From NCBI GenBank assembly GCA_008632985.1, contig QPGO01000031.1, positions 558,001 through 619,558 of the forward strand: a stretch of DNA of 61,558 nt, written 5' to 3'. This DNA is from Psammoneis japonica (lineage: Eukaryota). Of this stretch, positions 1 to 61,558 are shown piece after piece (position 1 is the stretch's first letter; every line of letters begins with the position of its first letter). The notes below the pieces were generated by a model. That model was not told the DNA's origin. It did no database searches and saw only the letters and a list, made by a program, of their open reading frames with translations. A program made the position numbers and the translations under genes.

Positions 1-1
1 G

Positions 2-805
2 TCTGGTTTCTCCGTCTCGCTCTCGGACGCTGGAGACATTCTTGCCGTGGGAGCGCAGGGCGATGATACGGAAAATGGCGATGTTTCTGGATCCGCTCGC
101 TTGTTTCAATATGACCACCATACATCCTCCTGGGTGCAGCTTGGGCAGAAACTAATTGGACAAGCCGCCGGAGATCTCTTTGGCATTTCCGTTTCCTTGA
201 ATGCGCAGGGGACCATTGTTGGCGTTGGAGCAGATGATAATGATTCGGGTGGAGTCGATGCAGGGCAGGTTTCGGTGTATTAATACAATTCTTCTTCCTC
301 AACATGGGATCCATTGGGTGATCCAATCAATGGACGAGTTGCTGAAGGTTGGTTTGGGTATTCTGTTTCTCTTGATGACAGCGGTTTGATCTTGGCCGTG
401 GGTGCGTATGGAGTTGACGAGAGGGTTCTTGTCTATTCGTACGACCGTGCGACGTCTAAATGGAATCAACGTGGGCAAACTCTACTCACGCAACAGCCAA
501 GCAATGATTTTGGTTTATCGGTGTCGTTGAGTGGAAATGGAAACGTCTTGGCGGTTGGAAGTGATTCGCATGACGACAATGGAATGATCGACATGGGCCA
601 AGTTCGAATCTTTCAATACGACACCACGACATCCAAATGGAATCAAGTCGGAGATCCCTTGAACGGTGAGTCTGAAGATGATGAATTTGGACGGTCCGTG
701 TCCTTGTCGTCAGACGGGAGGGTCGTTGGAGTTGGTGTACCTGGGGCCTACGTCAATGGCTCGGATTCCGGATCCGCGTATGCATTCACATTAAATAACA
801 ATTAG
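2..805 (+). pseudogene. 3' part of an FG-GAP/integrin-alpha-type beta-propeller repeat protein with an in-frame stop (5' end outside window)
   Basis: Repeated FGxSVSLSxDGxxLAVGA / GQVRIFQY / W.Q.G..L.G units. ORFs 47..283 and 314..805 share a frame and are separated by one TAA (281-283), at the position where the sister repeat has Gln. Confidence 0.7.
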
Positions 806-1997
806 AAATGCATTATGTTTTTCATCCTTTTGTATCAAGCATGCTACATTTGTAGCGTATTCTTCGTTGTAAATAGTGTTGCAGGAACAACAACACGGGA
901 TGATTGGAGCTGTGTTGTTGTTGACGACGAGTGCCCATCGTGGTTGGAATGATCTGCCCATCTTTTTTTTTCTATCCTGTCTCTATCACTCTTCTGTTCT
1001 TCTGTTGAATCTTTTTCTTTTCTATCGGCGCACCTAGACCATATGTGACAAACACAAGAGGTCTATATATGCTACATGTAAGAAATACCGTAATGCTACA
1101 CTTGTTCTGGCACAGATAGTCGTTGCTTTTCCAGGTCGACCTTAATATGCTTATTTTGAGCTTCAGGTGAGTTTGTATGGTCGGGTACACCGAACAAATG
1201 CCGGTTAGTGAAATATCCAGCAAGTCTGATGAACGCGACAATCCACGCCTCTAGAGGCACGAAATCACGCAGAAATGTGATCCAGAGTAGTTGATAGGTG
1301 ACCGCGGTGTGCTTGATGCAGTACCTAGCTATAGATCCCTTTGTGTGATATTGTGCTGCTTGTACCTACGGCAAAGGCTCTTGTGATTCGAATCATCAAG
1401 AAGCTTCCAAGGTCTCTATCAAATTACGCATCCTTGCATTCCATCTAAGAAATGAGATAATCAAAAGGGTCTTTCTGGTCGCGTTGTTACAGCTGTCTTG
1501 ACGCATAATCAATTTCAAGAAGACGTGGAGACCAGTCAGTCTTGCTTTTGGGTGGGTTGTTGGCAACAGCAAGAAGAACAACATACCTCTGGTCATGATT
1601 CATTCGGCGACTCATCATCACAGGTGGCGCTCCATTGTAGTCTACAAAAAAGCGTTTAGGAAGGATGAAAGGTTTGGCAGGGATTCTATCTCGAAATCGC
1701 CGCTTATGGGTAATCAAGCTGACATTTATTTAGAGCAGAGTAAGGAGGCCGCAGTACCTTTTGGGATAGTATGTCCTCAACTGTTTGATATTCTTAAGGT
1801 TCCGCCGTCATTTAACCGATACGGAAGACTTTGATTTGTCTCTCTATTGGATGACACAAAATTGACACTCCTGGTCGTCGTTTTTTTGTTTCTTTGGAAA
1901 GCAAAACACATCATGCGAATCGTTATCCTCCGTCGTGGGAGGCTTGATCAGTGGAGCTGGCGCCACAAGGAGATCCTTTCCATTTTGACGCATAAAC

Positions 1998-3011
1998 TCA
2001 GCATCGTGTAACAAGTCCGGAGTTACCAAATGACATGGAATCCTCCTTCATCAACACATCACATGTGTTTGACTCATCTTCGTTGTCGTCAAGAAACGAC
2101 ATGAAGAGATCTGACGTGTCTTCGGTTTGGACCGTGGGCTCAGCGCTTGCGCTGCTTTGTTTCCAAGCAGGCAAATAGGGAAGAAGAGGCTTGGGTTCCA
2201 GCATCAGACTATCAGAAATACTTTGACAGTAACTATCATATGTCACTTCAGACATTTCATCGGAAGCATCAACAGCCGCAATCTCTTGAAGGTAGGGACC
2301 ATACACACCATGGCGTTGCTCATTGTCCTGTTCTTCCCATCCTTGTCTCGCAATAAGTTCCTCGACTCGTTCTTGCAACGAGTCAAGCTCTTTGATATTC
2401 TGATCTATTCTGTCGTTATCCTTGGGAAGCTCTTGGAGCGCGGCTCGGTACTCTTGGAACTTGTTCTCGGCTTGCACCAATGCAGCCTCCGTGTGTTGAC
2501 TGTGCAACTCGTAATCGTCGTCCTTGGCAGTAACCATTTCCTGGTTTCGTTTCTCTAAGGCTTCAAGCTTTTGCATAAAGTTCTGAAACCACTGCTGTTC
2601 TTCTGTCATGGATCGAGCCATAACCACGTCGCCGTATTTTCCTGTTCTGGTAGAGGTATGTTTGCCTACTTCACGCGGTGATGCGGAATTTTCTCTCGGC
2701 TGTCCATATGACGAAGTTTGAAAACGCGGTTACAACAGAATTTAGTGCGCGATGATAAAAATATATAAAGCAATCGTTATTCGACGCGTCAGAGCTCTCA
2801 CAAGAGCCTTACATACCATGCATTCGTCAACACTTCTTCTTCTGGCCGTTTCTTCACGAGCATCATCTAGTGTTGCCATTTTTGCCGTTTGATCTTCCCA
2901 ACCTTGATCAAATTCTGACGCTGACTCTACATTTGACTCGTCTTGGTAAAGATCGTTTAGATTTGCTTCTCGTGCACCAATGTGCCGCTGCGTTTCTACA
3001 GCCATCATCAT
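1998..3011 (-). CDS. Hypothetical acidic coiled-coil protein, at least 2 exons (3011-2817, 2699-1998); 3' end uncertain
   Basis: A GTATGT...GACAG intron (2816-2700) joins ORFs 2742..3020 and 1998..2627 in frame. Heptad-like E/Q/K-rich segment. Confidence 0.55.
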
Positions 3012-4043
3012 GGTCCACAATCCCGGATTGTGATGACGGTTGCGGGAGTGTTCGTCGTTCGCGAAAATGATAGTGCTGTCGTACAGAATGCGTAGATTTG
3101 AACGTACAATTCTTGGATGCTTACGTTAGGGCAGTACAAAATCCTACGTGGCTAGTTGGCGAGTCCAAGTCCCGCCTCGAGTGTCGGACCACGACTTGAG
3201 CAGAACATTCCCACCAAACTCGCAAGAAAACAACCTAGACTTCATCCTTGACCATTATCACTTCAGTTCCGGCCCGTCAAGAATGACTTAAAACAACATA
3301 GATGCAGATGATGCAACATGAAAGGTCTTGCACTTTCGCCAGGAGAAAGCTTCGAGAAACGGCATCCAAAAACCGCGACCAGGAAGATCCAGAACTAGAG
3401 TCAATTTGAACGAATGCATGGGCTTTTCTGGACTACTTCTTTTGAAATAGAACAAATGTAATCACTGCATGCATAACGAAAGTCATTGTAGTTTAGTGCT
3501 GCAATAGTTACAGCACTATCTCATGGCTGCGTCTTTCTCGATCCGAAACCAGAATAAACGGAAGAGATGAGTCGTATTTCAGTCCCTCGCATCCGGGTTG
3601 CGGTATTTTTGGTTTACTATTGTTTTTGAGTGCAACCAAACTTTGAAATTCATCATGATTCATCTTCAATCTTTGATAAATTAAATGTAAAATAACAACA
3701 ACAAGCGTTGAATAAATAAAAACTAATAGTTGTTATGTTCAATCACGTTTGAGAAGATCATTGGCCGATGTTCCAACGGCATTGTGAACATGCCGAAAAA
3801 GCTTGCCAACGGCGACACTCAGTTTTGAGGTGTGCTGTTGACAGGTGCAACGAAAGCAAAGAGTCCCCCCCTTCTCTTTCTTTGTTTACCGCTCAACTTA
3901 TAGATCTTATTGCTTTGTGTTGTTTGACAGCTGCAATCAAAGCAAAAGAGAGGCGGCTCGTTTTGCCTACCTACGTTTCCTTCGCGTCCGCGTCCACAAA
4001 TCGATCTGTTTACGTGCTACTGTATGTATTTATCGGAAGAATA

Positions 4044-4883
4044 ATGGCAGACGACAATGACGAAAAAGTGTGCAAAATCTACGACAGCGATGATTTCTTT
4101 ACCGTTTTTGTTCAGCTGCTCTTGGCCGGTTTAGCACTCGCATCCCTCTATCTAAAACGCCTGAGAGAAGTACCACGGCGTACCTTTTGGACGTGGTTTC
4201 TCGACATTTCCAAACAAGCCTTTGGCGCTTGCTATGCCCATGTACTCAACATGGTGATTGCCGCAATTATTGTAGACAATATCCGGGGCGAAACGACTCT
4301 GGCGGATCAGTGTGCGTGGTACGGCATGTCGTACCTTATAGACACAACGCTCGGACTGGTGTTGGCGGTCCTGTTTCTGAAATTACTCGATAAAGTGGCA
4401 CACGAAAACGATTGGGTGTCGCTGAGGCATTCGGGTGTTTATGTCGGACGAGACGGACTGACACACTGGGTCCATCAGGTTTTGGCGTGGCTCGTTATTC
4501 TCACTATCGTCAAGGCAATCATTTACGTATTCATGTGGGCAATGTCGGAACCATTGGCAGTCATGGGCAGCATTTTATTTGCGCCGCTTCAATTCAATAT
4601 TCGTTTCGAGTTGGTATTTGTGATGATTCTCTTTCCAGGTTTGCTGAATATAATTTACTTTTGGATAGCCGATCATTATTTGAAGGCAAAGAGTGAACAT
4701 AAAGGGGCTCACGAACCGGAAGAGGGAGAAGGGGAAGTAGAGGATAGTGAGGAAGATCCTGACGGGATTGCAACACCATATGTTGCAATGCCATGGACGA
4801 GGCTGGAGCCGGCTCATCACCACCTGCATCATCCTGATACACAACAAATGAACTCAAGGGAACCATGGCATAAAACTAATTAA
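4044..4883 (+). CDS. STIMATE/TMEM110 (YPL162C-like) multi-pass membrane protein
   Basis: Motifs LYLKRLREVPRRTFWTWFLDISKQ, QCAWY..SYLIDTTLG, ELVFVMILFP..LNIIYFWIAD. ATG at 4044 within ORF 3768..4883. Confidence 0.85.
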   Translation: MADDNDEKVCKIYDSDDFFTVFVQLLLAGLALASLYLKRLREVPRRTFWTWFLDISKQAFGACYAHVLNMVIAAIIVDNIRGETTLADQCAWYGMSYLIDTTLGLVLAVLFLKLLDKVAHENDWVSLRHSGVYVGRDGLTHWVHQVLAWLVILTIVKAIIYVFMWAMSEPLAVMGSILFAPLQFNIRFELVFVMILFPGLLNIIYFWIADHYLKAKSEHKGAHEPEEGEGEVEDSEEDPDGIATPYVAMPWTRLEPAHHHLHHPDTQQMNSREPWHKTN

Positions 4884-5754
4884 CGAACGGATCTTGTTCC
4901 GCATCGACATGCAACTGCGGTACTATTTGTTCGATACGAGGATTTCTATTAGAACTGATCCTCTCTACATAACATACTCTTTTTAAAGCCAATGATTGAC
5001 AGCCGTCACATCATCAGAACAAAATTTGAAACTAGATTTCATACGGTAAACCGAAACGACGGAACGAGGAAGTTCAATGCTTCGACTTCCTAGAGTACTG
5101 GAGCAATCTACAGACAGTATGGCGTAGCAGACGAGAAGCGTAGGTACATAATCCCCTCCAAAGCTGCAAGTACAACCTTGCACTAGCGTCGACTGCATTG
5201 AATCTTACCGGTACCTATCATACATAGCCCTAGACTATGTAGGTGTAACAAGCAGCTACTAGCTACTAGTAGCTAGAGTACAAGCTGAATGTGTCCGTGG
5301 TGTCAATGTATGCATGCTTCATGCAACAGGCCAAGAGTTTTCGCGCGGTCTGTTCGCGCAGAGTGGAGCGTTGACATCTTCCTATACGTTATTGTATTTC
5401 ATTCAATGATGATCGCCAAAATCCATCTTCAACGGATATTATTGATTTTATTATTTAATTCTGAATACTCCTAGATCTTAAATATATATATAAGCCGAAT
5501 AAATGTATGCTCTAAACAAACTTTAGAAAAAGCTCTCATTTTTCCATACAAATCAGTGGATGGAAGGTGGCAAAGAACGCGGGAAGGCTCCCAACGCAAG
5601 CTCGTCGAGCTCAATGCACACTCAACACGATAACAACAACGTTAGCCATTCCCAAAGTCAGTGAGGGTCGCTTGACTGCCTTGTCTTATCTTGATATTGA
5701 CATTAAGACCGTTAGGACATCAAGAAGCATTTCTGTTCCAGGAAAATAGTTACA

Positions 5755-6536
5755 ATGGGCGCAAGTTCAACAATGTCACATTATACAACAACGCTAGCGG
5801 ACGCGTTGTGTGGGGGTTCATCACGAAAATTGATAGCGGGTTGGTGGTATGTGTGCAAGTCGAGGGAGGAAGCGCAATGACAAGAAGTGTTGATGTACGC
5901 CGTTCTCATCTTTCTTTTTTAATTTCTCATCTCGTTCTTTAGGTACTCTATTTTAGCACTGACTGCCATTTTGATTCTCATGTCAATTCCCGTCATGTCA
6001 ACACGGACCGCAGGCGAAGGCTTTGCATCGGTGTGGTCGGCCATTATGCTGTTTCTTCTTAGTATTGGAGGTACCATGATTATGAGGAAATTCCACAATA
6101 GCATGGCGGTCGGTTTCTTTATGGGTGGAGTCGTTGCCATGTCACAGCTCTTTTTTATGCTGTTTTTGCTGTAAGTCGGTGTGAAAATATGCTCTGAGAA
6201 AGCGTCATGCCTTGGAATTTTCTCACCCGATCGCACATGTCGCATTGTTGGTGTAATCAAAAAACAACTTCATATCATACGTACAGCTACATTGGATACG
6301 GCAAAGATCAAAAGCTAAAGAAGGAATCACCAAAAGAGGAATCACTCATGGCCTTTTTGTGTCTTGTTCAATCACTTTTGCTCGGGTCCTTTGCGGCTAT
6401 TTTGGGTGCTCATCGATCAGAAATATTGGATAAGCCATCTTCGGGTGTGCATGGGGTGCACAGTCAAGACTATAGCGACGCGAGTGGGACACAATTGGAT
6501 GGAGCCTCTGAATACGATCCACCGACCACTTCATAG
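5755..6536 (+). CDS. Small ~4-TM membrane protein, 3 exons (5755-5846, 5943-6170, 6287-6536)
   Basis: Canonical GTATGT..TTAG and GTAAGT..ACAG introns splice in frame to MGASSTMSHY...WWYSILALTAIL...FMLFLLYIGYG...PPTTS. Several hydrophobic segments. Confidence 0.75.
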
Positions 6537-7964
6537 AACCATGATCTTGTATGGCTCGTTGCACACCAACTTTATGTCTCTGTAATGCACTGTCTAGCAA
6601 ATTGTGAACTCTACTCGTTTTTACATTTGGAAATTGTCCACTAGTTGAATGGTGGCGCAGTGTCTTGGCCGCAACGTTCAATTGCGTGGATGTAGAGAAT
6701 GAATTAAACCCAGGACCCACTCTAGCTAGTCAGAGTCAGTCCGCGACGGAAATGAATCAAAACTATGTTTGCAAACGTGTTCTTTTCATGATGAGAAGCA
6801 CCCACAGTCTTGGTCCCCCGTCGCGGATCATATCGTGGCGCATCGGGATTTGTGACAGCGCACTACACGAACAGCACTATAGCTGCGACTGCGAATATGT
6901 TAGAGTTTAGAGAACAAGTTAGAGGTCACCAGTAAAAAAGGTTAGCTTCTTCCAGGGAAAATCGATCCAGAACTATCTTTCCAATACAAACACCTCTCTC
7001 ACGAGCTAGAGCAAGACTGACATGTACTCTCTACTCTAGCTCTACTCTAGAGAGTGGTACCGGTAGAGAGCATCATAACAGCGATCGATGATACCCTATC
7101 CAAGTACCGGCATGTAGTCCTACAGCTGACAGACTGTCGTGCTTCGGGTTTTCATGCGCGCCAAAGACGCAATTTCCGGGTTCTCTACCAAAGTCACAAG
7201 TTTCACGTAGAAACACGTAGAAAATGTACGGGGAATTCAAGCGGAACGGTTTTCTCGCTGACAACGAACACAAAAGCATTCCTGCGCGACAATACCGCCA
7301 CGACATCAGTCGATTTCTTTCAAAGCACCGTCTTTGAGGCCTCCCCAAACGTTTTATCCTGTAATTTATTATCTTAACGACTCTGTCGATTGTCGTTGTA
7401 AAGAGGTAAGGAGCCCTAACCTCGCTTTCGCGTCCATTGTTCTGCGACGCCATGTGGTTGTTGTTTTCCCACGTTCTCGATCGCGACCGTTAAATGGGTG
7501 TCGACCTTGTGTAGAAATCTACGTGAAATCAGTACTACAGACCGTAGAGTGATAATTCTCAATTTGTACCAACGTGGCTATGTGATAGTCTCGTATGTAC
7601 ATTCTACAGAGAATGCAGTACAGTCGTGACATCGCGGTGAAAGCACGTGTCTTTGTTTCATCCGTGTCTTCCTGTGCGTGCCACCATGGTACAGTATCCG
7701 GTTGTCTAACGAAGAGCTGCAAATCCATTGCTTTCTGCGTAGGCTTCTCTTTCAATCGTTGTGGGAATCCAGTGATTGATAGTGGACAATTTGTCTGAAT
7801 CGATGAATCCCTAAAAGAAAAAGGCGACCCAACATCTCATATCAGAATTGCATGATTCGTCATATTCTCTCTTCATAAACAAACAACAACTGAATCTTCT
7901 TGTACTGAACTTGAGGCACTCAAACTCACTCTGAATACGAAAAAAAATATACTCAATAAAGACA

Positions 7965-10112
7965 ATGGAGACAGCGAGAATGCCTGCTCCAATAGGACCG
8001 GCAGAAGGCTTCGAGCACCTCCCAGACGTCGCCGATGCTTGCGTGGTGGATGCTTATGCGACTCGTGTGCTCAAAGTGAAAAGCCCATCAGAAGCGTGTA
8101 TTGATGAAAGTCTGGGCCCCTATGTCACGTCCCTCTTGCGTAGTGCTCTAGAGAATTCGCCGGGAGGAGATGTTGCGACGATTCCAGAATATGAATCCTT
8201 GATGGAGCTTTTGGAAGAACACTGCAGTATCAGTCCCGAATCTGCTCGGAGTGCCATACAATCGATTGCCACCGCTGTAAAAACTGGAGTTATTGAGTCG
8301 CTTGAAGAATTTCCAACACGCAGCAATAGCATTAGAGACTCGCACTTGGGTTCCTTTGCAAAAGATAGCCCATGGAGCACAAGCCTCGGCGAGGGCAAGG
8401 ATATCGAGCCTCTCAACCTCTTGAGCGATACTTGGAACGAAACGAGTTTGCCGTCAAATGAGTTAGTCCCACAGGACCAGCCAGCCATGTCATCTCAGAC
8501 AGAAACATATGAAGTTATGCCACAGTCCAGAGCTGCAATTCGTAGCATTGATGCGGACGAAACTCCAGCTACCGACGAGAGATCAGCTTCTTCAGCAACT
8601 ACTACTGGCGGCACTCCGTTGAAACCCGATCGCCTGATCCCTGTTGACCTCATGGGCGTGCTTGACGATCCCTCTACTCCAAAGAGTATGAAGGACCGAA
8701 ACAAAATCGACGCGTTTGAGGTTGACCCACCACCTGCGGTTCCTGCTCCTGTTGCTCCGGCTCCGACTACAAAGAAAGGGCCTGCTACAAAGAGCAAGAA
8801 AACGTCAAAGAAGGAAGCAGAAGATCTTGCGGCGTCCTTGTTTCGCCCTTCTCGTGTTCGACAAAATAGCATTGACAGCGAAGCAAAGTCGCCGAAGCTT
8901 TTAGCCAAACCTGGCAACTACGCAGGGATTCAGAGCGCGACCCTTGGGCCGTCGCCAGCGCCGTACTACGCGTCTAATGGAGAGAATCACTTGTATCAGC
9001 AGCAATTAGACTCGGTTGTTGAGATTTTGCTTTCTATGAATCCGGATCTCGGAGAAGAAGCTGCGGCAGAAGCAGCAATGGTGTCCGATATGGATGTCAA
9101 CGTGGCACAATACGTTGTTGATGGCGCCATGTCCGCGCCTCCTGTCTGCAGGCATTTGCTCAAGGACGGATGCTATCGAAGCGATTGTCAGTTCAGTCAT
9201 GATATTGAGGGCCATACGTGCCTCTTTTGGTTGCGAGGGCGTTGCGGCAAAGTTTACAGCTGCCGCTTTCTTCACGGATATAGTGAAAAGCTTCTCGATG
9301 GCATCAAGTCTGACTTGCGTCCCGGTAGTCATGCTAGCTCAACGGAAAGCCCGGCACTGAACGGCAGTGCCCTGAGTAAAAGTGATCCGCTTCCAGTACA
9401 GACGACCAACTTGGTGGAACACAATGTCAACATGTCATACTCTGCGCCACAGCACAGCGGAAATCCCTTTGTGACCGCCTCAAATGGCTTTGAAAGTTCG
9501 GCATTTACCTTTCCTCCTCCAACCAATCCACAGCAGCTACAGGCGACATGGGGGCTTTCGCCATTGGATACGACAATGAAGTCTATGAATCTTTCGGAGA
9601 AGGAGAGTACCGGTTCTGCCATTTCTTTTGCGAGTATTGCTTCCAAAGGTTACAACCAGGCATCTTTTCCAGCTCAATCCGGTGGCATTGGGAACGCTCT
9701 TGCTGCTTCGTCGAACAAGGACGCGTCAAAGAACCAGTTCGTAAAGATCCCCCAGGACTTGTGGAATCCGCACGAAAATCGGAGCTCGGAAGTATTTCAC
9801 ATTTCCGATCCGCTGGAACGATATGAGCAAGTATCTTCGTGGGTATCAAGAAGCGATGTCATTGATTTACACTTTCAGTCGACAAAGACTTTTCAGCATG
9901 TCTTGTCTTCTGTATTACCCGACAAACTCCACGAACTTGGCCAGGTATGGGTAGTCACTGGCACGGGTCATCACGTTGGGACGAAAACGCATCAAAAGGG
10001 GGGAGGTGCGCTTGAAAGTGCTGTCGCGTCGTGGTTGGACTTGCAAGGCTACAACTTTTGTTGGGGCCGAGACAGAAACGGGCACGGAGGTGCACTCTTG
10101 GTAAAGATATAG
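7965..10112 (+). CDS. Tandem CCCH zinc-finger + C-terminal Smr-domain protein
   Basis: CRHLLKDGCYRSDCQFSH and CLFWLRGRCGKVYSCRFLH fingers. Smr motifs IDLHFQ and VVTGTGHH, with a terminal GGALLV. Single 715-aa ORF. Confidence 0.85.
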   Translation: METARMPAPIGPAEGFEHLPDVADACVVDAYATRVLKVKSPSEACIDESLGPYVTSLLRSALENSPGGDVATIPEYESLMELLEEHCSISPESARSAIQSIATAVKTGVIESLEEFPTRSNSIRDSHLGSFAKDSPWSTSLGEGKDIEPLNLLSDTWNETSLPSNELVPQDQPAMSSQTETYEVMPQSRAAIRSIDADETPATDERSASSATTTGGTPLKPDRLIPVDLMGVLDDPSTPKSMKDRNKIDAFEVDPPPAVPAPVAPAPTTKKGPATKSKKTSKKEAEDLAASLFRPSRVRQNSIDSEAKSPKLLAKPGNYAGIQSATLGPSPAPYYASNGENHLYQQQLDSVVEILLSMNPDLGEEAAAEAAMVSDMDVNVAQYVVDGAMSAPPVCRHLLKDGCYRSDCQFSHDIEGHTCLFWLRGRCGKVYSCRFLHGYSEKLLDGIKSDLRPGSHASSTESPALNGSALSKSDPLPVQTTNLVEHNVNMSYSAPQHSGNPFVTASNGFESSAFTFPPPTNPQQLQATWGLSPLDTTMKSMNLSEKESTGSAISFASIASKGYNQASFPAQSGGIGNALAASSNKDASKNQFVKIPQDLWNPHENRSSEVFHISDPLERYEQVSSWVSRSDVIDLHFQSTKTFQHVLSSVLPDKLHELGQVWVVTGTGHHVGTKTHQKGGGALESAVASWLDLQGYNFCWGRDRNGHGGALLVKI

Positions 10113-10961
10113 CTAATATGGTATCCAAGTCCAAAACTGCTACGTACTAGGCAGAATCTCGTACCATCAAGTAGCGTTGCATCACTTGATACCCTGCACC
10201 TCACTTTGAACAACACCTTCCCCGTACTTGCGCTTCTTCCGATATCTGTCTACGCTTTCTGGTATCAAATTGCAATAACCCGCATCCCACTCTGCCCAAA
10301 CCAAAGTTTTCAAAGACAGCTGGCACCCTTGATGAGGTTGATGTCGAACCGTCTCGCATTGGCACTTCGGGTTTTGAAATCAAAATGGATGACATCGTTG
10401 AGGCAAATCAATATCGAATATTAAGATATACGAAATAATGATTAGTGTGCTTGAGGGAATAAATGCTTTTATTTTATTCGTATTAAAGCCTGAATTTAGA
10501 AGATGAATTTCTGCAGTTCTTCATTGTGTTGATTGTCTATGAATCTTAGCAGGACAGCCAATTTTTGACATTTATTCAACACAAATTACTTGAATATATA
10601 TTATTTTATCACTATCAATTTTGATGTTCAATACTTATTCGTGCCCTTATTTTCCCTTATCTAATTTTTGTTCCTATTCGATTTCGCGCGCTCGTTTTCA
10701 CGAGTTTTGCAAGAGTCAACTTTTTCTGCATCATCGTGCGTCTTTTTTGCACCGACGCCGTCATTTCCTTGTGCAACGCCGTTGTTGTTTTTCAACTCGA
10801 AGAAGTATAGAATCGGGCCTAGAGACCCCTTTCTGATTCTTGTGCTAAACGTGTTTGTTGGACAAGTCAGACAATCCGATTACAGAAGCTTGCTGTTTCA
10901 ATAGATACGTTTTCTGAGAATCCTTTTTTTCAGCTCAGTAATTCAAACCAAGTGATTCAGA

Positions 10962-13900
10962 ATGGGTTATTTTCTGCGAAGGAAAAAGTCTAAAGACAAG
11001 TCCAAGGACCTGTCATCATCGCAGTCTCTACTTCCATCTCGCAGAAGACGCTTATCGAAAAAGGACGACACGTACAGTTCAAAAAGTGGGTTGTTTTCCA
11101 AGCGAAAGGAAGAAACTTCAAGCTTAAGAAGTGGCTTCTTTTACAAAAAGCAAAGGGAAGACACACGCAGCTTACCCTCTCAGTTTGTTGCAGCACCCTC
11201 CCATAAAAGATGGGCTGATATTGAACCGCAATATGATGAGACGCCTCCGCCTTCCCCTCTTTTTACGGAAGCCAGTACGCCTTCACCGCTTCATGTGACC
11301 GTCATGGCGAGCCAAAAGTCGCGGGAGGCAGGTGGGGGGCATTCACTCTCTGGAACCACGATATCCGATCTCAGTGGTTCGCTAGTTACAAAGCCAACTT
11401 TGGAAGATGAAGAAGATTTGTCCTTATTAGAAGTCACTGGACCTGAATCTCCCCTTTCGGAAGGCAGTCAACCTGCCTCTCCGTATTCAGCTAGAGTCAC
11501 CACACTGGAACACGATTCGACATTGACAGAAGGAGAAAGAACGTTAGGGTTGTGCTCGCAGGATGCCGCCTCTGACATTGTCAATAACATTTTCGGTTTG
11601 GTTGGTGCGGGGTGCAAGCGCCCCGAGGAGAAGAAACCGAAATTTCAAGGAGACGAATGGGGCACGGCACCGTCCGCGTCAGTGGACGAGGGTGAGCCAT
11701 CGATCAAAACACCTCCAGTCAAGAACAAAGGAGTGGAGAAGGTGGAGATGGAGAAGGTGGAGAAGATTGTAAGTGCCACTCCAATTGAACGCACTCCCAG
11801 TGATCAGCACGAGGATTACGAAGTGGTCTTGGATGAAGAAGCTTTGGAACAGCAACGCTGGTTTGGCCGTTCAGCAAAGAGCTGGGCCGGAGAAACTGTC
11901 GCAGTGAGCGAAGCTGCCATTGACGCAAAAGCGGATCGATCAGTCACTTCCGATATGGATCAAGAAGAAAGATACAGGGCTGTATTTGGTGAGGATCCTG
12001 ATGTGGACAAAAAGAAGCAGAAAAAGATGGGTGGTATTATCAAGAACGCTTCAAAGCGATTGATCCCAAAATCGCCACCACGCAAGGAGAGAAAGCGCGC
12101 GAAGCCTCCCACCACGGCACCTTCATCCAAGACTACCGAGCCCGTGAAAGAGCAAAACGTCTCATCGGAATCCGAGTCCAACGATGTCGTGAAGCCTGAG
12201 GAACGCAATGCCAACGTCGATGACGATGACGAGAGTGGCAAGTATCTCCAACTCACCATTGACAATCTTAATGAGGAAGAGCTCTTGGGAGAAATTTTGT
12301 TTGACGACGAGGAGGAATCTAAGAAGCGATTTCCCTCGTTACCTCGCTCTTCTTCCAAAAAACGTGAACTCCAACAAGTCGAGACTTTGCCGAAAATTAA
12401 TGAGGAAGTGGAAGAGGCGTTTAGCAACGGTGGCGCAACCGAACTTAAGACCGTTCGTAGTCGCAGCTGGGGATTGTCGGGGCGCCCTATTAATCCGGTC
12501 AAGATGGACCGATCTCTCTCGGATGACAGTAAGGCGAAGAAGTTGACGAGAACCCTTAGCCAACCTCTGAAAAAGATTTCGGCGAGCTTCAAAAGGACGC
12601 CATCTTCAGAGCCAGTCAAACCTGAATGGAAGGAGGCGACAGACCCCGAATCGGGTCAGACGTACTACTACCATCGGGTAACGCGCAAGACATCGTGGAG
12701 CAAACCTCGCTGCCATGATAAACAAGTACGGGACTACCAAAGAGCCCTAAGAGCCAAGAACGAAGCCGGGGGCTTTGGAAACTTGGACAGTTTCAAGAAT
12801 TCTAGATTAAGTCGTTCTGCGGACTTGTCGGGGGTTCGGCAAAAGCAGTTGGACGACGGCTTGCCACCACTGGCTTCGGGCAAACGTTCGTTGACATCTG
12901 CATTAAGAAAGAAGAGTTCTGGGGACTTAAACGGTGGGACTCGGGGCACCGAGCAAGAAGTTGCCCGGCTTTTAAAGATTGTCACTCCAAAGGATGCAGC
13001 AAAGGTAGCGGAACTCATGCAGAAGCACGAGGGAAACGATGAAGCTCTGTTGGTGTCGCTTCGTGCGTTGGCTGAGTCTCATCCGTTTGACGAGCCCCTC
13101 GTCATGAAAGAGGAGGAAAATGATTACAGTGCACAGTCTGTGCAACGGACAATGACTACGCTCTCAGGGGTTTCTGGAGTGTCACGTGCACGATCAACCC
13201 GTACCGCCATATCAACTCTTACAGACACGACGCAAAAGGTAAAGAACACCAAGCGCACCGAGGAGGATAAAAAGGAAACTCCACCGGACGAGCCGACCCC
13301 TTCGAGTTCGCAATATCGTCCCACCCGTGAGCGAGCGTTGCGTGTTGAAGAGTTTCCAAGCAGCGAGTACGACCGCAAGAGGGCGGAGGTTTATGAGAGT
13401 AAGACTCCTCCACGTCACCGCGACATGACGACTTTGGATAACGATGATGAGACCAACAGCGTTGGTAACGATACGGATGGTTATGGCACCGATTCTGTTT
13501 CGGAGCTTGGCCATTCAGATACCGAGTTTCAACGCCAGCGGAAACGATATGATTTAGCAAGACGCATGGCCCTTGATGATGCTATCCGTAATAAGGATTG
13601 GGAGTTGGCGGTTAGTTTGACTGAGAATATCCGAGGACGTAGTTTTGACAGCAGGACGAGTTCTTTTTCTTGTCATGAATGGACTCAGTCTGAACTGGAA
13701 CGGCTCATATCTGAAAATGACTGGGATGCTGTAGCGGCATACGTTGCCTACATGCGCGATAGCCAAGAAGGAAAGGAGGACGGAATGCGAGGATACGATA
13801 TCCCCCACATGCATGAACGAGGCTCCCCGAGTAAAGCAAAGCGCAACACTGCACCGAATGCCGAATCTAGCCCTGTTTTGCAGAAACGATTTGGAGCAAA

Positions 13901-14072
13901 GTCGCAGCTTCAACACCACGATGACACCGGTCTGGCTTCCATTTCCTCCAGTTTTGATGAGAGCGTTTACACATCAGAAGAATCCTCGCTGTACACGTCC
14001 ACAGAGTCATCATCCGTTGACGTGAGTTTTGAACATTGGCGGCGCATGGCAACTTGGGCGAACAAATTATAA
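10962..14072 (+). CDS. Large low-complexity protein with one WW domain
   Basis: 1036-aa ORF. EWKEATDPESGQTYYYHRVTRKTSWSKP matches the WW consensus. C-terminal 'AI..KDWE/LI..NDWDAV' helical repeats. Confidence 0.8.
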   Translation: MGYFLRRKKSKDKSKDLSSSQSLLPSRRRRLSKKDDTYSSKSGLFSKRKEETSSLRSGFFYKKQREDTRSLPSQFVAAPSHKRWADIEPQYDETPPPSPLFTEASTPSPLHVTVMASQKSREAGGGHSLSGTTISDLSGSLVTKPTLEDEEDLSLLEVTGPESPLSEGSQPASPYSARVTTLEHDSTLTEGERTLGLCSQDAASDIVNNIFGLVGAGCKRPEEKKPKFQGDEWGTAPSASVDEGEPSIKTPPVKNKGVEKVEMEKVEKIVSATPIERTPSDQHEDYEVVLDEEALEQQRWFGRSAKSWAGETVAVSEAAIDAKADRSVTSDMDQEERYRAVFGEDPDVDKKKQKKMGGIIKNASKRLIPKSPPRKERKRAKPPTTAPSSKTTEPVKEQNVSSESESNDVVKPEERNANVDDDDESGKYLQLTIDNLNEEELLGEILFDDEEESKKRFPSLPRSSSKKRELQQVETLPKINEEVEEAFSNGGATELKTVRSRSWGLSGRPINPVKMDRSLSDDSKAKKLTRTLSQPLKKISASFKRTPSSEPVKPEWKEATDPESGQTYYYHRVTRKTSWSKPRCHDKQVRDYQRALRAKNEAGGFGNLDSFKNSRLSRSADLSGVRQKQLDDGLPPLASGKRSLTSALRKKSSGDLNGGTRGTEQEVARLLKIVTPKDAAKVAELMQKHEGNDEALLVSLRALAESHPFDEPLVMKEEENDYSAQSVQRTMTTLSGVSGVSRARSTRTAISTLTDTTQKVKNTKRTEEDKKETPPDEPTPSSSQYRPTRERALRVEEFPSSEYDRKRAEVYESKTPPRHRDMTTLDNDDETNSVGNDTDGYGTDSVSELGHSDTEFQRQRKRYDLARRMALDDAIRNKDWELAVSLTENIRGRSFDSRTSSFSCHEWTQSELERLISENDWDAVAAYVAYMRDSQEGKEDGMRGYDIPHMHERGSPSKAKRNTAPNAESSPVLQKRFGAKSQLQHHDDTGLASISSSFDESVYTSEESSLYTSTESSSVDVSFEHWRRMATWANKL

Positions 14073-14451
14073 TTCTACTTCTATATCTACTTTCGGTGAA
14101 CAGGTGGTTTTCACTAACTTTTTCTTAACGAGAAGAAGTAGCCAAGATTCTTTAATTGGTGCTAACTGCTGATGTGTTCGAATCTGGACAGTACACCACA
14201 CGCCGGTCGTTTCGGATGTTTGATGCTGTGAAGCTTTAGGTCACGTCTATTTCGCGGCCAAAGTTAAGAACCGAAGTACATCGACAAAGGAATCTCGTCC
14301 TGTCTCGGGCCGTTTCCTCCCGCCTAAATAGAGCGCAATTTGTGAATGATAGACAAATCTAGCAAGAGCGCTCTAGTATGGCATGATAAGGAGTCTTCGG
14401 TATTAGTACAGCTCACGGCATTTGCTATTGAAGAACTTCTAATTTGCTTTT

Positions 14452-16020
14452 TCAAAAATGCAATATTACCATGGCAGTCACCACATGCAACAGCGTAGAC
14501 GATACTTTCGCCCTTGCCGTGGACGTTGGATTACCTGTAGAGGAAGTCGCCCCCAAAACTTCAGTCGGTCCAAGTGTTCCGGTAGGAAGACTATTAGTTG
14601 ATGGAGGAGGCGTATCGTTTGCGTTTGTGGGCATGCCGATCACGACACCGCTGGGCGCATCCGTACCTGTTTGGGAAGGAAGAATGGGTCCTCTTGTTGG
14701 TCGAAATGTTGGGCGTGGAGTTGGTAGAGGGGTTTGCCCTTTGAATGTTGGCGCCGAAGTGTTCGTGGGACTTGGGGATGGGAAAGGTGTAGCGGTAGGC
14801 ATGGGGGTCATGGTGGGTGCCTCGGTTCGGCACTGCTCCAATGTCTCTGAAGTAGGGAGGTGAAGTTGGGGAGTAGGGGGGAGTGAAAGGGAACCAGGAC
14901 AGGCTTTAGTGGTACGCTGGGTAGAATAAATCATGCTGGCCCGTCCGATACCCGGGCGATGACCTTCTGGGATATTTAGACTTCTGTCGCCGTCGGGTGT
15001 CCATGTAAAGGCTTCAACTTGTCCAGATTGAACGTGCGGGTATTGTAAGCAAGATACAGATGACGCGTTAGGACCAGCAAGCACATCAGCAACCGTCTGG
15101 CCTGGACATCGTAAAAAGAGAAATGCCATATCAACATCACCAAGTCCAATAAGCGTCCCGTCAAACGTCATTTCACCGCTACGCCATTCACGGCCAATGA
15201 GTTGACCATCCGTTACCAAAGTCTGGCCACCCCTGTTTCTGGACTTGTAGTCATAGTATCCCACGGCTTTTGGACTATATCCGAGGGTCTTGGACGCGCA
15301 GTAGGAGTCGGGCCACGCATCTGCTGGGAATTTCACGAGTCGCGTATATTTATACATGTTGTCTCGCTTGCCACTCCATTTTGTGACGATATATAGGTCC
15401 CCAATACTTTCGCCCTGTCCCCATCCGACATGGTCCATAAACATGAGCTCCGCATCAGAGAAGCGCGTGGGCTGACTAGGATCGTCAAAGTTGTATTCAA
15501 GAATCGAAATGTATGACTCTGGAAGAAAATCCTGATCTTCAAAGTCCTCGAGTTTTGGTTCGCGAATCTTGACTATGTAATAAGGGATTCCCCAACGCCC
15601 AGTGAGCCGCCCCGAGTTTTGGCGGGCGGGATTATCTCCTCCATCAAAAACATAAAGACACGAATCGTTCACGCCAGTGTTGCCGCACGAACCGATAACC
15701 AACGCCTCCCAATCTCTGTTGAAGACAGTGGTGTTTGCGATTTGCAATGTTAGAAGTCTTTTTCCCGTCGCCGGATCCCAAAGACCTACCCGTTCTCCTG
15801 AGCCACCATCAGATGCTGCAAACAAAAGGGGTTCCCCCGAAGGGGCCTTTTGTGTTGGACTGAGTGCAATGCCTGAGATTTCCCCGAAATTTTGGAAGGG
15901 GTCTCGAGTGTCAATGCGACCTTTGTAAGTGCTTCCGATCGTGGGACACACCAAGGCGTCATTGGCAGCATTGACAGACACTAGACTAAGGAAGGTAAGA
16001 AGAAGAAAAGGGATTCTCAT
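14452..16020 (-). CDS. Secreted/surface protein: signal peptide, probable propeller domain, P/T-rich stalk, hydrophobic (GPI-like) tail
   Basis: MRIPFLLLTFLSLVSVNA signal peptide. EISGIALS, DWEAL, GDN, DAE and QVEAFTW motifs. PTxxP repeats and terminal LLHVVTAMVILHF. Confidence 0.7.
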   Translation of the reverse strand: MRIPFLLLTFLSLVSVNAANDALVCPTIGSTYKGRIDTRDPFQNFGEISGIALSPTQKAPSGEPLLFAASDGGSGERVGLWDPATGKRLLTLQIANTTVFNRDWEALVIGSCGNTGVNDSCLYVFDGGDNPARQNSGRLTGRWGIPYYIVKIREPKLEDFEDQDFLPESYISILEYNFDDPSQPTRFSDAELMFMDHVGWGQGESIGDLYIVTKWSGKRDNMYKYTRLVKFPADAWPDSYCASKTLGYSPKAVGYYDYKSRNRGGQTLVTDGQLIGREWRSGEMTFDGTLIGLGDVDMAFLFLRCPGQTVADVLAGPNASSVSCLQYPHVQSGQVEAFTWTPDGDRSLNIPEGHRPGIGRASMIYSTQRTTKACPGSLSLPPTPQLHLPTSETLEQCRTEAPTMTPMPTATPFPSPSPTNTSAPTFKGQTPLPTPRPTFRPTRGPILPSQTGTDAPSGVVIGMPTNANDTPPPSTNSLPTGTLGPTEVLGATSSTGNPTSTARAKVSSTLLHVVTAMVILHF

Positions 16021-16876
16021 GGCCTCACTAGCTCTGCAAAAGATGAAAAAATAGAACAAAATCGTAAGTGCATGCGGGACACTCTCAACTATGCATGAAT
16101 CTTCCGCACTGTTGTCGCTCGCACCTGATAAGTTGGGCTTGCACTAAGGGATTCAATCGCGGAATATAAAGAAAAGGAGAAGAAAAGACGATTAATCGAA
16201 ACAAGAGGATAACTCTGAGCTCTGATAAGCAGCCCACGGGAAAGAAGGGGACGCAGCATTCACTTTGGTAGACTGAGAAGAAAGCGCAGCTGCGCCACCT
16301 GGAACATGCCTCCCTCTTGCCGCCTGCAACAAACGACGAAGGGTTCTAGAGACTTGTTTTTTCGTCATGTACAGAGCTGACTTGTATGTCTACGACCTAC
16401 GACGGCAATGTCAACGACTTCTCATTCCATCTCCAGCACCTTTTGTTCTCAGTTCATTTTGAAACTGACGGTCGGCGGCAAGTTTCGAACCGATACGGGT
16501 CATGAATATCTTTTTTAAAAGATTTTATCATATGCATTCATTTTGGTTGGAAGTAAAGTTCGTTAAACCGTTGAATACATCTAAGAAATCCATCTATGCA
16601 ACATTCTTATTGCCCTTTCTATGCATCCGTTATTTAATATTAATAATACAAATATTAATGACTAGATACATTTCATTACTTTGTTCCGTTCGTTAGTCAA
16701 CGAGTGCTCACTTTTTGATTCGTTTTTGTGTTGTGATTTGCACTCTTCAATCTCCGACATTTTGCAACGAATCCCTTGCCAAGGCAGCCTCTGGTGGCGA
16801 CAAGTGAAAAGATTAATCAATCCAACCCGAGTTAACCCTTGACGAGAACTGCAAGACCAATTCCAAGCCAAAAGCA

Positions 16877-17776
16877 ATGTCAAAGCCGGTCGTGTTCATT
16901 CTGCTTTCATGGTGTGCATGCCCACATGCAGCAGAGCGAGAGCGCAAGCCACCTGAAATGGAAAAGTTGCACTGGGGAGAAATGTTGGATGCGGTTTCAG
17001 GGTTGGGCTTGGGGTCATCTCGGAAGCCACAAGATGCGTCCAGTTGCCCTGTGCCGACATTCATTTCGGAAGTTGTTTCATCACCACCAACTGAGTTTCC
17101 GACAGAGTCACCGGCACCAAGTCCAAGTCCTTCGCATTTTCCTGCCGCGTCACCTGCGGGCACCCCACAGCCAACTGGAACGCCTTTGGCACATCCAACC
17201 GAGAGTCCAGCACCAAGTCCCAGTCCCTCCATGTGCCCATCGGCGTCTCTTTCAAAGTCGCCTGCGGAATTTCCTAGTGATTTGCCTTCGGACCAGCCAA
17301 CTGCAGCTCCAACTGTGAGTCCCACCACGTCAATGGCTCCAACGAGCAGTCCAACCAAGACATTAGAGCCGACGTCATCACCCACGATTGGGGTCACCAT
17401 TGTGACATCATCTGTCAACCTGCTTCTTGAAAACGTTGAGAGTCTAATTGAAGGAAATGAAGCAGTTGCATTTGAAGAAGAAGCACCTCAATTCATTGCG
17501 GAAAACATCCCCAAAGACGACACTGCCGTCGTCACTGTCACCTCGGTTCAACTGGCTGATCAAGCCTTGATTGTGGCTCGTCGTGCCCTGCAAGACGAAC
17601 GAAGCATGCATCAAGGTGGTTTGAGCGTTGATGTTGGAGTTGTTGGTGAAGTTTCTCCACAGGGACTACAGCACCCAAAAAATTCACACGCCGATGAAAA
17701 AAGTGAGAGTTGTAGCCTGCTCGCAATAGCTTTTACAAGACACGAGGAAATAATAATTAGAAACAATATATTTTAA
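16877..17776 (+). pseudogene. Truncated, TpA-mutated copy of a PTxxP/PSxxP-repeat surface-protein gene
   Basis: Signal-like N-terminus and PTESPAPSPSPS repeats. No Tyr in 299 aa. Coding character ends at about 17660. Only 5 TpA in 16700-17660. Confidence 0.6.
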
Positions 17777-17995
17777 AAATAAAATGCATTGTGTATGATG
17801 AGGTGGCGAATTTCCTCTGTGAATCGGAAACGCGACTCGAGCCACGACTGACGTCTTGCGATCGTGTTGAAGGGTTTGTTGTGAGGTGCGGTGTCAAACG
17901 TGAGATGCACGACGTCGATTACGATGACAACCTTTCGCGCAACCACCTGCCCACCCCTTTTGAGTTGCGGGACCGCACAAAAGAGAAGCGAAGTA

Positions 17996-19666
17996 ATGAA
18001 CGCCATCGCAAGACAAAAATTTATTAAAGAAATATGCGGGCGAATCATTGATGTGCGACATCGTCGCATATTCAAGGGAAGAATCAAAATAAAAGATCAA
18101 AGAATCTCCTCCATAACCGAAGCTGAGAACGAGTCAGTCCCCGACGATCAATACATTTTACCAGGACTGATCGATTCCCATGTGCATGTTGAGAGCTCTA
18201 TGGTTGTTCCATCTGAGTTTGCGCGCATGGCGGTGGTCCATGGGACAGTCGGAACCGTCTCTGATCCGCATGAGATTGGAAATGTGATTGGTATCAAGGG
18301 TGTAGAGTACATGATTGACAATGGCAAGCAAGTCAACTTCAAGTTTTACTTTGGTGCCCCATCGTCCGTTCCAGCAACACAATTTGAAACTGCTGGTGCC
18401 GAGATAGATCCAATCGGTGTCGAATTCCTTCTCAAGAAGCCCGAAATTGTGTATCTTTCTGAAGTGATGAACTGGCCTGGAGTACTGCACAATGATCCAA
18501 TTGTTTATGCCAAGCTGGATGCTGCCAAGAGACTAGGATTGCCCATTGACGGCCACGCACCGGGATTGCGTGGGAAGCAAGCAGAAAAATACATCAATGC
18601 AGGAATCTCTACCGACCATGAATGCTTTACGTATGAAGAGGCAGAGCACAAACTAAAGCACGGTATGAAGATTCTCATCCGAGAAGGATCGGCTGCCAAG
18701 AATTTTGAAGCTCTGATCCCGCTGCTTTCTGATTACCCCAGTAGAATGATGTTCTGTTCTGATGACAAGCATCCAGATGATCTGGTTGACGGACACATAA
18801 ATCTATTGGTGAAACGAGCTCTTGCTCGCGGTCATGACTTGTTTGACGTACTTCAGGCTGCTTGCATAAACCCTGTTGACCACTACGGTATGGATATTGG
18901 TACATTGAACGTTGGAGACCCAGCTGATTTTATTGTTGTAAATGATCCGGAGGATTTTGTGGTGAAAGCTACATATATTAACGGTGAGCAAGTCTCAGAT
19001 GGATTACAAAGCCTTATTCCTCAGGTGTCGAACGCGGTGGTGAACAACTTTGATTGCGAGCCCATTCTGCAAGATCAGATAAAAATTCATGCCCGATCTG
19101 ACTCAATGCACGTGATTGAGGCTGTTGATGGCCAGTTATTTACCCACTGTCTTACAGAGCCAGTCAAAAGAGACGCAGATGGTTATGTCGTTTCCGACAC
19201 TGACCGGGACAACGTTAAAATTGTTGTGATTAACCGCTACGACAAGACTGCTCAGCCAGCAGTTGCGTTCATCCGAAATTTCAACCTTAAGAAAGGCGCG
19301 ATTGCCTCAAGCATTGCTCATGATTCGCATAATATTATTGCTGTCGGAGCTGACGATGGAAGCATTGTCCGTGCCGCCAATCTCATCATAGAAGCTAAAG
19401 GAGGAGTTTGCGCGGTCAGTGAAGAAGAAGAACTAGTGATTGAGCTACCGGTCGCTGGGATCATGTCACCTTCTGATGGGTATGAAGTGGCAAGAACCTA
19501 CTCAAAACTTGATGCGATGACCAAGCAAAGCCTGGGATGCAGGCTTGCATCGCCTTTTGTGACCTTATCGTTTATGGGACTTCTAGTCATTCCTTCACTC
19601 AAACTGAGTGACCTCGGGTTGTTTGATGCCGATAATTTTGAGTTCAAGAACCTGTTTGCTCCGTAA
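17996..19666 (+). CDS. ade: Adenine deaminase, bacterial AdeC type (amidohydrolase superfamily), intronless
   Basis: PGLIDSHVHVESSM, SDPHEIGNV, DGHAPGL, TDHEC, IREGSAAKN, SDDKHP, AIASSIAHDSHN, LPVAGIMS and IPSLKLSDLGLFD motifs. An alternative ATG lies at 17924. Confidence 0.93.
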   Translation: MNAIARQKFIKEICGRIIDVRHRRIFKGRIKIKDQRISSITEAENESVPDDQYILPGLIDSHVHVESSMVVPSEFARMAVVHGTVGTVSDPHEIGNVIGIKGVEYMIDNGKQVNFKFYFGAPSSVPATQFETAGAEIDPIGVEFLLKKPEIVYLSEVMNWPGVLHNDPIVYAKLDAAKRLGLPIDGHAPGLRGKQAEKYINAGISTDHECFTYEEAEHKLKHGMKILIREGSAAKNFEALIPLLSDYPSRMMFCSDDKHPDDLVDGHINLLVKRALARGHDLFDVLQAACINPVDHYGMDIGTLNVGDPADFIVVNDPEDFVVKATYINGEQVSDGLQSLIPQVSNAVVNNFDCEPILQDQIKIHARSDSMHVIEAVDGQLFTHCLTEPVKRDADGYVVSDTDRDNVKIVVINRYDKTAQPAVAFIRNFNLKKGAIASSIAHDSHNIIAVGADDGSIVRAANLIIEAKGGVCAVSEEEELVIELPVAGIMSPSDGYEVARTYSKLDAMTKQSLGCRLASPFVTLSFMGLLVIPSLKLSDLGLFDADNFEFKNLFAP

Positions 19667-20326
19667 TCTATTAGGAACGATTGTTCTTTGCTGCAAATAC
19701 CAAATAGACTAATTATCCAGTGGTGAAACGAATGGAGGGGTTCGAGAGACACACAGTAGACAGCTCGCAAAAAATCCTGATTAGACCGCATTTCTCTCTA
19801 GCTAGCGGTGAAGCTCTAGCATCTGCTGTTCTTCATAAACGGAAGACACTTCGTACAATAGCGTGCAGATTTGTTCTCTTGGCAGGGGCAGATCCTGCCT
19901 GTCGGAGAACTACCACTTTGCACTGCGATTATAAGCGGTGGCATTAGGAAAACTATCTTCTGCATTCAGTGAGATTTTGTCTGGAAATTTATGATCGAAC
20001 TCAACAAATTGAAATTCAATCAAAACCTGGCGAGACACTCCCTTGGTCACCTTGCTCAATGAGGCCTCCAGCATGACAATCGAGGGCATGGCGGACAGAA
20101 GACACGTCAGTGTGGTGTTAAGGCTATCTTAAGTATCTTTGAAGCACCTCGTTTTGTTGAGTGATCTTGCCATTCTTTGCTTCAACATTCAAGTGATAAT
20201 TTCTGATGCAGAGCACCCTTTTCAGGCTGATGCACAACTAGCTACTCGTTCTCATCAGAAGTTGCGTTATCATCAACCCCGCCCATTCGGAGTATGTCAC
20301 GTGCTCGACAAACCACCTTGTTGCGG

Positions 20327-21469
20327 TCAATGACTTTGACGAGAGCTTCTTTCCAATCGCCACTCCCTTATCTTCTGAAGCATGTTTGCTGGTCGTTGTT
20401 TGGGCCTTCTCGACTTCTGTCTCTGCTGCTCTTCCATTTCTAAAAAAGGATCGTTTGTTCTTAGAGCCAGCAGTGATTCAGACGATAGCAATGTTTCTTC
20501 CATGATGACTGGACGCGTAGGAATGACGTTACGACGTGGCCAAAGGAAACGATTTTCCAAAGATGTTTGGATCAACTTGATCAATTCTGTGCCGACCCAT
20601 GGGACTTGAGTAACTTCTCCACCCGCCACTTCCACAGCGACATCGATCTTGGGTGGCACTTCTCGTGGTAGTGATATGAGGATAGCTCCATACCCCGGAG
20701 GTTCGGAAATTAAAGGAGTCATTATAATGCGCAATTGTCCTTCAAAGCTGGCATCGCGCAGTGTCACAGGAACTTCCAACCCCAATTTATTTGTGACAAC
20801 AGTACAACGGGCCTCCAGATCATCGCTACTCCATGAAAGCTCCACATCAAACGCCATGGCATCATCTCTGCCAAGGTCATACGCATTGACTGAATGGATT
20901 TGTGGAGGCTGTGCAGTAGAGAAGTCAAATTCTTGCAGTGAAATGGATCGCGCATTGGGATTTTCGTCGAGTTCATCAAGTGCTGACCGTACAGCTCTTT
21001 CAATGATAGTTGACAAACTGTACGGCATGAGTCGATTTATCACATATTGAGCCAACGCCAACCCTTTTCGTCCGACTTTGCTTGACGCGTTCTTGCGCCT
21101 TTGTCGACGATTGTCACTGCGACTTTGTGATGATGCAGCAGCATATTTGGATCGCCAGCTCCGGCGCAAATCGTCCGCAAGCTTATTACTGTCACTGCTT
21201 CTTGCTCTCTTGAAGAGGCTCGTAATGACTTCTTCCCGGACGACTCCAACGAAGATTCTCAGAAGCGGCAGTATAATTGAAAAGAAGATGCCACCAAACA
21301 GGAATGCAATAATGAGCATGATAGGGGCACTAGACTGCCCGTTTCCTCTCAATGCTGTAGCAGACATTAAATTCGGAATCTTTGACATCGAGGAGGACGG
21401 GAGCGCAGAAACACAAGTCATAGGAGACCAGGGCCTTCTATTCTGGAAGAGTCGCGGTAGCTCGCCCAA
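20327..21469 (-). CDS. SMP (synaptotagmin-like lipid-binding) domain protein with N-terminal TM segment; start uncertain
   Basis: TM segment IMLIIAFLFGGIFFSIILPLL. SMP-like motifs FEGQLRIIMTPLISEPPGYGAILISL, GGEVTQVPWV and FLWPRR. Confidence 0.75.
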   Translation of the reverse strand: MGELPRLFQNRRPWSPMTCVSALPSSSMSKIPNLMSATALRGNGQSSAPIMLIIAFLFGGIFFSIILPLLRIFVGVVREEVITSLFKRARSSDSNKLADDLRRSWRSKYAAASSQSRSDNRRQRRKNASSKVGRKGLALAQYVINRLMPYSLSTIIERAVRSALDELDENPNARSISLQEFDFSTAQPPQIHSVNAYDLGRDDAMAFDVELSWSSDDLEARCTVVTNKLGLEVPVTLRDASFEGQLRIIMTPLISEPPGYGAILISLPREVPPKIDVAVEVAGGEVTQVPWVGTELIKLIQTSLENRFLWPRRNVIPTRPVIMEETLLSSESLLALRTNDPFLEMEEQQRQKSRRPKQRPANMLQKIREWRLERSSRQSH

Positions 21470-21592
21470 ACGCGCAGCAGGCCGTCGCTTGCTCCTCGGA
21501 CGAAAAAGGGCAAATCACATTGTCTTGTCTCTACCGGCACTCGCCATCAAGAAGGATTGTGAGGCAGCATTCTATCTACCGGCAAGCCACTC

Positions 21593-21814
21593 CTCGTTGG
21601 TGAGACGTTAGGGCAGAAGGCAATGAGCCAACTGCCGAGCGTCTGACAGACCGGGACCGCTGACGTCAATCTAGAATGCAGTGGAAGTCAGGGATCGCCG
21701 GATGGAGGGCCTCGGTTCCTGTCTCATTCCTTCCATCCTGTCTCATTCCTTCCAGGAAACTGAGGTTGAGAGGATGATGGTGGCGATGATGCCGCTTGAA
21801 TCCTTTTTTGCTTT
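21593..21814 (+). repeat. Split direct repeat A1
   Basis: Near-identical to 30085..30287. Carries an extra 19-bp tandem duplication (tcctgtctcattccttcca x2). Confidence 0.92.
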
Positions 21815-22929
21815 GCTTTCTTTTCCTTTGGATCGAATCACACGGCCTTGCTTGGCTCAGGCCCGCTGGCCACCTGATTGTCGCCCTCTGGCTCCTCTAA
21901 TTTTTCAACTTTACAGTTGAATTTATTCATTCATTGCGCCTGCTGCTCGGCCTTTTTCATTGCGCCCACTACTCGGCTGCATTTAAATTCATTTTTGCCC
22001 ACTGCACCGGCACTGCACCCATCCCAATCGCCCGCTGCTCGGCTTCCCTCTACCTCCAATCTTCAGCTTCATCTCGGGCCCCTCTCCATCGTGTTGTTCC
22101 TCACTGCAATCGCCACCGCCCTGAACATCCTGGACAATTCGTCAATCTTGGAGCTTTCTGCTTCACTCTCTCCAACCATGCGCGCCGCAGCGACCACCAA
22201 CTGCTCCAACCCAGCAGCGTTTCCCGTTTCCTCACGAACGGGAGCACTCGGTGCCAGTGTCACAGCAACCAATCGACAACAATGTTTTTCTGACAGTTTC
22301 GCTCGCCCTTGGGTGTCTCCAGGCCTTTCATGGTGCACCCTCAAATAAAATGGGGTCGTCTTCGCCACCGTGCCACTCTGCCCATGGCAGCTGCCGCCCG
22401 TCATTTCCACATGGTTGCCCATGAGCCACTCCCTGGTCACCACCATCTTGCCCATTCCCTGCAGCTGCTTCGTTCCTTCCTCACCAGCTGGAGAGTGAAT
22501 GCAACAGCTGTTGGTCTTTGGCGCCACATCAACAACGGAAACTAACGGCCATTTCTTTCGAGTCATCATGCCTTGTGTCACCTTCAGTGCTGTGCACACA
22601 CATTTGCCGAATTGACAAATTCAATTAACAACCACTTCAATGACACGTTTGCCACGCGTGCGTGAACTCCAACTGCCACATTTCTCCTTTCCCATCATCG
22701 CAATTGCAACAGACGATGGACGCGTTGTCGTCTTCCATTGGTCGAGCGCAATTTCCTGAGCCACATCATTGTTCCATGATGATGTGGCGCGCCACATGCC
22801 CCTCCACGCCACCTTTTCACTGAGGTGGCACTGGGAGTTTCAACCCTTTCTCTCAGTTGCACCCATTCGAAACACTCGCAATTTTGACAACATCGTTTTT
22901 GTTCCTTCCGTCTCAAGTTTTCCTCGTCG

Positions 22930-25871
22930 ATGATGCCAGCTCCTCCCAGTGCCCTGGGTGACTTCGCCCGTCAGATGGCCGGTGCGCCACCGTCTGTTTC
23001 CTCCAGCTTCAAGCACGACCCTGATAAAATCGCCCACCTTGCCACCGCCATGTCTGGCACCATCAGCCCCACCATCCGTTCGGCCATGGTCAATGATCCG
23101 CGCTCCACCATCCAAACCATTGCAGTGGTTGATGGTTTTTTACGCATGCTCATGCGCCCAACCCTCGCTTCCTTGGTTGCTTTCAATGAAGCCATCGCAC
23201 TGGCGAGCCTTGGGAACACCTTTGACAGCATCACCCCTGTCAAGGTCAAGGACATGCTGGATGAGCATGTCATCACCCTCGTTCCCAAACACATTGCGGA
23301 CTCCCTTGATCTCCCCATCAGTGACAAGAACCCGGCGACGTTGGACGCGTCTAAGCCCGACGAGGAAGGGAATGAAGTCCCACCTGGCCAAGAGTGCTTG
23401 GGGTTTGACGCCGCTTCTGCTGACGACATGCCTGAGTTTGTTTGCATTCCCCTTGCTTGCCCTTTGGCGTTGGGCGAGCACCTTTGGGTTGATGTCTCCA
23501 TTGAGGACGACATTCCTGCTTCTGTCCCCGTTTCGGCTCCCTTTTGCTCTTGGCATGCTGCTGTCCGTCACCTGATCTTGCACAATTCAGGCAAATCCCT
23601 CCAGGCATGTGATGATCTTTTCAAAGAGGCTGAGTTCGTCAACATGTTCCAAGACTGCGCCAGCTTGCCGAAGGTCCCTCTGTCGAGCATGCCGTGCTCA
23701 CCCCATGCACGGTCCATTTCGACAATGTGCACTCCATCCTCAAGGAGTTGCGCACTGCAGCTGTTTTTCGTCTTGCAGAAGACAAGGACCCTGCATCCGT
23801 TTTCACCGGAGGGTCACCAGTGGCTGGCACCCCAGACCTGGAATGCCTTGTCCGAGCTGCAGTTGAGTCAGTCACTCGCCATGACCTGGACAAACCTCAG
23901 AACACCCTTGCCAGTTCGGAGCGCAATCAACGCAAGGAGACGGATGATGTTGTCCTTTGTTGCCGTCTGTTCTTCTCGTCCATTGTTGAGGCAGTGGACA
24001 GCGATGGTCACGTCACAGACAACCTTGTCACTGCTCCCCCATTGTGCGAGGAATTCTTGTCTGTTGTTCATGCTTCCAAAAGCACTCGTGCTTTGGCACT
24101 CGCCATTGAGAACATGACACAGCATGTCAAGGATCGTGCCACCTCGGACTTGCACATCGATGGTTGTGCAGGACGTGTTCCAGCCGCACGTGAACCAAAT
24201 CGTGCACAAAAACGACATTTGCGCGATTTTTGCGCGGTCCCTAACTTACGATCGAACTTTCACCACCAAAAGTATAGATTTACACAAATATAAATGTTTT
24301 GCAACACTAACAAGACTCGTGTGAGTGTTGCAATATCATTGTTATTGTGCTATCTATGTTTTTCATTGCGTTAAAAGATTCGTAACACAACGGATGATTT
24401 TCGGCGAAAATGTTGCCGTTATTTGGATGTTACCTAAATATATTTTGCTACGATGATACTTGGTAGGTTTTCTACTTACAAAGAAATCTCAGTATAAATC
24501 AACTGACGTACAATCAGTATTGAGTCTACTGAGGAAGTTTATGATACATATCCCATGAGGATTTGAATATCACTCAAAAAACTATTTAAGTGTACATACT
24601 CAAGAAGCCTATAAAAGTCAATCCGTCTAAGTATTTTTATTAAAATGCTATATACACTAAAATATACATAAATTATATTCAAAATCCGATTGTCGTTTTG
24701 TGCGTCACCTGGGATGGAACACGTCGCAGATTTTGACATCAAGCTTTTGGATCTTCCCTTTGTCACGCGTCTGATTTTGCATGGATGGGCGCCAGTCCCT
24801 CCTGTTGTTGACCCAGACTCCATCAAGGACAAGCTTGGCATCTGTCATTTTGCCAAGCCCAACCAAGCGTGTGTCAAGTGCCTTGCGTGAATCGAGAACG
24901 GTCGCACTCTCCTTCGTCAAGAGCAGGTCGGTGAGGAGGACACCAAGAAGAACAAGAAAACCACAGACCTGTGCTTCACTGGCATGATGGATTCGCATGA
25001 AATGGTTGACACTGCAGTGGGCAATCTGTGGATCTTTTTTACCTTCGCATCAGACGCCTTCCTCGTGACCAACCCGAAAAAATTGCCGGCGGCATGGCGA
25101 GTCATTCAGGCCTTTTTGCGGGTTAAGAACAGCCCAGAAGGATGCGCTTGGGCAACTCGGCACCGGGCAATGCAGCATGTCTTCATCCACATGATCCAAT
25201 CTCTCCAGCACATCTTGTCACCTTTTGTCTCCCTTGGCAACACGCTGGCATGTCGCAATGCTCTTGCTTCCGGTGTGCAGATTGGTCCAAAAGCGATTGC
25301 CGATGCCACGGCCCAGGCCATGTCAGAGGTTGCACGCCTCACAAATGTCATTCGGAGTGGAGACTTGGGCGAATGTCGCAACGAGCCACCCATCATGAGG
25401 CTCGTGTGCCCAGCATCGTCGCGGAGTGATGCATCCAATGCTTCATCCAAAGGTTCCACAAACTCACCCGACAAACCCAGGAGCGACAATGCTCGCACGG
25501 AGGCAAACAAAGCCAAAGGTCTCGTGCATTTCAATGGCTCTGGGAAACCGCCGATTGCAGATTCAATCATGGCACCTCACCCTGTCAAGAAGAAACCTGC
25601 CATGATTTGTGGTGACTTCACAACTGTTGGCTGCAGCTGTCGGTTTGGCGAACGTTGCAACTTCTTACACCCGACGTCTGTCGAGAAACTTCTGGGCGAG
25701 GCACGTGCAGCCTACAAGAAGTTCGTTGATGATCACGCTGAACTTGCTTGGGCCAACCAGCCTTCTTCTGGTGCGCAGCTGTTGCGCTCTCACCCAACTG
25801 CGATGCAATCTAACACTTGGGCACCTGTTTCTATTCACATTCGCAGATCCAGTCTACGTTTGTGCCAATGA
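22930..25871 (+). pseudogene. gag-like ORF of the YR retroelement with a C-terminal CCCH finger; frameshifted and MITE-interrupted
   Basis: Consecutive ORFs 22930, 23694, 24690 and 24984. CGDFTTVGCSCRFGERCNFLH finger. Removing the MITE rejoins ...LHIDGCA|DFDIKLL... Confidence 0.7.
24172..24725. mobile_element. 554-bp non-autonomous TIR element (MITE) nested in gag
   Basis: Termini GACGTGTTCCA...TGGAACACGTC plus subterminal gcacaaaa(a)cgaca / tgtcgttttgtgc. GCAG is duplicated at 24168-71 and 24726-29. AT-rich interior. Confidence 0.85.
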
Positions 25872-26096
25872 CCTCGTCCCGCCGCTCATTTCCTTGCAAG
25901 ATTATCCCGCTGACCTTTCGGTCACCGACTCCGCTTCAGACACCAACAGCACGACCTCACCCGGTGACATGGAGATCCAAGAGGTCAATGAAGACTGGGA
26001 CATGGACGAATTTGCTCAGCCGATTGCAGAAGGGGTCACAGACAAGAAAGTTTCCAGTCTGTCCGATGTCAGGATTGAGAGTGCTCCCGCGGGCCG

Positions 26097-28620
26097 TTGC
26101 TCTCGATTCAAGCACGCAAGGTCTTTGTCAAGTCCCATCTTCCGTCCAAAGCACAGTGTCAACTCGACCAACCTTTTGGCAAGCCGTCCCTCAACCACTC
26201 GTTTTTTTCCGAAGTGCAACTTCGGCATGTTCTTTTGCCACTCTACAAATCAGGTGTTTTATCGCGCAAGACTCAAGCGCACCTTGAAGTGGCCTACAAG
26301 CCCGCACGATGGTTGTCCAAGCTCATGCGAGACCACCAAGGCGTTGATTTTTCACGGATCCAAGACCCCATCCCAAAGGGCGTGGAAACAGACTCCATGA
26401 TGAAGGACCACAGCCGCATGTTCACTGCCGCGGCCCTTCATTTCGATTTGGAAATCCCGGCTCTTATCTCATGCGTTGGCGGGATTCACGTTGGCGCCCA
26501 TCGTGACATTGGTGCAATTTTGCATGCCCTTCGACATGGTGGAGTAGCCCACGAGCTAGTGGATGAACTAGAGCGGATCTACAAAGTGGGGTGCCCACGT
26601 CTCTGCCAGGCAGAAGCTGCAGAAGAGAACTTTCGTGAGTTCGTCAGGCATGGCAACCACTTGTCCGTCAACGAGGTGCCACACAAGACCATGAAGGCCA
26701 TTGCGAAAGACATTCGCCGTGGGTGCGCCATCCCCTTTCACCCGGCTCTGCTCTGGTTCGTTCCGCACCTGCATCGGACGCCCCTTGGCATGGTCGACCT
26801 CCTCAAACTACACAAGTCGCCACGGAACATTTTTGACTCATCCTTCCGACCCAAACCTTGGTGCAACGCCATCAACGACTGGACAGACAAAGACAACGAA
26901 CCGGAACTCATTTTCGGCGGTTCTAAGATGCGTTTTCTTACATGGCTTTGGAACCTCCGAATCTCACACCCGACATCAGAAATCTGCCCGGGCGATGACG
27001 ATGTGGCTGGCGCGTTTCGGCACTGCAAGCACAACCCATTTGTTGTTGCAATGCACAGCTTCCTCATTTTCGGCTACCTCGTGATGGCCACTGGCCAGAC
27101 TTTCAGTGATGGACCCAGTCCGGGGAACTGGGAAGTCATTGCGCGTTGCCGCCAGCAACATGCACAGTGCCTTTGGCATCATCCAGACACACTGGAACGT
27201 GCAATGCCGTGTCACCCCAAAATCGTTTTCGAACCACCACCTCCAGACGCAATCCCGGCATTCTGCTTGCAGACGGGTCGCGGTGTGCTCCAACCTGCGA
27301 CCATCATGTCGACGATGACATGCGTGCGGACGTAGCGGAGTGCATGCCACTCACTGTCTCATCCAGCATTTTGGCGCTTTGTGCCGTCCTTGGCTTTCTG
27401 TCTGAAAAATGCCCAGACTCTTTTTCGTGGGAGAAGTTTAAGAAGCATTTTGCGCATTGCAGAAAAATCATTGGGATTTGGGTTAACACTCGTGCCATGA
27501 CGATCTCCCCACCGGACTATGAGCGCGAGCAGCTGGTGGCTGTCCTTGTGATTTGGCTTGCCCACGATTCCTTCACTCTCATTGAAGTGGCCAAACTTGT
27601 GGGCTCACTCATGGACGCCGCTCTCCTTTGCCATTGGGGACCAATCACTTTTTTTACTCTCCAGAACATGGTTCGTGCCATCCTGGCCAGGCGCTTCCAC
27701 ATGATCAAGGGTCACCACAATCGCACAAGGAAAGTGAAAGAATTCGTGGACCAGATGCCACGTGCTCTTGAGCACAGAGCACTCTCCCTTGTTTCCCAAG
27801 ATGTGGCCCGTCCACTGTGGAGTGACGGAAAACCAGCGAACATGACCACCCAGCTGCGTCAGGAGCTGACATGGCTGCATGATCATTTGTCTGACCCCAC
27901 AAATCCATGGGAGGTGAAGATTGGCCACCTTGTCCCACGCACACCAACCTTTGTGAGCACTGGAGATGCGAGCTTAGATGCCGGAGGAGCTCTCTCGGAC
28001 GACCCATGCCATTGGTTTGACGTCCTGTGGTCTGACAAGGTCAGGCGTGGCGTGCGTTTGCCCAGCAGCCACCGAGACTGCGTCCACGTCAATTGCCTGG
28101 AGCACATTGTGCAATTGCTGCAGCACGCCGCAGCCATCGTCATGCTGGAGGAAGGCCTTTTGGAGGATCTGCTCGCCAAGTTCCCGGACGGCCAATTGCC
28201 CCCGCTTCCGATCCTTCTGTCTAGGACTGACAGCATGAGCTCTCGCAAATGGACAGCCAAAGTGTCTTCCACGTCGTTGCGCGGTCAGAACCTCCTGAAA
28301 ATCCAAGGATCGTTGTTCTCACGGTCTGATCTTGGACATCAGAGCGATTGGCTCCCCGGTCACAAAAACATCAACCCAGATTTCATTTCGTGCCCGGATC
28401 TCACCATTCCCCCTGCACTTTGGTGTGCGCAGATGTTCCGGAGAATTCCGAAGCTGCGATCCTATCGTTTTTTCCAGCCAAGTCACGAGCTCGTCTCGCT
28501 AATCTCGTTGCATCTCTTCACAAGACAATGGCTGGCCCCCCCAAGTCTTCCAAGCAACTTGGGACGATTCATAGCCAGCGAATCCATCACTTCATTTTCA
28601 GTTGTGATCTGGGTCTGTCG
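26097..28620 (+). pseudogene. Reverse transcriptase + RNase H of the YR retroelement (frameshift at about 27290)
   Basis: RT motifs RNIFDSSF, DDDVAGAFRH, QTF..GPSPGNW and HHVDD. RNase H motifs TGDASL, HVNCLE, RTDS and WLPGHKNINPDFIS. Confidence 0.85.
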
Positions 28621-29662
28621 GACGATTGGCTCCTCGTCAGGGCCTCCCAAGAGCGCCGGAACTGCCAAATGGTGCTCTACGCCGCGCACCTCGCCACCGG
28701 CAGCACCTTGGCACATCGCGCCATTCGTGGTGACACGATTGCGAAGCACCTGCTGGACGCGGCATCGTTCATCAAGCGCTTTCCCAGGTGGTCCCCCGGT
28801 GACCTGCACAACAATGATCCAAGGCACTTCTTGGCTCATGATGAGGAATTTGCCCTGTGTGTCGCTCAAGTGCTTGTGGAATGCCATCGCTGGGACGGAG
28901 TCCCAGACCGCTGCGAGTCCTTTGCCATTGACATGTGGTTGTTCCTGGCTGACTTGGCCAGCAAACACGACGAAGACTCCATTTGGGCCGTGTGTCGTGA
29001 CTGGTTCGGCATCGGCTCATGCGGTGGTTTTCACCTCTCAGAATGGGCACAACACAACTGCTCCCAATGGAGTGTGTGCTTTCACCCTTGAGGACACCCA
29101 GCTTTTTGACTCCAACTTGCGCCCGCTCAGCTTTTTGGAAGCCCTTCGGCACACAGACCCGGATTCATTGTGTCTTGAGCTCACTTTCTCTTGGCAGAAG
29201 AATGGGTCGCATGGCGAGCAATGTTTGTTCACCTTTGACAGTGCACGCTGCGACATGAGCCCCGTTGCCCTGTTCCTTGGCATCTTACGATGTTTTGACA
29301 GGCTTTTTGGCATGTCATCCAAGGATGCACCCCTGAGCTTGTGTCGTCGTGAGGATGGCACTGTGCTTTCCATGACTGCAAGTGACATTTCCCACGTCAT
29401 GCGGATGGTTGCCAGTCACAAGTTCAACCTGGATCCTCGCAGGAAATCTCGCGCAAAGATCCTTTCCAAGTGGTCTTCGCACTCCATCCGTGTGGGTGCT
29501 TGCTGCATTCTGCACGCCATGGGCTTCTCGGAGGACCAAATCCAGTTTCTCCTGTGTTGGCGCTCGCGCGCTTTCGTCGCCTGCTTGCGCAATCTCGCCA
29601 TTCTGTCCAACAAGCAGAGCCAGGCGATGGCAGACCTCAGCATTGTGCCAAACATGCTTTAA
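28600..29662 (+). pseudogene. Tyrosine recombinase of the YR retroelement (frameshifted; catalytic Tyr appears as Cys)
   Basis: GFHLSEWAQ (R box), WQKNG, SHSIRVG (HxxR) and WRSRAFVACLRN, where the family consensus is W.S.AF..Y.R. Confidence 0.85.
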
Positions 29663-29889
29663 TCTTTAACCCTTTACTTCCAATGATCCATTCCACCTCG
29701 TGCGTCCACTGTGTCCATTCCAATGACAGCACAAACGGTTTTGGTGCCACAAAATTTCGCCAATTTGCGCCTTTTTCCTTTTTTCTTTTCTTTTCTTTTT
29801 TTTTTTTTTTCCGGACGCCCACTCCCACTCCAAGATGGCACTCTCCTTTGCATTTCCCTTCATTGCATGCAACTGTGAGTGTTCGACCT

Positions 29890-30502
29890 GGGCAGGATTG
29901 TGCACCTCCACTCGAGCGAATCCGCAACCCGGATTTCAAACTCTAGAATGCACGTTTCCGCCACACGCTGCAGTTTACAACTGTCCCCCACTAGCCAAAC
30001 TGCACGAGCGGCAACCAGTCGCGCATCCATCTTGGACGGAGAGTTTGCTGGCATCCAAGGTGGGACCAGGGAATCCGCTGGATTCTCGTTGGTGAGATGT
30101 CAGGGCAGAAGGCAATGAGCCAACTGCCGAGCGTCTGACAGACCGGGACCGCTGACGTCAATCTAGAATGTGGCAGAAGTCAGGGATCGCCGGATGGAGG
30201 GCCTCGGTTCCTGTCTCATTCCTTCCAGGAAACCGAGGTTGAGAGGATGATGGCGGCGATGATGCCGCTTGAATCCTTTTTTGCTTTTCCCACCCACCCA
30301 ATTCCCGGGCAGGATTGTGCACCTCCACTCGAGCGAATCCGCAACCCGGATTTCAAACTCTAGAATGCACGTTTCCGCCACACGCTGCAGTTTACAACTG
30401 TCCCCTGCTGGTTGAACTGTGCAAGCGGCAACTGGTCGCACATGCATCTTGGATGGAGAGTTTGCTGGCGTCCGAGGCGGGACCAGGGAATCCGCTGGAT
30501 TC
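29890..30502 (+). repeat. Right-end repeats B1 (29890-30085), A2 (30085-30287), B2 (30307-30502)
   Basis: B1 and B2 are both 196 bp (gggcaggattgtgcacc...gaatccgctggattc). A2 matches A1. Confidence 0.92.
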
Positions 30503-30519
30503 CGGCCGGCAAGCAAGGT

Positions 30520-30756
30520 TGTTGCGGTGTCCAGTGCGTGTTGCGCATGCGTGTGGGTCAACGCTCAGTGCAGCGCAGCGCTCGACGCTCGAACGCACTC
30601 AGGCAGACTGTGGCAAGTAATTCCAGCCATGTTGTTGCCGAAACGAGCTCACTCTCTCCACTGGGACCGTTTGGCGAAGACCACCACTGTCGCCCAATTA
30701 GTGGGTGGCGCAGAGCAACCCTCACAATTTCTAGAATCCTGTTGATTGCCGCAACA
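30520..30756 (+). repeat. Probable 5' LTR of the copia remnant
   Basis: TGTTGCGG...CCGCAACA inverted termini (TG..CA) directly upstream of gag-like sequence. No second LTR found. Confidence 0.55.
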
Positions 30757-33700
30757 ACACTTTTCTCTCGTGTCTTGTCAATTCTTAGCAACTGCGGCGT
30801 GATTTGCTCAAACGCTCAACCGACCACCGACCGATCGAGTGAATCTGGATGGAGTGGTCTGCTGCCTTGGTCACATGGTGAACAGACTTGGTCATTGTGC
30901 AAACCATGATGGGAAAGCAGTGCTTGGTGCTGTCCAAATTATGAGCTTGCAAGCTTTGGTCTGGTGGCTTTGTGATTGCCAGAAGCATGACCTCTCATTG
31001 GATGCAGGGAGCATTGTTTGATCAGGCGGCACTGGAAGATGCTCGACAGAGGAAGTGCATTGAAAAAGATGTGATTGAATGTGAAGCATTGGCCAGCTCT
31101 TCACTGGCATTCAAGTTGGAGGATTTGGATGTGATGGAGAATGCACTCCTGAACCTCTTGTCTCACACAGAAGGTTGGGGTGCTGAAAGAACCACTGCAT
31201 TGTGTGGTGAGGCCAGCAGCAGTTCCGGCAGCATTTGTTGACACTGTCGAGGAGCCCATGTGTCAATTGAGTTTGAATGGGATGGTGCTCAGCCAGGACA
31301 GTCACTCTGCACATCGTCTGTTGAAAGCTCACATGGTCAGTGCAGAAGTGGCAACTTGGATTGAAGTCACAACAACACAGAGAATTGGAGAGATGCCTTT
31401 TGGGCATGGGCAGACTGCAGCAATGGATTGCTTTCATTGCCTGTCCCACAAGGACCACAGGCTTCAAGGAAGGAGCTTGCAACTGCATTGTTGCTCAAGG
31501 CTTCACCACTGCTGCTGATTTGCACCAAGCACCACTGTCCAAGATTGATGAAATGATCAAACGATTCAAGAAGGACAACTCCGATGATGACCATGTCAAT
31601 TTCCCGCATGTGTCTCTGGTTGTTGGGAAGTTCATGGCAGGCAGCAAGGGGGGAGGAGTCACAGGCCCAAGCATTTGCCGGAGATGGTGTCACAACTTGG
31701 ATGGACCTTCTTGCTGAGTTGGAAAATGTTTGCAGGCAGGAGTTGGAGGACAATGCTCCCAAGGCCACACCTCTTTGCCAGATGCATGACTTCATCAAGT
31801 GGGAAGAGTCATTCTGGACAGAGTTGCAACACCACCACAATGCTGTGACTGGGGTGCCACTGTTGCACATCATTTGCAAGGTGTTGGACATCACTGATGA
31901 GATCTGTGCAGCTGACTGTGATGCCGTCAATGAGAACTTGATTGCAGCTGCTGCTGAGCATGATGGACAAGTGCACACAAAGGACAATCAATGCTTGTGT
32001 GACAGGCTCAAGGAGCTCATTGTTGAAGGACCCAGGTGGGCCTTTGTCAACCATTCAACCACAACAGGACTGGGCGCAATGCCTTTCTGGCCTTGAAGCA
32101 AAGAGGCAGGTTGAAGGCTTGGCACTGCCACTTGGAAGAATCGTGCACACACTCAGATGGCCACCGCAAAGCACACTGAACGAGGTCACTGCACCTTTGA
32201 CCAGTGTGTCCAATGCCGCCAAAGGGCCCACAATGACCTCCTTGACACAGGAGAGCCAGTGGCTGAGACCAAGAAGGCATCCAACTGACTGAAGGGGATT
32301 GCTGACCCCTGATTCGAAACTGACAAGAGGAGCTTTGCAGATGGTGATGATGCCAAGCTCTCCAGCTTCGAACTCTGCCAGCAGTGCATGGAGACCTCAG
32401 TGGAGAATGCCAAGAACTGCTCAGAGCAACAGTGCACTGTTGGTGCAGCTCAGAACGAACACGAAAGGGACTCCAAGAAGAAGGGCAACCCTGGAAAGCA
32501 GAAGCAGGACAAGCCCACGATTGGGGCTGGTGGTCACTGTCCTGAGGACAAATGGCTTGCCCTCAAACTGGAGGAATGTGCCAAGGTTGACAAGCTTTGC
32601 AAAAAGAAAATGAAGGAGAAGGCCAAACAGAAGTGGAAGGCTGTAGCCCTTGATGCTGAGGAGGAGGAAAGTGCTGCTGGGAAAGTCGGCAAGGTCTCCA
32701 GCGACCCTCCCGAGCCTGCTGAGCCCGTTGCTGATGGCAAACCTGCACCCAAAGAGCATGGTGCAAAGGCAGCCAGTGGAGCCAATGCTGGCAATCAGTT
32801 CGGAAGGACAGCTTACAAGCCCAGCACTTTGGTTGAGGATGCAACAATTGAGTGTAAACCTTTGAAGGAGCAATCCAACCAGAGGAATGATTGGTTGTGC
32901 CAATGAGCAAGAGGACTCTTGTTGTGTCATCTGATGACAACAAAAGTCTCAACTTGTCTGACTTGTCCAGTGTGATGCTGTCAGCACCACTCCTGTTGGT
33001 TTCACATCAATGTCTTTTGCCAGTGTGCTGATGCGCACCCTGCCTCCAGTTGCCACTGGATCATCTTCTGACTTAACATCACAAGGTGAGCTTGACTTGT
33101 GCATGGACACATGCTTGCTGGCTCAGCCTGTGCACCTTTGTTGGACCCGAGTCACACTGTCACCGTGTGGCCACACTCAGACGAGTGCAAACCAGTCCAC
33201 AATGTCCCAATCCAATCAGCTGCCACTGCTTGGACTGACCCTTCCACAGGTCAACAACCACACCTGCTCATCATGCATGAGGCCATGCATTTTGGGGACC
33301 GAGTTAAGAACTTGCTGACATGTCCCAACCAATTGCGTGCCAGCAACCTGGCTGTAGACCACATCCCAAAGCAGTTTGAGAGCACAAGCTCCCACTCCAC
33401 ATCATTTCCGGACTTGAAGGTCCAAATCCCACTCCAACTGAGAGAGATTCTGTCTGGTTTTGAAACCTGCAAAACCCACCGACAAAGACCTGGAGGAACT
33501 GCCACTTCTGGAGCAATGTCACCCACACAATGGAGCCCATCATTGGACCCATTTCCCCAGCAGGAAGATGTTGTCAAGTCAAAGCTCAACACCATCATGG
33601 GCTCGTGTCAATCCTCAGGGCTTGGCCCAAAGGGGGAGCATGGGTGGACGAATGAGGCATGATGTGTTTCTGCAATCCGGCCACACAATGATGGGTTTGA

Positions 33701-34470
33701 CCACCCGGAAGAGATTGCCACCACTGGTGACAACTCCACACTGTACAAACACATGGCATTGACGGCAACCATTTCCCACCTTGATGTGAAAGGGGATGAT
33801 GGGTTGCGCAACAACTACAAAAATGACATGCATGGCAATCGCAAAGAGCATGTGCGTGCATTTGCACCATCCAGGCAGGCCACTTCCAAGAGCAAGTCAA
33901 CACCAACTCCCAAGATTTTATCTGGGAGGTGGACATGGGCCCATCCACCAAGAGGAATGCCCAAAAGGTGACCACTCAAGCTGGAGTTGGGAATGTCTGT
34001 GCATCTTCCAAAAGGAAGGTGTGGAAGAAAGCTCCTTGGCTTAAGTTCCCCAGTGTGAAGGACAGGTTTTACACTGACCAGATGTTTTCTAAGGTCAAGT
34101 TGATTCACGGGAACATTGGCAGATCAATTTTCATGAACGGAAAAGGATGCAATCGCTTCTGCCCCTGGAACTCAAAGGCAGATCATCCAGATGCAATGTT
34201 GTCATTCATCCATGGCACGGGAGTTCCCCTTGAGGCAGTGTCTGATGGTGCACCCGAATTGACTGATGGACAGACTGAGGAAACTGTGAAGGAGCACAGG
34301 GGATCAAGCAAGGTGCAGCTGCACCTTGCAGTCCATGGCAAAACTTGGCAGAAGCTTCTGTTTGTGAACTCAAATGGAAAGTTGGGGTTGTCATGCAGTG
34401 CACAAATGCACCCAGACACTGTTGGTCCTGCTGTGCCAAGTGGGCAATGGCAGTTGGGAGGCTCACTGCT
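30520..34470 (+). mobile_element. Heavily decayed, 3'-truncated Ty1/copia LTR retrotransposon (diatom CoDi-like): gag, protease, part of integrase
   Basis: gag-like KWEESF...TGVPLLHII. Protease-like GELDLCMDTC (ELDSHADTC consensus). HEAMHFG..KNLLTCPNQLR...IPKQF. Integrase-like FYTDQMFSKVK and GVPLEAVSDGAPE. No RT seen. Confidence 0.8.
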
Positions 34471-35580
34471 CTGATCATCGTTGGCATTGTTTCACAGAAA
34501 AGATTGCACCCACTGCAACAAACTGCACACTCTCCAACTGGGGTTCCTGCCACTTTTTGCCAAAGCTCAGACCTTGTGGTTGGTTGTCAGAGAAAGAGTT
34601 GTGTTGCAGCAGTTGTTTTCAAACTGGACCACCCACTCTGCCTTTCTTTTGTCAGATGCAATGCATGGCAGGTGTCTCTTGTCAGTTGGCGAGCTCACTT
34701 GGTTTCTCCAATGACAGCATCCACTGGAAATGAGGAAGCAAGCAACAAAAAATGCCTGGGCTGCTGGTGTGGCTTCTGTTTTTCAAGCCCCTTGAACTGC
34801 TTTGAGAAATGTGTGTTCATCAGGAGGGGGCACAAAAGCAACAACAAAGACTTTTCCTGGAACACTGTCATGCAGTGGTGCTTGATTTTTGCAAAAAAAA
34901 GCCTTGTTTTGTGTCATTTCTCTCAGCACCTTCACACCCTCCACTGAGCCTCCTGCTTGCACCCTGCCTCAAACACAGCCAGCACACAATTTTGTTGCCA
35001 TCTCTCTGCAAATGTTCTTCTCACTGTGGTGTGTCGGTGAGAGCAGGTTCTCTGAAGATGACATTGCGCACACACCGCATGCACTTCTGGCATGTCTTCC
35101 CTGCTGCTTTGCCACAACAAGCAGGTGCGCTTGGCATGCTCAGGAAGCATGTCAACCTGCCTGCTCCTGGAGTTTGCAGTGCTTCGCCCCAGCCTGGGCA
35201 CCAAGAGAGCACTGCCTGCAATGCCCTTGCTCTTGGCAAAAAAAAGCCATCGGCACAACAGCACTTTGGCTCTGGGAGGGTAGATGGAGAGGTGGTGGTG
35301 CTGTGGTGGTGCATGGCCCAAAAGGGGGGGGCTGTCACTCTGGCGGCTTCCATGAGAAGGGGGTGCAAGCATCCGCCCACTGATGTCTCAACGACGCGGT
35401 GTCGGCCGCCGGCAGCTTGTTTGTTGTGTTGCTGGCCTCTCAAGGAAGTGTGCTGGGGAGAGGAAATGTGGTGGGTTGCACGAGTTTTTTGTTGCAAATG
35501 TCACCAGCGATGGCCACCTGCCTTGGTCCAACAAAAAGCGTTGTGGTCTTGTCTGCTGTCCGGGAAGGGAAGACGGCAGA
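34470..35580. other. Unclassified TpA- and CpG-poor segment, probably a repeat remnant
   Basis: Same dinucleotide signature as the adjacent copia. No recognisable protein motif. Confidence 0.4.
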
Positions 35581-35747
35581 GCTCGGACCTCCTCGAATGA
35601 AGATTCGTCAAAAGATTCGAGAGACGCCCTATTTTCAATTGATGAATCAAGAATCCTTTCCTCCTCCTCTCTCCTCACACCTTCTCTCACGTACCGTAGT
35701 TGCTGTTCTGTCGTTATGAACAACCGTACGTAGCCCTGTGTCACACC

Positions 35748-38264
35748 ATGACTTCTGAAGCACTGAAAGAGACTACCATGCGGCGACAGTCTTTTTTGAA
35801 TGATTGCATAAATGACGAAACATCTCCGGGCAACGACACGGCAGACGATCTTCGTCAAGCGATGCGTCGTGTAAGCATGGCGACTTTTCCTTCCGTGATT
35901 TTGGATCAAGGGGAAGCTCTCGGCGTTCCAGACACAGTTGCAGAGAAACTAAGGAGTGTGCTTGAAACTATTAGGAAGACGGATCATGGATTGTGGCTTG
36001 GGAATGATGACGACGAGACTGCCGTTCAGGAGAGAGCAGCGGCGTTTCAGACACTTTCGTGTGTGCCTCCTTTTTCGTATCTCCCAGAAAGCGAACGACG
36101 GGCTCTTGTGTCGGACTTGACAATGTTGAATTATGAAGATGGTGACTGCATTATTGAGCAAGGCAAGAATAACAAGCACGTGTACATCATTGCCAGAGGC
36201 AGAATCATGCTTGTGGTTCTTAAGAATCTTGAACAAAGACAAAATTCTCGCCAGCATGGCTTGCCAGATGATCATTCCCGTTCCTCATTCAAGTTTCTAG
36301 GATACTTGGATGCACCTTCTGTAGTGGGAGAGTATGAACCTATCTTCGAAACGCCTCGCATGGCGCAAGTCGTGGCCGGAGGGACAGTCACGGCGTATCG
36401 AATGACGGGTGATCGTTTTCTGCAGCTCCTCCAGCACTCACCCTTTAAACTGAAAATGGCTCTGGGGATGCGTAATACAGGCATGTTTAAAGAGATTTTT
36501 TCCTTTGTGGCAGTTGTAAGACGAGCAGCGCTGTCAGAGCGAATGGATTTCGAATCTATCCTTGAGCATTATCGCAAGATGGTTCCAGCTATTCATTCGA
36601 GACTGCACTCTACCTCCCTTGATATTGAAGGTTGGACGTATGCTGTTCAGCGATTGCCGGATACAGTGACCGGCACCTATGTATACTTGCTCTCCAATTC
36701 AGTTCCCATGCCATTTATGAATGACAATTTTGACCTTGCCGAAATTTCTGTTCCTTCAGCAGCAAGACGACGTCTTGCCTTTGCGGTTGATCAGGGCAAG
36801 CTACTGGTAGTTATGAGGGAGAAGTTTTCGGACTTTCTGGATTTCCTTTCACTACTGTGTGCTCACGTCCACGAGAGTAACAAACTGCGGCTAAAACTTA
36901 ACAAGCCTGCTGCCTTTGAAGTGATTCACGGTTGCCTGTGGTCTCCAGAGCGACGACTGGAGAATGGGGAGGAGCCCTCAAATTCCACATTACGCTTTCT
37001 TCGGAGGCAAAGGTATTCTACAGCCACGCTGGATGATCAGAAAGAAGCCATCGAGAAATTGCCGCTGAGCAAGGAAGAGATTGATGGTATTCAAAGTCTT
37101 TGGCCAAACGACTTTTTGTACCGAGTTTGGGACATGATTGCGATGCACGAGAACGTTCAAGTACGAGGAGACTTTTCAGAATCCTATGTCGAGGCAAGCG
37201 ATCGATGGGCAGAACACATCCGTCGTGCTGTGATTGATCTTCTCCAGAGTCACAATCACAATAGGGAGAAAGAAATTTGTGTCAGCACGGACTTGGCGAC
37301 TCACATTATCTCGTCCAACACAACAAGCGTGCGGAACCTTCTTTCTCCCTACATTCGTAAGAATTCTGCGGAGATTCGCGAATGGGGCGTTCAGGCCCAC
37401 CCGGAGATTGAGAATGATGAAGGGCTATCGGAGTCAGACAAGCTCTGTGCATTGTGTACGGCGTATATGCGAGCTCATCCACATGCGACAAAAGAACAAG
37501 ACGAGTTTGACGCGTCTTGTATCCAGACATTACGTCATACGGAACTCACCGGAATTCAGGTGGAACTCATTGATTTGGACGCCCTGTGCAAAACCTACAC
37601 CGAAGACGGAATTGAAGCTGATCCGTATCTTGCAGCTTTTGTCGGGAAGCACAAATTCAGAATGGAGGGCACTTCCAACGATGGTCCTAAACGTCGTCGT
37701 CTGTTGGTGAATATTGATTATGCTTTCGGAAAACAAGCTGAACACTTAATATCAGCGCTCTGCCTCTTGTTTGGTGAGTCCATCGCTTCAATAGGCGTCA
37801 TGGGGAAGGCTGGCGGTCTGCAAGGAAAGAGAGGAGACATTGTTGTTGCGGACTATCTCATCCACCAAGAGGACGATGAAATGACGATTATTGATAACCA
37901 TGGAGTCGATCGAAAAGCGTTGTCGGACTTGAGCAATCGCAAAGTTTGGTCGGGTGGCGTCTTGACTGTCCTTGGCACACTGCTTCAGGACAATCGGCTT
38001 CTTCAATACTACAAGAAACTCGTTGGGTGTGTGTCATTAGAAATGGAGGGGTCTTATTACGCCCGTGAAATTCTAGGATTCAAAAAGGCCAAACTGTTGT
38101 CGGAAGATGCACACTTGCGATTCTTGTATTACTTCTCAGACACACCACTCAGCACAGATCCAACTGAAACGCTGTCAAAGGATCTCGACTTGTCTGAAGT
38201 GATACCGCCGCAATACGCTGTCACTCGTGAATTGCTTCGACTCGTGTTTGCAGACGACAACTGA
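35748..38264 (+). CDS. Cyclic-nucleotide-binding domain fused to a DUF6909-like (nucleoside phosphorylase-fold) domain
   Basis: cNMP motifs IIEQG...VYIIARG...VGE..PIFETPRMAQVVA. C-terminal NIDYAFGKQA, GVMGKAG...RGDIVV, TVLGTLLQ, LEMEGSYY and YYFSDTPL. Confidence 0.75.
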   Translation: MTSEALKETTMRRQSFLNDCINDETSPGNDTADDLRQAMRRVSMATFPSVILDQGEALGVPDTVAEKLRSVLETIRKTDHGLWLGNDDDETAVQERAAAFQTLSCVPPFSYLPESERRALVSDLTMLNYEDGDCIIEQGKNNKHVYIIARGRIMLVVLKNLEQRQNSRQHGLPDDHSRSSFKFLGYLDAPSVVGEYEPIFETPRMAQVVAGGTVTAYRMTGDRFLQLLQHSPFKLKMALGMRNTGMFKEIFSFVAVVRRAALSERMDFESILEHYRKMVPAIHSRLHSTSLDIEGWTYAVQRLPDTVTGTYVYLLSNSVPMPFMNDNFDLAEISVPSAARRRLAFAVDQGKLLVVMREKFSDFLDFLSLLCAHVHESNKLRLKLNKPAAFEVIHGCLWSPERRLENGEEPSNSTLRFLRRQRYSTATLDDQKEAIEKLPLSKEEIDGIQSLWPNDFLYRVWDMIAMHENVQVRGDFSESYVEASDRWAEHIRRAVIDLLQSHNHNREKEICVSTDLATHIISSNTTSVRNLLSPYIRKNSAEIREWGVQAHPEIENDEGLSESDKLCALCTAYMRAHPHATKEQDEFDASCIQTLRHTELTGIQVELIDLDALCKTYTEDGIEADPYLAAFVGKHKFRMEGTSNDGPKRRRLLVNIDYAFGKQAEHLISALCLLFGESIASIGVMGKAGGLQGKRGDIVVADYLIHQEDDEMTIIDNHGVDRKALSDLSNRKVWSGGVLTVLGTLLQDNRLLQYYKKLVGCVSLEMEGSYYAREILGFKKAKLLSEDAHLRFLYYFSDTPLSTDPTETLSKDLDLSEVIPPQYAVTRELLRLVFADDN

Positions 38265-38954
38265 TTCAACGATTCCCGTCTGCTCGAGCAGCCGAGTTCT
38301 CTAGATTTTAGATGAAATGCGTAGAGTCCATCGCATCATTATTATTGGCTACAAATGATAAATACCACAAGTACATTTTTTGTGCTTGCTGGAAACTAGT
38401 TGTGGCTTATGTTTAAGATACTTAATATGTTAATCCTCGCTGAACACGCCGTAGTGGAGTCTTTCCTCTAGTAGTAGGACTATTCGTATTCTGCGTAAAG
38501 TGGAGAAACATGTTGCGCTTGTACTTGTTTCATACTCTGGGTCTCGATGATAGCGAGGAGAGTGAGAAAGGCGGTTAGATTTTTTCAGCAAGAGCGTGAA
38601 CGGAGGTGACTGCGGGACATCGGAAGAAGGAGTTTTCATTAGTCCATGAACATTGAGTAACTATGGCAAACAGAAACTTCAATGTGGCTACGGCTGCGCG
38701 TTTCTCTCGTTTCTGAACTGGAACATTCTACATTTGGTTGATTTTTATACTTCTGTTCATTGAGCATAATCAGAGAGAATGTTTATGTGTAGTAGAAGAG
38801 TTGAGCACTGCGGCACCACCATCGATGAGCGTGTAAACGCGTAGTCCTTCCCATTAGCGATCGTGATTGTGAACTGAAGCAAAGCACGCAATATGCAATT
38901 ATACAACATGTATCGTGGTTTCAATCTGTTCTGAGCCTAAGTCGCCTTCTCTTC

Positions 38955-39825
38955 TCAGAGCAAGATGGTAGCAGCCGTCACGGCATGCAGTAGCATCCAG
39001 GCGTACATTGGTCCTTCGGGCAGATCATGTTTCTGGATTTCTTTCGTGACAAACTATGCTGAGAGGTGGAACACAAGCCACACAACCTCGACATACCCAA
39101 ATGCAGTCAAGGCATCCTTATCACTAAACACATGGGCACCAATAAAAGGTGCTCGAGTTGATCAAGTAGTAGCCAAAAAAGCGCACCAGCGACACTGCAT
39201 CATCCTGTAGATTATCGATACCCCACATTTTGCCAGCATCAGCAGGAGAAGCAACCATGAAAAGACCGTTCAACATCCAAAAGACCGAAACCACCTTGTA
39301 CGCAGTGTCGGCCCAATCTTGTGTTGCACCATACATGGAGATCAATTGAGTGACAAGACAAAGCCACTGTCCCTTTTCTTCGAATCCAGCCGCCGATGCC
39401 TTCTTTTCGAGGATGCTGCCAGCGTTCTGTAGGATCCACGGAATCAACGAGAACTGAAAGGCCGTGGCGAAGCTCGTCTCCTTCAAGAGAAGGCAATACA
39501 CTGCAATCGAAAGCGACATGACTCCTGTTCCAAACCCTTGTGTTGACCACGTGTTGGTGGGGTTATTTGCCACGTTGTAATTCTCGTTCATGAAAGAAGG
39601 AGCTACGTGACCCACGACACCCTGGACGGCTTCGACTGCCAAGGTAGCTTTGGCCATAGTCATTGGATCGAGTGGGCCAGCTCCACCCCGAATCTCAAGA
39701 AGCTTGTTGTTAGCAATCTCGCGGTTTTTCTTGGGAACAATGGCCTTGATTAACGCCACGCGGGCCTTGGCGGTCCCAGCCGAAAGAATCAAAGCAAGCG
39801 GAAGGAAATAGCCTATATGTTTCAT
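38955..39825 (-). pseudogene. Signal-peptide + 'IRGG' multi-pass membrane protein with an internal duplication; frameshift at about 39145 and TAG at 39056-39054
   Basis: MKHIGYFLPLALILSAG...LEIRGGAGPLDP start. After a 1-nt shift the frame continues IGAHVFSDKDALTAFGY...SA*FVTKE...MYAWMLLHAVTAATILL*, which parallels the first half. Confidence 0.65.
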
Positions 39826-40046
39826 TTTGATGAACAAACTCAACAGCCAGTGTGATACCTTCAACTTTATGGGCAGTTCCTACAACGATGATGGTGTGAT
39901 GGTATATTGAGGGTGAAGTGGAGATTTCGATGAAGTGAAGTGACATGATGTGACATGACCAAAAGAAGATGCGAAAAAATAAGAAAAAAATGAAGCGTGT
40001 CAAAACATGTCATTTATTCGATCACAAGTACTATGTACGTGACATA

Positions 40047-40529
40047 CCGTCCCGTTGAAAAATTTTGCGAACTTTTTTTTGCGCGCGCAAAATCTCAAGA
40101 ATAAAAGACAAAATCGAAAATCGGCTGTCCTGTGTGGCGTGACGAAATCCGATTTTTGAGTTTCGTCATGGTGAGACCCCCAGAGCCCGTGCAAAATAGC
40201 GATACCTTTTTGTCCTTAAGTATTTATATAACATACAAGTTTGTATGAATATTGCGAACTCCAAGAGAGAAATATCGTTATATACATAATAATGTTTTAA
40301 TATATACATACTCGCTAGAACATAAAAAATCTCTCGCCAATCAATAAGCGACAGTTATTGTCACTTAGGAAATCCCAATACTTTGAGAGAAGGTCAAAGC
40401 GTCCCAGAGATGTCCATTCAACATGAGACACAATTCGTCTTGAAGAGCTCTTCACGAGCTTTCTCCTGATATATAGGGGTCTATGAGGACATCCTGAAAA
40501 AAAGTTCGCAAAATTTTTCACCGGGACGG
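40047..40529. mobile_element. 483-bp MITE, Tc1/mariner-pogo-like
   Basis: ~34-bp TIRs (ccgtcccgttgaaaaattttgcgaacttttttt / aaaaaaagttcgcaaaatttttcaccgggacgg, 1 mismatch) flanked by TA on both sides. Confidence 0.88.
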
Positions 40530-40689
40530 TATGGTGTATTATTTGCTCTCTCCAAGATTCGCTGAATAGAAATATATACAGCTACCAATACGAGTATGAC
40601 GGCTACGCTGGCTTGTCCTTACTGCCGGTGCTCACCAGCCACGACTGAACGAGATTCACACCGCAGGAGCACTGTACCTGGTGAGCCGT

Positions 40690-41740
40690 TGGATGGGCAA
40701 AAATGGCATCATGGCATCATCTGCGGTTCCACCGCTCACTCCTAAAGTGCTGGAGGAACCAGTGAGTTATCTCTCTGAATCTAAATTGCAGCATGAAGTG
40801 ATCAAAAATGACGCACAAGCAATGGCTGCGACAACAAGCTCATCTGCTCGACAGCATTTCTCTGCCCGCACGGGCCTTGCATCGCGTCATTGCCCCAGCA
40901 CTTGGATGTGCAATGGTCTGGATTGGGAATGCCATGAAGATGCTGAATGGTCATCTACACCTGTGGGCAACAGAGCAGCTGGAGAATGTTCACCTCACGT
41001 TGGGGTGGCACGTGGCTGATGAGCTGGGGCAACCGAAGCTGACGAGCAAGTTTGCTGTTCGTCCGAGCCGCACTGTCAGATGTGATGTCCACATCCATTT
41101 GATGCCAAATTGCAGGGTGACCAACAAGACACTGTCATGGATGAAGTGGAGTGCACCAAACTTCCACAGATTTTTCGCACTCAAGCAACCGCTCATGGTG
41201 ACACGAGATCAACCCATCGTTTCTGTTGAGAACGACAAATGCTGGGGATTCCATCTGCATTTGGAGGGTCCAATCATTTGACACACAGCCCCAAGCAACT
41301 GCACGTGCTTCTGCAGCCAATGGCTCCACATCACACAAGCATGATGTGGCATGAAGCACCAGACGTCCTCTCTTTTGTCTTGTGTGAGTTCACAAACAAA
41401 GAGGTGCCAATTTTTGACATCAAGTGGCAAGTCATCAAGAACTGCAAAGAAAACAAAAGAGCTCCTGTGACACCACTCAATCTTTTCTTGCACTCATTGT
41501 TGCCGTTCACCATGAGCAGATCTGTTCAACATGCTCGCCGCAGAAGTGCTGAGGATGCTGCTGTTGCCAGTGGTGATGCACTGCCAGAGTGGATGACAAG
41601 AGGAACTTGGTCACAGAAGTTCCAGAGCTGACCAATCATCAAGCAGCTGCAGAAGCCGAAATGCTGCAGCATTGCCACAAAAATGAAGCAGACTCTCAAG
41701 AAAACCTTCTGCAGAGGTGGGGTGTCTTCTTGTCTAAAGC
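40690..41740. other. Unclassified TpA-free island, probably a decayed repeat or duplicated coding fragment
   Basis: No TpA at all between about 40960 and 41734. Broken ORFs rich in H/C; no family recognised. Confidence 0.45.
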
Positions 41741-42024
41741 CGGTTGTGCAGAGGTTTCGAAGTCTCGCAGACGTAAAAGGTTCTGTAGCGCAAAATTATG
41801 TGGCCAACACATGGCTATCTCCCATTCGGCATAACTCACCTCTACAGATTCGATGCACACTCCGAATGTGTGAACGATCGACCGCTTGTCACCTTTGATC
41901 CATCGAGGCTTTTCACACACATGAATACAGTACCCGATCGATCACGACGAAGCACTTTGTAAACTTTCACTAAAATATTTACGTTCATGACAAGGGCTGC
42001 GACTCGCGTTCTCAAAGAAACGCG

Positions 42025-43701
42025 CTAAATACTGAAATCATGAGTTAGATCTTTGTCTGCGTAGATCTGATGAATTGTTTCCCTGCAAACTCTGCCTATG
42101 GTTGCCTTCTTTCTCTCCCAATGGTCTACCAATGAGTGGCGAACCAGTGGGTTCATACTCAGTTGCCACCAGAAAGATCGCATGCCCCGGTAGCTGAGCT
42201 CGTATCCATCCTCGGCCGAAGGGTTCAAGAACAAGTTCACTCCTACATGTGTGTATCCCCAGCGAAGGGATCCCAAGGGGACTAAATCTCCTGCATTGGA
42301 AACACGGATGTGCTTGAGTTTTCCTGCACGTTCAAGCACCTGATAAGAGAAAAAACGGACGGGCTACGGTGAGACACAAAATGGCGAAAATTGTTTCACG
42401 CTAGCCATGATAAAATATGGAGAACATATTCTTACCTGGAAGGCCTCATTAAATGTAGAGTCTCCGACATACGGAGAGGCAAAGCTGACATTGACGACCG
42501 GCTTCTTGTTTAGATGAGCCGCGATCTTTTTGCTTCCCGCAAACTCAAAGGCCACAAGCGTACTGAGGGCACCTCCGAGGGAATGGCCTGTAACGAACAA
42601 ATCGTAACCTGCGCAACCACGTTTTTCGTATAGATCTAGAACCGCTTGCTTGATCTCGTTGTACTTCTGCTTTTGATTCGCGTGACGTTCCCCTTCCGGA
42701 GGTTGGACATTGTCGAAAAGATAGGCTGTGGGTACAAGTGCCAAACAAACAAGGGTTAAGGAATGAGTTAGTTCCTATGGGTTGCCTGGTTCCCATTCAA
42801 GCAATCCTCAACCTACTCTTGAATCCGGTGTGGACGTAAATTTCTTTATCTTTCGGGAAACCAAGATCGTCCACAACGTTAGGAGTTTCCATTTTGGAAT
42901 ACTGAAACTGGACGTTATGCCCCCAATTGTTCGTATCTTCCACAGTTCCGCCTGTTCATATCATGCAACAGGTACGCATAGTGTGAGTTAGAGATGCGGG
43001 CATGGGCTTTGTTCTGTTGTCCTGACTGACTTACGGAAAACGACCGTGATTCGCTTCTGGTCCTGTTAGCGAATAAAGGGGATATCGTGTGGGAAGAAAA
43101 AGTGAGTTAGAGCAGGACAACAGTATTGGACAAAAGCACATCGGTTAGGATCCATTCTGTTTTCTCTTACCCGGTTGACTGTAATCCCAAATACCAGATT
43201 TGTTTCCTCGAAATGATCATCAAAATCACTAATGTACGCATCCTTCAGTTTCGAGAGACTCACCAAAGCCGTCACAGACAGATCGGAATTTATTTCATCA
43301 TCATCGTTCAGTTGTGAAATATTTGATTGAACAAAGTCAAAAATTTCATTTGCAGTGATCTTTTGCTTGTCCAGTTTTCCTTGAAACTTCTTCATGCGGA
43401 TCTCCGCATCGGTCATGACCGAGGCCGTGGATTCCTGATTGGCCTCGTATGGCGACAAGATCAATTCTTCATTCTCCAGCTGTTTTTCGCGGGCTAGTTT
43501 GCGGAGGTAAGAAAGCGAGTAGATCAAGGACCCCACAAAGAGCATTGGGTCGAGAACGCAAGCAAGATCCGAAGCGTTGTGATCGTAGTCGAAACCACCG
43601 CGTTCGGTATCGCCAAGGACAGGCACCAGCCGATTGTACCTCTGCTGAAGAGTTTCCTTTTCTTCGCCGCTTCCGAACCACCCACCGAACCAACCAAACA
43701 T
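42025..43701 (-). CDS. Class-3 lipase, 5 exons (43701-43171, 43062-43035, 42951-42817, 42725-42436, 42339-42025)
   Basis: Four GT-AG introns splice in frame to give ITVVFRGT, VHTGF, VTGHSLGGA, SFASPYVGD, RVSNAGDLVP and YTHVG. Includes a 28-nt microexon. Confidence 0.9.
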
Positions 43702-44187
43702 GATATTCGATATGCTCAAATTGGGTTACCCTAGAGAGTACCTTTTTAGTGTTTGGACAATGGTCCAAGTTTGCTTGAAGTGATGTTCTACGTGGGAGAG
43801 TGAAATTTTGGATCTTGGATCTTGGGTTCTCATTTCTCATGTGTAATACACAGATAGCTCGAACAATACTTTTATTATATTACATGATACCCGTATATTA
43901 ATTATAAGGCCGGCTATCCAGCAGTTCCTCCCAGCCAGATAGAAGAAGAAGAGAAAAGGAAAAGGAAGGAAAAAATAAACATTAAAATGAAGGTTTGAAA
44001 GGGTGCGCTGCAGTGCCGTAGTGCGTGCAGTAGTGAAGACGGACGTAGACAGGTGCAGACGCGCTACGTGGAATTTGGTGCGAAGTGTCGTGTGCTTGCG
44101 TGCGCAGAAGGATGTGGATCGCCAACGGCTGGAACAAAGCAGCACACCACACAGCAGTGAGTGCAGCTCTGTCATCACGGCACTAGA

Positions 44188-45647
44188 ATGGCGGAGGACA
44201 ACATCGTTGCGTCTGGCAAAGCAGAGGATGTGGCAGCTCCGGAAGTCATGGCAGAACTCACGGGCGCCGAAGGCGCGGCGGCAGCTGCCATGACTGCACT
44301 TGGCGCCGAGGGAAGTGCCGAGGGTGTGTCCGTCGAGTCCGAATGCGCAAGGATGTCGGAGAAGCCGGCGCAGTCCCAAACTGAAAAGAGTGAGAAAGCC
44401 GTGCCGCCGGAGCCAACCTTTCAAATTTGTGGTTGGAATGAAGCACAGCAGCTGGGTTGCACCGCCGAGCAGCTCCTTGAGGCCGGTTGCAAGATCGAGT
44501 TGGTGGGTGATCAGGCCACCTTTGTGAAACCGGAGGTCCCACCTTTTTGCAGCGGCAAAAGCGAGGAGGCAGCCAAGCCCGCGGCCAAAGTGGTCACGAA
44601 AGCAACGGCGGAAGAGGAAGAAGAAGGAAAGCAATTTCCGGACCCCAACGATCCGTCACTCGACTTGTGGGACTGGGTGTTGCGGCACGAAAAATCCGAT
44701 AAATTCCAGGAGTCCATGTGCCTGATGAAGGATGCGCCGAATGATCCCGACCTCTGGTTCCCCGCTCTGGGAGAACTGGGGTGCATCAGGAGCGACCCTG
44801 AAGCCGTCGCGAATGCTCACGGCGAACACCACAAGTGGGTGTGGAGGTGCCGCACGGAAGTCGGCAAGAGGGGCATCCCAGACTCGACGCCGAAGAGCAA
44901 CAAAGTGTTCAAGACCGCCATCGAGGCTTTCGAAGCGGGGTGGTCGCTCGCACTGGTCCATCTCGTGAAGAGAGCAAGCACAGAAGTGTGCACATTTGGA
45001 TGAGGCGCCGTGTCACTTAACCTGCGTTGTTTTGCCTCGAAAAGTCCGTTCGCTCCGCAGGCCCCAAGGAGGTGGAGGTGGGCGAGCTGCGCGTGTCGCA
45101 ACGGAGGGGCGCAGGCATTGGTTTTTTTGCTTTGCGCCAGTTCCAGAAAGGCAGTGCGGTTGGAATCTACGTGGGCCCCAGGGTGCCCGGTACGACGAGG
45201 AGCTGCTCGTGGCATGACCACGACAGCAAGTTTGGAGAAGACCACAGCGTGTGCTGCTCCACCATCCGTGACAGCGAGGGCTGCTGCGTCACAGTGGAGC
45301 CAAAACCGCTTGATTTTAGCGGTCCAGGGAACAAGAATTCCCATCCACTCTGCCTCGGAATGCACTGCGTGAACGATGCCACCGAGTCGTTCAAGGACAA
45401 GAAGAAGATCAAGGCAAGCCAACACGTGGACAACAACTGCGAGTTCTACAACGACGGGTGCTTGGCAGTCACGAAGCGAATCATGCCCGGGGAGGAATTT
45501 CTCTGCAGATGCAACTTGGACGAATCGGAGAAGAAGAAGAAGAAGAGGAAGGCGATGTCGGGTGCCATGAATCGGAAGAAGAAATCGCGTCTACTCCCCA
45601 AGTCGGGGGGGAGAAGCTCTGCATCTGGCAAAACGTTTGCCGTGTAG
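44188..45647 (+). pseudogene. Cargo gene with a C-terminal SET domain (frameshift at about 45010)
   Basis: SET motifs SQRRGAGIGFFALRQFQKGSAVGIYVG, GMHCVND, NCEF and KRIMPGEEFLCRC. Basic NLS-like tail and acidic N-terminal region. Confidence 0.8.
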
Positions 45648-45869
45648 TGTGCTCTGTAAATTAGCAGCACAGTGTGTTGGTGTTTTTCAGTGAAACTGCA
45701 GCATTGGTTGGAAAGGCGTAGCCCCAGTTGTGGTTCGAAAAATGGGAACGAGGAAGAACAGAAAGTCGGCAAATTTACGCAAATCTAGCAAATTGGCAGG
45801 TGCCTGCACAGTCGCCTGAGCACAGAAAGTCAGCAAATTTACGCAAATTTAGCAAGTTATTTTGCACTG

Positions 45870-47315
45870 TCACAGTTGCCTGAGAATGGTCTCTTCCTCT
45901 AGAGAAAGGGGGATTGAATTGTTGTTCTTGCCCACTGCAGCACTCTTCAGGTAGAGAGACACGCAGAAGAACTCGTCGTTTGAGTTTGTCCTGCTGGAGA
46001 TGCAGTGGCACTTGGTGGGGTTAAAAATGATGACATCACCAAGCCGGAGTGCAACGGAGATGCCTTCGGCAGGGAAGCAGAAGTGCGCCACAATCCCGTC
46101 ATTCATGGCGCAGCTGCCGGACGGAGGGACTCCCACCACGGTGACTGCTGACAGGAAGAAGTCCTGGTCCCGATGGGCGTTGAGGAAGACATTGCGCCCA
46201 GCCGCCAGAGAGGAGAAAATGCCATCTGACCGCACCAGGGATTTCCAGTTGTGAAACTTTTTGACACGAGCGATGCCCTTGAGGATGGCACAGTCCACGC
46301 ACTCATTGACAAGGTGCTCCATGTGTGAAAGAAGTCTGGTGAGGTGGTGAGTGTGTTGGTCGGCTGTGCCAGGCTGCTTGCAAGAAATTCGAGCGTCCCT
46401 CGTGGCAGCCAGGCCAATCGTGGAATGCTTGCTCCTGTCCGTCTCCATGAAGGTAACGCGTTGTTTGCCGCGCATGGTGGGCTGGGCGGTGCAGCATTCT
46501 AGTGCTTCGAGCGCTCGGTGCTGAGCAACCAGTTCTGCTGGGTTGGGGGAGCTGAACACCACAGCAGAACGCGGCAGCAGGGTGCAGGTGTTGTCGCAGC
46601 GGCAACCGTCCAAGCCAAAGAAAGGCTTCAGATCGAGCACAGGGTCACAGACGAGCAGAGGAGCCAATTCGGCAAAGTCAATGTCAGCAAGACAAGGCGG
46701 TGCAGGCTGAGTGCAGTCGCCATTATAAACTAGAGTGCGGTTGGCTACGCAGTGTACGGAGAGACTCTTAGTGGTGCACGGTGCGAGTGGAACGAGGCAA
46801 GTAATCTTGGATGTTTTCCTGCTGGCGCGGCTGCGGATTCGCCTGCGGCTGCGGTGGGCCTTGCGAAGTGGCAGTTGAGCCCTCAACATGTTCTCGCATG
46901 TCCTGGTGCGCATTGACGATGCGGTGTTCACAGAGAACGTGTGTGCGAACTTGCCGGCAAATGTTCCGCTGCTTGACACTGTCACTGTCGTCTCAACAGT
47001 GCCCAAAGCAGAACTCTGTCGACAGGGACCGGCGGACTCCAGGGGAGTGGGGTCAAAACCCAATCGAGAGATGTGTCTGCTTTCCGTTGCCTCAAGAGCA
47101 CCCAAAGCAAAACTCTGTTGACAGGGACTGGCGGACTCCAGGGGAGTGGGGTCGAAACCCAATCGCGAGAAGCATTTGCTTGTTGTCGGGCTGCGAGCTG
47201 CACGTCCCAAACCCCCACACTGTCGAGACCGGCTGTAACTCGATCGCGACAAGTGCTTGTCGTTGGCAGGACGACGCAGCGAGGCACGAGGTAGTTGCGA
47301 CATGGTGTGTCTCAA
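45870..47315 (-). CDS. Cargo gene: TET/JBP-like 2OG-Fe(II) dioxygenase (mutated copy; start uncertain)
   Basis: IFSSLA..RN..LNAHRD (HxD), FCFP..GISVALRLGDVIIFNP..CHC (distal His) and CVSLYLK. Confidence 0.72.
   Translation of the reverse strand: MRHTMSQLPRASLRRPANDKHLSRSSYSRSRQCGGLGRAARSPTTSKCFSRLGFDPTPLESASPCQQSFALGALEATESRHISRLGFDPTPLESAGPCRQSSALGTVETTVTVSSSGTFAGKFAHTFSVNTASSMRTRTCENMLRAQLPLRKAHRSRRRIRSRASRKTSKITCLVPLAPCTTKSLSVHCVANRTLVYNGDCTQPAPPCLADIDFAELAPLLVCDPVLDLKPFFGLDGCRCDNTCTLLPRSAVVFSSPNPAELVAQHRALEALECCTAQPTMRGKQRVTFMETDRSKHSTIGLAATRDARISCKQPGTADQHTHHLTRLLSHMEHLVNECVDCAILKGIARVKKFHNWKSLVRSDGIFSSLAAGRNVFLNAHRDQDFFLSAVTVVGVPPSGSCAMNDGIVAHFCFPAEGISVALRLGDVIIFNPTKCHCISSRTNSNDEFFCVSLYLKSAAVGKNNNSIPLSLEEETILRQL
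47002..47170. repeat. Two ~70-bp direct repeats at 99-bp spacing
   Basis: cccaaagcaRaactctgtYgacagggacYggcggactccaggggagtggggtcRaaacccaatcg at 47002 and 47101. Confidence 0.85.
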
Positions 47316-47690
47316 TTTGAAATGTGTTTCAAAATGTGATGACGGAAGTGTTGTCGCGTTGTTTTTGTCTCCGCGGAGGGAGGATCATCCCACGGCAATC
47401 TCAGTGCGAGTTCTCGCGTGGAAGTGCGTTACGTGCCGTGCCAGCTCGTGCGTTTGAATTACACGGATGTGCAAGTGCGGCAACGATGAGAAGCAGTCCG
47501 AGATTCAAAACAAATTTTACCGCCCAAAGGCGTCTTATCATTTCAACGCGTCTGCACATCTGTTTAAAATGACTTCACACGTCGCTCCATGCGCAGGTAG
47601 AGGCAGCACGCCGCGTTTGAAAATTTCGCGCGCGTGGAGGGCGCGACGGTAATTTTACGCATTCTGCGCACGTCACAGTTTGGTTTGGAA

Positions 47691-48620
47691 ATGCGACGTC
47701 TGGTCGAACCCGCTGCAAGCAAGGTTGATGTTGCCACAAGGTTGGACACGATGAACCATCGTCACAGAAGTGTTGGGGAGTTTTGTCTTCAAACGGCTCC
47801 GGACTCCGCGTTCCAGAGCAGGCGTGTCTCCGGAGACGGAAGCGGATCTTCGCACGGCGGCGAAGTTGGCTTCGCTTTGAGCAGCGAAGTGTTTTTGAAC
47901 GAACGCCTTCTTGGCGTGAATCACACCTGCGACACATCTGTCGACATGGGCGGGGGAGTTGCCAGACCCAGCATCGGGCTCAAGTCACTTCGTCGCCATT
48001 GCACCGTGGTGAGCATCGAGGCCAACCACGATCGTCACCAAGAGGCTGTACGTTGGGCTCATCGTGCTGGCCTTCGCTCGAACGGCGGGTTGGAGTTGAT
48101 CAACAAGTCATTCTTGGATGACAGGCTGGCTCCTTTGTGGAAAAAGAAAGGACTCAAGGTGTTCTTCAACAACTGCAACTCCCGCATGGTCGACGACAAG
48201 AACACACAGCAGAAGGCAGAGGCGATGCTTTCGAAGTTGTGTCGTGCTGGGACCGTGGTGGTGGCGCTAGATCCGCTGTTCGCGTCGTACGCGGGAGAGT
48301 GGATGTGCGAGTCCTTCACGGCGGATTGCCATGATGGCGACTTTTTGTGGCACAGCGGAGACGTGAAACATCTCGTCTTCCACAAGCACACCAAGAAAGA
48401 GGAGACTTCTCAGTCAACCAGCCAGCACATGCGACGTCCCACTCCGACACACTTGGAACGGAAGTGTTTGCCCGTCGCGAAATGGCCAATTTTACTCAAG
48501 AACTCAACTGAACTGTTTTTTTACTGTCACTGTGCTGGACGTCACATGCTGGTTGCTCCACTCAATTCGCCATTGCTTCGCGGTAACGCAAAGTTGTCAT
48601 CGGAGATGGTGCACACTTGA
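47691..48620 (+). CDS. Cargo gene: class I SAM-dependent methyltransferase, DOT1 (H3K79)-like
   Basis: SHGGE (YGE-like), DTSVDMGGG (motif I), SIE, NKSFLD, VFFNNC (cf. IFxNNF/Y) and L..AGTVVVALDP, in DOT1 order and spacing. Confidence 0.62.
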   Translation: MRRLVEPAASKVDVATRLDTMNHRHRSVGEFCLQTAPDSAFQSRRVSGDGSGSSHGGEVGFALSSEVFLNERLLGVNHTCDTSVDMGGGVARPSIGLKSLRRHCTVVSIEANHDRHQEAVRWAHRAGLRSNGGLELINKSFLDDRLAPLWKKKGLKVFFNNCNSRMVDDKNTQQKAEAMLSKLCRAGTVVVALDPLFASYAGEWMCESFTADCHDGDFLWHSGDVKHLVFHKHTKKEETSQSTSQHMRRPTPTHLERKCLPVAKWPILLKNSTELFFYCHCAGRHMLVAPLNSPLLRGNAKLSSEMVHT

Positions 48621-48708
48621 AGAGACAGAGGAAAGCTGAGTTGCAATCGACACTCAGTTTACTGAACATTTACAAATTTACACTGCACCGGCAAAAAAAA
48701 AAAACAAC

Positions 48709-49581
48709 TCAGTCTTCGTCGCTGTCCTGAAGCACCAAGTCGTCATCGACGTTCAGGTCAACTTCGTAGTTGAGCTCGACATCATCGTCGGCCTCTTCTC
48801 CAGCTTCTTCTGCCGGAGCTCCAATGAGACGACAGAGTTCCACAGGCAACGACCCCTCGTAGAAGCAACTGTGAAGCAAGTTCTTGTTTTGGGCGCACCA
48901 ACCGATGTGAAACTGACCACCTTCCTTCTGAAGCTCGGCAAGCGCCGCCTCGTTGCCGATCACTTCGGACCAAACAGCATCCTTCATCCAGAAGAAGTCG
49001 TCTTCAACGAAGACCTCGGTGTTGTTCTCAGGGTCATCATTCAGCTGCTTCGCAATGCACTTCCCGAGGCCGCGCACTTTAGCATCGGTTGGGACTTCTT
49101 CGAGGAAGATGAAGAAGAGACGCACGGCGCAGTTCTTGGCGTTCGTCTGCAACTCGCCCTTGTGAACCCACCTGCCAGTGCAAGGGTGGAATCCGACTTG
49201 AACCGCCCACAGAGTCCTGCTGCGAAGGTTGTCAAACAGAACCTTCTCCGACCAAACATTGGTCAAAAGGGGATTCTTGGCTTGGAGACGAAAAACGACG
49301 CCTTTCTTGCGGCCGACAGTGACGGTGGCGCAGCGCAGGAGGGCGTCCTCATCGGAATGGCTGCCATCGTCAGAACCGGCGGATTTGGAAAGCTTGAACC
49401 CGTGCTTGGCAAGGCAGTCTTCCGGTTTAAGGTCGTCGTCGGTCAAGCCGTTGGTCTTGCGGGGCGGACTTAGTTTCTTCAACAGAGCATCAGAAAACTT
49501 CGTCTTTGCCTTCTTCTGTTTGGTTTCGGCGACTTTGGCTTTCGCAGCCGGGGAGGTCGTTGTGTTTCTTTTGCGTGCCAT
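48709..49581 (-). CDS. Cargo gene: hypothetical protein with a basic N-terminus and highly acidic tail
   Basis: ATG at 49581 (MARKRNTTTSPAAKAK...) within ORF 48709..49896. Ends EEAGEEADDDVE...QDSDED. Confidence 0.6.
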   Translation of the reverse strand: MARKRNTTTSPAAKAKVAETKQKKAKTKFSDALLKKLSPPRKTNGLTDDDLKPEDCLAKHGFKLSKSAGSDDGSHSDEDALLRCATVTVGRKKGVVFRLQAKNPLLTNVWSEKVLFDNLRSRTLWAVQVGFHPCTGRWVHKGELQTNAKNCAVRLFFIFLEEVPTDAKVRGLGKCIAKQLNDDPENNTEVFVEDDFFWMKDAVWSEVIGNEAALAELQKEGGQFHIGWCAQNKNLLHSCFYEGSLPVELCRLIGAPAEEAGEEADDDVELNYEVDLNVDDDLVLQDSDED

Positions 49582-50376
49582 CGAATCAGTCGGAGAGAAA
49601 TTGTGGGAACAAAAAGTGCGATCGTTCAGAAGTGCCAAGAAAGACCCAGCAGAGCTGCGTGCATCACACCAAGGAGAACTGGCAACGTCAGCAACCAGAT
49701 TCAAACACGTCGAACTGCAACAAGGCAACCTTCCAGGTGTCAGCACTTGCAAGTGGTGTGTGGATTCAATTTGAACAAAACAGATGCAAGGATCGGAGCA
49801 CGCAAAGTCGTGCCAAGTTTGCTGAAAATGCGTAAAATCACGTGCAATTCCGTCCGTGCTTCGTGTGCATTTCAGCCGTTGCTGCCGCGCGGCCATCGCG
49901 CACGAAATCTAGTCGCCAAACGGTCGACGCCATCGCTGTCACTACATGCTGTGCCGGTAGTTAGCCAAGGTGGGCCCATCACCCATTTGGAGGATTCGCG
50001 CGCACTTTGGAAACACGAATGACGTCAATCGCATTGTTGTTGCCACACGACTGACTCAACTGCCCGCCACTCGTTAAAACGTGATTCTGCGGAATTTACG
50101 TAAAGCTGCGCCCACCACCAAGATTGCCGAAACAACTTGAACAAATCCAATTACCATGGAATTCAAGCAGATGTCGAAACAACTTGAACAAGATCCAAAT
50201 CTCATCCCATGGGATGCTCAACGTCGACGAAACTAAGTGGGACATCGCACGTCTGGTGCGAAGAAGGACGTGGGAGGAACGCACACGTCACTCTTCCGTC
50301 GAGGTGAAAGAGGCACACTTTCGTCTCACTTTTTTGTGACAGAACCTTTGCGCAAAGGGAAACGAAAAGCATCCAG

Positions 50377-51070
50377 CTGCGGTGAATGGGCCACACCGAT
50401 CGCAGTTCTCAGTTCTCACAGTGACCTGGCAAGGCAGGTTGTGAGACAACGCACAAGCTCAGCTGCGGTGACTGGACGACACCAGTCGCAGCTCTCACAG
50501 AGACCTGATCGCACAGGTTGTGAGAACACGACACAACGCTGCGGTGATCGGACAGCACCGATGCAGTTCATCAAGCAACCAACTCACTTGGCTGTGGTGA
50601 CTGGACGACACCAGTCGCAGCTCTCACAGCAACCTGATTGCACAGGTTGTGAGCAAACAACACAGCGCTGCACCTCGTAATGTAGGTTGTGAGATGACGC
50701 ACAAGCTCAGCTGCGGTGACTGGACGACACCAGTCACAGCTCTCACAGAGACCTGATCGCACAGGTTGTGAGAACACGACACAACACTGCGGTGATTGGG
50801 CAGAACCGACGCAGTTCATCAAGCAACTGACCAATTCGGCTGCGGTGACTGGACAGCACCAGTCGCAGTGCTCACAGCGACCTGATTGCACAGGTTGTGA
50901 GAAGACGACACAGCGCTGCGGTGAACGGGTGGCACCGACGCGGTTCGTTGATCAACTGGACAGAACCACTGCGGTGACTGGACGACACCAGTCGCAGTGC
51001 TGCAGGTGGCGAGAAAACACACATCGCTGTGGTGATTGGACAGCACCGATCGCAGCTTCACAGTGATCGC
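50377..51070. repeat. Hairpin-rich tandem array (~129-bp unit, about 5 copies)
   Basis: gYggtgactggac(gac/agc)accagtcRcag recurs at 50465, 50594, 50713, 50842 and 50971 (spacings 129/119/129/129). Confidence 0.9.
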
Positions 51071-51142
51071 ACTGAAAAAACAACTGTTTTTGCTGAGTGA
51101 CTTCTTGAAATTTGTTGAGCCAAAGTGTCAGCTTAAATTAAA

Positions 51143-54100
51143 ATGGACGAGGCCAACTCCCGTGTTTGCAGCGCAATCAATGGAAAGTTTGAGATGCTTT
51201 GTCTACGTGGAGACGGAGAATTTAGACCACACGCATGTTCAGTCTGTGACGTTCTGCTGAAACCTAGAGAAGTTTGCCACTTGCCGCTCGAAACATTGGA
51301 ATCAGCAAGAAACTTGCTCACCCCTTCAGACTGGAACAGCGCATCTGATTGTCTCAAGTCCTGCCACACTGTAGAGCATGAAGATGCTGATTGGATCAAA
51401 GACCTGCTGCTTTCTCCCCACGCCCAATGCGCAGCACAGGAAGACAGACGACGCGTCGATGGATTCACTTGCTGCAGCAAATGCCGAAGAAGCCTGGGAA
51501 GAGCCGTTGTGCCAATGCACGCGATGGCGAACAACTGCTGTTTCGGTGCCCCGCCGCACGAACTGTTGTCTCCAACCGAAGTGGAGTTGGCAATGCTCAC
51601 ACCAGTGAAAACACACGGGTGCTGCTTCAGTTGCCTTGGCGGCAAACAGAAGAAGCTTCAGGGAAGTCTGACATGCTACAAAGTCAAGATGCAAAGCATC
51701 GTAAGAACTGTTGTGCACTTCAACGCACTGAATTTACATCAGAATGTGGTTGCACTGATGACTGGAAAGATGACTCCGGAGCAAAGACAACTTGCGCGTT
51801 CAAAGAACAGAGTTAGGATGCACTGCATGCTGAGGGCGATGGAATGGCTGTTGCACCACAACCAAGAGTGGGTGCACCAACAGACAAATCTAGATGAAGT
51901 TGGGCGTAATCTGCGGAATCCCACACTTGTCGACAGCACCGACGAAGAAGAAGGAGAAAAGCGAACAATGAGACCTCAGAGTCATTTCATGTTTGCTTTC
52001 CTGATGGAACCATGTCTCCTGCGACCGGTGGTCAGCGCAACCTGGACTGCTTCAAAGATCTTGTGCACGAAGCTGCTGCCAACGGATTTGATTTAGAGGT
52101 GCAAGCACAGTTGTCTAAAGAATCTGCGAGTGATTTCAAAGGCAACAACTTCACCAACGCGTGTCTGCTGCAGTTTCCTTTTGGCAGAGGAGGAATCAAT
52201 GAGATGAGAATGAAGAAAGACGGAAGTCTCACAGACAGCACCAACCTTGCACACTGTGCCGACCACTTGGCACGGATTTCCCAGCCTCACTTCCATGAGC
52301 AGCTCTTCGTGTTAACATGCTGCAACTTGACAATGAAGCAAAGGATGCTGCAGAGCGCAGGGTGGAAAGTCAGGGACAAGAATCAGGCTGCACAGTTTGC
52401 AAACGAACTGACAGTGGACGATGTGGACAGAGCTGTTTGTGATCGCAACTTGGGCGAGAGAAGAGATTGTGGACTTGGGCACCACTTTTTGCGCGCACTC
52501 GACGTTGCATCTGCATCTCTGCCACACAGCAACGAAGCAGCAAAGAAAATGAGGAGAAACGCCAAAACTTGTCAGCATCATTTTGGTCAGGGTGGCATTT
52601 TCTTAACCGTCAGTCCGGACGATGCAAATTTGTTTCTTGTGCAACTGTGCTCGGGTGTCATCCTGGACCCAAACGAAGACGTGACACAACTGACGGACGA
52701 AATTCTTGCTGGCAGGGCCAAGCAACGTAATGAACTGCATCTAAAGTTTCCCGGTCTAACAGCCTTTGTATTTGAGTGCTTGTTTGACATTGCAACAGAA
52801 GAGGCAGTGGGTTGGGATCTGAGTGCCAACCAACCAAGAGAAAACTTTAACTTCTACATTGGCAGGCCAGCCGCATTTTTAGCCGCAGTTGAGGAGCAGG
52901 GACGTCTGACAGCACACGGACACATGCAGATCTGGTTCGCATCGATCAACAATGCAAGAGAGAAACTGCATTCGCCAATGAGACAGATCCGATGCGAAGG
53001 TGCTGAGCACCTTGCCAACACAGTTCAGAAGATCTGCAGCACGGAATTAATCTGCAGCGAGGACTTCAGCACCAGCGCGTTGCGTGAAGCATTCGATCAT
53101 GACTGTGCAGCACCAAAAATGTGTCGCACCTCTCCAAAAGCAGCAGACGACCAACAGCTAAGAAACCTGAGGCATGAAGACGGCCAGCAGTCGAAGAACG
53201 GAATGTTTGCTTGTTGTCATCACTGCACCAAGCACTGGACAAACGTCGAGTTTGTAGAAAGCTTTTTGCAGTCACGGCACCGTGTGCCTGGCCTGACTCG
53301 CCATCCAGACAACCACGCAAAGCAACCAAAAGCAATGTGTGCACAACACCAGCGAAGTGGTCCGCAAGGGACAACAGAGGCACATGTGCCGGACGCAGCT
53401 TACAACCATCACATGCACGTTACGAAGTCGTGTTTTCCCAAATGCGCAGAGTTACGTAAAATGCGTAAAAAAACCCCACACGAGGAACTGGACGCGCTGT
53501 CAAGGAAAAGGAAACAAGAGGAGCTCAAACCAGGTGACTGCCGTCACAGGCAACCAGCTGCTTCGTGTCCAAACAATTTAGCAAGGAACACAGATGACAC
53601 TCAGATAAAGTGGTTCAGCTGGGATGGGACTTTTGCGCATCGGCACGTGAAGGAAGTTGTTCCGAAGAGGAGAAAGTGCGATGCTTTTCAAAACGTGTCG
53701 TGCCCTGCAACAAGCAGATCAAAACTGACATGCAACACAAACATTGCTTTGTTGATGCCTGGACCGTCTGCTCAATGCACGATTGGGCACATCCTAAAAG
53801 ACACCCAGAAAGATGACACTGCATCGTACAACGAAGTGCTTCGAACTACGAACAGGACAGCGACGGAATTACGGAAACACGCATCTGATGCATCGGAAGC
53901 AATCAGACGTCTCACATGGGGTGCTTGCTCGCATGACAAGACGAACGTCATTGGACCACCACTTGCGTCTTACACAACAAGGAACGGAAGCCGTTTCATC
54001 GAATCTCATTTGACTGCATGGTGCCCCTTGAAAGACATTGTCAGCACACTAGAAAGAGACGAAGTGTCTGCGACTGTAGCCCATTTTGGCGATGCACCAT

Positions 54101-56874
54101 TCTTCCAATGCCAGGCCTTGCACTGCCTGTGTCGTCCAACAGCACTGGAGAATCTCAGTCCGTTTGCGTTTTTTAGTGAATGCGAAGTTCTTCGCAACAC
54201 AAGGAAAAATGAACACGGCATGATGATGTTCAACAACAGAGCGCACAGGCACCCGTCTTGCAATTCAACAAAGAATGAGTTTCTTCAAGGTGTCAGACAG
54301 CGACAGCAACCGCGATTGTCAAAAGTGCTTCAGTGTGATTTTCCTGATGCAGCCAAGTTTGGCAGTTGCCTCACAAATCCACAGCAACCAACAACACCAG
54401 ACAAAGAATTGTGCTGCAAGTTGGCATTGGCCTTGTTTGCGCCTTACAGAACAATGACGGAACTCAAACCAATGACCCGTGCATGCCTGTGTGAATTCCA
54501 ACTCTCCGCAGCAGCCGGTGTCATTGCAGAGGAAAACTTGAACTTCTTGCAGAACCCACAGGATGCCAAGTCCAACTGCCTTCGTCTCAAAAGCACATCT
54601 GACGATCTGCAAAGAAAGACAGAGCAATTTAGACCTGCTGACGTTGCGTTTGACTGTTGCAAAAGTGACGAGGAAGAAGGTCTTTCAGGCGCCGTTCAGG
54701 GTCAACTGCTGGATGCACTCTTGGAAGAAATGGCAGAGCAGCCAGAAGACGATGACATTGGGTTGAGCGACCAAGCAGTCATTCCTGCGCATTTGAGCGG
54801 TAAACGTGCAAGACAGAAAGGTCCACACATGGGTGGTTGCAAATGCTTGGCAGACATGCACACTGACCCACCAAACGAGGAAAGCCAGGTCAATGAACGA
54901 CAACTTTTTGAGAATCTAGAGGGCAGCGATGACACCGACGAGGAAGACCAGAATGAAGGAGTGCAACAACACATCCACAGCAGACCACTGTCAAGAGACG
55001 ACATTGTTCGAGTGACACTGACTAGAACGCAAAGAACAAGAAGGTCGTTTGAGGATGTGACAGGTTTGGAAGAACACATCAATGCACGTCAAGCAAACGG
55101 ATCTGCAGCGAGCATCGTAGACTGGGCTAGGAAAGCAAGACTGGATGGGCAACAGCAGCGTGCCTTTGAAATTCTAGCAGGAACCTTTGTGCTCACTTGC
55201 TGTCAAGACGCTCTTCAAGACGAGACGTCACGCAATGGACTTAATGGGAGAAATGGCAGACACGAATTCGCAACAAACCTTCGCCGATTGAAGAAACTCG
55301 TGGAAGTGCAAAGACGCAGAACGTTGCAACTTGTGTGTTTTTTACATGGTGCAGGTGGAAGTGGCAAATCAACCACAATGGACCTCGTCGTGGGGTGCGG
55401 AAGAGAGTGTTGCTCACTTGTTGAGCAGCCATTCACAACAAGCACAATCAGAACAACTGCACTGACCGGAGTGGCTGCCACTGTTCTCAAAGGGGACACA
55501 ATCCACCGAGTTGCATGCCTCATGAGAAGAAAGCAAATGACCGAAGAGCAAATTGAAGCATGGTCAGACACGAGACTTTTGGTGGTAGACGAGATTTCTT
55601 TTGCAAGCAAGAGAGAACTGGAAAAACTCCATGAGAATTTAACAGTGTTGAAGAGCGAATTGAGCAAGCCGTGCGGTGGCATGAACATTGTTTTCGCAGG
55701 TGACCTCAGGCAACTAGAACCAGTCGGAAAAGGAGTGAAACCACTGTACAAAGATGTGTGTCCCGAGTTTCACGAGTGGATCAACTGCCACATAGAACTT
55801 CGTGGTGTGCACAGGTTTAAAGACGATCCATCATGGGGAAAACTGCTCAAGAGATTCCGCACTGGTGAGATCACAGTTGACGATGTGGAGCACATCAACG
55901 AACGAGTAGTTCAGAACAAAGATGATCTGCCCAGTGACCTCTGCTGTGCTGCGCACGCAAATAAGGACAGAGATGCAATTGACACTGGCCCATTCGAAAA
56001 AAGAGTAAAAACACTGCACAGAAGAGATGGAGACGTCCTTGACTCAATGTTGATTTTCAGTGACGACTTGCAGGTGCAGAATGGCACGAGACTCTACCAA
56101 CCATTTCCGGTTTGCAACAGCTTCTGGAACAACTGTGGTGAAGGAGACGTTGTCATGCAATCAGGAAGAATGGATCCAGTCTTACGAATTTACAGAGGAT
56201 GCAGAGTCATGACACCTTTCAACGAAAATGCAGCAAACGGTCAAGCAAACGGAACGCAAGCCACTGTTGACAAGGTCGTTCTCAAACCAGGACAGGAACC
56301 AAGACCAGTGACTTTAGACAACAACATCAGCATTCCTGCTGCACTTGCCAGTCAGGTGGACCATGTTGCATTGGAACACTGCAACAAAAGCATCGACCCC
56401 GCGAAGTTTTTAGTTGAGCCAAAAACAAATGCTTTCAGGGCTTGCATCGCCAAGCCCAGCCTAATTTTAGAAGAAGGCGACAAACAAAGACACACTTTCC
56501 AACTGAAGGCAACCCAGCTGCTGTTTGTCATCAACAATGCCACTGCAGGGCACAAACTGCAAGGGAGTGGAGTCCCGCAGTTGTTTGCACACTCTTGGAG
56601 CCACACTCAGAATTGGGTGCATGTTGTGCTCTCCAGAGTAAAGACCAGAGAAGGGCTGTTCATGCAAAAGCCACTGAGCAAGGACCTGCGAAAATGCAAG
56701 GTCCCAGAAGGCTACAAAGCCTTGACAAGACTCATGAAGGAGAGAAGCACCACGCATTTTTCTCAGCAACAGTGCGCAGAAACACCAATGCAGTGCGCAA
56801 ACATCAGATTAGGATGCTCAACCACTGTGCAACCATTTGGCGACCCCAACCGTAAAAATGCGGAAATTTCGTAA
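51143..56874 (+). pseudogene. RepHel: DUF6570-like region + HUH Rep + Pif1-family SF1B helicase (frameshift at about 51960; catalytic Tyr mutated)
   Basis: Rep motifs FPFGRGG, IFLTVSPDD, VEEQGRLTAHGH and QCTIGHILK (YxxxY..K). Helicase motifs GAGGSGKS, TGVAA...GDTIH, VVDEIS, AGDLRQLEPV, GHKLQG and VHVVLSR. Confidence 0.92.
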
Positions 56875-58030
56875 AATGGAATGTTTCGATTAGATCAGCA
56901 CATTGCGCAGAAATCTGCACATGCGTCACACAACGTCGAATGGATTTTAACCAACAAACCAAGAAACGCGAATGCAACCGTCACAGAAAACGTAGCAATG
57001 GAGAAAACATGGATTTGCAACAACAAACAAAGAAGGCAGACGAGCCAAAGAAAACTGGTGAGGACAAGAAAAAGGTGCAGACACGTGCGGAACTTCTTCA
57101 GTCATTGATGAATGAGGAAGACGAAGAGGAGATTGCCTTGGAAGAAGCAAGAGCGGCGTTTGACCTTGCTTCGGGAAATTTTGATGTCACTTCTGCACTT
57201 GTGCAAGACAACACTGACAGTGGACAGTCATCATGTGGAAACAACAGTCGCGCCCAAGGATGATTCAACCATGGAGGAGCTAAAGGCAGCATGTGCAGCG
57301 GCGATTCCACAGCGGTCGGGGAGATTTTTCACCGAGGAGGAGATGGCGGAGCAGGAGAAGGAGCAAGCAAAGTCCCTTCAGAAGAAGTGTGGCCAGAAAG
57401 AATGGAATTGAGCAAATTACAAACAACTGTTTGGCAAAGACAACCGCATCAACACTTAAAATGCATGCACATGGACTTTCACTTGAGCCGCCGCGGATTG
57501 AGTGTGGCCACAAATGAGGACCAACTGTTTGGCAAAGAAACTGTGACAATGCGTAAATTTCGTACATTTCCACATTCACTTAATCCAACGCAGCTTGCCT
57601 TGGACAACATCAACATGCACAACTGGACAACATCAATGTGCACAGACAGCCTCATGAAACCTCACAGAAGACAGAACGGTCAGAAGCAAAACAACCAGCA
57701 CCACGCACNGCATGTTGGTCATGTCGCGTGGGTCGCGCAAAAGTGCGCACCGAAATGACCGTCATGTGTTGTAATTAATTCGAACGCCCGGCGCAAAATG
57801 CAGCAAAATGATTGGTGCAGGCAATCGTCATGGCTCTATTTTCTGACAGTAGCGAGGGCGGCAATCCAAAATCTTTCGGTTTCAGACTTCGATCTAGAGA
57901 GTTCCACCTAAAAAAGAGGAGGAACCAATTTGTTTCCCGCCATATCACGCGCAAGTGGATGATGATTCGCGCGGAGCCTCACATCTCTCCACCCTCGCTC
58001 AGCCGCGCAAAGCCAGAAAATCAAACAACC

Positions 58031-58606
58031 ATGGCCACTTGCGTTTGTAGTTTGAGCGGCGAGACGGGTTCTTCCGTATCAGGGGTGTTGAAACTTGTAC
58101 AGTCAAGTGAAGATGCACCCACCACCATTGAAGGCGAGCTTCGAGGCTTGACACCGGGAAAGCACGGCATTACAGTCAATGTGTACGGCGACCTTTCTCA
58201 AGGCGCTACTACATGCGGAGAGATTTTCAACCCATTTGGTGAGAATTATATTGCGGTCTGTGCGAATCGTGCTTGTCTTCATCATTGTGTCGTAGCTTAT
58301 GATCCTTTTGTGTTTTGTTTCTGAACAGGCAAATCACACGGATCACCACAAGACGATCCGAGCAATCGCATGGTGGGTGATTTGGGAAACATTGACGCTG
58401 GATCGGATGGAAAGTGTGCCGTGTCGTTGTCGGATTCACTCGTGAAATTGTTGGGGCCCCATTCCGTCATTGGAAGGTCGATTGTCGTGTATACTTCTGC
58501 GGATGATGGTGGACGTGGCGGCCAACCGTCGTCACTTACAACCGGCAACACTGGAACACGAGTAGCTGCCGGTGTGATTGGAATTGCCGCAGCTGCGGCG
58601 CCATGA
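58031..58606 (+). CDS. Cu/Zn superoxide dismutase-fold protein lacking most metal ligands, 2 exons (intron 58239-58328)
   Basis: GLTPGKHG, GDLS.G, FNPFGKSHG, VGDLGNI, GPHSVIGRSIVV, DDGGRGG and TGNTGTRVAAGVIG. The GT-AG intron splices in frame. Confidence 0.88.
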
Positions 58607-59404
58607 GGTGGGAGAAACGATTGTTTAAATAAGGATCAACATGGTAGACTTGAAAGGGTTTTGTCTGACATTATGGCTACTGTCCTGAAGCAGATTAGAA
58701 TAAGGAGTACTTTTTAGCGAGTGAGAATGGCCACCAACGGTCTGATTTATAAATCGTCAAGAACCCGGCCGCCAAAGCTCTGCATCCAACATCAAATGTT
58801 GGATTCTTTTGCACTGATGTGAGCAGGTAGTTTTGAAACTTTCAGTACTCGCGTCGCATTGTTCAACGCCTTACTCTTAGGTCCTACACCAGCACTTTCA
58901 CAGTACATCAGCCCGAGGCCTTCCTCGCCTAGATTCTTCATAGAGGTGGCGTTTCAAACAACGGGCTTGTTTGGGCTCGTCTAGAAAAAATCGAGAGGCA
59001 CTGTCCATACAATTCTTTCTCCCTCCGCAAGGAAATTCCCCCAAAGGATCGCCTATTCTTCTTCTTGTTGGTTCTCGTTTTAACGCAGAGCGGCGGCGTC
59101 TCCATTGTTGACAGCGCTAAAGTGAGCAAACTGGTTCGCGGGAGGAACGTAGTCTTCTCGATGCCCACCTTATATTGCTGTCCGCATACTTAGACTGGCA
59201 TCCACATACAAAGGTTTCGGGCAGGCTTGAAACTGTGGATTGAATCGTTTCGAGCGGCACAAAACGTGCACGCGGCATCTCCAGCTAAAGATAAAGGTGC
59301 GAATGGAGTCACCAAGATTCTTGAGAGAGTCGGCATTCACCGCAGTGTCCCCGTCAAGACTGCTGATTGCCAGAATTCCCCATGTGCATTGACCTCCGTC
59401 ATTC

Positions 59405-59481
59405 NNNNNNNNNNNNNNNNNNNNNNNNNNNNNNNNNNNNNNNNNNNNNNNNNNNNNNNNNNNNNNNNNNNNNNNNNNNNN
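59405..59481. other. Assembly gap
   Basis: Run of N. Confidence 0.99.
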
Positions 59482-61558
59482 GTACGGTGTCCATTCCCTC
59501 GTGGGCAATTTTTTCATTGCTTATCAAAACCAGTCCCACTTCGGGTTTAAATGTCTTGTATTGTTCGGTCCATCTGTTATGAAAGCGAGTGCCGCCACCC
59601 TCACGTTGATAGAAGCATGAAACGAATCCCCGCGTTCGCAAATGGGAGATTTTTCTCAAGATCTGCGAAAACAGACAACATTCGATTGATTTACAGCAGC
59701 AGTGATGAAAATGCATGCTCACGTAAAGGCAATCGAAAGCAAAAGATGAAGAAAAGGATCTACCTGGCAGGAGATTCTCGACATCTTTTTGGGCGAGAAA
59801 AAGAAATGCCTCAGGCTTGCGCCACCTCTAGAGTGGACAAATGCGCTCATTCCGCCCCTGCGAAAGGATCTTTCCCGTATGAACGTCAATTCTCTTCCTT
59901 CGCAACAGAGGGAGCCACAGGTGTCCACGGCAGTGGAGGCACATTCGATGCGAATAAAGTAAGGCAGAGTGCATCAAGATCCGTTCTAACCGAGAGCCAA
60001 TGATGGTAGCCTCCCCAATAGCTTCATTCTCGTCTCCCGGAAATTCAATGTTGGAAAAGCCTTCTCTATTAGCTACCATTGACCATGTGCCATCGAAGGA
60101 GAGAATCCAGGGAGCCCTAAAAGACTAGTCCTCTCATCTTTTGCGGTTGGCTAGAGGCAAGAACACCAAAACACATTCGGGTTGAGGAGCTGTTCCGTAG
60201 TCTTGCGAGAAAGTGGACCACTGGCATGTGGTACGACTTTGAACTTATCTATACTGAACCAAATCGACGCTACTGCGGTCTCTAGAATAGGAGACAATGT
60301 CAAAGGGACACTGCCGTTTGTGCGTGGCACGCCGGTCCGGCACAATAAGAGGCCCGTGTGGAATCTTGATTCGTGCGATCGCCAAGGATCTACCGGTAGC
60401 CAATACTGTCTCTGTATCCGACGCTGAAGCTTTTCTTACTAAAACCAGCTAAGACCTTTGCAAGATTGTTAATTCTGAAAACAATATCTGTCCGAAGCCA
60501 TGGTACCTACACCAAGCTTCAGCATCGCAAGAAGTCCCTGCTGTTTGATTCGCCTGCCGATAGAGAGTCAGGTTGTAGGATCCAGGATAGAATTTCAGAT
60601 CATCTGAGAGACAAAGGGCCCGTACGTTAGACGATACAAAAGCCCGTCAAATCATTCACCAAAGTGTAGCGCACAGGCACAGCAAAACAAGAAAACAGGA
60701 AAGACATTCCAAGTTGCTGTTTAAAGTACGCATGCAAAAAGGTCCTAAGCTTTTCACTCCGACAAGAGTCATCCTTTTCTATGGGGCTTTCAAAACTCAA
60801 CGTTCAACTGTATGAAACAAACGCCAAGCAGAAATCGGCCCGTTCTATGCAACGAGATAAGCTGTAAAAGGTTGAACTCACCGCCATCTTCAGGATGAGC
60901 GCCTGTACTCGGTACCGGTAGACACTGAACACTGCGTTAGAACCACTTTGCTTGCTCGGATTCCGAATAGTGAGTGACCGTGGCATGTATATTGGCTATG
61001 GAGATGTCGTCGCGTCGGTTGATAACATGGCATTGCCAATGCCCGAAAGCAGGAGCAGACAACGGCAGGACGGGCATCGCCGACATCATGTTGAAGACTT
61101 GCGATCTACGGATCGGCACGAAAAACGAAAAAATCAAAATCAATATAAACATATATTCAACATCGTAGAAACTTTATGCTGACGAACTTCCCTCCGACGT
61201 CCGACGTCCGACGATCCTTTTTGCCCTCATCGCTCANATCATATAGGTAGCAGAGTGTGTTAACCATGTCTTTACTTGCCACGTTATTGATTGTCCCATG
61301 ACATCATTAAGCTTGGTGACAACAGATGCAGTAGTGGTTGTAACGCATTCACCACTGCATAGGCTCCAACGAAGCAGGCACATGCCTTTGAATTTGGAAA
61401 ACGGAAAATTACAGTGAATGAGCCGAGCTTTCAAAGTGCTCTGCTATTATCGAAACTGCGTGGGGTGGTTTGTTTATTCGAGGGAAATGACAAATTCATG
61501 GACGGTTGTTTGACGATGCTGATACTAACAACAATGGATCCATTAGCTTAAATGAGAC

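Follow-up and report, generated by a model that had tools for sequence, protein, structure and literature searches.

A host-imposed process that changes A:T to G:C specifically at TpA has been reported once so far, as far as the partly available sources go, by a preprint of 2026 whose subject is an alga: in mutation-accumulation lines of Bigelowiella natans the change was measured de novo, and 230 of 231 mutations in two viral regions were A>G or T>C, all at TpA (Mettrop et al., bioRxiv 10.64898/2026.01.13.699255). According to the available part of that preprint, the rate is ~6e-7 per site per generation, an increase of about 1000-fold that is confined to some lines, as a regulated process; its targets are single-copy giant-virus and virophage inserts, which are mildly depleted (giant-virus Rho TpA 0.45), and TpA-poor coding sequences are enriched in reverse transcriptase (RT) and DDE domains (bioRxiv 10.64898/2026.01.13.699255). 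Fungal RIP itself consists of C>T changes mainly at CpA, with TpA raised, GC lowered and stop codons created, while APOBEC/AID enzymes convert C to U (G>A) in replication intermediates that are single-stranded, and mostly favour one strand. Adenosine is the target of a further set of enzymes: ADAR, Tad2-Tad3-Ame1 and Neurospora OLD-1/2 (OTT_1508-like) act on A after a 5′ U or T, OLD and ADAR are tied to virus or repeat defence, and the OTT_1508 clade, which is expanded in basidiomycetes, is grouped with TadA/Tad2 and AID/APOBEC (PMC12754623, PMC3239186). In the available sections of these sources the substrate of such editors is RNA, the change is not inherited and no DNA activity is reported (PMC12754623, PMC3239186).

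The window analysed here, a stretch of 61,558 nucleotides from Psammoneis japonica (contig QPGO01000031.1), is sharply partitioned between TpA-normal host DNA and TpA-depleted element DNA. In 1-kb windows the observed/expected ratio (O/E) of TpA is 0.00–0.31 over 22–24, 25–36 and 44–58 kb and 0.28–0.86 elsewhere. TpG and CpA reach 1.1–2.0 in the TpA-poor windows; because both TG and CA are enriched, both strands are affected. The five depleted blocks (21.6–35.65, 40.8–41.6 and 44.0–57.9 kb) have TpA O/E of 0.04–0.20 as against 0.54–0.60 in four blocks of host DNA, and together they hold 231 TpA, whereas the host ratio predicts 919.6 (Poisson P ~1e-162). Their GC content is 0.50–0.55 versus 0.46–0.47 in host DNA, and their CpG O/E is 0.29–0.80. 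Block edges are sharp to ~50–100 bp and the depletion does not leak into host genes, of which two serve as TpA-normal controls: a gene with cNMP-binding and DUF6909 domains (35700–38261, + strand), which directly abuts depleted DNA, and a class-3 lipase gene (41953–43729, − strand; Lipase_3 E 6e-14) with four GT–AG introns of 83–108 nt, judged from joints in run X2 and from intron ends. Both the depletion and its sharp boundaries had been described in a sequence-only reading of this DNA and are borne out, as is the attribution of its dense open reading frames to loss of TAA and TAG, which occur 40 and 41 times in 24.8–35.6 kb against 426 TGA (host DNA at 1–21 kb: TAA 404, TAG 383, TGA 853). 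By codon phase, TpA O/E is 0.10/0.30/0.15 in a Helitron and 0.05/0.14/0.10 in a retroelement; the minimum falls at Tyr codons, from which it follows that selection gave no protection.

The Helitron occupies a high-copy repeat block on the + strand (43990–57900; TpA O/E 0.20 in 43990–50423 and 0.19 in 50424–57900), where summed word depth is 2,500–5,500 versus ~60 in the flanks and which is matched by 4,039 contigs of run X1, 1,341 of them at least 99% alike. Its 1654-aa ORF (51910–56871, +) encodes a Rep domain (Helitron_like_N, Pfam E 1.1e-9) and a PIF1-type helicase (PIF1, E 2.3e-14; AAA_30), and nearly all of its 46 homologs carry both; DUF6570 (51137–52093, +; Pfam E 1.7e-12), the N-terminal part of the Helitron protein, is joined to the Rep-helicase in homologs, and tandem 248-nt repeats (50424–51048, +) lie upstream of the gene. 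The scarcity of Tyr and wealth of Cys and His first remarked in this protein are real: Tyr occurs exactly 9 times among its 1654 residues (0.54%, versus 2.72–4.09% in 28 homologs), and Cys and His each reach 4.11%, versus homolog means of 2.53% and 2.88%. Only three of 14 Tyr conserved among the 28 homologs are kept, six having become Cys, three His and two Phe; conservation is 79–100% for most other residue types, the exceptions being Val (58%, with four Val>Ala) and Met (two of four). The losses include both members of the Rep catalytic pair (53776–53790, +), where Cys at residue 623 and His at residue 627 replace a Tyr found in 28/28 and 27/28 homologs, and Tyr 1571, now His in a helicase motif that reads HVVLSR, just as had been pointed out. 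On its domain content 51910–56871 is a true Helitron and, with its frame open and the catalytic Tyr gone, a dead copy. By eye, nothing recognisable as Helitron termini or a 3′ hairpin was seen at 43.9–44.1 or 57.7–58.0 kb. Within the same block, an ORF at 45021–45644 (+) does read PGEEFLCRC, the string taken earlier for a SET motif with Cys for Tyr, but its similarity to SET/PR domains is weak (Pfam SET E 0.039; MECOM and PRDM16 in PDB at E 0.7–1).

The second element is confirmed as a Ngaro-type tyrosine-recombinase (YR) retroelement interrupted by a MITE (21593–30502, +; TpA O/E 0.10 and 0.13 in its two parts). Ngaro elements carry split direct repeats, of which the internal ones lie downstream of the recombinase, according to the available part of PMC4157794, and the repeat search found this A1–B1–A2–B2 layout here, all on the + strand: terminal repeat A1 (21593–21814) is partnered by A2 (30085–30287), and internal repeat B1 (29887–30085), 3′ of the recombinase, by B2 (30304–30502). 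The RT/RNase H-like coding region (26115–28609, +; tblastn of P0047, with a frameshift near 27.2 kb) belongs to an 89-member protein family and has no sequence match in Pfam or PDB. An AlphaFold model of a family protein (pLDDT 89.2), to which the window copy aligns at 56–62%, yielded 343 Foldseek matches at E ≤ 0.001, among them the RTs of foamy virus, CaMV, MMLV, Ty3 and HIV; the top matches listed were RTs only (best E 4.8e-9), and on this predicted fold the reverse transcriptase of a Ngaro-type element is confirmed. The recombinase domain itself is only putative: the C-terminal part (28607–29659, +) has no Pfam match, and of its 17 weak PDB matches (E ~1) 15 are to Cre, whose WSGHSARVGA aligns with WSSHSIRVGA here, as do the H-x-x-R and Trp boxes. 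Its tail prints AFVACLR, in agreement with the reading of the nucleophile as AFVAC; we presume that the nucleophile Tyr belongs at this Cys, on a Cre alignment that is weak. When polarised by 60 outgroup proteins, none of the six conserved Tyr is kept (three His, two Cys, one Arg), while other residue types are kept at 62–100% and a control relative keeps all six Tyr.

The most decayed stretch (30503–35650; TpA O/E 0.06, CpG O/E 0.29) is unclassifiable, and of three unrelated element classes proposed at the outset the Helitron and the YR retroelement stand but the third, a copia LTR retrotransposon, is not confirmed: six-frame translations of 30500–35601 and 43990–50423 (X at stops) contain no Pfam family at E ≤ 0.01, RVT_2, integrase and gag included, and no LTR pair was found. 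A short relic (40780–41620) has 2 TpA where 52 are expected (O/E 0.04; CpG O/E 0.46) and is at about single-copy depth, being spanned by run X1 contigs at 60–64, with one diverged second contig. Two MITE-like elements are TpA-normal. The first, an AT-rich insertion of ~490 bp with short terminal inverted repeats nested in the retroelement (24207–24702), has 52 TpA (O/E 0.91) in surroundings with none in the 700 bp leftward and with the next one rightward at 338 bp; because it is untouched, the process must now be inactive at the retroelement locus or spare some internal DNA, and its state is compatible with episodic action. The second (40043–40533; 37-nt inverted ends, TpA O/E 0.74), an internal control, has a summed depth ~5x that of its flanks. 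That the mutation is directed at repeats, as was first supposed, or is triggered by duplication as in RIP, is thus unproven: the 44–58 kb block is high-copy, yet both MITE-like repeats escape and the about-single-copy relic is depleted. No credible deaminase was found within the window, where the single deaminase-like match, an OTT_1508-like candidate in ORF 7522–7836 (−), is rejected at 19.5 bits versus a Pfam cutoff of 27; its HAQE...CILC is without the expected Glu, and its three library matches, all of them repeat proteins, lack a deaminase domain.

Differences between repeat copies reveal when the changes arose. Across five repeat pairs, CA/TG accounts for nine of 13 adjacent double differences and TA/CG for none (P = 3.3e-6 versus 1 in 8). 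A1 and A2 differ by two CA/TG doublets, one TA/CA site, three TG/CG sites and one 19-nt indel, B1 and B2 by three CA/TG doublets, one TA/TG site, seven CpG-type differences, one CC/TT doublet, one other transition and one transversion, giving five CA/TG doublets and two TA/(TG or CA) sites in all; copies 1 and 2 of the 248-nt repeat differ by two CA/TG doublets, two TA/CA sites, eight CpG-type differences and others. Repeats of the A1/A2 and B1/B2 type are described, in the available part of PMC4157794, as identical to each other, and since the retroelement's own copies differ by CA/TG doublets, the mutation postdates insertion. Among 24 listed variants between copies of the 44–58 kb family (the listing covers 40 of ~400), ten make up five CA/TG doublets and two are TA/TG. 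The direction is AT>GC, polarised by 28 (Helitron) and 60 (retroelement) outgroup proteins and by 80 TpA-normal outgroup loci, and Tyr has given way to Cys or His at nine of 14 and five of six conserved positions; copy alignment and polarised substitutions thus uphold the proposal of A:T to G:C change at TpA, on both strands of DNA, that inactivates by missense. It is also specific to this host: TpA O/E is 0.42–0.92 at related retroelement loci elsewhere, below 0.3 in none of the 80, and Tyr-poor proteins number two of 90 in the retroelement family and none of the 46 Helitron homologs. Contigs of run X1, the sole sample with the locus, agree letter for letter with two stretches of host DNA, 2.1 and 2.9 kb long, which gives no independent support because the run is possibly the assembly's own data.

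We consider it very probable that integrated mobile-element DNA here undergoes a host-imposed, TpA-specific A:T>G:C mutation, as in B. natans. The A of TpA on either strand would become G, turning TpA into TpG or CpA, in a process that would work on chromosomal copies after insertion and end at the element edge. Because Tyr codons are TAY, they would become those of Cys (TGY) or His (CAY), whereby the catalytic Tyr of the Helitron Rep and of the retroelement's recombinase would be removed; and because TAA and TAG are erased and new stops impossible, long open but dead frames would remain. Ordinary CpG decay is active on the same elements and, though unable to yield TpA loss, does contribute to the TG/CA excess; the initial reading was right that RIP cannot explain the loss of TpA, but wrong that 5mC decay raises TpA, since it raises TpG/CpA. 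As to chemistry, we infer that adenine in DNA is deaminated, the inosine then being read as G, and that the deaminase prefers T at −1; targeting probably follows silencing or foreignness, not copy number alone.

The signature by itself fits A>G on one strand or T>C on the other equally well, and we therefore grant a small but appreciable likelihood to a thymine-side or modification-driven chemistry with the same outcome and targeting by another enzyme, in which a modified base at TpA of silenced DNA, for instance thymine oxidised or altered in another way, or methylated adenine, mispairs or undergoes error-prone repair, to give T>C or A>G. The strand symmetry (TG and CA both raised; eight Tyr>Cys and six Tyr>His summed over Helitron and retroelement) would hide which base is attacked, and the CpG O/E of 0.29–0.80 in the same blocks is consistent with modified bases on the elements; adenine deamination is the more economical reading, however, known nucleic-acid adenosine deaminases (ADAR, Tad2/3-Ame1, OLD) favouring U/T at −1 in the sources available. 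Much less probable is that transcripts were A-to-I edited at UpA (by ADAR-, Tad2/3- or OLD-like enzymes), reverse-transcribed and integrated. RNA editors prefer U at −1, as partly documented, which fits the context, and one affected element is a retroelement, but the Helitron, a DNA element, is equally affected, which largely refutes the idea there; the change strikes the two strands to about the same extent and extends to non-coding repeats, and the retroelement repeats diverged by CA/TG doublets after copying, so that the case first made against RNA editing holds. Slighter still is the likelihood that TpA poverty is intrinsic or selected, because the donor was TpA-poor, because a nuclease that cuts at TA or an RNase that cuts at UA is avoided, or through adaptation of codon use: moderate TpA avoidance is indeed general (0.54–0.60 in the host, 0.42–0.92 in relatives elsewhere), but Tyr residues that are catalytic or invariant across the family have been lost to other residues, a change that functional selection would not allow, the depletion peaks at Tyr codons, none of 80 related loci is depleted, copies differ by CA/TG doublets, and the signature is common to unrelated elements and non-coding repeats. 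Least credible is a long-read artefact in which modified bases in repeats were miscalled (A as G) and kept in the consensus, for although no sequencing platform is recorded for either the assembly or run X1, and the two may share one sample, word-based contigs of that run reproduce the sequence (flank depth ~60; 1,341 contigs of the block 99% alike or better), two proteins from other public records, P0048 (0.62% Tyr) and P0122 (1.21%), are equally Tyr-poor, and miscalling would neither stop at element edges to 50 bp nor spare the nested MITE.

Host-imposed TpA mutation of this kind shares with fungal RIP heritable DNA hypermutation of mobile or duplicated DNA, transitions only, a dinucleotide context and element inactivation; C>T at CpA is not what is found, however, and RIP as such is rejected, as here A:T becomes G:C at TpA, with TpA removed, GC raised and stop codons removed. 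As with APOBEC/AID, foreign nucleic acid is hypermutated enzymatically in a particular sequence context as a form of innate defence, but the process here strikes A:T pairs, strand-symmetrically, in the chromosome; with the A-to-I editors, as far as available accounts go, it shares the 5′ U/T neighbour of the target A. That no pathway was described, as first stated, is not borne out, for the available part of the B. natans preprint measures exactly this signature de novo (bioRxiv 10.64898/2026.01.13.699255). As there, we find change at TpA only, to TpG or CpA, on both strands and in the AT>GC direction, confined to integrated foreign DNA in sharp contrast to its surroundings, and a long-term footprint of TpA-poor clusters rich in CpA and TpG. 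The evidence here is a footprint only, yet a far deeper one (O/E 0.04–0.20 versus Rho 0.45), and its targets are two elements, a Ngaro-type retroelement and a Helitron in a high-copy block. Relative to what is available of the B. natans account, what is new at this locus is thus the transposon targets, the preference for ATA/TAT contexts, the co-occurring CpG decay and the loss of catalytic Tyr.

Across the 61,558 bases of this eukaryotic DNA (79 of them N), the observed/expected ratio of TpA (TpA O/E) in 1-kb windows is 0.00–0.31 over 22–24, 25–36 and 44–58 kb and 0.28–0.86 elsewhere, and TpG and CpA rise to 1.1–2.0 in the TpA-poor windows. Taken by blocks, TpA O/E is 0.10 at 21593–24206, 0.13 at 24703–30502, 0.06 at 30503–35650 (CpG O/E 0.29), 0.04 at 40780–41620, 0.20 at 43990–50423 and 0.19 at 50424–57900, against 0.54–0.60 in four host blocks, the TpA-normal control DNA around them; pooled, the depleted blocks have 231 TpA, whereas the host ratio would predict 919.6 (Poisson P ~1e-162). 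Transitions are abrupt at 200-base resolution, an AT-rich, TpA-normal island lies at 24.2–24.8 kb, and the edges of the depletion lie within about 50–100 bases of the element ends with the adjoining host genes normal, much as was described in a sequence-only reading of this DNA that had proposed repeat-directed TpA-to-TpG/CpA hypermutation. The same reading had traced the dense six-frame ORFs to loss of TAA and TAG, and the stop triplets between 24.8 and 35.6 kb bear this out: ORFs are dense because these two triplets are almost absent (40 TAA and 41 TAG vs 426 TGA, compared with 404, 383 and 853 in host DNA).

The elements affected can be identified only in part. The first, at 21593–30502, carries split direct repeats laid out as A1 (21593–21814), B1 (29887–30085), A2 (30085–30287) and B2 (30304–30502), a layout reported for PAT, Ngaro and Viper elements; in Ngaro the internal repeats lie downstream of the recombinase (PMC4157794), and the window element likewise has its internal repeats 3′ of the recombinase. 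Its large ORFs gave no Pfam match. A relative, P0047, led to a widespread family, 89 proteins of ~900–950 aa (P0047 and P0053–P0140; 239 confirmed metagenome stretches), none with a Pfam domain, and aligns to 26115–27251 and 27110–28609 in two frames, the reading frame being broken by a frameshift near 27.2 kb (27200–27260). Searches of Pfam and PDB by sequence gave no identity for this protein, and fold search alone revealed a reverse transcriptase (RT): a model predicted by AlphaFold from 60 members of the family (mean pLDDT 89.2, pTM 0.87) matched foamy virus, CaMV, MMLV, Ty3 and HIV RTs, with 343 matches at E ≤ 0.001 and a best E of 4.8e-9. With neither a Pfam domain nor a PDB sequence match and a predicted fold that is confidently that of an RT, this family shows that the family libraries lack coverage of Ngaro-like elements. 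The final 351 residues of the window ORF match PDB entries weakly; Cre recombinase accounts for 15 of the 17 matches, the H-x-x-R and Trp boxes being in register, and we class the element as a tyrosine-recombinase retroelement of Ngaro type.

The second element is the Helitron recognized by the sequence-only reading, which is borne out in the 50.4–57.9 kb block by a 1654-aa ORF on the plus strand (51910–56871) with Helitron_like_N, PIF1 and AAA domains and 46 homologs (identity up to 46%). Most of these homologs are ~1,900 aa long with DUF6570 fused; here the DUF6570 ORF (51137–52093, plus strand) is out of frame with the Rep-helicase ORF, which it overlaps at 51910–52093. The split frames of the RT and of the Helitron are indels on top of point mutations. 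No Helitron termini were recognized by eye. Two sets of tandem repeats lie in the high-copy 44–58 kb block, one at 50424–51048 (248-nt units, about three copies) and one at 46987–47181 (96-nt units, two copies), and their copies likewise differ by CA/TG doublets.

Other proposed identities fare less well. Copia, which the sequence-only reading had counted among the element classes, is not found at 30503–35650 or 43990–50423, where none of the six frames, translated with X at each stop, matches a Pfam family. The SET-like ORF (45021–45644) shows weak similarity. The 30503–35650 block, without a protein family match in any of its six frames, has lost both TpA and CpG (TG 1.79, CA 1.67) and may be an older target in which two decay processes are near completion.

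The proteins encoded by both elements record what was lost. Tyrosine makes up 0.54% of the Helitron protein vs 2.72–4.09% in 28 aligned homologs, and none of the 46 homologs falls below 2%. At the 14 columns where at least 80% of the 28 homologs have Tyr, the window protein keeps three and otherwise has Cys (six), His (three) or Phe (two), while most other residue types are 79–100% kept; the exceptions are Met (2/4) and Val (58% kept, with four Val>Ala, which is what GTA>GCA would give). Residues 623 and 627, the Tyr pair of Rep, are Cys and His here, and the Tyr of YVxLSR, residue 1571, is His (HVVLSR), replacements that had been noticed from the DNA alone. The retroelement keeps none of the six Tyr conserved among 60 family members (three His, two Cys, one Arg) and 62–100% of other residue types, and a control relative keeps all six. 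Over both elements Tyr>Cys (eight) and Tyr>His (six) are about equal, and therefore both strands were struck. Split by codon phase, TpA O/E is lowest at Tyr codons in both elements (Helitron ORF 0.10/0.30/0.15, retroelement ORF 0.05/0.14/0.10; 0.33–0.59 in three host ORFs); selection gave coding capacity no shield.

Direction and timing can be read from the repeat copies. Across five repeat pairs (the tandem pair 50672/50801 being excluded for poor alignment), nine of 13 adjacent double differences are CA vs TG and none is TA vs CG (P=3.3e-6 for the former under a lenient null of 1 in 8); the other differences comprise four single TA/(TG or CA), 23 CpG/(TpG or CpA), nine other transitions and nine transversions. 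A CA/TG doublet arises from an ancestral TpA struck on opposite strands in the two copies. Five of the nine sit in A1/A2 and B1/B2, which are described as beginning as identical repeats of each other (PMC4157794), and the changes there consequently postdate copying. That the depletion might instead be a trait of the families themselves is contradicted by their relatives: none of 80 related retroelement loci from public metagenomes has TpA O/E below 0.3 (range 0.42–0.92, median 0.64), only two of 90 family proteins are Tyr-poor, and no Helitron homolog is. Those two proteins, P0048 (0.62% Tyr) and P0122 (1.21%), come from public records outside the window and are also Cys/His-rich; judging from their sequences, copies in other public assemblies were probably hit by the same process. 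Four independent lines on mutation, namely repeat copies, outgroup proteins, codon phase and related loci, meet here, and the process is one that turns TpA into TpG or CpA on both strands, after insertion, within element bounds and specifically to this host, with CpG decay alongside.

Sequencing reads add a view of individual copies. The locus is present in three runs of one sample, and contigs from one of them (X1) were placed on 38001–58000 at 80% likeness. Summed word depth, which is not copy number, is ~60 over host DNA vs 2,500–5,500 over 44.0–58.0 kb, and the whole of this block belongs to a high-copy family. The 4,039 contigs span a range of identities (1,341 at ≥99%, 1,231 at 95–99%, 1,128 at 90–95% and 339 below 90%), and two stretches of host DNA, 2.1 and 2.9 kb long, show no differing letters. 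At variable places A>G (95) and T>C (93) lead C>T and G>A (77 each), and transversions number 38; among the 24 block positions within the 40 listed of about 400, ten form five CA/TG doublets, two are TA/TG, eight CpG-type and four other. Copies of the 44–58 kb family carry independent hits, so the sequence-only reading, with which copies all sharing identical codons would have been at odds, stands on this point, although the X1 sample may be the assembly's own and therefore gives no independent proof against an artefact. A second, RNA-like run (X2) has zero cover over 44.7–58 kb, which carries no weight as expression evidence.

Surviving TpA is unevenly distributed among contexts. Relative to host DNA, survival is 0 for ATAT (0 vs 108 in host), 0.01 for ATAC/GTAT, 0.05 for ATAG/CTAT, 0.08 for ATAA/TTAT, 0.10 for GTAC, 0.30 for CTAC/GTAG, 0.36 for CTAA/TTAG, 0.45 for CTAG, 0.46 for TTAA and 0.50 for GTAA/TTAC, and the trinucleotide ATA/TAT occurs at 0.03 times its frequency in host DNA. 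As ancestral composition confounds these values, they are an observed pattern and not a measured preference, and analysis of the products could not separate A at −2 from T at +1.

That the process is repeat-directed, as the sequence-only reading had it, is not established. The 44–58 kb block is indeed high-copy; against this, two MITE-like elements (short inverted-end insertions) are spared and a stretch at about single-copy depth, the relic at 40780–41620 (contigs at depth 60–64 plus one diverged second contig), is depleted. The spared insertions are both AT-rich and ~490 bp long: one, nested in the retroelement at 24207–24702, has short inverted ends and TpA O/E 0.91, and the other, at 40043–40533, has 37-nt inverted ends and TpA O/E 0.74, with ~5x flank depth in X1 at 40.0–40.7 kb. 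They show no similarity to each other at E ≤ 1e-5. In Bigelowiella natans (B. natans) the giant-virus target is described as single-copy (bioRxiv 10.64898/2026.01.13.699255). The spared nested element implies one of three things: action that ended before its insertion, targeting by sequence family, or a length threshold.

The host DNA has short GT-AG introns and several long intron-free ORFs, gene features that seem to us to make B. natans an unlikely source. Among 40 further host ORFs, Pfam gave no domain diagnostic of a lineage. A class-3 lipase gene (41953–43729, minus strand) has four GT-AG introns of 83–108 nt (5′ GTAAG/GTAGG, 3′ CAG), which X2 joints of CT..AC form confirm by skipping 96, 91, 83 and 108 nt; a Cu/Zn superoxide dismutase (57812–58603, plus strand) is split into two or more exons, and the window opens with the gene of an FG-GAP repeat protein (2–802, plus strand). 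Two further plus-strand genes are long, intron-free and bacterial-looking: an adenine deaminase (17885–19663; Amidohydro_1 and Adenine_deam_C, nearest Atlas clusters Bacteroidota) and a cNMP-binding, DUF6909 protein (35700–38261; nearest Atlas clusters Spirochaetota). From their sequences, both may have been acquired horizontally by a eukaryote with introns in its other genes. The adenine deaminase is of the free-base amidohydrolase type, and we do not put it forward as the mutator. An OTT_1508-like ORF (7522–7836, minus strand; 105 aa) reads HAQE...CILC, but its Pfam match (E 0.00099, 19.5 bits vs a cutoff of 27) is sub-threshold and no true homologs were found among 1.84 billion representatives; it was rejected as a deaminase candidate and is probably a chance match or a decayed fragment.

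The sequence-only reading knew of no described pathway, but a recent preprint measured this very signature in B. natans. By its account, 15 mutation-accumulation lines yielded 302 nuclear point mutations, of which 231 fell in integrated giant-virus and virophage regions; 230 of these 231 were A>G or T>C, all at TpA, at ~1000x the background rate and in some lines only (Mettrop et al., bioRxiv 10.64898/2026.01.13.699255). It further reports 124 TpA-poor, CpA+TpG-rich clusters in that genome, with RT and DDE domains enriched in TpA-poor coding sequences, and its authors propose adenosine deamination, naming an ADAT2 homolog (bioRxiv 10.64898/2026.01.13.699255). Our full-text literature search found TpA>TpG/CpA hypermutation of DNA nowhere else. 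A preference for U at −1 is reported for ADAR (bioRxiv 10.64898/2026.01.13.699255) and for the Tad2/3-Ame1 and OTT_1508-like OLD deaminases of Neurospora (PMC12754623); these share the −1 base with the window signature but, in the accounts cited, act on RNA. The OTT_1508 clade has been grouped with TadA/Tad2 and AID/APOBEC and is described as expanded in basidiomycetes (Iyer et al. 2011, PMC3239186), which makes it a sensible place for an enzyme search, and as the enzyme source it would be, by analogy, only an idea.

By the mechanism we envisage, adenine in DNA would be deaminated by a deaminase preferring T at −1 and directed at silenced or foreign DNA. We regard it as possible, if a little short of probable, that the window comes from a eukaryote other than B. 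natans and that TpA-directed A:T>G:C hypermutation is then no peculiarity of one alga and its viral inserts but a wider transposon defence, a mirror image of RIP, and that jointly it would have an extended A-T-A preference, act on both strands of chromosomal DNA together with CpG methylation, choose its targets by silencing or homology and not by position (for which reason the nested MITE-like element would be spared), and employ a DNA-acting relative of T(−1)-A adenosine deaminases, either TadA/ADAT2 or OTT_1508-like.

Cytosine is the target of RIP and of APOBEC/AID, RIP making the change opposite to the one in this window, and we know of almost no heritable, enzyme-like DNA hypermutation at adenine or thymine in eukaryotes. 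The footprint in the window is real and striking. The process behind it is known from one preprint only, and the window presents the end state of that process on ordinary transposons: ~70–90% of TpA is lost and catalytic Tyr has become Cys or His, while reading frames stay open because stop codons are erased, not created. Annotators should be warned not to take the long six-frame ORFs of such regions for genes, and TpA-poor, TpG/CpA-rich, Tyr-poor ORFs offer a simple genome-wide marker for lineage surveys. The suggested flanking-base preference is something that any enzyme candidate would have to explain, and a natural A>G editor of DNA with a T-A context would be of interest to base editing. 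Were B. natans the host of this DNA after all, the finding would carry the preprint's process over to named transposon families; in any other host, it would add a second lineage with the process.

What the first reader, a model, noticed from the sequence alone, without database searches (positions are those of the whole stretch)
45870..46700. TET/JBP-like dioxygenase: anti-methylation tool, or a clue to the T->C chemistry
Seen: HxD and distal His are intact in a double-stranded beta-helix-type motif layout, with Lys in the terminal SLYLK strand. Established: TET/JBP enzymes oxidise 5mC or thymine, and oxidised thymines such as 5-formyluracil can mispair with G. Inference: it may erase 5mC on the element. 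Speculatively, enzymes of this family acting on T in TpA could underlie the T->C signature.
Basis: partly seen in the sequence, partly recalled or inferred. Interest (0 to 1): 0.7.

Follow-up and report, generated by a model that had tools for sequence, protein, structure and literature searches.

The report
Helitron-borne TET-like gene, hypermutated copy
A rolling-circle jumping gene (Helitron) in a diatom-like genome carries a gene related to the TET/JBP enzymes that oxidise DNA bases, probably a tool against methylation silencing, but this copy has itself been scarred by the genome's TA-erasing mutation process and gives no support for being its cause.

Summary
Window 45870-47303 (minus strand) encodes a 477-aa protein. 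Its C-terminal 290 aa form a confidently predicted double-stranded beta-helix (pLDDT 91.4) with H-x-D-x-D, a distal His and Y-L-K.

It has 749 cluster-level relatives and no Pfam match. Profile-profile comparison with two bona fide Pfam Tet_JBP proteins gives 97% probability. All four solved TET-type representatives head the whole-PDB structural ranking (TET2 Z 16.1). The canonical R-x-S arginine is absent, so I file it as a divergent TET/JBP-like clade.

The gene lies inside a ~14-kb high-copy block (about 43.93-57.96 kb) that also holds a Helitron Rep/helicase. A metagenome Helitron carries an intact relative.

This copy is a victim of TpA>CpA/TpG hypermutation:
- TpA observed/expected is 0.20 in the block.
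- Four of five conserved Tyr positions are His or Cys.
- Both Rep catalytic Tyr are Cys and His.

Nothing here supports the idea that the enzyme causes the T>C signature.

The scan had already noted the TpA signature many times in this genome, and another transposon-borne TET-like gene.

The parts
43934..57960 (+). High-copy repeated block, about 14 kb: one copy of a non-autonomous-looking (mutated) Helitron with cargo genes. The boundaries are approximate.
   Evidence: read laying: summed contig depth is 2497-5169 in all bins from 43956 to 58299, against 48-92 in the flanking bins that lie wholly outside it. 3987 contigs of run X1 were laid (1335 at >=99%, 1227 at 95-99%, 1119 at 90-95%, 306 at <90%). 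A unique contig ends at 43933 and another begins at 57961. GC is 0.48-0.56 against about 0.45-0.47 in the flanks. TpA o/e is 0.20. Exact termini (5'-TC, CTRR-3', hairpin) were not established.
45870..47303 (-). CDS of the TET/JBP-like dioxygenase (477 aa plus stop). N-terminal low-complexity part with a basic stretch; catalytic domain at 45873-46742.
46161..46175 (-). H190-x-D192-x-D194 motif. H and D192 are the predicted Fe(II) ligands. D194 is invariant and is a candidate for the base-recognising Asp/Asn of TETs.
   Evidence: comparison with CMD1 D350, TET2 N1387 and NgTET1 D234 from PMC7854593, inferred
45945..46007 (-). Distal His246 through Y264-L-K266 (last core strand). No Arg at the canonical R-x-S position (E257/F258).
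   Evidence: register inferred from the alignment ranges
46083..46427 (-). Four family-conserved Tyr positions now His or Cys: H106 CAT (46425-46427), C148 TGC (46299-46301), C211 TGC (46110-46112), H220 CAC (46083-46085). Each is one TpA>CpA or TpA>TpG step from a Tyr codon.
47002..47181 (-). 99-nt tandem repeat (1.8 copies), giving a 33-aa repeat in the N-terminal region of the protein.
47751..48620 (+). Divergently oriented neighbour gene: a SAM-methyltransferase-like, DOT1-like protein (a lead, not proven).
   Evidence: One relative, P0152, 54% identical, starting at Met51 of the frame. 17 of 30 ESM-Atlas hits fall in the DOT1 PF08123 set. A weak profile hit to an O-methyltransferase motif I, E 0.074. 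No Pfam hit. The AlphaFold2 model failed (pLDDT 33.7).
45021..45647 (+). Open frame with a weak SET-domain resemblance; may be spurious.
   Evidence: Pfam SET E 0.039, 14.8 bits, below the 22.4 cut-off, covering profile positions 1-102 of 105. PDB PR/SET hits at E 0.7-1.
51137..52096 (+). DUF6570 frame that precedes the Rep/helicase, as in the metagenome Helitron L001.
   Evidence: Pfam PF20209 E 1.7e-12; L001 has the same layout.
51910..56874 (+). Helitron Rep/helicase frame (1654 codons): Helitron_like_N plus PIF1-like helicase. The HUH motif is at 52915 and Walker A at 55348.
53776..53790 (+). Rep tyrosine motif destroyed. The L001 relative has F-Y-V-T-S-Y-G-A-K; the window has Q-C-T-I-G-H-I-L-K (C623 TGC, H627 CAC).
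   Evidence: BLASTP alignment; codons
50424..51048 (.). 248/129-nt tandem repeats between the cargo genes and the Rep/helicase.

Best explanation
The stretch is a real gene for a divergent member of the TET/JBP branch of the Fe(II)-dependent dioxygenases. It is carried as cargo by a high-copy Helitron of about 14 kb, in a genome that earlier notes of this scan call diatom-like.

Shown:
- homology and fold;
- a conserved metal triad;
- location inside a repeated block that also holds the Rep/helicase;
- an independent Helitron in a metagenome that carries an intact relative.

Inferred:
- In intact copies the enzyme flips a methylated pyrimidine out of DNA, most likely 5-methylcytosine, and oxidises it. 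This would lift the host's methylation-based silencing of the element, as proposed for fungal TET+ transposons.
- The divergently transcribed DOT1-like methyltransferase may belong to the same anti-silencing cargo.

Shown for this copy: it has been hit by the genome's repeat-directed TpA>CpA/TpG hypermutation. Two nearly invariant Tyr are now His, two further Tyr positions are Cys, and both Rep catalytic Tyr are lost. It is most likely an inactive relic. Its open frame and intact H-x-D...H survive only because this mutation type cannot make stop codons or touch His and Asp codons.
For: Homology:
- 749 relatives at E<=1e-3.
- hhalign against two Pfam-confirmed Tet_JBP proteins gives 97.0%, E 8.5e-11, 128 columns. 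It aligns H190, D192, R233 (of L-R-x-G-D) and H246 with their counterparts.

Fold:
- The model has pLDDT 91.4.
- VIA-align ranks 1-4 are TET2 (Z 16.1, rmsd 3.3, 229 aligned), NgTET1 (13.7), CMD1 (12.8) and CcTet (12.4); the next is OsALKBH1 at 11.8.
- Foldseek's top rows are CcTet, CMD1, NgTET1 and TET2, E 3.4e-8 to 1e-6.
- ESM Atlas: 23 of 30 hits fall in the PF12851 set, and one near cluster is mostly Bacillariophyta.
- One relative is a Seminavis robusta protein.

Cargo:
- Depth is 2497-5169 across 43956-58299, against 48-92 in the flanks.
- Rep/helicase Pfam hits.
- L001 holds DUF6570 + Rep/helicase + a TET-like ORF on one strand within 10.7 kb. Its Rep is only 26% identical to the window's, so the link is old or repeated.
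- Precedent: fungal Helitron1 and Helitron2 families encode TET/JBP (PMC12730594, passages).
- Diatoms put repressive 5mC on repeats (PMC12344493, passages).

Hypermutation of this copy:
- 160 TpA against 797 expected in the block.
- o/e: TA 0.20, TG 1.46, CA 1.42, CG 0.86, against TA 0.59 in the flanks.
- Domain Tyr is 2 of 290 (0.7%), below all 75 relatives (1.1-6.3%). Cys is 5.5%, above all 75 (maximum 5.2%).
- Tyr columns: Y106 (70/75 Y)>H, Y220 (66/75)>H, Y211 (36)>C, Y148 (32)>C; only Y264 is kept.
- Rep/helicase Tyr is 0.5% against 3.1% in L001. The 48 L001 Tyr align in the window to H 7, C 8, F 10, Y 3 and other residues 20.
- Rep Y-motif Tyr are now C and H.
Against: - No Pfam match for the window protein even at E<=10. 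Only 13 of 76 relatives give sub-threshold Tet_JBP hits (best E 0.003), and 16 of 76 give equally weak Cupin_2 hits.
- In Foldseek a prolyl hydroxylase (E 7.9e-7) is level with TET2, so that ranking alone does not separate TETs from other 2OG oxygenases.
- The canonical C5-carboxylate Arg of TETs (R-x-S) is missing. The matching columns are D/E and V/I/F in the family. Co-substrate use is therefore open.
- Substrate (5mC, T, 6mA or RNA) is not testable here.
- That the 14-kb block is one element rests on even depth and on the L001 parallel, not on mapped termini. In the window the gene is upstream and antisense to Rep; in L001 it is downstream and on the same strand.
- 2 and 6 other family members also have His at columns 106 and 220, so these changes might be tolerated.
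- Only one Helitron-linked relative could be examined.
Confidence: 0.6

Rival explanations
1. The enzyme is the mutator. It oxidises thymine in TpA to 5-hydroxymethyl- or 5-formyluracil, which mispairs with G and gives the repeat-restricted T>C/A>G signature.
For: - TpA is self-complementary, so T oxidation and A deamination predict the same footprint.
- TET-type enzymes can act on thymine: NgTET1, the second-best structural match, is reported to do so (Pais 2015, as cited in PMC12344493), and TETs make 5hmU in mouse ES cells (as cited in PMC7854593).
- The genome holds at least two transposon-borne TET-like gene types.
- That 5-formyluracil is mutagenic is recalled, not checked here.
Against: - This gene and its Helitron are themselves heavily mutated, which does not serve the element.
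- TpA loss is as strong or stronger (o/e 0.07-0.17) at 22-24 and 26-36 kb, in other repeats. A six-frame HMM search finds only one TET-like stretch in the window, so any action would have to be in trans.
- L001 carries an intact relative, yet TpA o/e is 0.45 and its Tyr are kept.
- The invariant Asp just after H-x-D resembles the residue that reads the cytosine N4 amino group; thymine O4 does not pair well with it in CMD1 (PMC7854593).
- The one paper on the signature proposes an ADAT2-type adenosine deaminase and does not mention TET or dioxygenases.
Confidence: 0.05
2. The enzyme hypermodifies DNA rather than erasing methylation. Like CMD1, it may use a co-substrate other than 2OG, or start a multi-step base modification that masks the element from host recognition.
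For: - The family lacks the canonical C5-carboxylate Arg. CMD1 also lacks a working one and uses vitamin C (PMC7854593).
- CMD1 is the third-best structural match.
- Another transposon in this genome is noted to carry a TET-like domain fused to a phage-type transferase-like domain (not checked by me).
- The Pfam-confirmed viral relatives L002 and L003 sit beside ParB-like genes, as in phage base-modification clusters (the cluster type is recalled).
Against: - No transferase, kinase or glycosyltransferase was recognised in the block.
- R251 (R or K in 67 of 76) or R233 could still bind 2OG.
Confidence: 0.15
3. A passenger. A host or foreign dioxygenase gene was captured by the Helitron, as Helitrons often do, with no role for the element. 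Its substrate may be RNA, protein or a small molecule.
For: - Helitrons capture gene fragments (established knowledge).
- The gene's orientation and position differ between the window and L001.
- General 2OG oxygenases score only 4-5 Z units lower.
Against: - Two Helitrons whose Rep proteins are only 26% identical both carry a full-length member of this family.
- The L001 copy keeps every conserved residue checked.
- The nearest solved structures are all nucleic-acid-base oxidases.
Confidence: 0.15

Closest known systems
TET/JBP dioxygenase genes encoded by fungal DNA transposons, including Helitron1 and Helitron2 (Kojima 2025, PMC12730594, passages read; Iyer et al. 2014, seen only in reference lists, not held)
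   Same: A TET/JBP-type oxygenase gene rides inside a DNA transposon beside its transposase. A Helitron Rep/helicase is the partner, the element is multi-copy, and the proposed role is escape from methylation silencing.
   Different: The host is a diatom-like alga, not a fungus. The protein is not recognised by Pfam Tet_JBP and lacks the R-x-S arginine. A DOT1-like methyltransferase lies beside it. The copy is damaged by TpA>CpA/TpG hypermutation. My searches found no paper linking TET/JBP, Helitrons and diatoms.
Solved TET-type enzymes: human TET2 (9hxv, 4nm6), Naegleria NgTET1 (4lt5, 5cg8), Chlamydomonas CMD1 (7cy4-7cy8), Coprinopsis CcTet (7vpn, 7w5p)
   Same: Best structural matches. Shared features: the H-x-D...H triad; a conserved Arg about 100 residues upstream (R91, compare CMD1 R244); an acidic residue just after H-x-D; and an aromatic-x-basic/polar pair on the last strand (Y264/K266, compare Y1902/H1904, F295/H297, F416/R418). 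The register is inferred.
   Different: 10-14% identity. No Arg at the TET2 R1896 / NgTET1 R289 position. The conserved Asp is at H+4 rather than H+5. No Cys-rich domain. Activity is unknown.
TpA>TpG/CpA hypermutation of integrated viral DNA in Bigelowiella natans (Mettrop et al., bioRxiv 10.64898/2026.01.13.699255; abstract, Results and Discussion read)
   Same: The same footprint is seen here: TpA depleted, CpA+TpG enriched, restricted to foreign or repeated DNA.
   Different: That work is on a chlorarachniophyte and on single-copy viral inserts. It proposes an ADAT2-like adenosine deaminase and names no dioxygenase. Here the targets are a Helitron and other repeats of a diatom-like genome.
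Viral Pfam Tet_JBP proteins (loci L002 and L003 from IMG/VR)
   Same: Profile-profile homology with the family (97%). Shared Y-F-C-F-P and L-R-x-G-D strands.
   Different: The viral proteins keep R-L-S-L-V-F-Y-Y-R with the canonical Arg, pass the Pfam cut-off (78 and 97 bits against 34.9) and sit next to ParB-like genes.

Membership tests
TET/JBP (Pfam PF12851 Tet_JBP) | Match to the Pfam model at or above the gathering score | tested here: not met
   0 families for the window protein at E<=10. 13 of 76 relatives hit only below threshold, best E 0.003. 0 of 47 long relatives hit at E<=1e-3.
TET/JBP (Pfam PF12851 Tet_JBP) | Detectable homology to proteins that do pass the model | tested here: met
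   hhalign of A1 (76 sequences) against A6 (L002 and L003 proteins; Tet_JBP E 4.9e-22 and 7.6e-28): probability 97.0%, E 8.5e-11, 128 columns.
TET/JBP (Pfam PF12851 Tet_JBP) | Double-stranded beta-helix fold closest to solved TET-type structures | tested here: met
   VIA-align ranks 1-4 of 48,161 chains are TET2, NgTET1, CMD1 and CcTet (Z 16.1-12.4), the next being 11.8. Foldseek's top rows are TET-type, but a prolyl hydroxylase is level with TET2.
TET/JBP (Pfam PF12851 Tet_JBP) | Fe(II) triad H-x-D...H | tested here: met
   H190 76/76, D192 75/76, H246 76/76; all present in the window.
TET/JBP (Pfam PF12851 Tet_JBP) | C-terminal Arg of R-x-S that binds the 2OG C5-carboxylate (TET2 R1896, NgTET1 R289; PMC7854593) | tested here: not met
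   hhalign puts the template Arg opposite E257. The alignment ranges put it at F258. Column 257 is D 38 / E 11 and column 258 is V 28 / I 18 / F 7 of 76. R251 (R/K 67 of 76) or R233 might substitute; this was not tested.
TET/JBP (Pfam PF12851 Tet_JBP) | Upstream Arg for the 2OG C1-carboxylate and stacking on the base (TET2 R1261, CMD1 R244) | tested here: inconclusive
   R91 is 74/76 and lies 99 residues before H190 (CMD1: 101). No residue-level structural alignment was available.
TET/JBP (Pfam PF12851 Tet_JBP) | Base-recognition residues: Asp/Asn after H-x-D; aromatic plus His/Arg on the last strand | tested here: inconclusive
   D194 is 76/76 at H+4 (TETs: H+5). Y264 and K266 are 73/76 each. 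The ends of the VIA ranges (model 270 to TET2 1908; model 273 to NgTET1 304) put Y264 and K266 on Y1902/H1904 and F295/H297 if those ends are ungapped.
TET/JBP (Pfam PF12851 Tet_JBP) | Oxidation of 5mC or T in nucleic acid | not testable with these tools
   Needs enzyme assays and LC-MS.
Helitron (rolling-circle transposon) | Rep (HUH plus Tyr motif) fused to a PIF1-like helicase | tested here: met
   Pfam Helitron_like_N E 1.1e-9 and PIF1 E 2.3e-14 in 51910-56874; DUF6570 upstream. HUH is present. In this copy both motif Tyr are replaced by Cys and His, so it should be catalytically dead.
Helitron (rolling-circle transposon) | Termini 5'-TC...CTRR-3' with a 3' hairpin, inserted at A|T | tested here: inconclusive
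   A possible A|TC lies at 43916|43917. No convincing CTRR-plus-hairpin was seen by eye near 57.9 kb. No second copy was available to align.
Helitron (rolling-circle transposon) | Many copies in the genome | tested here: met
   3987 contigs of one DNA run lie on the block at 85-100% identity. Summed depth is about 50-fold that of the flanks. Summed depth is not a copy number.
DOT1-like methyltransferase (neighbour gene 47751-48620) | Match to Pfam DOT1 (PF08123) or to a DOT1 fold | tested here: inconclusive
   No Pfam hit for the frame or for its relative P0152. The structure model failed (pLDDT 33.7). 17 of 30 ESM-Atlas hits fall in the DOT1 set. The likeness of F-F-N-N-C-N to the DOT1 motif is recalled.

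The most novel reading that the evidence does not exclude
Members of this TET/JBP-like clade, expressed from many Helitron copies or from a domesticated copy, oxidise thymine at TpA on either strand. The oxidised base (5-formyluracil type) pairs with G, so the enzyme family, and not an adenosine deaminase, writes the repeat-restricted TpA>CpA/TpG hypermutation seen in this genome and in Bigelowiella. The sequence footprint cannot separate the two chemistries, and TET-type enzymes are known to accept thymine. Nothing found here speaks positively for this reading.
Probability: 0.05. Interest if true: 0.9.

Novelty: new variant of a known kind. Interest (0 to 1): 0.45.

Why it matters
- In the papers I could search, transposon-borne TET/JBP genes are described only in fungi. 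Finding a large TET-like clade that Pfam does not see (at least 749 clusters at 50% identity), linked to Helitrons in diatom-type algae, widens the idea that mobile DNA carries its own tools against epigenetic silencing to a major group of marine phototrophs.
- The possible pairing with a DOT1-like methyltransferase hints at a two-enzyme anti-heterochromatin cassette.
- The missing canonical arginine raises the question of which co-substrate the clade uses.
- The copy shows what TpA hypermutation does to proteins: Tyr becomes His or Cys, while frames stay open and His/Asp catalytic motifs stay untouched. This is a practical warning for annotating such genomes.
- The attractive idea that this enzyme explains the T>C chemistry remains open and testable, but it gained no support here.

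Tried and rejected
- Whole-genome search: no genome is held.
- PDB sequence searches, with the single protein and with the A1 profile: no meaningful hit.
- The search for homologous proteins with the A1 profile returned only 1 protein because of the candidate cap. The single-protein search returned only P0002.
- Viral-contig scan with A2: 0 relatives. tblastn of the domain against 50,697 phage records: no match. Genome-contig scan with P0005: none.
- The metagenome scan gave only L001, so the Helitron link rests on the window plus one locus.
- Expression: no RNA holder is listed. Run X2 behaves like a transcriptome: its contigs skip 77-108-nt segments with GT..AG or CT..AC ends in the flanking host genes. 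It has no contig on 44608-57647 at >=85% identity. This is no evidence either way.
- AlphaFold2 of the DOT1-like neighbour with a 2-sequence alignment failed (pLDDT 33.7), so no fold search was made.
- I first read the adjacent CA<>TG double differences between copies (six cases among the 40 rows shown) as CpG deamination on both strands. I dropped that as the main reading because TpA, not CpG, is the depleted dinucleotide. The 40 rows shown are a mix of CG<>TG/CA and TA<>TG/CA changes, 290 more rows were not shown, and the changes cannot be polarised.
- Helitron termini could not be fixed by eye.
- Literature: the phrase 'tet jbp' found nothing because of the slash. 'jbp'+'tet'+'helitron' (23 papers), 'jbp'+'tet'+'diatom' (21) and 'helitron'+'diatom'+'dioxygenase' (2) gave no report of a diatom or stramenopile Helitron with a TET-like gene. 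Iyer 2014 (PMC3918813) is not held.
- Supplements were not looked at. Those of the Mettrop preprint are closed, and its tables of TpA-depleted genes might list Helitron or dioxygenase domains.
Full report
**What is there**

The minus strand of 45870-47384 is open for 504 codons. From the first Met the CDS is 47303..45873 plus a stop, 477 aa.

The N-terminal 200 residues are low-complexity. They hold a 33-aa tandem repeat, encoded by the 99-nt repeat at 47002-47181, and a basic stretch.

**Is it a real, conserved domain?**

Yes.
- HMMER over 1.84 billion cluster representatives found 749 proteins at E<=1e-3, 456 at <=1e-10 and 11 at <=1e-30.
- In a 76-sequence alignment (the window plus 75 of the 150 listed hits, chosen for covering most of the domain), H190, D194, D236 and H246 are invariant. 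D192 is 75/76, R91 74/76, R233 69 R plus 5 K, Y264 73/76 and K266 73/76.
- AlphaFold2 on this alignment gives pLDDT 91.4 and pTM 0.90.
- One relative is an 'unknown protein' of the diatom Seminavis robusta. Another is labelled as from a Comamonadaceae MAG.

**Which family?**

Pfam finds nothing in the window protein at E<=10. It finds nothing at E<=1e-3 in 47 long relatives. Scanning all 76 members gives only sub-threshold hints: Tet_JBP in 13 (best E 0.003) and Cupin_2 in 16 (best 0.018). PDB sequence searches are empty.

Three other lines agree on TET/JBP.
1. Structure.
   - VIA-align against 48,161 PDB representatives ranks TET2 (Z 16.1, rmsd 3.3, 229 aligned), NgTET1 (13.7), CMD1 (12.8) and CcTet (12.4) first to fourth. 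OsALKBH1 (11.8) and plant oxygenases follow.
   - Foldseek's first 16 rows are the same four proteins (E 3.4e-8 to 7e-7). A prolyl hydroxylase at 7.9e-7 is level with TET2, so Foldseek alone does not discriminate.
2. Profile-profile comparison.
   - A viral-contig scan with a 10-member sub-alignment fetched two IMG/VR loci. Their 302-aa ORFs pass Pfam Tet_JBP (78.3 and 97.2 bits against a cut-off of 34.9).
   - hhalign of the family profile against these two gives probability 97.0%, E 8.5e-11, over 128 columns. It pairs H190, D192, R233 and H246 with their counterparts.
3. ESM Atlas. 23 of 30 feature hits fall in the set of clusters carrying PF12851. A neighbouring cluster is mostly Bacillariophyta.

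**How it differs from canonical TETs**

The CMD1 structure paper (PMC7854593, passages) lists the residues that define the TET active site:
- two Arg for the 2OG carboxylates (TET2 R1261/R1896, NgTET1 R224/R289);
- an Asp/Asn five residues after the first His, which reads cytosine N4;
- an aromatic and a His/Arg on the last strand, which hold the flipped base.

In this family:
- hhalign places the template R-x-S arginine opposite E257.
- The ends of the VIA ranges (model 270 to TET2 1908; model 273 to NgTET1 304) place it at F258, if those ends are ungapped.
- Column 257 is D/E and column 258 is V/I/F, so the canonical arginine is absent.
- In the same register Y264 and K266 fall on Y1902/H1904, F295/H297 and F416/R418. 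This is inference.
- D194 (76/76) sits at H+4 rather than H+5.

I therefore call it a divergent TET/JBP-like clade rather than a member of the Pfam-defined family. Its co-substrate is open.

**Context: a Helitron**

Downstream on the plus strand lie a DUF6570 frame (51137-52096) and a 1654-codon frame with Helitron_like_N and PIF1-like helicase domains (51910-56874).

I laid the contigs of the one DNA run that holds the stretch on 42000-61558.
- Summed depth is 2497-5169 in every bin from 43956 to 58299, against 48-92 in the flanking bins.
- 3987 contigs lie on it at 85-100% identity.
- Unique contigs stop at 43933 and start at 57961.

The TET-like gene thus lies inside one evenly repeated block of about 14 kb, together with the Rep/helicase. 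The termini could not be fixed.

There is independent support. The only metagenome locus found (L001, 10.7 kb) has DUF6570 + Rep/helicase (26% identical to the window's) followed on the same strand by a 636-codon TET-like frame, 42% identical to the window's domain. Only these two genes are shared.

Fungal Helitron1 and Helitron2 families that encode TET/JBP are in print (PMC12730594). My searches found no such report for diatoms or other algae.

**Other cargo**

Divergent from the TET-like gene is a frame at 47751-48620.
- It has one 54%-identical relative.
- 17 of 30 ESM-Atlas hits fall in the DOT1 set.
- There is a weak methyltransferase motif I hit.
- There is no Pfam hit, and the structure model failed.

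It is a lead only. A SET-like resemblance at 45021-45647 is weaker still (E 0.039).

**The copy is hypermutated**

- The block has 160 TpA where 797 are expected.
- o/e is TA 0.20, TG 1.46, CA 1.42 and CG 0.86, against TA 0.59 in the flanks.
- In 2-kb steps, TpA o/e is 0.16-0.24 across 44-58 kb. It is 0.07-0.17 at 22-24 and 26-36 kb, in other repeats. It is 0.43-0.80 elsewhere.
- Differences among copies are almost all transitions: A>G 69, T>C 70, C>T 62, G>A 68, with transversions at 2-7 each.

This is the footprint shown experimentally in Bigelowiella natans (bioRxiv 10.64898/2026.01.13.699255). Earlier notes of this scan record it many times in this genome.

One of those notes (Tyr to Cys/His in a Copia protein) prompted a test here.
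- The window's TET-like domain has 2 Tyr in 290 residues (0.7%), below all 75 relatives (1.1-6.3%).
- Its Cys content is 5.5%, above all 75.
- Of the five columns where Tyr is the commonest residue, it has His at two (70/75 and 66/75 Tyr), Cys at two, and Tyr only at Y264.
- The codons are CAT, CAC, TGC and TGC, each one TpA step from Tyr.
- The Rep/helicase has 0.5% Tyr against 3.1% in L001.
- Where L001 has the Rep motif F-Y-V-T-S-Y-G-A-K, the window has Q-C-T-I-G-H-I-L-K, with TGC and CAC.

This Helitron copy should therefore be unable to transpose, and its dioxygenase is probably impaired. TpA>CpA/TpG changes cannot create stop codons: TAA and TAG run at 4.2 and 3.4 per kb here against about 9 in the flanks, while TGA is unchanged. 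They also cannot alter His or Asp codons. This explains why the frame and the triad look intact.

**The T>C idea**

TpA is self-complementary, so thymine oxidation and adenine deamination leave the same mark. TET-type enzymes can accept thymine (cited in PMC12344493 and PMC7854593). The idea is therefore not excluded, but nothing here favours it.
- The gene is a victim of the process.
- Other repeats of the window are hit as hard or harder, and the window holds only this one TET-like stretch.
- The intact L001 relative sits in DNA with TpA o/e 0.45 and keeps its tyrosines.
- The invariant Asp after H-x-D fits cytosine better than thymine by analogy with CMD1.
- The published proposal is an ADAT2-type deaminase. 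That paper does not mention TET, dioxygenases or Helitrons.

**Verdict**

This is a real and fairly novel gene family in a known kind of arrangement: a transposon-borne TET-like oxidase, here in an algal Helitron. It is represented by a mutated relic. The anti-methylation role is the best-supported mechanism, but it is inferred. The mutator role is a long shot.

Noticed in passing
window 21593-21814 and 30085-30287: Two direct repeats, 96-97% identical and about 8.5 kb apart, look like the LTRs of a retroelement. The interior is strongly TpA-depleted (o/e 0.07-0.17 in most 2-kb steps). The long frames I tried gave no reverse transcriptase or integrase Pfam hit.
   Followed up: partly
window 30001-36000: This stretch is depleted in both TpA (o/e 0.07-0.13) and CpG (0.23-0.52). 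The TET-bearing Helitron keeps CpG near normal (0.68-1.02). This would fit less 5mC deamination on the Helitron, or simply a younger age. No Pfam domain was found in four long frames here.
   Followed up: partly
window 47559 and 57859; 50426-51084: Some contigs join 57859 back to 47559, and others skip or repeat parts of the 248/129-nt tandem array. These point to rearranged, tandem or internally deleted copies of the element (tables 5 and 5c).
   Followed up: no
window 42337-43170 and 58237-58328: Contigs of run X2 skip 77-108-nt segments with CT..AC or GT..AG ends. X2 therefore behaves like spliced RNA, and the genes on both sides of the Helitron are expressed host genes with short introns.
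   Followed up: no
window 46109 and 46698: At two places inside the TET-like gene the window has C where all laid contigs have T, in G-T-G context (A426T and a silent change). If the window is the derived state, these are T>C changes outside TpA.
   Followed up: partly
protein P0003 (closest relative, 45% identical): It has N in place of D192, C in place of R233 and C in place of R251. It looks like a decayed copy of another kind (G>A, and C>T at CpG) from another organism.
   Followed up: no
window 35700-38264; 17885-19666: Host-type genes: a cyclic-nucleotide-binding plus DUF6909 protein, and an adenine deaminase of the amidohydrolase type. The latter is an enzyme of free adenine, not a DNA editor.
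   Followed up: no
L002 6584-8219 and L003 6788-9386: The two viral Tet_JBP genes each follow a gene that looks ParB-like by eye. In L003 they are followed by frames that look like an acetyltransferase and an amidotransferase by eye. This layout recalls phage base-hypermodification clusters (the cluster type is recalled).
   Followed up: no
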